The notes: a model not told the origin generated them from the sequence alone. Positions 1 through 64,000 are shown, counted from the first letter of the stretch. The stretch is DNA of 64,000 nt from Octopus sinensis (GCF_006345805.1 NC_043003.1:77500001-77564000), one strand, 5' to 3'. Numbers and translations are program-made.

Positions 1-63
1 TATTTCTGTATAAATATCGACTATATATATATATAAAGGCATATATGCCCACATATATATGCT

Positions 64-106
<43 letters not shown>

Positions 107-269
107 CACTGATCAATCTCCATCCCCACATTTTCACACCTACACATACACACACGCACACGTCAAGATCACCAACCCTCTTTCACACGCACATACGTAC
201 TCTCTTACACACATACGCATCTTCGTTTTGAGATCACTACTAGCGTGTTATCTCCCCTACTTCTTAGCT

Positions 270-482
270 CACCTGTGTGACTCTTCTGTCCGGCATTCGC
301 CATGATAGATCGGTAGCCACTACACACATTTTTTTCTCTCCTTGTTTCTTTCTGTGTTCCTTTCTGTGGAAGAGCGCAGGCTCGAAACGTTTAAGACTTT
401 TTAATTCCTGAGCGTTATATTAATAAATCTGTTTGTTGTCTACACCACCTATCTTCGTCTTTGGTTTTTTTTCTTGAATTAT

Positions 483-487
<5 letters not shown>
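270..487 (+). mobile_element. Penelope-like element terminal (pLTR) fragment with variant hammerhead motif
   Basis: It is homologous to 63085-63266, contains CTGTGGAA-GAGC-GCAG-GCTC-GAAACGTT and ends in (TA)n. Confidence 0.55.
359..396 (+). ncRNA. Minimal type-I hammerhead-like motif, non-canonical core (U at position 6)
   Basis: Stem II is GAGC/GCTC, followed by GAAAC-GUU with a palindromic stem III. Stem I is imperfect in this copy. Confidence 0.45.
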
Positions 488-541
<54 letters not shown>

Positions 542-1058
542 GTATGTATACATATGTGTGAATGTACGGAAAAAAATCAGTGTGATTATAATGACTATAA
601 CGATGAATAGTGGATATTAAATATCAATAATATCAAGAGGAAAGTTATTGAAATTATCTTATTTTAGAAATAATTAATTAATTTTAGGACTAATTAAACG
701 TTTCTAAGGAAACATTTCAAAATCCTTGTTACTGTTATTTTTGATATTTGATATCGAGCAATGACATTTAATATTCTATCTACATTGCTATCATCTTCCA
801 GAACAATACGCAGATTTTCTATATACACATTGCTTCAAGCAAGCGATAACATTCTTCTGTTTGTAACAGTTAAAGAATTATTGTAACTATCAGAGAGACA
901 TCCTAAGGTAGGCTGTCGTATCATCTTCCTTAAACAATTTTATCCCAAACATAATCAGAAATCACTACTTGCTCATGGTTTTGGTACCCCACGCCGGCTT
1001 TAAAAACTCCTCGAATTATATACACTCCTACCATGTCTTTATAATGTATTCCACCTAC

Positions 1059-1139
1059 TCATACAGAAGTTGCATTGCAGTTACCATCAATGGTGTATAC
1101 TGCAACATCATTAACCCTCCGATTAAAGTAACCATTATG
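1059..1139 (-). CDS. elevenin: Probable terminal coding exon of the elevenin precursor: HNGYFNRRVNDVAVYTIDGNCNATSV*
   Basis: Acceptor atcatttttctttatAG. The phase-0 start matches exon 3 and there is a strong RNY bias. Alternatives are not excluded: a cAG|TGA acceptor near 12060, or an internal GTAACT donor near 1084. Confidence 0.55.
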   Translation of the reverse strand, partial: HNGYFNRRVNDVAVYTIDGNCNATSV

Positions 1140-1467
1140 CTATAAAGAAAAATGATAATCAACGAACCAGCTTAATTGAATGAGATGCATGCTGTGGCTA
1201 TATTCACCCTATATGAAAATATATATGTATAGGTATATATGATAATGTATGCCTAAATACTTAATGATCTGAGCATCCTGATATTCTACTTTTGTACCAG
1301 TGTATTGTGCACCAGTGCAAGAAATTTACTCATCTCTTATCATGTTGATCTTTTGGATATTAGTATTCAGGCCTACTATTTCTTTTCTCTTCTCAGTTTA
1401 TTCATCATGTTTCGCAGTGATTATTCATCGCGATCAGATCATCTGTGTTGTCAAAATCTCTAATGTA

Positions 1468-2400
1468 TTGGGTTGTCCGGAAAGTTCGTGCCGATTTTTA
1501 AAGGAAAGAAAAAGGTCAATAAATACTTGCCATTACATTTTTAATCAACCAAATATGAACCATTTTGTTGCTCAATGCGTCTCCATCTTTCCTTTAACTT
1601 GCAAATACCCTCTTCCCAGAATTGAGGTGGTTTCATGGCAAAGAATTCATCAAGGTATCTTTTTACGTCATCCAAGGAATTGAAATTTACCATTTACCAT
1701 TAAGACTATTCTGCAGAGACCTGAATAAGTGGAAATCCGAAGGAGCAATATCTGGTGAATATGAAGGGTTGGGTAACACATCCCAGCTGAGCTGCAGCAA
1801 TTTTTGTCTGGTTCCCAAAGAAACGTGCGGTATTGCATTATCATGTTGGAAAACAACACCCTTCCTGTTGGCCAATTCTGAACGTTTCTCTTGAATTGCT
1901 GCTTTTAACTCGTCCAGTTGTGTGCAGTATTTCTCAGAATTGTCTGGTTACTTAAGAGAAGCTCATAGTACAGAATTCCTTTCCAATCCCTCCAGACACA
2001 AAGTAAGGCATTTTTAGGGTGAAGACCCGCTTTTGGGGTGACTAAGGGTTGCTCATGTCGCTTACTCCAGGATCGCTTTCTCTGAACATTTCGGTAGATA
2101 ATCCATTTCTCATCACCTGGCACAATTTGCTTTAAAAAAGGCGCGTTTTCATTCCGTTTATAAAGCGAATCCCAGATGGAAATGCGATGCAAGAGATTCT
2201 TCTCATTCAACTCATGTGGTACCCAAACATCGTATCGATTCGTGTACCCAAGCTTTACCAGGTGCTCATGAACGACGGATTTTGATAGGTTGAGGCTTTC
2301 TGCCAATTCTCGGGTTGTGCAATGTGGGTTATTCTCAATTAATGACTTGATTTGGTCACCATCTGTAGTGGATGGTCTGTGTGATCGCTCTTTATCGAGG
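1468..2400 (-). mobile_element. Mariner (DD34D) transposon, 5'-truncated and frameshifted
   Basis: TA is followed by the TIR ttgggttgtccggaaagttcgtgccgattt at 1468. Motifs include WVPHEL, GDEKW, QHDNA, YSPDIAPSDFHLF (34 aa between D2 and D3) and the HTH RSHRP...TTRELAESLN. Confidence 0.92.
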
Positions 2401-2639
2401 AAAGGTGAGATGCTCTATCTCAGCGTATCTCCTTTCTTTCATTATATAGTCTGTAACGATTGCAGGCACCAGTGGAAAAAAGTCGTTCTGCAGTAATGTC
2501 ATTCTAATGGGGTATGAAGAGGTATTTACAGAAGGGATAATCTGAGAACAATAAGTAATGCATATATTCTCTAAAGTTTGGAAGTCAACCCGACAAAGAT
2601 TTATACCATTATAAGGTCTTGAGTTTCACTGGTGGGGTC

Positions 2640-3020
2640 ACTAGTGGTGTATGTTGCAGAGACCTCAATCAACAATGAAATCGTACTTAGACGTTTCCAA
2701 ATTTTCGAGAACAAAGCAATGAGGAGAATCTTGGGGATCTGATAGTAAGACTGTGTAAGGTATCAAATAATTTGAGATCATTAAAGTTAGATATCGACGT
2801 GGGGCAAATGGGTAACATTAAAAAATGTTCTACATATCCAGTCAGATAGAATATTATGGAAGATAGCTCAGTGGAAGTCAGTATGAATAAGACCAACTCT
2901 TACATGGCTGAGAACAATGAAGGAGAAAGACTGATGATGGACATGACAGAAGACAAGCATGTAGACTGGAACAGTTGGCGTGAATGCTTGGAAGCTCTTT
3001 GTTGTATCGTACAGCAATAG
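2640..3020 (+). mobile_element. RTE-clade LINE 3' end, degraded
   Basis: It translates with stops to RRFQIFENKAMRRILGI...RPTLTWLRT...DWNSWRECLEALC, the typical RTE C-terminus. Confidence 0.7.
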
Positions 3021-4154
3021 AGGCGGTAATAGTTATAGCATATGACATTATCTGGCCCAGTTTTTCATGCACATACGTCAAAAGCCTATGGGACACAATA
3101 CCAAATTTAACATTGCTTCATTCTTGTCTTTTGAACGCACGCACAGATAGGATCGGCGTGCTGATCTATGGGACGTATTGCTTGTTCTCTTAACACCTTT
3201 GAAACAGCGTATATTACTCGAAATAAGGACGACTTAAATATTTCTAAGGTAACATTTCAATACTTTTGGTGTTGCTGTTATTGATATTTAATGTTCAATC
3301 TACAATGCTAAAGACTTATATAACATTAATTATCTCAGTATTCTACAATACTTCGAGCAAACTACGACACATATATAAATATACACATGCATATATATAT
3401 GCGTATGTTTGTATATGTATATATGCGTGCATATGGGTGTGCATATGTATATGCTTGCATATGGGTGTGAGCATGCACACAACACTTGCGTATATGTGTG
3501 TGCATGTGTGAGTATATGCATATATAGCAGGCTGACAAATTCCACTTATAAGTTGTTAGTCAATTCGAGGTTACAGTTGGAGACACTTGGTTGATGTGCT
3601 GCCCAGTAGAAATAAAACCCCTAGTACATGGTTGCGCAATAAACGGGACTCTCAGTTTTCAACTCCCTATTTCAAAAGATGTGTGGGTCATGTTCAATAT
3701 CACGAGTGGTACCATTTTTTCAACAACGGACAGCAATCCCATTGCAAAGGTGCGTACTGTGGTCCGTGAAAATTGTCATCTGATTATATCTAAATATTCC
3801 AAAGAAGCAGAAATCTGTAAAAGTTCAGGTCAGGTAATTTCCAAAGAAAAATTGGAGAAGAACCGGAGTGCCGCGTCTATAGGAACCAAAGCGTTGTCAT
3901 CAAGGCGCTAGTTTGTGGTACGAATACTGATGAAAGCTTTCCAGAAGTTACACTGGTGATGAAAGGTAGATGCACGGGTACAATGTCAAACAAAAAGCAG
4001 TCCTCACAAAAGATTGGATCATCGTCACCGCTACAAAGAGTCACTTAAACGTGGAAATGATGCACGTTGAGAGCCGTTTATCATGAAATTATTTATTTAG
4101 GTGTCGTGAGACGGTTAAGAGAAGCTGTGCAAGATGGGGAGACTTAACAAATGG

Positions 4155-4325
4155 TGGAGGTGCGTGGCTTAGTGGTTAGGGTGTCAGCATCATGATCGTA
4201 AGATTGTGATTTCGATTCCTGGAGTGGGCGACGCGTTGTGTTCTTGAGCAAAACACTTCATTTCCCGTTGCTTCAGTCCACTCAGCTGGCAAAAATGAGT
4301 AACGCTGCGATGGACTGGCGTCTCG
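4155..4325 (+). mobile_element. tRNA-derived SINE, family C (V-domain-like gatggactggcgtc segment)
   Basis: A box TGGCTTAGTGG and B box TTCGATTCC. Related copies lie at 11530-11735(-), 15700-15903(-), 23170-23310(+) and 35165-35300(-). Confidence 0.75.
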
Positions 4326-4366
4326 GGAAACCTGGCCCATGACCTTTAAAAGGGCGCATTTATTCT

Positions 4367-4665
4367 GGAGGCACATCGCCTATGGTTAGAGTAGCAGACA
4401 CGCGGTCAAAGGATCGCGGGTTCGAATCTCAGACCGGGTGATGTGTGTGTTTATGAGCAAAACACCTAAGCTCCACGCAGCTCCGGCAGAAGGTAATGGC
4501 GAACTTCTATTGACTCTTCCGCCACAACTTTCTATCACTCTTTCCTCCTGCATCTTGCAGTTCACCTGCGACGGACCGGCGTCCCGTGCAGGTGGGGAAA
4601 CTATAAGCCAAGGAAACTGGGAAACCGGCCCTTATGAGCCAGGCATGGCTCGAGAAGGAACAAAC
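4367..4665 (+). mobile_element. tRNA-derived SINE (family C variant)
   Basis: B box GGTTCGAATC. It is colinear with the copy at 50823-51130. Confidence 0.75.
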
Positions 4666-4884
4666 AGTAACTTAACAAATGGATTAACAAACTATGGATA
4701 CTGCAACAAGATAACGCACCTACTCCGTTTTACTTACTCGCGATTTTTTGGGCAAAGTAATTCTCAGAAATTGGTAGCTGCGGATGGTTTTGTGCACCCA
4801 AAGTTGAAATCAACCCTAAGAAGTCATTGATTTCAGAGGATAAAAGAGTTCGACAAAACAGGTTATTTCTGAAAGCATGTTCCA

Positions 4885-5005
4885 GAATGAGTTGAGGTCG
4901 ACTTTGCCTTTCATCCTTTCGAGGTCAATAAATTAAGTACTAATCGACTGGCTTCCTCCCCCACCCACCACATTTCGGGCCTTTTGCCTATAGTAGAAAA
5001 TAATA
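4885..5005 (+). mobile_element. Nin/Deu-domain-like SINE (family B) 3' part
   Basis: It carries gtcgactttgcctttcatcctttcgaggtcaataaa, shared by many copies in the window. Confidence 0.7.
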
Positions 5006-5126
5006 TGCTGGGAATGAAGTATCAACAACGGAGAAAACAATTTGGAAAGACAGAAGTTTGATTAAATTGTGTGTAAAGTACATATTTGTTTTCTGAAATA
5101 GTCGGCTTCCTTTTAGATACACCTCG
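5005..5126 (-). mobile_element. Mariner-type terminal fragment
   Basis: The reverse complement begins TA-CGAGGTGTATCTAAAAGG...CCGACT, a mariner-type TIR. Confidence 0.5.
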
Positions 5127-5149
5127 TATTCATGTCTGCGCGTATGTGT

Positions 5150-8270
<3,121 letters not shown>

Positions 8271-9879
8271 GTGTGTTTGTGAGTGTGTGATTGTCAGTTT
8301 AGTTTAAAATGTGGGTTGACATATTCAAGATTTGCGCAATTTGCATCATTATTAGAACAATCATATACCTTAGAGAAATATATACAAAACAAGAAAAAAA
8401 TTGGCTTATATGCTCATATGATTTATCTTTATATTGATATCTTGTTTATTTGAATTCCACGAATACGCATCCAAAAATATTTCCATACCGAATACATCTT
8501 AATACAAGAGCAGCAAAAAGCTGGGATAGATTTCGTTAATTTCTCCCAGTTTAAAAAGTTAATATTTTTGATTCCACTGAGAGGTTGGATATGTTTTCTC
8601 ATGATGATTATTACCAATAGCCTATAGAGAAATGTCAATGAGTTCATTCTTGTATGATTCTGTTAGAATGGTCAGCTATTATCAGTAACGTGTTGGCTGA
8701 AAAACAAAAACAAAAAGAAACAAGAATTATAAAAGAATGTTTAAATATAATTTACCAAGAGAAAAATAATATGAAAAAATCAAATGAATACAGTTTTGTA
8801 ATGAATTCATTTATTGAAAAATTGTATGCGAAAACGAACAAAATAAAATGGCAATATTTTCATAACTATGGATATATGTGTGTATCAACGCAGTATTTAA
8901 CAACTACTTAAATGGTGTACTTAAACGGTGGATTTTCTATGAAAAAGATTTTCAGAAACAATAGCGATTACGTAATTTTTCGAAATTGCGCATCTTGCAT
9001 GTACACAAACAATAATATTTACGGTATACTGAACATTTATAGCACTTTGATAATCTGATTTAAGTTTATCTACGCTGACAAAGCAAACGTTATTTGGGAA
9101 GAGTTCTTCACTTGTTTTAATTTTAGTAAACGTGATTCGATTGTTTACCTCCAGAAATCTTCTTTATCAAAGCTCCATATTCTAAACATTATTTACAGCA
9201 CAGCAGTGGGACTTGGGTTTTGAGCCTTTTTAGAGACTCAAAGACACAAACAATTTCAGAATGAAGAAACATTTGAGTTGGCGGCGAATTGATAGACTCA
9301 TTAAAGCGTCGGATAGCACCACACCTCGTAGTATTTGTTCTGGTTCTCTATACTCGAGTTCAAATCTCGCCAAAACAATACTGCTTTTCATTTCGGAGTT
9401 GATTTAAAAAAGAAAATGGAATAATCTAGGGTAGTGAATTGGCGGAATTGTAAGAATTTCAGACTGGATACTTGTTCTGGTTCCTTACGTTCTGAGTTCG
9501 AATCACACCCTGACCTATTTGGGTGGTAGTCTTCATCCACCGACAAATTTAACATCATCAGCTAGCAACTTGGATGTCTTTAACGGAATCTACTCAGTGG
9601 CAAGCATTTGAGCAAGTCTTAGGGTAGAGGAGATTTCCATCTCTCCTATCAATTACGGAAGGTGGGGTCGAAAGTGTAAAAGGAAGTTCCTTTCCTCTTA
9701 ACAAAAAAGATAAACAAAAGAAACTTTTAACTGTACAGAAGATGGCCGAAAATAGCAACAGAGTACCATTCTGATATCTGGGATTGCGCACTTCATCCGG
9801 TGGGAGATTTTTTGAAAGATAAATCATAAAGAAAGCCACTCGTCTAATCCATAGTTCTCTCTTCATTATAGAATTAGAA

Positions 9880-10090
9880 GGCGGCGAGCAGGCAGAATAT
9901 TTAGCACGCCGGGGAAAATGCTTAGCGACATTTCGTCCGTCTTTACGTTCTGAGTTCAAATTTCGTCGAGGTCAACTTTGCCTTTCATGCTTTTGGGGTC
10001 AATAAAATAAGTACTAGTTGAGCACTGGGGGTCAATGTAATCGGCATAAATCCTCCCATGAATTTGCTGGCCTTTTTCCAAAAATTCAAA
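9880..10090 (+). mobile_element. Family B (Nin/Deu-like) SINE, full length
   Basis: The head is ggcggcgagcaggcagaa, with a gagttcaaat B box, the ctttcat..ggggtcaataaaataagtac domain and a gctggcctt tail. Confidence 0.85.
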
Positions 10091-10220
10091 TCTATATTAT
10101 AGAATTATCAATTATTTTGACTAATTTATCAAGCTTGTTACTTTCACACAGTATCCACCTCAAACGTTTCTTTACATTTATCTCTTGCTTCTCATTCTTT
10201 ACACTCTCTATATCTTATGT

Positions 10221-10580
10221 AGGCATGATTGTGTGATTAAGAAGCTCGCCTTGAAACTACATGGTTTTGGGTTCAATCCTACCGCGTAGCACCTTAGGCG
10301 ATGGTCTTCTATTCTAGCCAATGCTTTGTGAGTGAATGAGATAGAGAGAAACTGTATGGAAACCCGTTTCCTTGTGTGTGTGTGTGTGTGTGTCTATGTT
10401 TGCTACTCCCATCGCTTCGCTTGACAACCAGTGTTGGTATGTTTACGTCCCCGTAACTTAGTGGTCCGGCAAAAGAGACTGATGGAGTAAAAAAAAGTGC
10501 GCTGAGTCGAATTGTTCGTCTAAAACCCTCAAGGTGGTGCTTCAGCATGTCGCCGTCCAGTGACTGAAACAAGCAAAAGA
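10221..10580 (+). mobile_element. CORE-type tRNA SINE (family A), diverged
   Basis: It is colinear with 12968-13490 (B box, gcaccttagg, internal microsatellite, gactgaaacaag tail). Confidence 0.75.
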
Positions 10581-10667
10581 TATAGAAGATACCCTTCATA
10601 GAACCTCATCAAACACTTTTTGGAGGATTACTTTTCTCTTTCGTGTTTTCGCAAAGCATTAACATTG

Positions 10668-10887
10668 GTTTCTAAGTTTTGGCACGAAATCAGTAATTTT
10701 GGGTATGGGGCTAGTTGATTATGTCAGCTCCAGTGTTCGACTGGTACTTAATTTATCGACCCTGAGAGGATGAAAGGCAAAGTCGACCGCCCGCTGCAGA
10801 ATTTGAATCCCTCAAAATGTAAAGACGGACGAAACGCCGCGAAGCCTTTTGCCCAGCGTGCTAACGATTCTGCCGGCTCGCCGCCTT
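10668..10887 (-). mobile_element. Family B SINE
   Basis: It is the reverse complement of the family B consensus, from head to tail. Confidence 0.85.
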
Positions 10888-11247
10888 GTTAAGAACTGCT
10901 ATTATAGAGTACATGAACGAGTCAGCCTTACTTAACTCACAATCTCTGCAGTCAAAGAATATTTGGAAAGTGTCTTGGACACTGTACAGTAGAAGCTCTG
11001 CTAAATATATATTTCCAGAATAGTATTTCTTATACAAATTTATTTAAACACATGTAAACTAAGCAACACCTCTTTACGTTGTCAGAATGCGAAGTTGAGC
11101 AGAGAGGGGTACAGACAAAGGATGACAATCTTTGAAAATTTGAGACACATTTAGCCAATATCGATTCTGCTATAAGTTTCTCTCTCTCTCTCTCTCTCTC
11201 TCACTTTCTCTCTCTCTCTCTCTCTCTCCTTTCTCTCTCTCCCTCTT

Positions 11248-11278
<31 letters not shown>

Positions 11279-11529
11279 TCTCTCACTTTCTCTCACACAC
11301 ACACCATCTGGTTCTCTCTCGACCTGCAAGAAATAACCATTAAATATCCACCAAGTTCACATTACGGTTTTGAAAGTTGAAGGACACTAGATAATGCAGT
11401 CAATGTCCGAGCAAAAGACAAAAAGATTTACAGCTGGAAATTCTTTAACCATAGTCTTACTGGGTCAGGTAACGATACATGAAGTTCATATGCTCTCCAT
11501 AGTAAGGTTACGAATAAAAAAAAAAGGAA

Positions 11530-11735
11530 TACATTTTTTTCTCGAGTCATACCAACTCATGAGAACCGATTTCCCGGTTTCCATGGCGTATATGTTCCCC
11601 ACCTGGATGGGATGCCGGTCCATCGCAGGATTACTCATTTTTGCCATCTGAGTCGTTCGGTCGTTCGGTCGAGGAATCGAAACTACAATCTTACGATCAT
11701 GAGCCAGTACCCTAACCACTAAGCCACGTGCCCCC
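11530..11735 (-). mobile_element. Family C tRNA SINE with internal deletion
   Basis: The reverse complement reads tggcttagtggttaggg...tttcgattcc...ctgcgatggaccggcatccc. Confidence 0.75.
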
Positions 11736-12445
11736 AAGGTTACGGGTGTTATGGACTAGTCCTTAGGTGTTATATGGAAAGGTGATATGTACGCCGGACT
11801 TCCTTAACACAAATATATTTATAATAATGTGACTGTTTAGAATATGAACTTCTAATAATATCTTCATTGATTGCCCGATGCACTTTCGACTGGATACAAA
11901 TAGATACTCATTCAAATAGAAACAAATCGATACACGTTCAAATAAATACAGCTAGATGTTCATTCAAAGCTATCATCTACACTTCTTAAGTAATTAATCT
12001 GCCATTTAAACGTTGGTGTGACTGTTTATAGTTGTTGGCATAGAGAAGCAAGATTCACTGGTATACAGGGTAAAACAGTATCAGTAAATATCACAGATAT
12101 ACAGTGCAAAATAGTAAAATATATCAGTGAGTATTCGTGATATACAAAGTAGAACAGTATCATAAATGCACGACGGAAGACGTCGATATGTATCACATAC
12201 GTTCTTTTTTTTTTTTGGACATATTTTTATCGATTCGGAAGGACGAAAGTGAAGTAGATTCGAGTAAGATTTGAACACCAAACGTAAAACCCGTGAACGG
12301 TTAGCAAAAGGTATTGTCTTTTTTGTTCAACGCTCTCTCGATTCTGGCATCCACCCCGCAATAATGGAGTCTGCGTGTCTTAAAAAGTGAATCAGATGCG
12401 ATTGCTGACGAAGAAAAGCAAAGTAAAGTGAGTGAAAAAGCATAC

Positions 12446-12554
12446 CTCATCTGAATAACTTCTGGTGTTATAGTACGGGTCCCTGCCTTCTCCTTTGGAG
12501 AGGAGGTAATTAAGTAAGACATCTCGATCGCTGTGTTCAGAATTGCCAACATCT
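12446..12554 (-). CDS. elevenin: Elevenin precursor, coding exon 3 (109 bp, phase 2-0): DVGNSEHSDRDVLLNYLLSKGEGRDPYYNTRSYSDE
   Basis: Long polypyrimidine acceptor ttttctttcttttctaaatttctAG and donor GAG|GTATGC. The phase matches exon 2, and this frame has an RNY codon bias. The ORF track shows a different frame of the same exon. Confidence 0.8.
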
Positions 12555-12967
12555 CTAGAAATTTAGAAAAGAAAGAAAAGTGAAAAAAAAAAACAAAAAC
12601 AAAGAAAAAATATATTACTAATCAAAGGAAATCTTGTTATAATAAAATAAAGATAATCAATTTAATAATAAAAATATTACATTAATCCCTGGTAATTAAT
12701 TTTTGCTTCTGTAGCGTTCAGTCAATGACAGAGAAAATAACCTTTCACCATTGTAAAGTATGCGAAATTATCCCTGGGAACTTCCCAGGAAATCTTGGTG
12801 TCAGTTAATTTCAACGAAGAGAACTTTGGCATTACACAATTTTATATTCGGCAGCTAAGACAGCGGTGGTCTAATGAATGAGAACGATGGAGCTGTATGT
12901 GAAATTAAGGTTTAAATATGTCATATCCAGAGCAGAGTACATACAAACACACATACACTACATATAG

Positions 12968-13490
<523 letters not shown>

Positions 13491-13621
13491 AATATATATA
13501 TATTAGAAGAAATGAAGTATATATATATATACAAGTATGGATATATGTCTATATGAATATATATGTGTATAGTAATGTATGTCTATATATATGTATATAT
13601 GTATACATGTGCGCATGTGTT

Positions 13622-13652
<31 letters not shown>

Positions 13653-13909
13653 TGTGCGTGCGTGCGTGTGTGCGTATGTGTGTGTGTATTGGAGACAAAA
13701 ATACTCAATTTCACGTACAGGAACTTCAAATCACCGACAAATAATGGACCTTTTAAAAGCGGTCGTTGTTGTTGTGGTCCTGGTGTCTTACGAAATGAAA
13801 TATCGCCACTTCCGAAGTTTTATGAGTCGTGAGGATACACGTTAGGTGCAGCATTGACAGGAGGATTTGTGGTTCTCCGGTCGTTTGCGTGGTTATGTTC
13901 GTGGTTATG

Positions 13910-14008
13910 TACGTTAACACAACGTTTCGGCTGATATACCCTCCAGCCTTCATCAGGTGTCTTGGGGAAATTTCAAACCTGGGTCCTCATTCCTCAGGTA
14001 TTTTTCGA

Positions 14009-14064
<56 letters not shown>

Positions 14065-14630
14065 TCACTGCCTGGAAACGAACTCGGAATCATGGGGTTA
14101 GTAGTCCGCGCTCATAACCACTACGTGGGCAATTATGATGTGAATTTTAGGGCTTATAAATCTAATATTTTCCTATTCTTCCTTAATACCGCTTCCCATA
14201 TGCTGCTCATATCTGCACTCAGTCTGCTTAGGAGGTTGTTGTGTCCTAGCATATGTGCTGCTTTTAGTTTTCGTATTTTTCAGTGGTATTCTTCGTCTAT
14301 TATTTTAACTTCCTTCCACAGAGGGAGCTGGTATCCATTTCTCCATATATGATCAGCTATACCTGATTTATCAATATTTCATCGTGTCACAGCTTTGCGA
14401 TGTTCGTCTACCCTTATTTTGAGGGGCGGCATGTTTCGTCTTTGTATAACCTGCCACAGATGCATGATATGTAGTACACGCAGTTTTTGGTCATATTGTC
14501 TTCTATTGGTGGTTTTATTCGAAGGAGATATTTGCGAAGTGTTGTATTAGTCTTGAATACCGTCCAGATGTCAAATGTAAATAATGCTAATAATGTACAT
14601 AATTCCTCATCTCTTAAATATAGAACTGTA
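13910..14630 (-). mobile_element. Penelope-like element: GIY-YIG endonuclease remnant, embedded tRNA-like unit + (AAT)n, pLTR with hammerhead, and an inverted pLTR piece at 14575-14630
   Basis: 14569-14154 translates, with a frameshift and stops, to KNCVYYISCICGRLYKDETCRP/LKIRVDEHRKAV..DKSGIADHIW. 14575-14630 is the reverse complement of the pLTR tail seen at 42930-42975. Confidence 0.85.
13916..13961 (-). ncRNA. Minimal type-I hammerhead ribozyme with intact core
   Basis: The RNA is GACAC-CUGAUGA-A-GGCUG(...)CAGCC-GAAAC-GUU-GUGUU. Stem I is GACAC/GUGUU, stem II is GGCUG/CAGCC, stem III is the palindrome AACGUU, and the cleavage triplet is GUU. Confidence 0.8.
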
Positions 14631-14696
14631 TATGTATAGAAATATTAAATTTCTAAATATCTCAGAGAGATATAAGCAGTGGTGGTACGATAGAGC

Positions 14697-14808
14697 AGTT
14701 GTATACTGTTAACTTAACGTGTCAGTCCCATAAAAGGAATCTCATCACCGCTATTTAGCCCTAGGAAGCATCAACGCTTCCTGTCGGTCTTGACACATTT
14801 CCTGTGTC
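14697..14808. mobile_element. Partial copy of the foldback MITE at 58724-58899
   Basis: It shares gttgtatactgt, accgct.tttagccctaggaagcatc and ttgacacattt with that element. Confidence 0.6.
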
Positions 14809-14814
14809 TATATA

Positions 14815-14925
14815 TTCTTTTATTCTTTTATTTGTTTCAATAATTTGACTGCGGCCACGCTGGAGCACCGCGTATAGTCGAGCAAATTGACACCCGGACA
14901 TATTTTTTGTAAGGCTGCATAGTCT
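14815..14925 (-). mobile_element. Family A SINE 3' tail
   Basis: It is the reverse complement of gctccagcgtggccgcagtcaaat..gaaacaaataaaagaat. Confidence 0.7.
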
Positions 14926-16323
14926 GCGACTAAACCGGCACCCAACCAATCTTGTTTTGAAAAGTGGGGAATTTTGGGTCATTTGGGAAATGAAAAACAA
15001 AACCTGTGAAAAGTGGATGAATTTAAATGTACCAAACAACGGCTTTCAAATAGTGTGTACAGATGCATATATGTACATTTACATATACGCATACGAAAGA
15101 AAGACACTCACTTTAACTCTATTGTGTTTGTAGTCTCTGACCTAACTTCAAATATTTATAGAGTAGCACTCGTGTTACACAGGCGTTTATCATAATAACT
15201 TAGATGTACGGTACTTTTAGTGTTTTTCTCAAGCGTAAGTGTGACTCGGGCTTCTTGAAGCTATAAATATTCGACAGACCTTGTGTTACCGCTAGCAAGC
15301 TGTATATCATGCACGTCCGTGACAATGAAATAGTGTCACTACCATGTTTTTCTCGTCATTTGAGAGAGCATGGAAGTGTAGTGTGGGTGGAAGAAGTCGC
15401 GGTTCTCTTGTTCAAGTAACGTCGGCGTCTAGTAGTCTTAGTTTTATCATATAAGTGTATGTCTTTGTTATAAGAAAGTCCAAGACAAGGAAGTTCTGCA
15501 TATGTAATTTTTGCGCAAAATATGCCATACTCGATAACGAACTGACAGGTCTGTTAGTATTAGTACCTGTTAGGGATCCAGTTATGGATTAGTTATCGTG
15601 TGAACTACCGTGAGTGAAGAGCCTTTAGTTCTCGTTAGAACTTCCTTCAGGTGCCTATGTAGTCACAAGTAGATATATACACCATCTTGATCCTCCCGTC
15701 CTGTGCCCGACAGAATATCGAGGATATGACAACCATAATGAGAAAGAGCTGCACCAGCACTTGACTGGTATGCATTTCCAATTGAGCTGATTGAAATAAT
15801 CTGAAATGAAGTGTCTAGCTTCGTGGCACAACGCATCGTCGGGCCCATAGATCGAACTCACGATCTCACAATCATGAGCCCTACGCCCTAACCACTCGGC
15901 CACAATTTCTAACCATGAGTTTTTCAGCTGATCAAACAACTGGACCATCAAGAACATTGAATTAGCGTATAAGTGGCCGAATATTCCACAGCCATGTGAA
16001 CCTTTACATGATTTTCCGAGCGGAAACAGCATGACGTTGTGAGAAGGCTGGACCATTGAATTACTGGTATGATGTAGCCGGCTGACGGGCTTCTATGCAA
16101 TTTCGATCTACTCCATTTCATTCACACGCTGAGGGTCGACCCCTGGCAATAGCAAAAACACTTGAATTAGATGCTGTATAGTGGAATCGAACCATGGGCC
16201 TTGCAATTGAGAAGCAGGTTTTTTAACTATGCACATTCATATATGTATATGTTATAGAAGTAGCAATTATTGACATGACTCACGGCATCACACGTTATGA
16301 AATATTGTTACCTCGGTCTAGAG

Positions 16324-16603
16324 CAGTGGTTCCCAGCCTTTTTCATGGTGCCTCTCACTGGTTCTAAGGCCAGGTTCCTAGTGCCTCTCACCACCAGCAC
16401 CACTCACCATCACATACATAGATCATTTTCTGCAGCAAATTCAGAGGAACAGTATTTCAGAAATAAAACTTAACCCTTTTTGTTTTTTTTTGCATCCATT
16501 GTCCCGTTTTGGTCACCCCATTATCACCTCAGTTTTCTTCAATGCCCCCTGGATCTTTTCACCGCCCCTAAGGGGGCGGTACCGCCCACTTTGGGAACCA
16601 CTG
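16324..16603. mobile_element. hAT-Charlie-type non-autonomous element (280 bp)
   Basis: The TIRs are CAGTGGTTCCCA / TGGGAACCACTG, with a perfect 8-bp TSD GTCTAGAG (16316-16323, 16604-16611) that fits the NTCTAGAN Charlie preference. Confidence 0.92.
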
Positions 16604-17752
16604 GTCTAGAGACATAGCTACCTATTGTAGTGGGTGGGGACTTCTATTCCGTTTAACTCCACACATGCAAATAATTTGTACTTATTTCACAAACCTTACA
16701 GAGATGAAAAGCAAATTCAATGCCAGTAGGTTTTGGACTTAAATCACAGAAGAATGAAATTCTTACAAAGTCTTAACCAAATATTTGCCAAGTCACTGTG
16801 ACAAAATCAATGAATTAAAATCGGAAAACTGAGACGTTCATGTCTTCCAAGAAAGCATTGGCAGACTAAGTGAAAGGAAAACGTTTCATCCAGAGTGTGA
16901 AAATTTCATAGTTTCTGCTAGCTGAGATCATTGCTCTTGTTATGCGTTGCTTGCTTCACTGACTTAACGTGATCATTATTACTTAAAGGGATCTTTATGT
17001 CTTTGCTGTGTTAGTATGTTTCTCTTTGGATAATTTGTGCAGTGTGTTGAGATCAGTCGGGAGTAAGTAATCAATGAATCGCATTTAAATATTACAAGCA
17101 AACAAGATGAACTGAATAAGTCTGTAGGTCCCATCTAGTATTCGATTAAATAACCTTCGAGAACAACACGGACATTTGTCAGCTCGTGTTTGTTAGGAAT
17201 ATAGATAAAACGCTTGGTTCTTCTAATAAATGCATCAAATCTAGCTAATAGTTTATCTAATTTGAAAACGTCAATAAACGGTTGTAATCAAATATTACAA
17301 CAAAATACGATTAATCTCACATAGGCTAATCTATTTGTTACTCAAGCAGACACGAAGCAGCGAAGAGAAGATGAAAAAAATAATACCGCCCTCGTATAAT
17401 AAACAAGTGTCTTGTTGTTAAATTAGGATTGGATGAAATAGACTCAGGAAACTTTATATACTCTACTAAGATTAAAAAAATCGAACATTAAGCTTTATAT
17501 ATGGAATTTTTCTTTAAAACACGAGGCAATAAATTATGAACAAGAAATGATAATGAGGGAATATTCCACTGTCTATGTTTTATTTATACATAATCCTATT
17601 TTCTGATTTTTTTATGTGATGTTTTAGTTACGCATAAAAAAAAATTCATTCCATTAAGAAGCAATAAGAAAATGATAGGCGGTATCTAGGTATTACTGTG
17701 TATGGATGTATGTGTGCGTGTGTGTGTAAGTGTGTGCATGTATGTGTGCATG

Positions 17753-17817
<65 letters not shown>

Positions 17818-18239
17818 ACGTGTGTGTGTATGGTGTGTATGGAGGACATTATAGGGGAAGTACGTCAGGATTTATTAGTTTTGTGCAGTGGTAGAGGAAA
17901 ATGAAATATTTTGTGAGTTGAAGAAATCTATGGAAACCTACAAGTGTCATTATGTGTAAAATAAAACAAGTTTTATATTGATCTCTAGCATTGATACAAG
18001 GACAAGCGTTTGTTGCAGAAGGGCATTGTTGATGGAAATATTCAATCTCAGTTACTTATTTTACAGACAGAAGAGGTATGAAATTGAGAAACAGTCGATT
18101 ATTTCGGTACTTAAGCTCTTAATGTAAATGAAAGAACATATATAGTATAAGGTACTTCACTGCTTCTTTTTATTTTATTTTATTTTATTTTATTTTTTGT
18201 TTTTGCTTTAATGGTTTAGTAAGAAGGAAATGAAGTGGT

Positions 18240-18520
18240 TCCATGATATGCACAGGACCTCCCAAACTGGCCAGACTAATGTAGGTAATGTTCAGTTTAG
18301 AAAGCAGACAGTCGATGAAAGGAGAATTCTAGAGTGTTGACACATTAGGAAAGGATTGGATTGGGCAATGGTGAGTGTGGGGCTTGCGGATGGAGACTAA
18401 AGACTGATATGAGTGATGTGAGGAGAGATATAAGGGTGATGGGTAGTTTTGGGTGGTGGTAGTATGTAACCAGTTAGTTTCGAGGATCCGGAGCCATTGT
18501 AATAGTTGCAAAAAAAAAAA
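18240..18520 (-). mobile_element. CR1-group LINE 3' remnant
   Basis: It gives FYNYYNG..S/..VSIRKPHTHHCPIQSFPNVSTL*NS, resembling the conserved ...NSFFPRTSTLWNSLP tail. Confidence 0.5.
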
Positions 18521-18600
18521 AATAGAAAAGAAAAAATACAACGTATTTGAAGACTTAGTTACATAAAATATAGGTTGAAACTTGTTGCGTTTTGATAGCA

Positions 18601-18881
18601 GCCTTCCATATCAGAGATGGGCAATAGGAAATTGTTGTGAAAGCATTCCAGCCATGACCAACTCGTCTTTGTTCTAGGCTAGTATTTCTCGGACTACAAG
18701 TCTATCGAATGCGTCCTTGTATTTATTTTAGGAGACTCTCGGCCTTCCATATCAGAGGTGGGGAATGGGAAATTGTTATGAAAGCATTCCAGCCATGGCC
18801 AACTCGTCTTTTTTTTAGGCTAGTATTTCTCGAACTACAAGTCTATTTAATGCGTCCTTGTATTTATTTTAGGAGACTCTC
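18601..18881. repeat. Tandem duplication of a 140-bp unit
   Basis: The units are 18601-18740 and 18742-18881, with about 10 substitutions counted by eye. Confidence 0.92.
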
Positions 18882-19947
18882 ATGTAACGACCACATAGAT
18901 ACCGACTCATTAGTTCATGTGTAAATCTATGATCAAAGACACTCCTACCATGACTATCTAGTTTTTTTTTGTTGGCCAGTATATTCACAACTGCATCATT
19001 ATCCAGTTCGTTCTTGTTTACACTGTATAGCGTGATGAAAAGGATTATTTGTTGCTTTTTCTAACAGGTCGAATAATTGTGCAAAAGTCCTTCATTGGCA
19101 ATATGGAATGTCATGCAAGTATAACACCTGACTTTCCGGACACTGAAGGGCTGGCACCGCTTATAATCCGCACTAATTTGCAAGCAACAATTCCTGCGAC
19201 CGCAAGGCCAGTTTACAGATACTTTGGCACAGACTAGTACCTTGCACACAACAGTATAAATAAACTTGTATCGTTTATACTAATATACAGGTATCGAACA
19301 GACTACGACAGGTATTAAGAACCAGTATTAGTTATAGAATTGTCGTATCAGAAAAGGAACAGCATAGCATACTTGTTTACCTAGAATATCTGTAATAGTG
19401 TTTAACTAAACTAATTCGAGTAGGGAACAAAACGATAAAGATGATTAACAAACAAATTTTGTTAACTGAACTGGTATAATCGGGAGTCTTAACCAATGGA
19501 CACAGTAACAAATTTATTGTCCAAGTTGTCCATTCCTTATTTCTGGTTAAGAGCTCCAGAGATTTAATAAAAAATCTCATTGGTTGCTGATTATTATTTC
19601 CTTCAAGTTGTAGTACAAACACACACACACACACACATACATTATATACATGTATATATACATGCTTCAGTGGCTTCACACATTATATACATGTATATAT
19701 ACATGCTTCAGTGGAACAAAATTCAATTTTTTCTCATCTCTAGGCTGTCACATTGTTCTTCCCATCGTTGTTGTCATCATGATTCACACAACAACGACAA
19801 TGATAGGTATGTACGTCTCATACTCTGCCAGGGCCTCGTTAGTCACATTCTTCAAGTGGAAATGGTTGTCTTGAGGATACTTAATACAGTGAGTTTTTCT
19901 CCAATGTCCTTCTTCACAGAACAGCAAAGCAGTTTCTGAAGAAGGTA

Positions 19948-20916
19948 GCAATCGACCCCAGTATTTGATGCGTATTTTATTTTATCGATCCCAGAAGGAT
20001 GAAAAACTAAGATTATCATCTGCCGGATTTGAACTCAGAACGCAAACTAACTGAAATAAATGCAGTAAGGTATTTGTCTGATGCTCAAACGATTCTGCTC
20101 ATGGACCACATTATCATTTCGATTACAGAAAACAAAATCTTCAAAGAAAAAAAGCCTCGGTTTTCCAACTCAAAAGCAGGTCGTATTGGCGGTCAAATGA
20201 TCTATGGTTCGCATTTTAGCTCTGGCTTTGAGTTATTACTGTGATAAATATATTTTACTCTAAATAAACCACAATATATAATGGTAGTAGTGACTGGTCG
20301 ATTCCGACGACTGGTTAATCTATTTTATCGACCCCAGGGGTAATAAAGGCAAAATTAGCCCCCGCAGGATTTAAACTCAGAACTTAGAGAGCCGACGCAA
20401 ATACCGCAAATTATTTAGACTCTTGCTCTAACGATTCTGCAAATCCACCTTCCTATTGTAGTAGTAATAATTGTTTCTGATGTAGGCAATCGGCCAGCAG
20501 TTTTGGAAGAAGTGGTTAATCGATTAAAATCAACCTCAGTTCTCGCCAGGTACTTATATATAGACCTCGATAAGATGGAAGGTAAATTTGATTTCGGACA
20601 GGTCTGAACCCAGAACATAAAGTGATAGAAGAAATACTGCAAGGTATTTTGTCCGACGTTCTAATGATTCTGTCAATCCAACACCCTTTTTTGTAAGATG
20701 ATTTCAAATTTTGGTAGAGGGTGAGCAGTTTATGAGAGAAGGGGAAAGTCGATTATATCGAGACTCCAGTTCTCGGCTGGTACTTATTTCATCGACCCCG
20801 AAAGGATGAAAGGCAAAGTAGACCTCAGCAGAATTTGAGCTAGGGACGTAGAGACAGACGAAATGCTGCCAAGCATTTTGTCCGGCGTGCTACTAGTTCT
20901 GCCAGCTCGCCGCCTT
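19948..20916 (-). mobile_element. Cluster of four co-oriented family B SINE copies
   Basis: The copies lie at about 19948-20108, 20290-20454, 20472-20686 and 20700-20916. Confidence 0.8.
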
Positions 20917-23631
20917 ACCATTTTTAGTCATAATAATTCCCTCAGCCTAAACATTTAAATCTCACATAGTTTAGTCCATCTAACCGTAAATAGGTTTCAT
21001 GCAAAATATTTAATTAATATTTAATTAATTAATGAATCTTTCTTTCAATTTCATTCTCCGGATGTCTTCTGATAAGTTGTCTTTTTGTGACCTAATGCTA
21101 CCGATGCTACTCTTATTTCTTCTCAGTTCATTTGTGCTTCAAGCACAGAATTTTTGTTTTTGCATTAAACTCGAAAAAGGAGAACACGAAGAGTTCAGAA
21201 GAAATAACGTAAAAGCATCTCGTCCGGCACCTTAGCAGTGCTGCTAATCCCCTGTCCTACATTGCTGCATTATTTGTCAATTCCTAAAAGAGAAAAGCCA
21301 AAGTTGTCCTCGACTGGATTTGAACTAAGAAGGGAGCCAGGACAAGGTTAAATTAGATATTAAAGTCAAGCCGTATGCATTAATGACGTAATCGGCTGAT
21401 GCGTCTTATCAATAGACACTTGCTCTGGTGTGTTTTTGAGTTTTCCAACATTTTTCAAACCATGTATTATAATCACCACTACTTTCGACGGTAGACTCCA
21501 TATGAATTCACAGCATTAATCTAAAATCTAGTAATTAATTTTGCAACATAGCAAGTCTGTTATTTATGCGTTTATTCTACTTCCAGGTTAATTAAAAATA
21601 TTTGAGAACATTGTACATTTCGAATTTGCTTTAAATTGGTTTTTCAACCACTACCGAATTAGTTGTTAAAATAGCAATCATGCTTAATCAATAGGTGATA
21701 GTTAACATATATTGCTTTCTGACACCCATAGAATAACAAGCCATTGACATTACTGACAGGCAAAGAAACATAATTGCGTTTATAGACGTTCGGGTCACAG
21801 AACAGAATAAAACAGAATTCTAGTGTAAAGCATAAATTTACAATTTCAGCAAATTTATAGTTACATCTGAAATATTAGTCTTTGCTATAAACAAAGTTGT
21901 TAAGATAAAAAGAATAAAACTTATTGAGCAGCCACAGGGAGCTCATATTTTTTTTCTAGCGGTAGAGGATTCTCCGTCGGTCTCGACGATGAAGTAGGCA
22001 TTACGCTGTTGCGAATTCTTACCCGAGAAATTAACGTGTATGATAATGAGTTCCTCTAAAGTAATTCTCAGCACGAATCAGCATAGCACAGTGCAACAAA
22101 GCTGGCCTTTTGAATTACAGGTGTAGTCTAGAGAGAAAGCTAAGTATCTATCCCAGCGCTGGTACTTTAGTTATCGATGGGAAAGGGATGTAAGGCAAAG
22201 TTGATTTCGGAGGGATTTCAATTCAAGGCGCAGAGACGGAACAAATACCGTGCAGCTTTTTATCCGACATTCTTACGATTCTTCAATTAACCGCCTTCAT
22301 AATTCTAGTTCACATGCTTAATTACTTCCCAATTAACTTGATTAGAAATGCCAAAATGGATTTATGATATATGGCCACAGTGAACATTACAAAATGTTAT
22401 GTGGCATTTCATTTTAAACTCCACCAGTTATCTCTGGTTTCTGTTTCATGTAGCGGCTAGGATGCTCATCGAAAAGGGGCTCATATTTCTAGAGGAAGAG
22501 TTGAACTCAACACCTTAGATTTATAAATTTACATACGAGCTGATCTCGATTGACCTGCAAATAATAGCAGTCAAATTTCCCTCATATCACTCCACCTAGT
22601 CATAAAAAAGAGAAACCACATTGGATAATAAAGTTTTAGATATACTGCTTGAGAATAAGATGAGATGGCCACAGGTAGAACGACTTTGATTATAGGCATG
22701 CACCTATCAGAGTTCACCTCGGGCTAAATGTCAACAACGACAAATCTTTCTTTATTGCATTATGACAGTCTGTTCAATATTTTATTTTCGACGCTTTTCC
22801 CTCACATTTCACATCCATCTGGGATCGATAAATTTACAACAGAAGTTAATTTTACTGACTTCGTTTACACATTATTCCATGAGAAGTTGTGTAGAGACCC
22901 TATTGGTAAATGCCGACTATGCATCTACACACGTAGATGCAGGCCAGAGTATGATGTTTGTGAGGAAGATTAGCAAAGGAAGGCTGCTGGTTCAGGCCGA
23001 TACTGCTTAGCAACAGTTTACTGAAAGGATCACCTGCGTTGCTATGAGACTGCAAATAGCTGCAACAGATACTGTAAAATCACTTGACTCGACCCTCTAA
23101 CAATTCCACCAATCCACTACCCTAGATTAATATGTTTTGTTTTGTTTTATCAACTTCTAACGGCTGCAAGGTAGAGGTTCGTGGCTTAGTGGTTAAAATG
23201 TTGCACTCATAAGCGTAAGAATGAGGTTTAGATTCCTGGATCTAGAAATACGTTGTATTTGAGCAAATCACTTCATTTTACGTTGATCAAGATCACTCAA
23301 CTATAGGCTCATAAGGCTGGTTTCCAGGATTCTGTGGCGTAAATATTACCTCCCTGAACGGGTGGAAATGCATATGCAACAAGATAGGACCTTTGAAAGG
23401 ATGAAAGACAAACCTGACTTAGGTGGGATTTAAACTCAGAGTGTGTAAAGTCAGAGTAAATGCCGTGAGGTATTCTACCCATCACTCTGACTCTGTCAAT
23501 TCACTAGCCAAGGCAATCCTGAATTGTTTGTTTGGGATTCATCCACTTCACATTGAACCAAAGAGCTTCGATGATTCTCAGAAAATATAAATTATTGATC
23601 ATGTAATTCTATAAATTATTGATGTAGGATT

Positions 23632-24200
23632 CCTCGTAGTAAGAAGCTTGCTTATAAACCACATGGTTTCGGGTTCAGACCCAGTGCGTGGAAACTTCAG
23701 CATAAGTTTTCTACTATAGCGCAAAGCCGAGCAAAGCATTGTGAGTGAAACTGAAAGAAATCCATCATATATATATGTGTGTATGTGTGTGTGTGTATAT
23801 ATATATATATATAGATATGTGTATATATATATGTATGTGTGTATGTATGTGTGTATGTATGTATGTATGTATGTATGTATGTATGTATGTATGTATGTAT
23901 GTATGTATGTATGTATGTATGTATGTATGTATGTATGTATGTATGCATGTATGTATGAATGTGTATGTGCGCGTGTGTATGTGTGTGTGCGCGTATCTAT
24001 ATGTGTGTGTCTTGAGTTTGTCTCCTCCCGTCTGACAACTAGTGTTGTTTGTTTGCTCCCCGTAACTTCGCGGTTCGGCTAAGGAAACCAATAGATTAAA
24101 TACCAGGCTTATAAACAGGATCGATCTGTTCGACTAAACCCCTCAAAGTAATGCCTCAGCATGGCCGCAGTCCAATGACGGAAGCAAGTAAAAGATAAGA
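23632..24200 (+). mobile_element. Family A SINE with (TATG)n expansion
   Basis: Head, CORE-like segment and tail are colinear with 12968-13490. Confidence 0.82.
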
Positions 24201-24494
24201 TACACTTGAAAGCAAATGGATCTTATTTCGGTTTCCAGATTAATATTCCAATTGCTGTATCAACCGAACTGTCCACATTTTGCACCATAGCATTACTAGC
24301 CGAGTATTCCAAAGACATATGTACTATAAATGTAATCAGGTTATGCATTTAAATTACAGATATTGTGCTTCAATGATATCAGCGTTGTTTCCGACAATTC
24401 ACTTTCACTTAAACGAAGTCAGTTGATTTTGAGTCAATGGCAGAAGACAATTGTTCAAGGTGCTCTACATATGCTGCGCAGCTCGGTTAGTCTC

Positions 24495-24588
<94 letters not shown>

Positions 24589-24809
24589 ATATAATATATG
24601 GAAAAAAAATCAAGATAGAAAATGCTAAAATAATTTTATAAAAAACATTTCAATACCGGTTTCAGTCATTGAGGCTTTTTCAACTGTAAGTATAGAAGAT
24701 AATTAAATTTTGGAAAAATTAAAAGAAAAGTTTTTTTATAAGAATATTTTCATAGTGTTCAAATTCAAGTGACATTTTCCTTGTTTCTGTCTATCTCTGT
24801 CTCTCTGTT

Positions 24810-24876
<67 letters not shown>

Positions 24877-25005
24877 TACATACATACATACATACATACA
24901 TACATACATACATACATACATACGTACATGATAAATACTATTAATATGCGAAACATGGTTCTAAGTCCGGGTAACGTATATACATACATATATATGTATG
25001 TGTGC

Positions 25006-25051
<46 letters not shown>

Positions 25052-25458
25052 ATATATGTGTGTGTGTGTGTGTGTGCGCGCGTATATACAATACCGGACA
25101 TAGAACCATGTCTTGCATAGTAATACTATTTATCATGAGGAAGGAAAGCAGCAGTACCTAAACTACTTGTATCTTTTATACAAGATATAGCTGACATAAA
25201 ATCTGATTATCACAAATAGTAAACGAAGCGAAAATAAGAACCAACTGAAAATCCGTTATTGCAAATACTGCCGTCCTTTGCACGTAAACTATCACACAAT
25301 GTGCTCTACCGTCAAATTTGATATTTGAAACATATAAAAATGATAATGGTTGTTCATTGGAACAAGTAAACTCAATGAAATACAGAACTTGATATCAGTG
25401 TGCAATACAAACAGACATGTACACCGTCATGCATTCACACATGTATACAAACATGCAA

Positions 25459-26285
25459 ACGTGGTCTAATCAATAAGTATCCGGACTGTTGTCATAGTAA
25501 TGAAGCTAAAGCTGCTTAGCACAGATTGACCTTGAACACTGCTGTGCATGCGCACAAAGTTTTAACGCTCTAGCTCACTTCTGCTGTTTACTGCAGAGTT
25601 TGAAAGGAAGGTGTGTGGCGTATGATCGTCAAAAATGACCGTGACAGAGAAAGCTGAGCAGAGAATCTGCATCAAATTTTGTCAAAAGCTTGGTGATACC
25701 TGCTCAGAGGCCTACGTAAAGTTTTCAAAAACTTTTCTTCGTTCTCGACGTAATCAAGTAAATCTTGTGCAACTGAAACCCGAGTGAATTCTTGGTCAGT
25801 TGAAAGCAGTTTTGGCATAAACTTGGTGGACACGCGTCTCATACCCAAATCTTCAGTGATTATGGACTGAACTGAACCGTAACTAATCTGCACATTCTCT
25901 GATAACTCACGGATGGTGCTTCGATGATTTCCCTTCACAGCTGCACGTACATCTGCGATGTTTTTCTCAGTTCTGTTGGTTGCGAGTCTCCCAGAACGTT
26001 CGTCACTATCGACATTTTTTCAGCTCATACAATCTTCTCCGTACACTTTCTGTAACTTTGCGTAGCCCTCTGAGTAGGTATCGCCAAGCTTTTGGCAAAA
26101 TGTGATGTAGATTCATGGTCAATGCGAACATCGCACGTTACACGCGCTCCTTCCATGCACTGCTGTAAACAGCGGAAGTGATCTAGAACGTTAAAACTTA
26201 GTGCGCATGCACAACAGAGTTCAAGATAAATTTTTGCAACGCGGCTTCTCTCTGCGTGCTTTTGCTTCGTTACTATGTCAACAGT
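25459..26285. mobile_element. Mariner derivative with two 5' ends in inverted orientation
   Basis: On the + strand: TIR, UTR and MTVTEKAEQRICIKFCQKLGDTCSEAY. On the - strand: the same TIR/UTR, then RSGR..TIRELSE..DLGMRRVSTKFMPKLL. Confidence 0.85.
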
Positions 26286-26300
26286 GATCATGGGGCATAT

Positions 26301-26335
26301 CAGTGGCGATGAGGGATCGGACAATATCGCCACTG
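26301..26335. mobile_element. 35-bp hAT-type relic
   Basis: 10-bp TIRs CAGTGGCGAT/ATCGCCACTG are flanked by a perfect 8-bp direct repeat GGGCATAT (26293-26300, 26336-26343). Confidence 0.75.
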
Positions 26336-26952
26336 GGGCATATCACACACAAACACACACACACATACACACACACACACATACACACACACATATACCT
26401 TCTTTCCTTCCTACGTATATACATACATACACACATACATACATATATGCATACATACATGAATACACACAAAAACACACAGTGTTTCTAGGCAAGTGAG
26501 AGAGAATGACTTAAGTATTCAGAATCCCTTACCTTTCCCCAAGCTTCAGGTTTTTTTTTAAATATAAATAAAATTAGGATTAACTTTCTCTCTGCTTTTA
26601 CAGCTTTTAAACACCGTCCGTTGGTTTCGAAGGGTATCATTAAATATATATTTCTTTGGATATTTTTCTCCTACTGTTTTAGAAAATTACAGTGACTGCT
26701 AATTATAGTGTCAGCCAATTAAGATTAATTTCATCTATAATTCTAGCGTATAAGATCCCCCGTATAGAATTCATGCATGTATTCCCTATTTAGTGTACAT
26801 GTTGTAGTCGTTAGCAACTGTCAGTAAGCTTGGTAAAACGTAAATTATATATATCACAGCACAATGTCGCTATATTGCATGTTGCTTTTGGAAGTAATAT
26901 GATGGCAATCATTCGCAGGTTAAGGAAAGATGTCTTCTTGGCGGCAGATGTA

Positions 26953-27518
26953 TTGGGTTGTCCGGAAAGTTCGTGCCGATTTTTAAAGGAAAGAAAAAGG
27001 TCAATAAATACTTGCCATTACATTTTTAATCAACCAAATATAAACCATTTTGTTGCACAATGCGTCTCCATCTTTCCTTTAACTTGAAAATACCCTCTTC
27101 CCAGAATTGAGGTGGTTTCATGGCAAAGAATTCATCAAGGTATCTTTTTACGTCATCCAAGAAATTTAATATTTTACCATTAAGACTATTCTGCAGAGAT
27201 CTGAATAGGTGGAAATTTGAAGGAGCAATATCTGGTGAATATGGAAGGTAGGGTAACACATCCCAGCCGAGCTGCAGTAATTTTTGTCTGGTTCCCAAAG
27301 CTTCAAGTGCCGAAAATGAACTTTCTTATTTTCCATTTTAAAGGGTTACAGAATTAACACAGGTTATAGGAACATAAATCTTCTTTCAGGAAAAGATAGC
27401 TTAAACTGTGCTCTAAATGGAGGTATAGTCAAATCCTATTTTATGGATTCAACCATGTTCTAAAATAAGTCGAAAGGTAAGCTACTATAAATCGGCACGA
27501 ACTTTCCGGACAACCCAA
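26953..27518 (-). mobile_element. Internally deleted mariner (566 bp), same family as 1468-2400
   Basis: Perfect 30-bp TIRs, each flanked by TA. It retains the C-terminal YSPDIAPSNFHLFRSL...KERWRRIVQQNG. Confidence 0.95.
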
Positions 27519-27588
27519 TATAAGCGTAGGGATCTTTAGCGTAGAATCAAATGATGTATACATTCCCCTGAATAGCTTCAACATATTA

Positions 27589-27806
27589 GTTTCCAGTTTT
27601 GGCACAAGGTCAGTAATTTCAAGAGAGGAAGTAAGTCCATTACATCGACTCAAATGCCCAACTGGTACTTATTTTACCGACCCCGTGAGGATAAAAGGTA
27701 AAGACGCCCTTCGACTGATTTTGAACTCAGGACGCAAAGACAGACGAAATGCCCCTAAATATTTTCCCGGCACGGTAACGATTGTACCAGCTTGCCGTGT
27801 TGAGTG
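27589..27806 (-). mobile_element. Family B SINE with 14-bp TSD
   Basis: The direct repeat gcttcaacatatta lies at 27575-27588 and 27807-27820. Confidence 0.88.
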
Positions 27807-29074
27807 GCTTCAACATATTAACAGGAGATTGAGAGTTTTATATAGAACTGGAAATTAACAAAATTCTCTTCAAATAGACATTATGTACGGAGGTGAATTA
27901 TAACTTTATAGTTTCTGATTTTGTGAAGCAGATGAACGAGAATTTTATGTCAATTAAGTTTTCCAGAAGAGAATACAAACCATTAGTAAATGGACATCAT
28001 ATACTTATTAAGCATGAATAGTTGGTTTAGTTGTATAAAAAAAATCATAGAAAAAATTGGTACACAAACTTTATATAAAGTAAACCATAGGATCCAAGAA
28101 AACTGGTGGCAACCAATGTTGGAAAATAATATTTTTAAAATATTTTCAAAAGTGGAATAAACTGGTTTACTGTAAAGAATGATTCGTCGTTTGAGAGTGA
28201 TGTACCGAACGGAGGTATCGAATGAATAGACAGGAATTAGTGAGGGAGATGGGTGGGTGGGGGAGACAAAATAGGAGAGGTGAAGAGAAGTGAAGACATT
28301 CTAGAGATAAATAAGAAAGCTTACAATTTTAGAAAGCAGGAGTTTAGTTAGAGAAAAACCAAAAGAAAGGAAATTAAGGCTAAGGAAAGGGAGGAAAAAT
28401 GATATAATAAGGGTTATATATCAGTAATGATGTTAATAAAGGGGAAATTGACTAAAATAATGAGAGGCGTTCATTGATAACTTCACACGAGGAAATTTCT
28501 GGGGTGAACATAGAGCGAACCATAATAAATTTCTACGTCCGAGTGTACACGATTGAGTTAAATATGATTGTACTCAAGCATATTTCATTCAACGCTGCAT
28601 TATGAACCTCGTGTTATCTACTGCATAGGTAACATATATGATATCATACCTTGATACTGTGTGAACCGAGATCCCTGTTGATAGGCCCTTGATATCAAAT
28701 ACAGTGCTAATCACTTACGATATGCTATAAGTAGCTCCAGTTCGCTGTATCAACTGGATTTGTTGAGAATATAAACAGATTAGCTGCTTAATTTGCTGGG
28801 TTTCTTCAAATTGAATCAGACACCTCTGATGAGAATGCAATAAGGTTTGAAAATTGATTGAGGCTGTTCATCATATTTTCAGTCAACAGATGAATAACTA
28901 AATTTGTCCTATGTATATATATATATATACTGCGTAGGTCGCACACACGCCACACATACACGCATATGTATGTATGTATGTATGTATGTCTCATATCTTT
29001 AATTATTATAAATCTTCCACTGAGAAGGGAGCCGGTTTCCAACAAAGATACAAGGCTCCTTCTTTTGGGTGTAG

Positions 29075-29990
29075 ACACATAGACAAATTCACATTTTGAA
29101 CTTGAGAAAAGTTCTGCATACTTTTTACTGTTCCACTCACAGATTGCACTTGTAATGTACGAATCAGCCGGTCAGTTTCTCTTTCTGATAATCCCAGTTG
29201 ATCCCGTTTTTCTTTTAAGCATTTACTAACAAAATCTAGTGCTCCAATTATTATCTGTATGAATATGAATTCATAGTCTCGATATAGAAGCTGGAGGTTT
29301 CGAAGTAGTTGTCCATAGATATCCTCTTTTTCTTTGATTTTCAAAAAGATATTTATATCTGCGGGGTAGCTAACCTTTATGATGGTACATACCTTTGCCC
29401 CTCTGTCCCAAACAACAATATCCGGTCTGTTAGGCTTATATTTGACAGAAATTTTGATGGGAATATTCCACTAGCATTCCTTGAGTTGGTGTTTATGAAT
29501 GCATTCCCAAACAGAGGGATTTTCTAAGTTTATTTCAATACAGTCATTTTTTTGCGGATGGCATTGTAAATCGTATTAGCAACAACATCGTGTCGCACAG
29601 GGGAGGTAGTACCGGGCCGGCATTTTAGGACAACTGCTAATCACATGCGTAACGTCTTGCACAGAAACATGACATAACCTACACATGCGGTTGTACCTTG
29701 GGATTACAAGAGCGTCACTGTCTTTTGTTCACCAGGTACTTTGTGGAAACCTCCTGTTTCTGGATTGCAAATGCATAGCCTTCAAAATGTGATCTGATGT
29801 AGTGGTCTTGTGTCCAAGAGAGGCTGCGCTTCGTGTCCATTCTACTGCCTTCTTCAAGCTTCCGAGCAACATGCTCATGCATGGTCATTTTATGCATGCT
29901 GAGTACTTTCCATCCAGGTCTTCTCTGAGGTAAGAGAGCCCAGCTGTCTTGAGTTTGTATAGAAGATCATAAGGAAGAGAGTGTTTCTTG
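29075..29990 (-). mobile_element. Non-LTR retrotransposon remnant with CCHC knuckle and restriction-like endonuclease C-terminus
   Basis: It encodes HFEGYAFAIQKQEVSTKYL, a C-x2-C..H..C trace (CRLCHVSVQDVTHVISSC) and KEKEDIYGQLLRNLQLLY..IIIGAL. Confidence 0.8.
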
Positions 29991-30378
29991 AGGAGTTCAC
30001 TGCCAACTCGTACACTGTTGCTCACTTCACTTTTCAGGAGTGTATTAATATATTTATTTTCCTGCTTTTGTATGTATGTATGTATGTATGTATGTATGTA
30101 TGTATGTATGTATGTATGTATGTATGTATGTATGTATGTATGTATGTATGTATGTGTGTACTTTACTGATCACCATTGTTAATAAACGTTTTGGCTATAG
30201 ATTGTGAGGTGCTGTGTAAGTTTTATCATTAACATGCTATGTTTTGTTATATGAAATCTTTAGCGCCGAATATATATCCTAAGGTGAATTTTTCAGCACT
30301 AATATAAAAGGAACAATCTGGCCGGCACCAACAGTCCCTGATTCACACACACACACGCACACGCACACACACACACAA

Positions 30379-30426
<48 letters not shown>

Positions 30427-31462
30427 ACACACACACACACGCATACATGTATGTATGTATATATGTATGTGCGTATTTATGTATATATATATATATGTAT
30501 CTATGTATGTATGTGTGTGTGTATGTATGTATGTATATATATATATGTATGTGTAGGAAGAGAGATACACAGATAGATAGATAGATAGAGAGAGAGGGAG
30601 ATATGGGAAGAGAGAGATAGGTATAGTAAGTTTGCATATAGGAAAGTATACGCTATTGTTATTTATTTCGATGTTGATCTGCCATGTCTTACAATCGCAC
30701 CACCGTTATAATGCTTTATGACCGAAGAAAAATAACACGAAAGAATATGATTTACTACATTCATTGGATGAAACACCAAGGACAAACATAGCTGAAGTAG
30801 ATGAGGTCGGTAGGTAGAAGCCTTAGTGATTTCGTCAAAGATAGACCGATATAATATCGAGTCGGAAAATTAATGACAATTTAGTAATAAAAAAAAACAG
30901 AACACATCAAGAATATCCTTGATATCTAGCATTATAAATGGTATACAGAGGAATGGATTTCTCTCACGGAGATTATTGATACCAGAAAATGAATAAAGCA
31001 AACAATATTATAAGGGGGAGATCATTCAAATGGTAGTAATTGGGTAAAAGATAAATAGAAGTTGATACAGAATAAATATATATCTAGATTAAGTAGACTC
31101 GTAAAATAAAATATATACGTACATATATACATAAATGTGTGTGTAAATAGATAAATATATAGATAGATACATACATACATAGATACATAGATAAAGAAAG
31201 AGAGAGATAGAATGAGACAGTAGGGAGGATCCTCCATTGTAGTTAAAACAGAAATCGAAGAATTATTGCAATCAATAGAAAGCATGCAAGATGGATGGAC
31301 AATCTAAAGAGTTGCCATTGTTTGGTGATCATCAAAATACGTTACATAATAAATATACATTATGTAACATATATATATCTTACAAATATATCAGAATGAT
31401 TTATGATTTACTGAGTTACTATTGTTGTTGTTGCTTGCTGCTGCTGTTGATGTTGTTATTAA

Positions 31463-31672
31463 TGCGACGAGCAGGCAGAATTGTTAGCATGGCGGATAAA
31501 GGGCTTTGCGATATATCGTCTGTCTTTATGTTCTGAGTTTAAGTTTTTCCAACGTCGACTTTGCTTTTCATCCTTTCGGCCTCGATAAAATAAGTACCAG
31601 TTGAGCAATGAAGTCGATGTAATCAACTTACACTCTCCCCAAATCCCAGGACTAGTGTCTATAGTAGAAAAG

Positions 31673-31725
<53 letters not shown>
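31463..31725 (+). mobile_element. Family B SINE with (ATT)n tail
   Basis: It shows the family B head and domain, then (TAT)n. Confidence 0.8.
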
Positions 31726-32519
31726 GTGAGAGAGCAGTGCATACCATCAAAGTGACACTGGGTTAAAATATGCGAATCCCAGCATACCCATCATGACTAT
31801 CCGTTGATAAGGGTTCCTCAGGCACATGCATCACAACCACATGTGCGCGACGTAGTGATCTCCTGTCAAGATAAACAGCACATGACCTTGTAGGTGGAGC
31901 CAGTTAGAATTTTCTCCATGTCAGGTAGGCCACCCCGCTCAAAAGGTCCCTGAATAAGGTTTGTTTAAGGATGTTGAATGAAACACCCATGTTTCTAGAG
32001 GTGGATTATTCAAACCCCAAAGAATTCTTCTCAACACATGCTTCCCCACTACTTTTGCTCGTGATCAGAGATGCACATATCGTTAAGCACTAAGGGAATG
32101 CTCAACTGGTTAAGGTCAAACAACTGACGAGCAAATCTGTGGTATTGAGCAGAATATTTGTTGTAGCCCATCTTTTATACCAAGACAAAACATGTACGTA
32201 ATAGCACTTTCAAGCAGGCCTTTCACTTGTTGTAGAATTAATTATTACCATAATTATGATTATTATAAAGCCAACGAATAGACCTCTACGTGGTTACCTG
32301 ACTTGCTGGAAATAACGACCAATGTACTCTTCAAATCTACTCTCATAGAAAAAGAAACATAAGATAACGTTGTCATGGCTTCGTAGTGATTTCGGACAAA
32401 AGACGGGTCAGTTACGACAGGAGTGTTTGTGATCGTATATCTGTTCATTCAGGGCTAACCTGTAGGAAAACAGCAACACCAGCTACAACTACAACTAGAA
32501 CAACGACAGCAGCAGAAGC

Positions 32520-32557
<38 letters not shown>

Positions 32558-32769
32558 CTACTACTACTACTACTACTACTGCTAGATAAGAAAAAAAAAC
32601 TAAAATCGAATCGTGCGTAAAATCTCTGAGGTGATTTTAAATCTACGTATGTTGGAAAATGGTATGTCATCTTTTAAGGAACTAACAAGACATTTGAAGA
32701 AAGAGAGAGAAGGGGAGGGCGAGAGGGAAGAAGAGGGAGAATCGTTTTCAATATTCTACAAGTGCGTTA

Positions 32770-32983
32770 GACGGTGAACTGGCAGAGTCGTTAGCACACC
32801 GACCAAAATGGTTAGCGGCATTCCGTAAATCTTTATGTTCTGAGTTCAAATTCCGCCGAGGTCGACTTTGTCTTTCGTCCTTCTGAATCAATAAAATAAA
32901 TACCATTTGAGCACTAGAATCGATGTAATCGACTTACCTCGTCCACGAAATTGCTGGCCTTGTGTCAAAATTTGAAACGATTA
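32770..32983 (+). mobile_element. Family B SINE
   Basis: Full-length match to the other family B copies. Confidence 0.85.
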
Positions 32984-34335
32984 ATTTATTTGTGTTTTTT
33001 TTTATCCACGAGCAATGACTATATCTTGGTGTTTCATTTAACGATTTCAGTTCATAGAAAAGTAGTCCTTTTCGAAGATGGGAAATATTGGCGTGTATTT
33101 TCAAAAAATGGATTGACAGTCACAGAAAGGGGGAATAAAGGCGAATGCTTGGCGAAAAAAAATTTCAACTGAACTGTCTCGCTAACATGGATTACTATGC
33201 CAGCCAGTCACGTTGTAAGATTGGACAGATGTACACAATAAGTGGGTTTCATGATATAGACCCAGGCAGTGATAAGTTATGTCTGTTCAGATTGGCGATG
33301 AGAGTAAAGTAAACAATAAATGTAGTTTGGTCACCACGTGGGTGGAGGTGTGTCGTGTAAGAGGATAATGTGAAAGTCTGAGGACAAGGAGGATCATGTA
33401 AAGCTGACAGAGGTAGACCTAGTTAAGACCGGAACAATCTGGTCTTAATCTGGGAAGCAATAGAATCTACAACAGACCATGTAATTCACTAAAATGCCTT
33501 TTACTCTTCTGGTGACTGTTTTCTAGAAGCACTTTTTTTATTCTTTTATTCTTTCATTTGAACGTTCTCTATTAGTAATGTGATTTTTACCTGTATACCT
33601 GTAATTCCCTTGATTAAGAGTCACTTTGCGGGTTACTTGATATAAAGGTTGGTTCTAGGAGAAAAGGCATTCAATAAATCACTTATTTGGCTCAGTAAGA
33701 TCAGCTTAAACTCGCACAAGTTAATTTCTAGAGAAAATACATGAGAGCGGTTAAAAGGAGACTCCGAGAAGTAATTTGGTGATTTAATCTGATAATGATG
33801 GGGAGACGACTAACAGGTCTAGTAAACATTTCTGTTGTTCAAAGTAGAAAGACTTATTGTGGATCTAATTGTGGTAGACTCACTAATACAATACTCATTA
33901 ACAGTTTTGATTATAAGTTTAATTGATAATACTAACAGCTTTGATCATAGGTTTGATTGAACGGACCTATTACAGAAGATGTTCCAACCGTAGCTATCCA
34001 GTTGTTTTGGATAACTAGATCATTGCTTAATGTGTTCTTTTTTAAAGATAGTAATATGTGAATCTGTTCATCGTTTTTTTACGACAGTAGTATGTGATTT
34101 GATGAAATTTGGCTGCTATTTCTAACATATCAAGCGACTGCATGAAGGTTCTATTTTGTTGGTTCACGATTTTAGTGAAGGTTTGCTCATTATTCCGAAG
34201 GATTACTCTTGATGCAATTTAGAATGTCTGTGTATCTAGCGACTGCACGGTCTTCGATATGCAAGTAGTAATACAGTAAAACAGAAAACAAGACAGATTT
34301 ATGAAATGATTCAAATGTCAAAACATATTCCTTAC

Positions 34336-34416
34336 CGTTCTTTGTCTTGAAAGTTCGTCATTGGGAATGATCTTTTGGCACCGACACCTCGACATCTTGG
34401 TGCATATATATACTTC
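34336..34416 (-). CDS. elevenin: Elevenin precursor, coding exon 2 (81 bp, phase 2-2): KYIYAPRCRGVGAKRSFPMTNFQDKE
   Basis: Very strong acceptor tttatcttttccttttcAG and donor CG|GTAAGG. The translation matches the elevenin family motif C-x2-F/Y-x-F/Y-AP-x-C-RG-V-x-A-KR (established family knowledge). Confidence 0.93.
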
Positions 34417-36608
34417 CTGAAAAGGAAAAGATAAATTAATGATTTATATCATAGATTCAAAGCCTCAAAATTTGGAGGATGGATTATAATAGCACTTCAG
34501 TAATGTATCGATCCAGGAAAGATAAACGGCACGAAGATATATATAAATCTGTGAAGTATTAATAACTCTTTTATCATTTTTAAGTCTGAAGCACCCGAAC
34601 ACAAGGATCACAGTAAAGGATAATGACTAGGATGTTGACCCTTGGGTTGTAATTTTTGTGCCATAGCAAAATCAAGTGGTAACTACCGAGGTAACCCAAA
34701 ATGAAATATACTCGGCTTGGGTCAACTTCTAACGGCTCATGAAGAACATAGAGCCATTCTAGAGTTGTGTTTTTTTGAGTAAAAAGCCATGAAGCTGGTG
34801 ATAAAAGGCAGGAAACTTTGTTGCTATACGTGTAGCAGAAATGGAAAGATCGAAAGACAACAGAACAGCAGAGACGACAACTGCAATGATAGCAGAAATA
34901 ATGGTAATAATCAAGTGCCAATAAAATTCTGTGCTCGATATAATTGACTGCTCCCTTTCGCAATTTGTGTGAATCCCTGCCTATGTTAGAAATCTATGCA
35001 AAAACAAGAGAATAGATAGAATCTTATGTCATGTCTGTTTTGTGCTCATAGACTTGTGAGGTCAAAAAATATCTGAATTTTCAAGGCATTTAGGTTGAGT
35101 GACGAAGACTCCACCTTGAACAGGAATTCAACTTTTTGCAGGGTTAGCCTGTAAGTGCCACTAACACTCATTTTAGCTGAATGTATTGAGGCCGTATGAA
35201 ATAAAATTTTTTGCTCATCGATACAATATGCCTCTTCGTCCTGGGCAGTAAATCAATAACTCTGCGATCGTGAGTCCAATACTTTAACCAGTATGCCACA
35301 CACACACACTCACGAAGAGCCAAAAAATACATACTAAGATTTGTATAAAAATTTTTGCAAATAAAGAAAAAGCGTTTTAATAAAATTTCAATACACCATT
35401 TTCAACATTCTAGTCTATTCTTTTATTCATTATTTGATTAAAGACAATAAAAGAAAGAACAAATATAAAAATTTAACTTGCTATTAATTAATATGAAAGT
35501 TCATTCTAAATAATAAACCAGAAAAAAATTAAAATAAAAGCAAGCAAAAAAATGAAAGAAAAAAGAAAGTCTTTGGCTTTTAGCACTGATTAAACGAATA
35601 TCTGTCGTTTAATGAAACAAACTTAGGCGTGTAGAATTTAAAAAACACGTGTTTCAGAGAAGACATTGATAGGATGGAACTTAACCGCGATTCAACATCA
35701 CTGAGTGAAGTGATAAGTGGATGTAATAAATCTACGTAAAATAAAAATCTTGAATAGAATGAGTTTCATTAAAATGCAATAAACCCATTGAGGAGGTCTT
35801 GAACAAAACACTCGACAACCTTCTATCTCATTAACAACCATCCAATATGTATAGCCCCAGGAATTTAGAAAGAAAAATAGAAATCAAATTCAATTTTCTT
35901 GTTGCAATAATTTGTGTGGCGTCATTTTTGTAAAATGTACGTACATACATACATACATGCATACATACGTGTATGTATGCTTGTATATTTGTATTTTTGT
36001 ATGTATGTATAAGCATATACATATGTTCTAGTGTCACAGTTTGTAAACGAAAACGGAAGATAATATTCAAGACACGATGTTATTCATTTATTTATTTATT
36101 TAACCTGATGATCTCGCCACTCAAGTTTGAATAAATACATAAATATTACACTTTATAGTGTTATATTTATTTTAAAACAACATACAGTACGTTCTTTTAA
36201 TTCGTTTGAAGCATTGTAAGACTTGAAAATAAGCTCCTGAAAAGGAAATGAAGCCATATATAATAGTACCTGACATATCGTGTAAAAATGGACATTTTAA
36301 GTTTTGCATGTATTTTAAGGGCTGCATTTATTCCAAATTTTGTTCTTGGGAGTAATTTTATAACTGATAAAGTACTTAACATCGTATATAAAATTACATA
36401 ATAAATCTTGGTAAATCCTGATTCATGAGACAAAAAATCGCATAAACGTTAAACAGAATATATGAAAGTTTTAATGTGTCTTATTTCTTTTCTCCCCAAT
36501 TTGCAACCCACTGTATTTCGTTAGCTGATAATCCGAGTAAAACATAGCTCTTTTTGGGCTAACTTGGTCGGTTTACCACTAAGTATTGAACTGAGCTGCT
36601 ACAACAAA

Positions 36609-37004
36609 TCTTTATATATAAAAGTGAAGTTGTGTGTCTGTCTCCTACGATTTAGATTCCTAACTACTCCCACATTTTGCGGTGCAGTTTAACCAAAACC
36701 GGGTATCTTATAGTCGTGATTCATATCGAGCCCTTCTGGGTATTAGCGCGCGTCTACGATGAGTCTACGATTTAAAAAAAAATTACCATCATTTTTTCCA
36801 TTTTAATGCATCTTTTTCGCTATTATATAAGGGAAGTAACTCTCTAAAAATGTCTACGATGAGTCAACGATTTAAAAAAAAATTACCATAATTTTTTTCC
36901 CATTTTTAATGCATTTTTTTGCTATTTTTTGGCTATAACTCTCTAAAAATGCTTATATAGTTATTTCCCTTACAAACCCGAGCAACGCCGGGCGATACTG
37001 CTAG
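36609..37004 (+). mobile_element. Non-autonomous Helitron
   Basis: A|TC 5' end, 3' hairpin CCCG-AGCAACGC-CGGG and CTAG|T end, with an internal tandem duplication. Confidence 0.9.
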
Positions 37005-37375
37005 TTTACAATATAATGCGTCTTTATTCTTTCGGTGTGAATTAATTGTTTGTCAATAAAAACATAATCGTTATTTTATTTTTCACCAATTTATAAATCC
37101 TAATTCTATCACAACACTATAACACAGAAGAGAAAGCGGGATTTCAGTGATGTGAAATTCAAGCTAACTTGTTGAGAATGCCAAGACAAAACTCAAACAC
37201 TGCTTTTGAACAGGTGTCTTGTGTTACAGGAAAGCAAAAGGTGAGAAACTGGATATCAGAAGATGAGCTCAGAAGAAATGCCTCAATGCACTCTGTAAAA
37301 ATAGAGAACCTTATTGGTTCCATAAGAGGATAGATAGATAGAAGGATAGATAGACAGAGAGACAGACAGACAGAC

Positions 37376-37436
<61 letters not shown>

Positions 37437-37630
37437 TATATATAGATAGATAGATAGAATTGTAAGGTGAATAAATGTCAATAAATATTAAAATGAACAA
37501 CACACGAAGAACAAAATTTGAGAAGTATAGTCCTTGCTTAATTCGTGAAAAATTGAATGAAATAAGAGAGCCTAAATGTTTTGAACAACAATCCTTCACC
37601 AGAAAGAAGGAAGAAGAGAACACACACACA

Positions 37631-37694
<64 letters not shown>

Positions 37695-37837
37695 GTATAT
37701 GTATGCATGTGTTCCCGAAGCGAAGATCCTGTGCAGTAGCAGGTGAAACTCAGAATAGCAAGGGACTGATTCGACTAAAATATGAAATATATTTTAAACT
37801 CTATTATGGTATTGAGTAATCTTTTTACCGACAGTTA

Positions 37838-37868
<31 letters not shown>

Positions 37869-37930
37869 CACCCATACATATATACACACGTGTGTGTTAT
37901 ATGTGTGTGTGAGCTTGCGTGCGTGTTATG

Positions 37931-37962
<32 letters not shown>

Positions 37963-37964
37963 TA

Positions 37965-38032
<68 letters not shown>

Positions 38033-38062
38033 TTGAGTTGTGGGGTATCGCACGAGTGGGAT

Positions 38063-39499
38063 TATATAAGAAAAAAGGTTGAAAATGCAAATTAAACGAT
38101 GTTATTTACTTAACCGGTTTCACTCTTTGGTAAAAGATTGTCAAAAGTAACATTAAAAGTATCATTGAATAATATGGGTTCAAAAAAGTTTTTTACATAA
38201 TTGTCACATTGAATATTATGCATTCAAAAACGTTTTTTACATAATTGTCACATTGGATATTATGAATTCAAAAATGTTTTTTTATACAAAATTGTCACAT
38301 TACATGTATAAATATAGTGTTTGGTAACAGAGAAGTTCAATAGTGTGATGAGAATATTTGGAAAAATTGGCAGAAAAGGATAAAACAAATATATTATTGG
38401 AAATTTGGTTGCGTTAATTATTGGTTGTCGCAAATTGTCACATTACATGTATATATATACAGTCTTTGGTATATATATACAATATTTTGACAGCAAAAAT
38501 TAAAATGGATTTTTTATACATCTCAGAATATTTTAAGTTGAAGGCGAGAATGTGTTGTTACTAACCTGTTTGTTTTAGCAGAAGGGTTGAATTGAGAGAA
38601 AAAAGGTTGTACCCAGTGTGGTGTATACTCCCCTTCAAGCATCAATGGTTTTGGGGTTATCAGGAGGTTAGTATGCCTGCTGGTCAAGGATAATGGATAG
38701 TGTGTTGTGTGTATATATTATATATGTGGGTGCGTTGTGTGTGTGTGTGTGTTCTGTGTGTGTGTGTGTGTGTGTTGTGTGTATGTGGTGTGTGTTTGTA
38801 TACTATGTGTGTGTGTGTGTGTGTTGTTGTGTGTGTGTGTGTGTGTGTGTGAATATATGTGTGTGACAAACAGACGCTGCTTGACCAGCAGGCATACTAA
38901 CCTCCTGATAACCCCAAAACCATTGATGCTTGAAGGGGAGTATACACCACACTGGGTACAACCTTTTTTCTCTCAATTCAACCCTTCTGCTAAAACAAAC
39001 AGGTTAGTAACAACACATTCTCGCCTTCAACTTAAAATATTCTGAGATGTATAAAAAATCCATTTTAATTTTTGCTGTCAAAATATTGTATATATATACC
39101 AAAGACTGTATATATATACATGTAATGTGACAATTTGCGACAACCAATAATTAACGCAACCAAATTTCCAATAATATATTTGTTTTATCCTTTTCTGCCA
39201 ATTTTTCCAAATATTCTCATCACACTATTGAACTTCTCTGTTACCAAACACTATATTTATACATGTAATGTGACAATTTTGTATAAAAAAACATTTTTGA
39301 ATTCATAATATCCAATGTGACAATTATGTAAAAAACGTTTTTGAATGCATAATATTCAATGTGACAATTATGTAAAAAACTTTTTTGAACCCATATTATT
39401 CAATGATACTTTTAATGTTACTTTTGACAATCTTTTACCAAAGAGTGAAACCGGTTAAGTAAATAAACATCGTTTAATTTGCATTTTCAAACCTTTTTT

Positions 39500-39507
<8 letters not shown>
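38063..39507. repeat. Near-perfect inverted repeat: arms 38063-38688 (626 bp) and 38880-39507 (628 bp), 191-bp TG-rich spacer; arms look Penelope-pLTR-derived
   Basis: Reading the arms against each other showed only two 1-nt homopolymer indels. The arms contain aattgtcacatt subrepeats and a hammerhead-like motif. Confidence 0.95.
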
Positions 39508-39588
<81 letters not shown>

Positions 39589-41084
39589 ATATAAACACAG
39601 ACATATAATTTTGATCAATCGTTAATCTTGGTAATGTCAGAAGACTTATTCAAGTACAATTATGTCTTGTGTTTAGTATTTTACTGATATTTCCGGATTG
39701 TCAGTGGTCGTATATTCCTTCTTGACGATCGAGCTAGTTGCTGTAAGTAAGCTGCCTCACACCTATTATACTCTACTGACGATGAAGCTCCTGTAACGAA
39801 GTTTCTTTTAGGTGATTTTAACGTCTTCAACAGAAACTAGTTTTACATTCGTATTATATTAAGATAATGGATAAAATTACCGGTGTTGTTCGAATTTCGG
39901 TTAACGTTTTGAAAGTTGAAAATATCTTTCTGCATTGTTTAGAAATCTATTCGCTGTGAATGCTGAAGTATGGTATCTTTCGAGTTAAATGTTAAACGTT
40001 AAAGCTAGTTCTAAAATAACAATAGGACATTTACTGATGAGGTGACTCGATGTAAGAAGGCTTACAAATGTACAATGACGGTATCTGTCCCTGTTCTGCC
40101 TTTAACAATGTAAGTCTTCAGCATTTACTATCATCGTTGATAGTTTAGAAATTTTACAGAAAGTATGCTTTTAAAGTAAGATACTGTTAAACGAATGATT
40201 TTGTATAGGACTATCGAAGGAAACCATATTTCTAATTAATGATTGATACAGCTCAAAGCAATGCCCTCTATAATATTGACTTTTAAAACTGATACGCAGA
40301 CAAATATTTTGATAGAAAGTGTATTTGATAAGATCCACTACGGTTTATTCCCGGAACATTATTTTATCAAGTCCAAAATGATGAACGATAATGTTATGTA
40401 AAGCGTGATTAAAGCTCTGTTTTCTATATTATTGATTTTTGATTTCTAACACTGGTACAGGAGGATATATTTGGTGCAATCAATCTAAGTAATTTACTCG
40501 TGTTTTAGGTTAACTAACCTTGGAAGGATGGAAGAAGTTGCGGTAACGAATTAGGCATTTTATCCTAAGCTCTTCCACCAATTTGTCCAACTCTCTACCA
40601 GTTTTGCCAACCCACCGCCTTGTATTGTCTATAATACCAACGTTACATGCTTGGATATAATGCTTCCAAAGTTCCAGATATTCTGATTGTGTAAGGATTT
40701 CATATAATACTTCATTTTCGCAGGGATAGAATATGAAGCATTGTTACGTTAAGCATTACATTATTATCCTGTCACTAGTCATACACAGATCCCGGTCTTT
40801 ATATAGTTTTAAACAACTTTTGCTTCAAGAAGGAATCAAAACAACGTTGACTTCGATGGGATATGAATTCAGAACGTAAAGAGCTGTAACAAATACAACA
40901 CTGATTCTACAATCGCCTGAATAATACTTATACATAAATAATAGATTAGGTTATATGATATGTGGTGGAAGCATAATTAATCTCCTGAGATTTTCTTTGG
41001 TCTTTATTAAATGGGTAATCCATTTAGGAAGAAGACAAAGGAAAAAAGTAGAACTTTCTAACGAAGGAATTTAAAGACTGTACT

Positions 41085-41285
41085 AAGTAATAACGGTTCC
41101 AGTTTTCGGCACAAGGCCAGCAAGTTCCGGAGGAGGGGGTAAGTCGATTACATAGATTACAGCAGTGAGCTGGCAGAATCGTTAGCACACCAGGCAAAAT
41201 GATTAGCGACATTTCGCCTATCTTTATGTACTGAGTTTGACTTTGTCTTTCATCCTTTCGGAGTCGATAAAATAAGTACCTGTCA
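41085..41285. mobile_element. Family B SINE pieces in opposite orientations (minus-strand tail, then plus-strand head)
   Basis: ggcacaaggccagc...aagtcgattaca is followed by gagctggcagaatcgttagc. Confidence 0.7.
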
Positions 41286-41325
41286 AAATCAGTGGTTAAT
41301 TGAATAAAGTGCACACGCGCACGCA

Positions 41326-41394
<69 letters not shown>

Positions 41395-41490
41395 ACAACA
41401 CACACACACACACATACACAGAGACTCTCTCTCTCACACACACACACAACACACACACAAACACACAGACACACACAGACTCTCTCTCTC

Positions 41491-41521
<31 letters not shown>

Positions 41522-41565
41522 AAGACAGCAAATTGTGTCTTTTGCTGCCTTGCGATTATCTGGAT

Positions 41566-41640
41566 CAGCGGTTCTTAAACTGAGGTGTACACACACTCCT
41601 AAGGGTACGCAAGAGAAATTGCAGAGGTACGTGAGGTTTG
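41566..41640 (+). mobile_element. hAT-Charlie-like terminal fragment
   Basis: CAGCGGTTCTTAAACTG follows atctggat. No matching right end was found. Confidence 0.45.
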
Positions 41641-41967
41641 TAAAAAAACCCATGAAAGTTGGAATAATTACAGCGAGCTAAACGCAACTCGTATATACAA
41701 ATGTATGGAGAGTCTTTTACCGTTCCCATCCATTTATCGCTGTAAATATCGCTATGTTTATTATCAAAAACAAATTTCCTCACCAGACTGTCAACTGCAT
41801 GCAGATATCTGAAACTGCAGCAAAACATATTTATAACAGATCTCTTTATATCGTTTTATTATATGGCAACTTCAGTTTGGCTTCAATTAACGAAACGGGG
41901 CTTGTCGAAATTGAGTAGTACGTTTTCTGCTTTTTTCTTTTTTTGTTGTCTTTTTTGTGGGGGTGTT

Positions 41968-42345
41968 TGTATGGTAAAAAGCTTGCTTACCAACCACATG
42001 GTTCCGGGTTCAGTCCCACTGTGTGGCACCTCGGGTAAACATCTTTTACTATAGCCTCGAGCCGACCAGAACCTTGTGAGTGGGTTTGGTTGACGGAAAC
42101 TGAAAGAAGCCTGTCGTATATATATATACATATATCTGTGTGTGTCTGTGTTTGTCTTCCACCACCGGTGCTGGTTTACCTATGCCCTCGTAACTTAGCG
42201 GTCCGGCAAAAGAGACCGATAGAATAAGTAGTAGGTTTTACAAAAATATAATAAGTCCTGAGGTCAATTTGTTCGACTAAAAATCTTCGAGGCGATGCCC
42301 CAGCATGGCTGCAATCAAATGACTGAAACAAGTGAAATAAAAAAG
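41968..42345 (+). mobile_element. Family A SINE
   Basis: It is colinear with 12968-13490. Confidence 0.85.
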
Positions 42346-42577
42346 AAAAAAATAATAAAGAATTCCTCCTATTTTTATCTCCGTTTCTTGATGTACTGCA
42401 CATTGCTATATCCTCGGACGGTTTCAATAATACATTCGATTTTTTAAAATTTTCTTTTGATAAGAAGTAGTTACTCGAATCGCGCTTAACGTCTCTTTAT
42501 TTCTGAAGTAGGAGGTGCTAAGTGTTTCCACACGGAGATCCTCGTAGTGCAACGTAACTGATTAAAAGATAAATATT

Positions 42578-42664
<87 letters not shown>

Positions 42665-42795
42665 GATAGATAGATGGATAGATAGATAGATTGATTGAAA
42701 GAGAGGGAGAGAGAGAGATATGTATATATATAGGTATATTGATGGAAACAGAAAACATAGAACTCAGAATATGAATACATGTATGTTTTTATTAC

Positions 42796-42903
42796 TATTT
42801 AGCAGAAGCAACAGAGTGACTCAAGGTCCAAGAGTTTCGTGCGTTTTGCACCGACGGCACGAAACTCTCGGAACCTGAATCACTCTGTTGCTTCTGCTAA
42901 ATA
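42796..42903. repeat. 108-nt long-stem hairpin (MITE or pre-miRNA-like)
   Basis: tatttagcagaagcaacagagtga pairs perfectly with tcactctgttgcttctgctaaata. The inner agagtttcgtgc pairs with gcacgaaactct around a loop of about 14 nt. Confidence 0.85.
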
Positions 42904-42904
42904 T

Positions 42905-43121
42905 TAATATATACACAGACATGGCAGAAATGTTCTGTATTTAAGAAATGAGGAATTATGCACATTATTTACAATTGACGGATATTTGTTCTAATCTCGT
43001 TTGTTGTTAACACATCGTTTCGGCTGATATACCATCCAGCCTTCATCAGGTGTCTTGAGGAAATTTCGAACCTGGGTTCTTATTCCTAAGGTATTTTTCG
43101 ATGTTGTTGTTGTTGTTGTTG

Positions 43122-43169
<48 letters not shown>

Positions 43170-43265
43170 TCACTGCCTGGAATCGAACTCGGAATCTTGG
43201 GGTTAGTAGCCCGAGCTTTTAACCACTACGCCATATGCCCACGGGCATATAAATAATGTAAATAA
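42905..43265 (-). mobile_element. Second copy of the tRNA-like/(AAT)n/Penelope-pLTR composite
   Basis: It is colinear with 13910-14125, and includes the 5' hairpin atatgccc-gt-gggcatat, the A box ggcgtagtgg and the B box gttcgattcc. Confidence 0.85.
43009..43054 (-). ncRNA. Hammerhead motif, probably inactive (GAAAC-GAU instead of GUU)
   Basis: Stems I and II and CUGAUGA are the same as at 13916-13961, but U16.1 is changed to A. Confidence 0.7.
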
Positions 43266-43268
43266 TGT

Positions 43269-44470
43269 ATGACAGAAGTAAATAGACACGACATAAAACA
43301 GTTTTATGCTTATTTTAACTTGAAAAGGTTTATATTTTGTATTAATTGACATATTTATGTTTCAAGTTCTATATGTAGTTGTTTAATCATGCTACATACA
43401 AAAGAAGACTTGGAACTGTCCGAATTTCTAAGAGACCGTATTGTTAGTCAATCTGAAGGTGAACCCAGTCAGAATAAAATCGCAGAAAACCTTGGGATCC
43501 CACTTTCTACAGTTAACAGAGTGATTATGAAATTCACCAGGGAGGGCAAGGAGTCCACATTACCTCGCCCAGGTCGACTCGGGCCCTCTGACAGGACCTT
43601 TCGCTTTGTCAAGTGAAGTTTGGAGGATAATCCTCGTTTCAAGGCCTCTGACATAGCAGAATATGTTAATGTCACTCCCAGAACAGTTGTCAGGTATCTC
43701 CACAAACTTGGCTACTATGGCAAAGCAGCAAGAAGGAAGCCGCTTCTTCGACCAGCCAATATCAAGTGGAGAAAAGATTGGACCAGTGAGATGGTGGAGA
43801 GGCAGCTAGCATTTTGGGGCATTGTCATATTCTCTGATGAGTTCAAATTTGCTGTATTTTCTGACAGTGGTCGAGTGTGAGTCTGGAGACCCTGCGATCA
43901 AGAATTTGAAGTAAAAAGATTGCAGCCAACAATGAAACGTGGCAGCTATTCTGTGATGGACTGGGGGACAATTTGGAGCAATGGTCGATCAGAGCTGGTG
44001 GAGTTTGAAGAAAGCATAAACTCAGATCCATATTGTAGAAAGGACCCCTTCCAATCTTTTCCAGTGGTGAAATGATTAAAGAAGACTATTTTTGGAAGAT
44101 GGGGCTCCTTGTCATATGGCTAAAAAGACCCAAGGCTGGTTGGAAGAGAATGGCTTTAAAAAGCTTCCATGGGCAAGCCAGTCACCAGATATGCACCTTA
44201 TTGGACACCTCTGGGTCATAATGAACAGAATGCTTCATAAAAAGAGTAAGGCATACTCAAAGCCAGATCTCTTGAGATTACTGCATGGAACTTGGCAAGA
44301 AATTCCTCAAGAGAATATTCGTCATCAGATCAGTAGCATGCCTAATAAGATCCTTGCATTGAAATATTAGATATTCACATTAAAATAATTAATAAATAAT
44401 CTGAATGTATAATTTCAGATTTAAATTATTTTTAACGTGTATAAGGGTGTCAATTTACTTCTGTCATGTG
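43269..44470 (+). mobile_element. Tc1-like (DD34E) transposon, near full length, inactivated
   Basis: The TIR pair is TGACAGAAGTAAAT(A/T)GACAC, with TA after the right end. Motifs are GR(P), ARRKPLL, IFSDE, EDGAPCH and SPDMHLIG (the catalytic E position, 34 aa after D2, reads G). There are in-frame stops. Confidence 0.92.
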
Positions 44471-44789
44471 TATATATTTATACCCATACAAACATAAATA
44501 CGTACATACATACACATATAATCTATTTTGTTCTTTCCTGTATTAGACAGTTAGATATGATTTGAGGGATATTTGGTTGCTATATCTTAAGAAGTTTAGC
44601 GACTAGGTAGAAGCTCCTTTTAAACTATTAGTTCTATCAGAGACTGCGTGGGTGGCGCCATCAAAGGCAGTTGAGATGAATAAACTAAGAGACGCTGATT
44701 CATTTGTAGATTGCGGCAGGAGAGGTGAGGGTGAGGATAATAATCATGATGGCTGTGGTTGTTGTTTTGATGTTGCTTTGATGCTAGGG

Positions 44790-44825
44790 GCGACGACGAC
44801 GACGACGACGACGCTGATGATGACG

Positions 44826-44856
<31 letters not shown>

Positions 44857-45005
44857 GCTGCTGCTGCTGCTGCTGATGATGATGATGATAATGATGATGG
44901 CTGTTGTTACTATCGTGGTGATGGTGGCGGTGCTGATTGTAGTGACAATGATGAAGATTATGAAGATAATGGTGGTTACAGTCGCTGCTACTACTGCTGC
45001 CACTG

Positions 45006-45089
<84 letters not shown>

Positions 45090-45163
45090 ACAGTACAAAT
45101 ATTGCTGTCGTTTCATAATGATGATAATGATAACGATGATGCGACGGTGGTGGTAGTGGTGAT

Positions 45164-45203
<40 letters not shown>

Positions 45204-45220
45204 CGGTGATTACAACGACG
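44790..45220. repeat. Compound trinucleotide array (GAC/GAT/GCT/ACT)n
   Basis: The array is directly visible and is the source of the poly-A/V/I/S ORFs. Confidence 0.95.
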
Positions 45221-46138
45221 ATGATATGTAATATCACACAATGAAACAACCATTTCCAATATTTTCTTTCTTGATCAATGCCATTCCAAAACAAACAGAG
45301 ATATACAAATAGAGATAATTTCATTATTTTATTTTTATTTACTTTCAGCTTGTTTCTTCTGTTAAGCTTTGGTATTGCATTTTTATCTATATTTTGTTCT
45401 AAGTTTCTTTCTTCTTTCTTTCCATCTATCTCTCTTTCTTTCCTTCCTTTACATCAAACTCGTGTTTACATAAAAAAGTAATTATCGATCTGAAGTCTGC
45501 CGGAATCATCTCACAACCGATAGTTCACTAAATGATTTATTAAAGTACAGTTGTGGCGATGGCTTCATATAGTAGTAATCAAACGCATATTTATACATTC
45601 TTATATAAATAAACACATAGACACAGACATGCACAAAGAAATACATACATACATACATACATACATACATACATACATACATACATACATACACACATAT
45701 AAAAATGTCTGGAAATTATGGGCAAGACATGCTAAGTCAAACTGCACTTCAAACAAAATAAACGCCCGTATCTTACCCTCCGAAAACGTGTGGGCCTTAT
45801 TATTTATATGTATACATACGTACGTGTACATACATACATACATACATACATACATACATACATACATACACAAACACACACTCATATGCTTATGCATGTA
45901 CGTTTATAAGTATGTACATGTATCAATAGAGGGAGAAGACCGTAATATGCATATATGCATCTATATTTGTTAATATGCACATGTGTGTATGTGTGTGTGT
46001 ATGGGATTAACCAGAAGTATACAAACCTGCGTTCAATAAAATATGTGTGTATACAATCATATTTAATACGTTTGTATACACAAGAACGTAGGAAGACCTT
46101 TGCTGCAGAAATAGCTCCGGAAAAAATTCATTCATAGA

Positions 46139-46720
46139 CAGTACAAGTCGTCGACTTACGACCACAATTGGTTCCGACTGACTGGTCGTAAGTCGATTTG
46201 ATCGTAAGTCGATTTGGTCGTAAGTCGACCTATAGGCTTACATAGCTCTGTTTTATATTTTTACATTCTTAAGGTACATTCTCAGGTAAAAGTCATGCAT
46301 AGCATTCTGTATTATGCTATTATACTGGTGTTTCACTTGAAAAAGAAACAGAGAATGGCGGAGAGATGCTGTCCTCGAATGTGTTTATTGAAAAGTGTGT
46401 GTAAGTTGCGAAAATGGAAAGAGTGGATGGTACCTCTCTAAGTGTAGACCTTTGAGTCGGAGAGAAGAGATTGGAGAAGGCACTTGCTCCTAAGTTTTCA
46501 GGGCACATGCTCCTCAGGGCACTTGCTTCTAAGATTCTTCGATTATCCCTAGAGGACTTCCTGTATCAAGAGGGCCACATCTCTATCATCCTCCCCGCCA
46601 TTCTTTTTTTTAGCCTTTGTATACTATGCATATGCTCCATCTTTTTCAGTGTATACCGTGTATACTTAGTAACACTTTATGTCTGTCTCTGTATTGTACA
46701 CCCCATCCTTCGCCTTTGTG
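46139..46720 (+). mobile_element. pogo/Tigger-like remnant
   Basis: It starts CAGTACAAGTCGTCGACTTACGACC, with three tandem reverse copies of (t/a)cgtaagtcga. The downstream sequence resembles degraded Tigger 3' ends. Confidence 0.45.
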
Positions 46721-46879
46721 GCAAATAAATGAAATCATCATCATCATCATCATCATCATCACCATTATTATTATTATTATCATTCTTTTTATTATTTTTG
46801 TAAATTATACAGTGAAAATATTGTGCTGCTCTATGATGCCTGTTATTATTATCATCATCATCATCATCATTATTATTAT

Positions 46880-47940
46880 TATGTTATCTTTTTTTCTTCT
46901 TCTTTCAAATTTGTTTCCATTTCTTGCCGAGTGTCTTCCGGAATCCTAGGGCAAAGAAACTCATAATATACATTGGTAGGCCATTAAACTAAACTCACTA
47001 GTTCGTTCATTTTTTTTTTTAAAGTTAAATTAAAATACATGGGTAGTAATAGTTCTCACATCGACAATGCTCTTCTCAATACGTGTGATGTACCAGTTCA
47101 GACAATCTTTTGCACTTCTTGCAGGGATGGTAAGCCAGGGATCATTCTCATATAATTTTCGGTTCCCTTCTTGATCATTCCTAGTGCTCCTACGATCACT
47201 GGTATTGTAACCGCCTTGAGATGCCACATTTTCTCAATTTCAATGAGCAGGTCTTTATATTTTCTGAGCTTGTCAAACTCTTTCGCCGAGATATTATGAT
47301 CACAGGGGATGCTCATGTCGATCAATAAGCAAACTTTATTGTTTTGGTCTTTCACAACAATATCTGGTTTATTGGCTTTGATGGTTCGGTCTGTATGTAC
47401 TGGGAAGCCCCACAGAATCGTTACATTTTCTCCTTCAGTTACAGCTTCAGGGTGGTGATTATACCACTTGTCGGCAGTTTTGATATTGTAATGCCGACTT
47501 ATTAGCCAGTGTAGATATTGTCCAACTCTGTCATGTCTTAATTTATACTCCACTGGTGCTAAGACTTTACATCCAGAGATTAGGTGGTCCACTGTTTCAA
47601 TCATGTCGTTGCAGATTCGGTATTTTGGGTCTGTTCCATTTTTCATCACATTGGCCTGGTAGTTCCGGGTTAATAGGCTTTGATCTTGAGCAGCCAGGAT
47701 GAAACCTTTCTCTCTGCTTTTAGCCCTGAGCTCCGTAGCCACTGATGGGTTTGCTTCTGGTCAACATCAGCTTCTTTGCTGCGTTTGCCTCCCACCTATC
47801 AGCCAATTGCTCGTGCGCTTTTTTCGTAGCCATTATTTTCACCTTCTTTGCAACAATAGTTGCCGTACTTCCCTCGGGTTGTTCAGTTTGGGTATCCTGC
47901 ACGGGATCAATAGCAAATTTTTTGCTTTCCTTTATGATAG
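46880..47940 (-). mobile_element. R4/Dong-clade non-LTR retrotransposon, 5'-truncated, embedded in (TAA)n
   Basis: The 214-aa ORF has GFILAAQDQ, the knuckle (Y)RIC..ETVDHLISGC, RHDRV, NKPDIVV..LIDMSIP and IPVIVGALG. TAA/TGA repeats lie on both sides. Confidence 0.9.
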
Positions 47941-47942
47941 AA

Positions 47943-48001
<59 letters not shown>

Positions 48002-48002
48002 G

Positions 48003-48038
<36 letters not shown>

Positions 48039-48295
48039 CGTTATCATTGTCATTATTATTATTATTATTATCATCATCATCATCATCATCATTATTATTA
48101 TTATTAGTCAACTAGTTAACGATTTAGGCAAATAACTAATCGATTGTTTCATTAATCGCTCGGTCATTCTATCAGGTTAGTTCTACAGAGAATTTTCACC
48201 GACCTCGCCAATGAGTTCGCCGCGCTACTACAGGTAAAATTCAAAGTTTACTACTACTACTATACTACTACTACTACTACTACTACTACTAATAC

Positions 48296-48340
<45 letters not shown>

Positions 48341-49423
48341 CCCCCACCACCACCATCACCACCACTACTCCTTTCTTTCTTCCTCTCTCGCACTACTAAT
48401 GAACTTTGAAAGATAATGTTTTATCCGAAAGAAATATTTCATTATACACCTCCCTCTAGTTCCTTCTTTAATTTAATGTCACGTAAAGTTTAATAGAATC
48501 TAGTCTTCTAACAGCTTTGTACTGAAGAGACCTAAAGAGATCGAAATAGCGGCTATATATGGATGCTTAGGATTCTATGATTAACAGGAAAAAAATAGAA
48601 TATTTTACTAATTACAAAAAGAAATATTTTATTCCATTAATGGGAAAAAACGTTAGCAATATGTACTCTGAAAAGGCGATTCTTCTTACCAAAGAGACAA
48701 TCAACTAATTAACTGATACATATATATATATATACATACATACATACATACATACATACATACATACATACATACATACATACGTGCGTACGTACGTACG
48801 TACGTACGTACGTATGTATGTATGTATGTATGTATGTATGTATGTATGTATGTATGTATGTATGTATGTATGTATGTATGTATGTGTGTGTATGTATGTA
48901 TGTATGTAATACATTTATAAATGTTATTTTATGTATTGTCACACAAACATAACAGAAGTTTTAGATATAGAAAGAGAGTATTGATATGTATATATGTGTG
49001 GGAGTGTATGTGTGTGCGTTTTCATGTGTGTACATTTATGAGTGTCCGTGTGTACGTGTGTGTGTGTGTGTGTGTATTCATGTGTGTACATTTGTGTGTG
49101 TCCGTGTGTGTGTTGCTTGTTGAAGAACATATCAATGTACAGGAGCGTAATCTGATCTGTGTTGTGTTTAAATTGTGAGAGTTTAAGGAATTTATTTTCC
49201 TGTGTGGGTAGAGCGGTTTTTGGTCAGATGAAATTACATTCTCCATCCTAGGTATAAACTTTCACTTACCAAAATATGACCAAAACATAAAAAAATGGTG
49301 AAATCAAATATCTTTCTCGCTACCTCCGCATCTGCAATCCCACAACATATATATTTACACGTATATATATATATATATATATGCGTACATTCATGTATAT
49401 ATACACATACACACATACATACA

Positions 49424-49470
<47 letters not shown>

Positions 49471-50822
49471 GTACATAAAAACATTCATAAATATATATAT
49501 AATACATATACATACACAGAGATAAATAACCTTCTATGTATCATACTTAATATAAGCATAACGGATTTGTGCGTGTGTGTGCTTGTGTGTGTGTGGTGTG
49601 TGTGTGTGCGTGCGTGTGTGTGTGTGCACGCGCGAGTGTGTGTGTATGCGCACAAATCACTTATGATAAATGGAAAAATTATAGCCGTTAGCAGTGCGAA
49701 CGGTACTAAGTTGTATATAGATATTTGATTTGCAGTTTATTTCATTGGGAACAAATCAACTTCATGTGTATTCGTTAACTACATATTCACCAGCAGCCTT
49801 CATCATCAAATTTGTTTGTGTGGTCAGGCGAAATTCATCGTCTACATCCTTTTTGAAAAATGTCTGCCGCTGTAAGCTAAATTCAATGGCTTCTTTTGAA
49901 TGAAAATTGTCAATAGCAGTCTTGCGACGTTAATTCGAACCATCGATGTTTTCGATTAAGCATTCTTCTCTATTACTGCGACAGGAGTAAAAAAAAAATC
50001 ATACAAGAAAAAGAACCAACTTAAGCAGTGGGCCATTTCAGGGATATTTTGATTTTCTGCTCCTCGCCAAGACCGCATATTCTGCCCCGTTCCGTTATGA
50101 CGTCACATGATTCCATTAACGGCTCTCTTCTCATTGTAGCTTTTACCATTAGCTGATGATGGCATGTTTTGCAATAACTATCAGGACAACTTATGCCAGC
50201 CATTTTAGATTCACCAGCAGGGATAAGTATAAATTTACTTCACTTCATGAACAACCAGCTAATTAAGTAGTCACATTACAAAAAGAAAGTAAAATGGCAG
50301 TCAACAAAGATCTGTTCAATAGCACGCTTACCAGCCTTCGTATTACGCCAGTTGTTTACCACACACTCTTCAGACTAGTAAGCCCTGTAAAAAATCCTGT
50401 TGCCAATACAGAAACTGCGACAGGACAACTTGAAAACTTGTTTAGGGTTCTGTTGCTCAAATCTAGCTCCTGACACGACACCTTTGCCACTATTGTTATG
50501 ATATCCGCAGTTCACATTCGTCACTGACATGTTAGCCTGATCATAATGTATTTTGTTCAGCCAACATATTTTCCGTTTCTCTCCACTGACAAAATCAACT
50601 TTGAACGTAACCCTTCCTTTATCTAATCTAACATTAGCTATATGCTTAGTTAAAGAGCTATTTAAAACAGTAAGTCGATTCTGCGAGTTCCTATAAAAAG
50701 AATGTTCACCACAACGAAATTATTTGCCTAACTATATGAGACATTTAAAAAGAACTTCTATTCATGCCCATATATAAAGTATTACTCATATCGGTGATGA
50801 CATTTAAAACTTCTCAAGTACT

Positions 50823-51130
50823 CAAGTGGCGGCGCAATGGCCCAGTGATTAGGGCAGCGGACTCGCGGGCAGAGGATCGCGGTTTCGATTTCCTGACCGG
50901 GCGTTATGTGTGTTTATTGAGCGAAAACACCTAAAGCTCCACGAGTCTCCGGCAGGGGGTGGTGGCGATCCCTGTTGTACTCTTTCACCCCAAATTTCTC
51001 TCATTCTTTCTTCCTGTTTCTTGAGTAACGCTGAGATGGACTGGCGTCCTGTCCAGCTGGGGGGAACACATACGCCATAGAAACCGGGAAATCGGGCCCA
51101 TGATCCTGGCTAGGCTTGAAAAGGGCGAAA
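50823..51130 (+). mobile_element. Family C tRNA SINE, full length
   Basis: A box tggcccagtga, B box ggtttcgatttcc, the gatggactggcgtcctgtccag segment and an A-rich tail. Confidence 0.85.
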
Positions 51131-51262
51131 AAAATAAAGTACTCAAGTACAGCAGTTTAAATGAAATATGTACACACAACCTCGGGTACAAACATTTGCT
51201 AATGTTTCATATTACTTCGTTTAATTAAATAAATAAACCACCACTAAGACCAGGTAGGTCGC

Positions 51263-51299
<37 letters not shown>

Positions 51300-51303
51300 C
51301 ACA

Positions 51304-51334
<31 letters not shown>

Positions 51335-51968
51335 CACGTACACAATAACTATATACTGTAAATATCAAGGCTATTATTTTTTGAACACACATATATAAAC
51401 ATACATGCATTTAAATGTTTAGAAAAAGTCAGCTATAGGAAATAACTTAAGACCTATGACATTTTTTTGGTTAAATCAGGTTGGTGATGTACTGAATGAC
51501 GTATACTAAAAGAATTATTAATGAATTGAAACTTTCCTTTTGGAGAAAGAAAACGAAAACCTAGCAGCATTTTTTGATGATTTTCAATAAAATGTAAAGA
51601 TAATTTATATCTATAATGAGATTTCTAGAAATGGCGATGCCTATGCCTATTGTATTTTAAATTGAGGAAAGGTCTTGCACAGGGCTAATCTCATTCACTA
51701 AACAACATATGTAATTGACCAAGAGGAAGGATTTCTACAATCATTGGTTGCAAACGAAGTCACAGGTGTTACATCAGAGTTTTCCTTTTGGAAAAATATT
51801 CAAGCATGGACGGCCCGACCATGCAACAGGTTGTAATGGGTAACTTGTTACCAGTAGCATAAAAATTGACACATACATAACACATAAACACACACATACA
51901 CACACATATATATGTACAGACACATACACACTCATGTAAATACATATACACTCACACAAATATATATA

Positions 51969-52197
51969 TTCATTATAGCCCACAAGGGGCTAAACATAGA
52001 GGGGACAAACAAAGACAAACAAAGAGATTAAGTCGATTATATCGACCCCAGTGCGTAACTGCTACTTATTTAATCGACCCCGAAAGGATGAAAGGCAAAG
52101 TCGACCTCGGCGGAATGTGAACTCAGAACATAACGGCAGACGAAATACTGCTAAGCATTTCGCCCGGCGCGCAAACGATTCTGCCAGCTTGCCGCCT
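51969..52197 (-). mobile_element. Family B SINE, young subfamily (agcccctt.tggg tail)
   Basis: It is a monomer nearly identical to 59315-59548. Confidence 0.88.
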
Positions 52198-52294
52198 CAC
52201 ACAAATATATATATTCATATATATATATATATATATATAATATATATATATATGATAGATAGATATAGATATAATATATATACACACATATATT

Positions 52295-52340
<46 letters not shown>

Positions 52341-52689
52341 CGCACATATATACACATGTACATACACGCTTATAAATACATGCACATAGGCTCGCGCACG
52401 CACACACGCACACACACAAACAAACAGACAAAGATATATTTTCTAATGTTCCCGAAGAAGAGCCTATGATCGAAATCTTATAGACACTGCTTCCTTTCCT
52501 TTCATCGAGTGTCAATCTAATAAGTACTCTGTATATTCACTTTCTTTTTTCTGTTATACTTGCATCTGTACATACATACATACACACATACATACATACG
52601 TCTCATCTACCGATGAGACACGATCTTTTAACCAAGATACTGTATAATGTGATCCGTCGGATGGACAACCCTGTGACCAAAGAGATAAG

Positions 52690-53340
52690 AACCCACAGTA
52701 TGATAGAGGCCATAGCCACTTATAATATAGAAGAGCATTAGTGGAATGTCCCAGTGAAAACTTCAATAAAATGTAGACTATTAGATCGGACACTGTGATT
52801 TGGGACAGAGAAGTGAAACTGTACCATAGTGGAAATCAATTGTGCGGCAGGCGTCAACATAAGCTAAAGATCAGTGAAAAAGGAAATAGTTAGGCTGAAC
52901 TATTGAGGAACTCACAGTTTTTCTACCCGGATTACAAATTCAGGTTTATAGCTGTAATCATCGGGGTACTGGAGTATGTAATGCACAGTCTAAGCACCAA
53001 TCGTGACAAATTAGGCTTCTCAAACAAGAAGGGAGAAAGCTAATTCGATGTCTACAAATTCAAGCCATCACTGGAACTATAGAAATTTGTAAAACTTTCC
53101 AGAAGTTTAGCACTTGAGTATATATACGCATATCTAGGCATGCAACTATATGAGAATACATACATAAAATGAAACATACAAATGTATACATCCACGGGTT
53201 CCAAATACTGCATATATATACACACATGCATGCAAAATACCCTACTGATGTTGATGAAATTCCAATGTATAAGCTTTAGATCTAGGTTAGAAACCTCTTT
53301 CTATATTGGCAAGAAATCTTGGAATAAAACTGAATAATTA
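52690..53340 (+). mobile_element. REL-endonuclease LINE 3' end (same family as 29075-29990)
   Basis: It encodes WNVPVKTSIKC..PDTVIWDRE..TIVEI..KISEKE..ELLRNSQFFYPDYKFRFIAVIIG. Confidence 0.8.
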
Positions 53341-54840
53341 CATACATACATACATACATACATAATACATACATACATACATACACACATACATACATAC
53401 ATACATACATACACACACACACATGCATACATACATACATACATACATACATACATACATACATACATACATACATACATACATACATACTTGCATACAT
53501 ACATACATTCATACATACATACATACAAAGAGATGGTGTTACATTTGAGTTCCATAGTCTTTGCGGGATTCCTGAAGTCTCCTATTCCACCAGCTTTACC
53601 CCTGGCAAATCAGCATGGTTTTCTTTTATCTTTATATAAATTATATCCTACTAGGAATTGAACGCAGGCAAGACAGTTAGCTGATGAAACAATAATATAA
53701 TTGAGAGTTGCTTCTCATCTATGTACACTATTGTGTTATACATAACCATTGTCTTTTCTTTAAGACACACTAAATAATGTAGTTTTAGATACACAATTTC
53801 CTATGAATAATGGGTTGATCATGGCTGGAAAGACTTCTGTAATCTGTCTACACAGTCAGAACTAACCTCGAGCTAAACGTCTCCAACAACATAACTATTG
53901 TATCTATTCGTTATTAGGTTGAATTGATCATATAAGATTTAAGTAACTTCGACAGTAAAAACATCGCAGCGTTAGCGGCCAAATTCAGCCATATTTTGAC
54001 TGGAAGTAGACCAACATAAATATCACATAAATATACAGACATCAGAAGTAAATATATATTATTTAATCTACAAAGCTCCAGCAGTTTCAAATTGTTTCCA
54101 TGATATCCTTATCCTCAGTATTCGCTCGTATAAATTGACTGTCAATGGAGAGGCGACGCATTTATTTACCAAACGGAAATGAAAGGATAGTTTGTTTAGA
54201 TCATATCAAATAAGGAACGTTGAGAGATTTGTTTATCAATATCTAGATGAATTGAAATAGCTTTAGCTTTAATCTGTAATTTTTTTGCAAGCACATCCTC
54301 CATATAATAAAACCTATATTCGCTGAACTATTAATCCCGGGGAAAATTATTCATTTCGATATCAACTATCACTGGATACAACAAGCAGAATTGGGCCACA
54401 AACAATATAAACAATCAAACGGTGTAAGTATTTTTACTGATTAGCATTAAAAAAAAAACAAAAAAACAAAAAGAAAGGAAAAAGAAAAGCCAGTGCAATA
54501 GCTTCAGTGAGTATATAACATCATAGAGGATTTAAAATGCGGGGGAAGTGCAGATATGTTTATGAAAATTAGCCTAATTTTTGCCTTTATTACTGCAATT
54601 ATAATTTAATTTTCTAATCATTAACTGTAGAATCACTATTTTCTCTCATTCAGTCGACGGAAAAGAATAGAAACATACACTTATATATATATATATATAT
54701 ATATTTACATTTCTACACACACACACGCACGAATGCGTAGGACTTGATTTTAGATACATAGTTTTGCATAAAAATAAATTCTATTTTAGTTTCCGATTAG
54801 AAGTCATTTCAAAACTAATGAGATAGCTGCTAAGTAGTGA

Positions 54841-54937
<97 letters not shown>

Positions 54938-55305
54938 CACACACATTCATTTATTTATAACACGTGACCCGCGCTCACGCTCTCAATCAGCTATCGATTG
55001 CTTCACAAATATTTCGGCAACTTCCGACATTATCTTTTCCACTGAACAATGTAGCATTTATTCTAGTAGGAAATATGCGGGATATTTGGAATCACATTGT
55101 AGCACGCCTTTTCCTTCGTTATCTGTTCACCCACTACATTAAGTGTGCACTGTTATAACCACTCCATTCGAGCAGTAACTGTCTTGCTTTACTGTTCGTT
55201 GGTGATATCTACAGGAAATACCGTATGTTAGCATCTTCGTATCTCACAGTTTCTTAAGTTCTTCATATTTGAGGCATTTCTTGTTCTATATAAACGCAAT
55301 GTATA

Positions 55306-56308
55306 GGCACAGGTGTGATTGTGTGGTAAGAAGTTTGCTTCTCAGTTACCTGGTCCCGGGTTCAGTCCCAGTGCGTGGCACCTTAGGCAAGTGCCTTCTG
55401 CTACAGCCTTGGGTTGACCAAAGCCCTGTGAGTGGATTTGGTAGACGGAAACTGCAAGAGGCCCGTCGTATATTTATATATGTATATATCTATGTGTGTG
55501 TGTCATTGCATATGTGTTTGTTCACCAATACCAGTTTACAACAGCCGTTGGTGTTTTTGTGTCGCCGTAACTTAGAGGTCCGGCAAAAGAATAAGTACCA
55601 TGCTTTACGAAAATATTTTCTTTCTTTATTGCCTACAGGGGGCTAAACACAGAGAGGACAAACAAAGGGATTAAGTCGATTACATTGACCCTAGTGCGTA
55701 ACTGGTACTTATTTATTCGACATCGAAAGGATGAAAGGCAAAGTCGACCCCGGCGGAATCTGAGCTCAGAACGTAACCGGCAAACGAAATTCCTATTTCT
55801 TTATTACCCACAAGGGGCTAAACACAGAGAGGACAAACGGATTAAGTCGATTATATCTATCCCAGTGCGTAACTGGTACTTATTTAATCGATCCCGAAAG
55901 GATGAAAGGCAAAGTTGACTTTGGCGGAATTTGAACTAAGAACGTAGCGGCAGACGAAATACCTATTTCTTTACTACCCACAAGGGGCTAAACACAGAGA
56001 GGACAAACAAGGACAGACAAAGGGATTAAGTCGATTATATCGACCCCAGTGCGTAACTGGTACTTAATTTATCGACCCCGAAAGGATGAAAGGCAAAGTC
56101 GACCTCGGCGGAATTTGAACTCAGAACGTAGCGGCAGAAGAAATACTGCTGAGCATTTCGCCCGGCGTGCTAACGTTTCTGCCAGTTCACCACCTTTACG
56201 AAAATAGAATAAGTAATGGTGTCGATTCATTCGACAAAAATTCTTCAAGGCGGTGCCCCAGCATGACCGCAGTCAAGTCACTGAAATAAATAAAAGATAA
56301 AAGATAAA
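55306..56308 (+). mobile_element. Family A SINE interrupted by a nested family B trimer
   Basis: The 5' half is 55306-55615 and the 3' half is 56194-56308. Confidence 0.85.
55616..56193 (-). mobile_element. Trimeric family B SINE with 13-bp TSD
   Basis: ctttacgaaaata lies at 55603-55615 and 56194-56206. There are three head-to-tail units. Confidence 0.9.
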
Positions 56309-56329
56309 ACTTCCCAGTTTGCTGTTAAC

Positions 56330-57270
56330 TCGACTTTTTAAGAACTTTTTCTTAAAACTAGGATGCTGGATCCTTATTGCAACATGGCTTGAGAATTTGA
56401 GCGTTGTTCTAAGCGGAAGGCATAAATTCTACCACCTAACAAAGTGGAAGCGGCCCAAAGCAATATGTAGTCGGGAGGGTTTATTAGAAGAGAAAGCAAA
56501 AGAAAAAGAGAGGTTGGAATATCCCAGTAGATGCAGTGGCTATTTTAGGCTACAAAGCTGGAGCCTGTGGCTGTTGTTGCGTCTGCTTCAGGCGCATTAC
56601 GGGTCTTATGTCTAAAAATACCCAGAGCTGAAGCAAATGAGATCGTCTTGTCTTGAGAGTTTCTAGTTGAAGGGTGCCAAAGGTCATATAGCGGCATCAA
56701 GAAATCTAGGTCTCTCCCCTTTAAGCATAAAACCGACCAAAGGCTTTTGGCAGCATCAACAGCAACGATTTTACTATTTTGTTACGGTAGGGCAGAGATA
56801 TTTGAAAAGTTGGAAATCGTCGTAGAGAGTATATAAAAAGAAACAAAAGTAGCAACTAAAAGAACGAATCCAGACTAAAAGCAGGAAAGAGTCTGGAAGT
56901 CCTTCAAGTTGAGGTTCTCTGAAAAACCCCACAGATAACCTATATGTCTGTTGAACGACCTGAAAGAAACAAAGATTAAGGAGATAGGACTGAATCTATA
57001 GACACTTAATTAATAGACTATTGTTAGACAGCCTGGATCTAACTTTCCAGGTGCCTAGCTACAGGTCCATCAACTATTTTGGCTAATTTTGGCTCTTGTC
57101 GCCGACTCGTAACCTCCTTAGAGCGATGTCAGTCACCACACCAATTGCATATCAATAGCTAAACAGAGAAAATGACGCACAAACCATCCCGCCTTAATCA
57201 ACACCAACAATACTCACCGTATTACGTTGCAATACCGAGACCAAGACAGGGTGCTCAGGGTTGCTCGGAC
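56330..57270 (-). mobile_element. CR1-group LINE RT C-terminal remnant
   Basis: There are degenerate traces of AAKSL..VL and HKTRNAPE..SHCIYW (cf. YKAQIRP.LEYCSHIW). Confidence 0.45.
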
Positions 57271-57387
57271 GTACAGGCTGAGCAACACATACATACATGC
57301 ATACATACATACCTACCTACATACATGCATGCATGCATACATGCATACATACATACATGCATACATACATACATACATACATACATA

Positions 57388-57900
57388 CAAATTCCGCCGA
57401 GGTCGACTTTGCCTTTCATCCTTTCGGGGTCAATAAATTAAGTACCAGTTACGCACTGGGGTCGATATAATCGACTTAATCTGTTTGTCTTTCCTTGTTT
57501 ATACTTTCTGTGTTTAGCCCCTTGTGGGTAGTATAGAAATAGGTATTTCGTCTGCCGCTACGTTCTGAGTTCAAATTTTGCCGAGATTGACTTTGCCTTT
57601 CATCCTTTCGCGGTCGATAAATTAAGTACCAGTTACGCACTGGGGGTCAAGGTAATCGACTTAATACCTTTATATGTCCTTGTTTGTTCCTTCTATGTTT
57701 AGCCCCTTGAGGGCAATAAAGAAATAAGAATCGTTAGCAGGCTGGACACAATGCTTTTCGGCATTTCCGTTGGCTTTACGTTCGGAGTTCAAATGCCACC
57801 ACGGTCGACTTTGCTTTTCAACCTTTTGGGCTCAATAAAATAAGTGCCAGTCGAGCACTGGCGTCGATGTAATCGAATAGACCTTCACCCAAATGTTTAG
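57388..57900 (+). mobile_element. Family B SINE dimer followed by an older family B copy, next to the exon-1 donor
   Basis: It has the same gaaata|ggtatttcg junction as the trimer. Confidence 0.85.
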
Positions 57901-57953
57901 GCTGTATTGTTGTTGCTGTTATGTTAATGTAAATTTAAGAATATAATACCTAC

Positions 57954-58075
57954 CGACAGTCTATTTTCCTCTTCATTCCTGGACTACTCTGTTCACTGAT
58001 ATGAACTGTGATGAGAAGGATTGCAATCGTCCATACCAAACACTTCTGGTATGTTTTGTTGCACAGTTGTAACAT
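57954..58075 (-). CDS. elevenin: Elevenin (L11) neuropeptide precursor, coding exon 1: signal peptide, KR site and first Cys (MLQLCNKTYQKCLVWTIAILLITVHISEQSSPGMKRKIDC + CG)
   Basis: The ATG at 58075 has acaATG context. The exon begins at 58102 after the acceptor ttgtttcattgcAG and ends in phase 2 at the donor CG|GTAGGT. It has a hydrophobic core (LVWTIAILLITV) and joins in frame to the 34416 exon to give DCRKYIYAPRCRG. Confidence 0.9.
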
Positions 58076-58367
58076 TGTTCTGGATCTATAGTAAACTTGC
58101 TTCTGCAATGAAACAATAATATGCAATATTAGATTCAAGTTTAATTATATTATTTAGTCGAATCGAGGATAACATATGATAATAATGTAAGTCAATTAAA
58201 ATTACACCTGTACAAGATTAATAAATAAATTTTTGTGAAGGGAGCATACTACGATGTTTGGATAAGAAGTTCAAAAATATAATTGTGGAACATGTAGAAG
58301 TCTTCTTTAAATGCAAGGACATCTCTGGGGTGTTTTACTTAACCTTTTCAGTGAAATATTGTCTTAC

Positions 58368-58445
58368 CGGTACTGCAACACCTGAAATTTGAATAAACAT
58401 TATTAGGCGATGGAGGAGGGGGAATTTTTCAGGTTCAGATTTATA
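58368..58445 (-). promoter_or_regulatory. Candidate TATA box (TATAAAT, 58439-58445) and short non-coding first exon ending at the donor CCG|GTAAGA (58368)
   Basis: The TATA motif lies about 30 nt before a pyrimidine-rich Inr-like stretch. The strong donor is 265 bp upstream of the acceptor of the ATG exon. This is inference only. Confidence 0.4.
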
Positions 58446-58723
58446 ACTGTGGTCATCTTGTTTTTCTTTCTGAAAACAAGAATTATGCTACAACTTGGAC
58501 AAAATTCATGTACGCATGCAAGTTCAACAGCGATACTTAAGGTTAATGAGAATGACTATAGTTAATAAAAGTGTTCAAAGGACGTTCCGTGTTTAAAATT
58601 ATAGGTAATATATCGATGGCCTTGAATAAAAGATTGTGTATCACTCCACTTGTACCAGTTACAGATGAGATGTGATGATAGACTCATTCGTTAACTGATT
58701 TATTCAACAACTATTTATTTATT

Positions 58724-58899
58724 GGTTGTATACTGTCAATCTAACACGAACGTGACAGTACACTACCGCTGTTTAGCCCTAGGAAGCATCGATGGCTTTG
58801 ACACATTTTTTTTTTGGAGGCGTCGATGATTCCTAGGGCTAAACAGCGGTGGTGTACCCCCCTACTGTCACGTTCGTGTTAGATTGACAGTATACAACC
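58724..58899. mobile_element. 176-bp foldback MITE with 3-bp ATT direct repeats
   Basis: The TIRs start GGTTGTATACTGTCAATCTAACACGAACGTGACAGTA and the arms are about 70 bp. ATT lies at 58721-58723 and 58900-58902. Confidence 0.85.
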
Positions 58900-59314
58900 A
58901 TTCTATCTCCCCACCACCGTACATGTCTCTACGAGAGATTTAGAAATTTAGTATTTCTGATATTTATTTATTCATTTATTTAAAAAAACTTTTTAGATTG
59001 CTTCTGTACAACTTTATAGTCACTTGGTAGTCCTATGTTGCTACTTAATATTCTTATTACCATGGAGGAATATGCCAGGCTTATGTTCCAAATGGTGGTC
59101 TATCTGTATCATAAAGTTCCATAAACTTTTCACATTGTTATTTTTTAAGATTGGTGGAAGTTACTATAAGTACCATGGATTTTTTTTTGAATCATGTGAA
59201 ATGTTGTGGCTAAGAATATATAGAATAACTTTATAATGTTATTGTGTCTCCTAAGTAGGCACGTGGTGAAGCTGGTGAAAGACATCGTAGAATACAATAT
59301 GCTTTATTGTTTAT

Positions 59315-59548
59315 TATTTCTTTATTGCCCACAAGGGGCTAAACATAGAGGGGACAAACAAGGACAGACAAATGGATTAAGTCGATTACATCGACCCCAG
59401 TGCGTAACTGGTACTTATTTAAATGAACCCCCGAAAGGATGAAAGGCAAAGTCGACCTCGGCGGAATTTGAAGTCAGAACGTAACGGCAGACGAAATTCG
59501 GCTACGCATTTCGCCCGGCGTGCTAACGTTTCTGCCAGCTCGCCGCTT
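59315..59548 (-). mobile_element. Family B SINE monomer, young subfamily
   Basis: Full head-to-tail match. Confidence 0.88.
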
Positions 59549-60017
59549 TGATTGTTTCTGGAACTATCCAACACAAGTGTTATGAATATTTTTTAGATAT
59601 ATCTGGTGGTGATGGCCTGCTCTTCTGCCGGGAATAATTATGCTTCTGTAGCCCTCTTCAGAATCTGGCAAAAACGTTACCGTGCCAGAAAAAAATGCCC
59701 AGCAGCAGTTTTTTCCGCTCTAATTACTAGTTGAGCACTGGGGATGGGGGTCGATGTAATCGAGTTCCTCTTCCCCTTAAAATTGCTGACCTTGTGCGAA
59801 AATAAGCATCAGATTTGCTGTTCTTCTTTCATCGGTCGATAATATAAGCACCAGTAATATACAAGAATCGACACTATCAACTAAAACCCCTAAATAACGG
59901 TCTCAATAATTAAATAAATTCGTCCGTTTGTGATTATCAGTTTATCTATATCTACAATTTATGTCGATTTTATCTTATTGAGACAAAAGAGAAATACAGA
60001 TAGACAGATAGATAGAC

Positions 60018-60092
<75 letters not shown>

Positions 60093-60289
60093 GAAGGGAG
60101 AGAGAGAGAAACATGAGGGAGAGAGGGATAAATAGGAAACAATGAGTAGATATGAAGTGGTCATGTGGGCTTCGTATGGATCTATCCTGCGCTTTAATCT
60201 TTTGTTCAGATTCGCTGTGATCGTAGACGTAATTGCATTTTGAAACAGTTATTTTAGTTTTCCTCAAACTGGGTAGATATAGAAAGTAA

Positions 60290-62580
60290 CGCAGTGTTAC
60301 TTCATATGAGTTAACCTGACAAAGTTAGTTAAGATATGAGATATTCTGGTAATGTTAATTAAGACAGGAACAATGTATTAAGATAGAAATAGTGTTATGT
60401 AATATATAAGGTAACAGCGGAGTGTGACGTAAATCTCTCTATATATAAAGCTGAAGTTGTCTGTGTATGGCAGGTTTGGTAGCTTTCAACTAACACTATC
60501 TCCTCCGAGACCCTGCGGCGCAAGTTGACCAAAATTGAGAGTATGATAGAAGAAGGTTTGCTCTTCCTCCCGTAGAAGAAAAAATTCAAATCGGACCATG
60601 TTAACACCAAAGATTATTTACATCAAAAAGGTGCCTTTTTCCTATGCAAATCCCTATCTTTTACGATTTTTTTGACTGCTGTGTCGCCATTTTTCGGTGT
60701 ATTTCAACCAGAAAAATGTTCGCTTAAAGAGAATAACAAGTTACATAATGCAAAAGCTTTTACTTTTCAAAAATTCCAATTCTAAAGGGTCGAAAAGAAA
60801 ACAAACCCGAGCAACGCCGGGCGATACTGCTAGTTAGATATAATCTGGTAATGTTACCTAAGACTTAGACAATATGTCAGCGTTATCTGTGATAGATATA
60901 ATCTGGTAGTGTTACCTAAGATATAGATAATCCGGGATTATTACCAAAAATAAAGTTAGACACAGAGCATACCTGATTATTGCCATCACCAACGAGGGTA
61001 ATAATCCGATAGTGTTAACTCTGACAAAGATCATCTGAAACTGTTACCTGAGGTAGAGTTAGTTTGTGAGAGTTACCTAAGACGGAGGGAGATAATGAGC
61101 CAGTTTTAATCGGAGAATATTACTTTAAAATGCGTCTAATCCGGTAGTGTTAATCAATATAGAGGTAATCTGGTTGTTAACTAAGAGTATTACTTATGAT
61201 GCAATTAATTTAGGACTAGTTATAGATAATCTGGTAGTGTTATCTAAGATGGAGGTAATCTATCTGTGTTACCAACAATATAAAGTTAATCTGAGCTGGC
61301 TAAATAAGAAATAAGACAGATAATACGAGGTTATTATGCATTATAGGTTCAATATGACAGTGTAACTTCAGAAAAAAAAATTGTGTATGTTACTTTAGAG
61401 ATGATAGAATACTGTTTCTATGATAGAGATAATCTAGGATTATTACTTAATATATAGATAATCTTGTAGCGTAACTAGAGAAAGAAATATGGGAATTTTG
61501 TCAGAGTTATAGATAATCGCGGGGTGTTATGATAGCTATTGTCTGGAAGTGTTATCTAAAATTGCTACCTATGATGGTGATGATAAAAGAGTGCTATTTA
61601 TAAAAATGTTCTGGTACTGTAACCCAAGACTGACACAACTATCTAAGAGAATTATCTGAGAAAGAGATAATCTAGTATCTCTGAAATAATTCAGGAATAA
61701 TCTATGTGTGTGTTACTTAAGACAATAATCAAGTGTTACTTAGCATAGATATATTATGAAAGTGTTAAGAGAATGATAATTTCAAAATGTCGACGAAAGC
61801 TAGGGATAATCATAGAGTGTCAAGAATTATAGCGGTAATCTAAGTTTTTTTTTTGAAGGAGATAATCTGACAATGTTGCCTGAGGTAATGGTACTCTAAG
61901 ACAGTTACTTAAGATATATGTAAATTTTATCTAAGACAGAGATGAGATGGTACTCCTCCGTTAGAGACATTTTTTTTATTGTTAATTAAGATAATGATAA
62001 ACCAGTAATAAAAGCTATGATAATCTGTGGCTGTTATCTGAGACTGAGTGATTTAACAATGTTACTTAATATGGAAAATTTACCTCAAACAGAGAATATT
62101 TGACATAGTTTTGCAGTATTACAAAAGGCAGAGTACCTTGCTTATTAATTGAGAGCGTGTTACCTGAGATAAAGATAATCATCGTGTGTTTCCTCTTTTG
62201 GAAATAATCTTAGAAAACCACCAAAAATTGAAATAATCTGTGAATGTTATTTGAGAAAGAGAGTGGGGAGGAGAGGAAGTGAGGGAGTGAGGAAGAGAGG
62301 TGGAGAGGGAGTACTTGGAGCCTTAATTCAGATAACGATAATATGCGAGTGTTAAATATTTGATGATTTTGTAGACTTGCCTACATATTTGTTAGAGTTT
62401 CCTAAGATATAAACAGATATTTCACAAAGGTAATAGATTATCAGGTAGTTAATCAGAGCACATTAAGGATAATCTGAAAGTTTTACGATAATTCATAGAT
62501 AATCTTACCTAAGATATAGAATGTAATTTAAAACTGCTATCCAAGACAGAGTGAATGTTGTCAGTTTTACCTGAGATGGA
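60290..62580. repeat. Degenerate minisatellite of about 28-30 bp (gataatctggtagtgttacctaagatata)
   Basis: The motif recurs dozens of times with variable decay and is interrupted by a Helitron. Confidence 0.75.
60434..60833 (+). mobile_element. Non-autonomous Helitron
   Basis: A|TC start and an acaaacccgagcaacgccgggcgatactgCTAG|T end identical to that of 36609-37004. Confidence 0.9.
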
Positions 62581-62698
62581 GAAAATGTAGGAGTTTTAAG
62601 ATGACCAACGCTTACTAAGTGTTTACCAGTTGACGGAAACTGAAAGAAGTCCAGTGTTTGTAAAATACATGAAGCCTAATTCCTCAAATAGCCTTAAA

Positions 62699-62735
<37 letters not shown>

Positions 62736-63085
62736 CGTGGCACCTTGGGCAAGTGTCTTCTACTATAGCCTCGGGCCGACCAAAGCCTTGTGAGTGGATT
62801 TGGTAGACGGAAACTGAAAGAAGCCCGTCGTATATATGTATATATATGTATGTGTGTGTATGTGTTTGTGTGTCTGTGTTTGTCCCCCCAACATCGCTTG
62901 ACAACCGATGCTGGTGTATTTACGTCCCTGTAACTTAGCAGTTCGACAAAAGAGACCTATAGAATAAGTACTAGGCTTACAAAGAATAGTTCCTGGAGTC
63001 GATTTGCTCGACTAAAGGTGGTGCTCAAGCATGGCCACAGTCAAATGACTGAAACAAGTAAAAGAGTAAAAAAGAGTAAAGAGTA
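62736..63085 (+). mobile_element. Family A SINE, 5'-truncated
   Basis: It runs from gtggcaccttgggcaagtgtc through the gactgaaacaagtaaaagag tail. Confidence 0.88.
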
Positions 63086-63266
63086 TATTCGGCAAGATAG
63101 ATCGCTAGCCACAAAACATTCTTTATTTTCTCTCCTTGTTTCTTTCTGTGGAAGAGCGTAGGCTCGAAACGTTAAAGACTTTTTCACTTCCCGAGCGTTA
63201 TACTAATATCTGTTTGTTGTTTACACCACCTGTCTTCGTCTTTTGTTTTGTTTGTGAATTTTCCCT
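63085..63266 (+). mobile_element. Penelope-like terminal fragment (as 270-487)
   Basis: It is homologous to 270-487 and ends in (TA)n. Confidence 0.55.
63141..63178 (+). ncRNA. Minimal hammerhead-like motif with U6 core
   Basis: The RNA is UCUUU-CUGUGGA-A-GAGC-GUAG-GCUC-GAAAC-GUU-AAAGA. Stems I and II are perfect. Confidence 0.55.
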
Positions 63267-63279
63267 ATATATATATATA

Positions 63280-63335
<56 letters not shown>

Positions 63336-63545
63336 ATAGATTTTATTCGTATACATAGTAACCTTGTTGTTAACCATGAACTACAAAATAACTTTTTTCA
63401 GCTTATCGAACCTCGATATAGGAAAAATTTACAACCTTCTACGCCAATAAACTACCATTGTTCGTGAAAGCTGCTTTTATGTCTTCTATCTACTGTTCAA
63501 CGCTTACTAACTTCCAACACCTGAATCCTTCGACTTTAACGTATC

Positions 63546-63608
<63 letters not shown>

Positions 63609-63879
63609 ATGTGAGAAAGAGAGAGAGAGAGAGAAACTTTGTGTTTGGCCCTCTACACCGCTTGACAACAAGTTTTGGATTGTTTACGTCCTCTTAAGCA
63701 GGTCGGCATAAGAGAACCAAGAGAATAAGTACCGTGGTTTAAAGAAATAAGTTGAAATAAACTGGGAGTAGATATAAATGATAATGCAATTTCACTTGAG
63801 GAACAAATAATCTGCTAGTTTTACCCGAGATATAGATAGCTAGCGACTGTCACATACGATAAAAATATTAGTTTCAAAT

Positions 63880-64000
63880 TTTGAAACAATGCCAGTCATT
63901 TCGCGGGTGGAGGTATAAATCGATTACCAGTGATCAGCTGATACTTATTTTATCGACACTGAAAGGATGAAAGACAAGGTCGACCTCGGCAAAATTTGAA
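63880..64000 (-). mobile_element. Family B SINE running off the window edge
   Basis: It reads tacttattttatcgac..gaaaggatgaaag..gtcgacctcggc. Confidence 0.75.

What the first reader, a model, noticed from the sequence alone, without database searches (positions are those of the whole stretch)
1059..58102. Hidden 57-kb elevenin (L11) neuropeptide gene spanning the whole window
Seen: four short minus-strand exons with GT-AG sites and matching phases (2, 2, 0) splice into a 130-aa ORF with a signal-like N-terminus and KR-KIDCRKYIYAPRCRGVGA-KR. Established: C-x8-C peptides ending in C-R-G-V-x-A before KR are elevenins. Inference: the mature peptide is non-amidated KIDCRKYIYAPRCRGVGA (or IDCR...). 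It has Y-I-Y where I recall F-x-F being usual, so it may be a lineage-specific variant. Only 393 coding bp are spread over 57 kb, so ab initio annotation could miss or fragment the gene.
Basis: partly seen in the sequence, partly recalled or inferred. Interest (0 to 1): 0.75.

Follow-up and report, generated by a model that had tools for sequence, protein, structure and literature searches.

The report
Known octopus elevenin (L11) neuropeptide gene

Summary
The window is Octopus sinensis chromosome CM016865.1, 77,500,001-77,564,000 (100% over 64 kb). On the minus strand it carries the coding exons of the elevenin (L11) precursor gene.

So are the junctions 57954/34416 and 34336/12554 and the acceptor at 58102. 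The evidence is two spliced transcript contigs, with 1 mismatch in 580 nt.

The fourth exon (1139-1059) is wrong. Transcripts and all annotated orthologues splice 12446 to 8696, giving ...YSDE-PTRY-stop (108 aa, not 130). An AATAAA lies at 8450-8445.

The gene is not hidden. RefSeq names it 'abdominal ganglion neuropeptide L11-like' (XP_036360741.1, XP_029639375.2). UniProt A0A6P7SM57 is in a published elevenin alignment (PMC9963005). l11 is a marker gene in the O. vulgaris brain atlas (PMC9712504).

The predicted peptide (K)IDCRKYIYAPRCRGVGA keeps 8 of the 9 residues reported as conserved; Y replaces F11. Y-x-Y also occurs in a sea slug and two unnamed clusters.

The gene is larger than the window. 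A non-coding 5' exon lies outside it, and the CDS range in O. vulgaris is about 106 kb. It is ordinary and already known.

The parts
57954..58102 (-). First coding exon (at least the second exon of the transcript). It holds 27 nt of 5' UTR (58102-58076), the start codon at 58075-58073, the signal-like hydrophobic N-terminus, the spacer EQSSPGM, K35-R36, and the start of the peptide (KIDC + CG of R41). Donor GT is at 57953-57952, phase 2.
   Evidence: The transcripts L002/L003 align from 58102 (or 58105, with 3 nt ambiguous) to 57954. The protein is identical to XP_036360741.1.
34336..34416 (-). Second coding exon. It encodes the rest of the elevenin peptide (R)KYIYAPRCRGVGA at 34416-34377, the dibasic K55-R56 at 34376-34371, then SFPMTNFQDKE(R). 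Phase 2 at both ends.
   Evidence: It is 100% identical to the transcripts over 81 nt. The exon boundaries are conserved in Argonauta.
12446..12554 (-). Third coding exon. It encodes the C-terminal precursor-associated region DVGNSEHSDRDVLLNYLLSKGEGRDPYYNTRSYSDE and ends in phase 0.
   Evidence: It is 100% identical to the transcripts over 109 nt. The LLNY(L/I)LS motif is shared with Argonauta and a relative found only in sequencing-run assemblies, P0007, whose closest named relative is the cuttlefish protein P0008.
8437..8696 (-). The true terminal exon. The CDS PTRY-stop is at 8696-8682, followed by the 3' UTR with AATAAA at 8450-8445. The acceptor AG is at 8698-8697 behind an 18/20 pyrimidine tract. 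Transcript L003 ends at 8437; the exact poly(A) site was not determined.
   Evidence: It is 100% identical to the O. bimaculoides-type transcript over 243 nt and 80% conserved in Argonauta.
57954..57967 (-). The 5' part of the mature-peptide coding sequence (K37-I-D-C40 and the first two bases of R41). The intron splits the peptide inside the disulfide ring.
   Evidence: with codon arithmetic on the sequence.
34377..34416 (-). The 3' part of the mature-peptide coding sequence (third base of R41 through A54, including C49).
   Evidence: with codon arithmetic on the sequence.
1059..1139 (-). It is rejected: intergenic sequence about 7.3 kb downstream of the poly(A) signal, and not part of the gene.
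   Evidence: The 130-aa product is absent from the 15-billion-protein collection.

Best explanation
The window carries the four coding exons of the Octopus sinensis elevenin (L11) prepropeptide gene on the minus strand. At least one non-coding 5' exon lies outside the window.

Shown: the spliced mRNA encodes a 108-aa precursor.

Inferred from the sequence and from what is known of the family:
- An N-terminal signal peptide (hydrophobic core CLVWTIAILLITV) directs the precursor into the secretory pathway.
- Prohormone convertases cut at K35-R36 and K55-R56, and carboxypeptidase removes the basic residues.
- This releases one copy of KIDCRKYIYAPRCRGVGA, or IDCR... if cleavage follows K37. The peptide is non-amidated because it ends in Ala.
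- It is closed by a C40-C49 disulfide into an 8-residue ring.
- By homology with Aplysia, the cyclic peptide is a neuronal signal acting on rhodopsin-type elevenin GPCRs. In Aplysia the disulfide and the D, P, R, G residues are needed for receptor activation.
For: Exon structure: cDNA-type contigs match the joined exons 58102-57954 / 34416-34336 / 12554-12446 / 8696-8456 with 1 mismatch in 580 nt.

Identity: the window is 100% identical to O. sinensis CM016865.1. The product is identical to XP_036360741.1 / CAI9725929.1, 'abdominal ganglion neuropeptide L11-like'.

Family:
- A profile search of 1.84 billion representatives gives 31 hits at E<=1e-3. All carry [IVL]-[DN]-C-x2-[FYH..]-x-[FY]-A/H-P-x-C-R-G followed by KR.
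- The hits include proteins named L11 in Physella acuta and Plakobranchus ocellatus, and the Sepia pharaonis protein.
- Aplysia elevenin is RPRIDCTRFVFAPACRGVSA, with conserved I4, D5, C6, F11, P13, C15, R16, G17, V18 (PMC10175484). The octopus peptide has I, D, C, Y, P, C, R, G, V at those positions.

Literature: A0A6P7SM57 (= P0001) is listed as the octopus elevenin in PMC9963005. l11 is expressed in defined neurons of the O. vulgaris paralarval brain (PMC9712504).
Against: - No peptidomic evidence for the mature peptide, its termini or the disulfide in octopus was found or could be produced here.
- The signal peptide is inferred from hydrophobicity and position only; no signal-peptide predictor was available.
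- The transcripts that prove the junctions encode the O. bimaculoides-type protein (L22 instead of I22), so they come from a sister species, not from O. sinensis itself.
- Pfam has no elevenin model, so there is no curated-threshold test.
- The annotated isoforms X1 (119 aa) and the O. vulgaris 150-aa model start at upstream ATGs, which would bury the signal peptide.
Confidence: 0.95

Rival explanations
1. Exon 3 is sometimes spliced to 1139-1059, skipping the 8696 exon and its poly(A) site, and this gives a 130-aa precursor with a different C-terminal tail.
For: The segment has a YAG acceptor with 15 of 20 pyrimidines, a phase-0 ORF of 26 codons and a stop. The ORF also stays open in O. bimaculoides.
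Against: - No 20-mer of it occurs in either transcript contig.
- The 130-aa protein is not in the 15-billion-sequence collection, and all five annotated isoforms in three Octopus species end in PTRY.
- It shows 8 of 81 nt differences, 6 of them non-synonymous codon changes, at the background divergence of about 88%. The real exons are at 99.8-100%.
- It was not found downstream of the Argonauta gene.
- Eighteen other acceptors of equal or better quality exist.
- It lies 7.3 kb past the AATAAA.
Confidence: 0.03
2. The N-terminally extended annotated products are the real proteins. These are X1, MQKQVYYRSRT-M..., and the 150-aa O. vulgaris model, which start in upstream exons. The internal hydrophobic segment would then act as a signal anchor, not a cleaved signal peptide.
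For: Both models exist in public annotation. The frame is open through 58102 into the upstream exon.
Against: - The extension is not conserved. Argonauta, O. bimaculoides and the Sepia protein P0008 start at the M equivalent to 58075.
- In nearly all 31 family clusters the peptide sits 25-41 residues from the N-terminus, as expected for a cleaved signal peptide.
- In the O. bimaculoides-type transcripts the called ORF starts at that M, after about 750 nt of AT-rich UTR.
Confidence: 0.04
3. The four-exon pattern is a chance alignment of short ORFs in non-coding DNA, and there is no gene.
For: None beyond the general point that short AG...GT-bounded ORFs are frequent in 64 kb of AT-rich sequence.
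Against: Spliced transcripts exist. The coding exons are conserved at 100% against a background of 88%. Orthologues are conserved as far as Argonauta and cuttlefish, and there are profile hits to named L11 proteins.
Confidence: 0

Closest known systems
Octopus sinensis 'abdominal ganglion neuropeptide L11-like' (XP_036360741.1 isoform X2; XP_029639375.2 isoform X1 = UniProt A0A6P7SM57), identical to O. vulgaris CAI9725929.1
   Same: It is the same gene. The window is 100% identical to the annotated chromosome. The 108-aa product of exons 58075-57954, 34416-34336, 12554-12446 and 8696-8682 is identical to isoform X2.
   Different: Nothing differs for the true model.
Aplysia californica elevenin / neuron L11 peptide (P06518; RPRIDCTRFVFAPACRGVSA; receptors apElevR1-3, PMC10175484)
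   Same: Both have a single peptide copy soon after the signal peptide, C-x8-C, and I-D-C...A-P-x-C-R-G-V-x-A followed by KR. Eight of the nine conserved residues are identical.
   Different: Y-I-Y replaces F-V-F. F11 becomes Y at a position where Ala substitution lowers potency in Aplysia. The ring holds basic R-K in place of T-R, and G replaces S before the terminal A. The precursor is 108 aa against 151 aa. The rest of the precursor is not alignable outside cephalopods.
Decapodiform cephalopod elevenins (Todarodes pacificus CKVFIFHPKCRGVAA, PMC10172372; Sepia pharaonis A0A812CC38 ...LNCRKFIFAPRCRGVAAKR)
   Same: These have the same precursor layout and the same N-terminus MLQL... They share the LLNY(I/L)LS motif in the C-terminal region, and the profile E-values are 2e-17 and 4e-13.
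   Different: Squid and cuttlefish have F-I-F, N in place of D before the first Cys, and V-A-A at the end. Octopus has Y-I-Y, D and V-G-A.
Argonauta hians LOC106868937-like (GAB1599990.1)
   Same: It is 68% identical, with the same three intron positions and a conserved terminal exon starting with P.
   Different: It has no KR before the peptide, so the N-terminus would be set by signal peptidase. It has H-V-F in the ring. It ends GVGGGG-KR, which would allow C-terminal amidation, unlike the Ala-ended Octopus peptide.

Membership tests
Elevenin (L11) neuropeptide precursors | Two cysteines separated by exactly 8 residues in a peptide of about 17-20 residues | tested here: met
   C40 and C49 in KIDCRKYIYAPRCRGVGA. 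The spacing is the same in all 31 profile hits. The definition comes from PMC10175484 and PMC9963005.
Elevenin (L11) neuropeptide precursors | The conserved residues I4, D5, F11, P13, R16, G17, V18 (Aplysia numbering) around and inside the ring | tested here: met
   The octopus peptide has I, D, Y, P, R, G, V. Six of the seven are identical and F11 is conservatively replaced by Y. Y at this position also occurs in Plakobranchus L11 and in other clusters.
Elevenin (L11) neuropeptide precursors | Precursor layout: an N-terminal signal peptide, one peptide copy directly or shortly after it, and a dibasic cleavage site after the peptide | tested here: met
   The hydrophobic core is at residues 12-24 and the peptide at 37-54, with KR at 35-36 and 55-56. 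In the relatives the motif starts at residues 25-41 in most clusters. The signal peptide itself is judged by eye only; no predictor was run.
Elevenin (L11) neuropeptide precursors | Detectable sequence homology to named L11/elevenin precursors | tested here: met
   A profile HMM of the octopod sequences hits Physella acuta 'L11-like' (E 8e-8), Plakobranchus ocellatus 'neuropeptide l11' (E 8e-4), the Sepia pharaonis protein (E 4e-13) and nemertean homologues. Pfam has no model for the family.
Elevenin (L11) neuropeptide precursors | Mature peptide present in vivo with an intramolecular disulfide | not testable with these tools
   This needs peptidomics of octopus nervous tissue. No such data were found in the papers searched.
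Elevenin (L11) neuropeptide precursors | Activates an elevenin-type rhodopsin-family GPCR | not testable with these tools
   This has been shown only for Aplysia among molluscs (PMC10175484). The octopus receptor orthologues were not sought here and are not in this window.
Elevenin (L11) neuropeptide precursors | Neuronal expression | not tested
   It is reported for O. vulgaris l11 in cholinergic subesophageal neurons and an optic-lobe cluster, IGL4-L11 (PMC9712504). The tissue of origin of the transcript contigs used here is unknown.

The most novel reading that the evidence does not exclude
The Octopus-genus change of both ring aromatics from F to Y, together with the basic R-K at ring positions 1-2 and the non-amidated V-G-A end, may have shifted the potency or selectivity of the peptide among the several molluscan elevenin receptors. 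Squid and cuttlefish have F-I-F and Argonauta has H-V-F. The neighbouring Argonauta lineage may have independently converted the peptide to an amidated, signal-peptidase-defined form. That would be a case of rapid ligand remodelling within octopods of an otherwise very conserved peptide.
Probability: 0.1. Interest if true: 0.25.

Novelty: already known. Interest (0 to 1): 0.07.

Why it matters
It matters little as a discovery. The gene is annotated in RefSeq under the L11 name. Its protein is in a published elevenin alignment, and the transcript is in use as a neuronal marker in octopus.

The check is useful for two reasons:
- It is a calibration case. A tool-less reader can correctly recover a neuropeptide core and three micro-exons scattered over about 50 kb. 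The terminal exon of such a gene, however, cannot be chosen from sequence alone, because any pyrimidine-rich AG followed by a stop will do.
- It gives exact window coordinates for the real gene model: a 108-aa precursor, a terminal exon at 8696, and a 5' exon off-window.

Tried and rejected
- Pfam scan of both the 108-aa and the 130-aa products gave no family, so Pfam could not test membership.
- I looked for a duplicated alternative exon 2 that could encode the O. vulgaris isoform with CRYYIY. tblastn of the window found none. Shifting both splice sites 4 nt downstream in this window gives C-R-stop, so that isoform cannot be made from this sequence as it stands.
- I looked for the 5' UTR exon of the transcripts in the window, in 23 kb upstream in O. 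sinensis (L005) and in 10 kb upstream in O. bimaculoides (L001). It was not found. The O. vulgaris CDS range of 105.6 kb suggests it lies about 56 kb upstream.
- I looked for the upstream exon of isoform X1, which should end ...ATGCAG before a GT donor, in L005. No such site was found. This is unresolved and outside the window.
- Rfam and tRNA scans of the window found nothing.
- The O. vulgaris locus DNA could not be fetched because the gene range is too long. P0006 is not on record as a gene product.
Full report
**Origin of the window.** The window is 100% identical over all 64,000 bases to the Octopus sinensis assembly GCA_006345805.1, chromosome record CM016865.1. It was fetched as locus L005 through the protein XP_029639375.2. 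By coordinate arithmetic the window corresponds to 77,500,001-77,564,000 of that record, in the same orientation. G+C is 36%.

**The observation.** Joined, they give a 393-nt ORF of 130 aa with phases 2, 2 and 0, exactly as stated. The ORF contains KR-KIDCRKYIYAPRCRGVGA-KR.

**What the databases hold.**
- A search of the 5.8-billion-cluster protein collection with the 130-aa product returned a 119-aa protein named 'abdominal ganglion neuropeptide L11-like isoform X1 [Octopus sinensis]', at 97% identity over 83% of the query. It also returned a 105-aa Argonauta hians protein.
- The cluster also holds a 108-aa isoform X2 of O. sinensis that is identical to an O. vulgaris protein. It holds the O. 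bimaculoides orthologue and two further O. vulgaris isoforms.
- All of these match the window's product for the first 104 residues and then end in PTRY. Argonauta ends in PRQD.
- The exact 130-aa sequence is absent from the 15-billion-sequence collection.

**The true last exon.** A pattern search for AG followed by codons for P-T-R-Y-stop finds one site in the window. It is on the minus strand, with the acceptor AG at 8698-8697 and the CDS at 8696-8682.

**Transcript evidence.**
- Looking up the O. bimaculoides protein returned the genomic locus and two short contigs from assemblies of sequencing runs: L002 (1357 nt, SRR32601320) and L003 (1325 nt, SRR16213285). In both, the 108-aa ORF is uninterrupted. 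L002 ends in Illumina adapter sequence. These are spliced cDNA-type sequences.
- Both map to the window as four blocks: 58105/58102-57954, 34416-34336, 12554-12446 and 8696-8456/8437.
- The four window exons joined (580 nt) differ from L002 at one base, the I22/L22 codon, and from L003 at four.
- The junctions 57954/34416 and 34336/12554 and the acceptor at 58102 are therefore confirmed. The third junction is 12446/8696, not 12446/1139.
- An AATAAA lies at 8450-8445, and L003 ends at 8437.

- No 20-mer of it occurs in the transcripts.
- Its O. bimaculoides counterpart differs at 8 of 81 bases, with six non-synonymous and two synonymous codon changes. That is the neutral level: mean identity of about 50 kb of aligned sequence between the two loci is 88.2%. 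The real exons and 243 nt of 3' UTR are identical or nearly so.
- In Argonauta the region of the true exon 4 is conserved (80% over 353 nt).
- Between exon 3 and the window's start there are 19 YAG acceptors with at least 15 of 20 upstream pyrimidines, and eight open a terminal ORF of 20 codons or more. A terminal exon needs only an acceptor and a stop, so it cannot be chosen from sequence alone.

**Extent of the gene.**
- The transcripts carry about 750 nt of AT-rich 5' UTR upstream of the 58102 junction.
- This UTR matches nothing in the window, in the 23 kb upstream in O. sinensis, or in the 10 kb upstream in O. bimaculoides.
- In O. vulgaris, the 150-aa model that begins in the upstream exon has a CDS range of 105.6 kb. 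That implies a first intron of roughly 56 kb.
- The window therefore holds all of the conserved coding sequence but not the first exon or the promoter.
- The coding span is 49,394 bp for 327 coding bases.

**Family membership.**
- Pfam has no model.
- A profile of the octopod sequences was searched against 1.84 billion representative proteins. It found 31 proteins at E<=1e-3. All carry the motif [IVL]-[DN]-C-x-x-aromatic-x-[FY]-[AH]-P-x-C-R-G, followed by KR in nearly all of them.
- Named members include 'abdominal ganglion neuropeptide L11-like' of Physella acuta and 'neuropeptide l11' of Plakobranchus ocellatus. The Sepia pharaonis protein and two nemertean proteins are also hit.
- The Aplysia peptide is RPRIDCTRFVFAPACRGVSA. 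The residues reported as most conserved are C6, C15, G17, R16, P13, D5, F11, V18 and I4. Loss of the disulfide abolishes activation of the three Aplysia receptors, and Ala substitution of G17, R16, P13, D5 or F11 lowers potency (PMC10175484).
- The octopus peptide keeps eight of the nine, and Y replaces F11.
- Among the sequences collected, the ring aromatic pair is F-x-F in 13, Y-x-F in 11 and Y-x-Y in 8. Five of those eight are the Octopus proteins themselves. The other three are Plakobranchus and two unnamed clusters.
- Y-I-Y is therefore a mild variant, specific to Octopus among the cephalopods seen here. Squid and cuttlefish have F-I-F and Argonauta has H-V-F. It is not unique in the family.

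**Prior knowledge.**
- UniProt A0A6P7SM57, which is the isoform X1 protein, is listed as the octopus sequence in the elevenin alignment of the Conus elevenin-Vc1 paper (PMC9963005).
- The O. vulgaris paralarval brain atlas reports elevenin (l11) in a cholinergic subesophageal cell type and names an optic-lobe cluster IGL4-L11 (PMC9712504).
- A squid elevenin-like peptide has been described (PMC10172372).
- Elevenin is listed among peptides conserved across molluscan classes (PMC6425005).

**Mechanism.** The exon structure, the precursor sequence and its homology are shown. The following steps are inferred from established prohormone processing and from the Aplysia work:
- signal-peptide cleavage after the hydrophobic core;
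- convertase cleavage at K35-R36 (or after K37) and at K55-R56;
- carboxypeptidase trimming;
- no amidation, because the C-terminal residue is Ala and not Gly;
- a C40-C49 disulfide;
- action on elevenin GPCRs.

The N-terminally extended annotated isoforms are probably longest-ORF artefacts. The extension is not conserved, and it would bury the signal sequence.

**Verdict.** It was wrong about the last exon, the size and the claim that the gene is hidden. The finding is an already annotated and published gene, and interest is low.

Noticed in passing
window 38102-38688 and 38880-39466 (intron between coding exons 1 and 2): A perfect 587-nt inverted repeat (100% complementary) sits around a 191-nt GT-rich spacer. 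In O. bimaculoides the flanks are colinear, but only about 280 nt lie between them instead of about 1.6 kb. The palindrome is therefore either a very recent O. sinensis-specific event or a fold-back artefact of the long-read assembly.
   Followed up: partly
window 1905-2306, minus strand: This is a remnant of a mariner-type transposase ORF (Pfam PF01359 Transposase_1, E 1.6e-13).
   Followed up: partly
window 47098-47742, minus strand: A 214-aa ORF in the first coding intron resembles, from memory only, the C-terminal region of non-LTR retrotransposon ORF2 proteins. It has no Pfam hit at E<=0.01.
   Followed up: partly
window 8456-8681, minus strand (3' UTR): The 3' UTR is 100% identical over 243 nt, including the 15 nt of CDS, to the O. 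bimaculoides genome and transcripts. Neighbouring non-coding DNA is about 88-90% identical. About 350 nt are still 80% conserved in Argonauta. This suggests constraint on the UTR, for example regulatory or localisation elements.
   Followed up: no
window 57948-57954 and 34412-34416; O. vulgaris protein CAI9725930.1 (P0006): One annotated O. vulgaris isoform reads CRYYIY instead of CRKYIY at the exon 1/2 junction. In this window, moving the donor and the acceptor 4 nt downstream (GT at 57949-57948, AG at 34414-34413) gives C-R-TAG, so the isoform cannot arise here. It may reflect a sequence difference in O. vulgaris or an alignment artefact at the junction.
   Followed up: partly
L004 (Argonauta hians BAAFZT010000013.1), protein P0002: The Argonauta orthologue lacks the KR in front of the peptide and ends ...CRGVGGGG-KR. 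Its peptide would start at the signal-peptidase site and could be C-terminally amidated, unlike the Octopus peptide.
   Followed up: no
L005 1-23262 (O. sinensis, upstream of the window's end): The collection puts the start of the isoform X1 gene 13.2 kb upstream of coding exon 1, which is window-equivalent position 71363 and so outside the window. No ATG-CAG/GT donor that would yield the annotated 'MQ' was found there, so the first exon of X1 is unresolved.
   Followed up: partly
window-wide, e.g. 5086-5844, 6102-6685, 13089-13534, 24765-25161, 44620-45324: The introns are dense in microsatellites (TA/TATG/CA/GT and trinucleotide runs). These create many spurious ORFs of 110-250 codons on both strands, such as YIYIYI..., CVCVCV... 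and poly-A/S/I. None is evidence of a gene.
   Followed up: no
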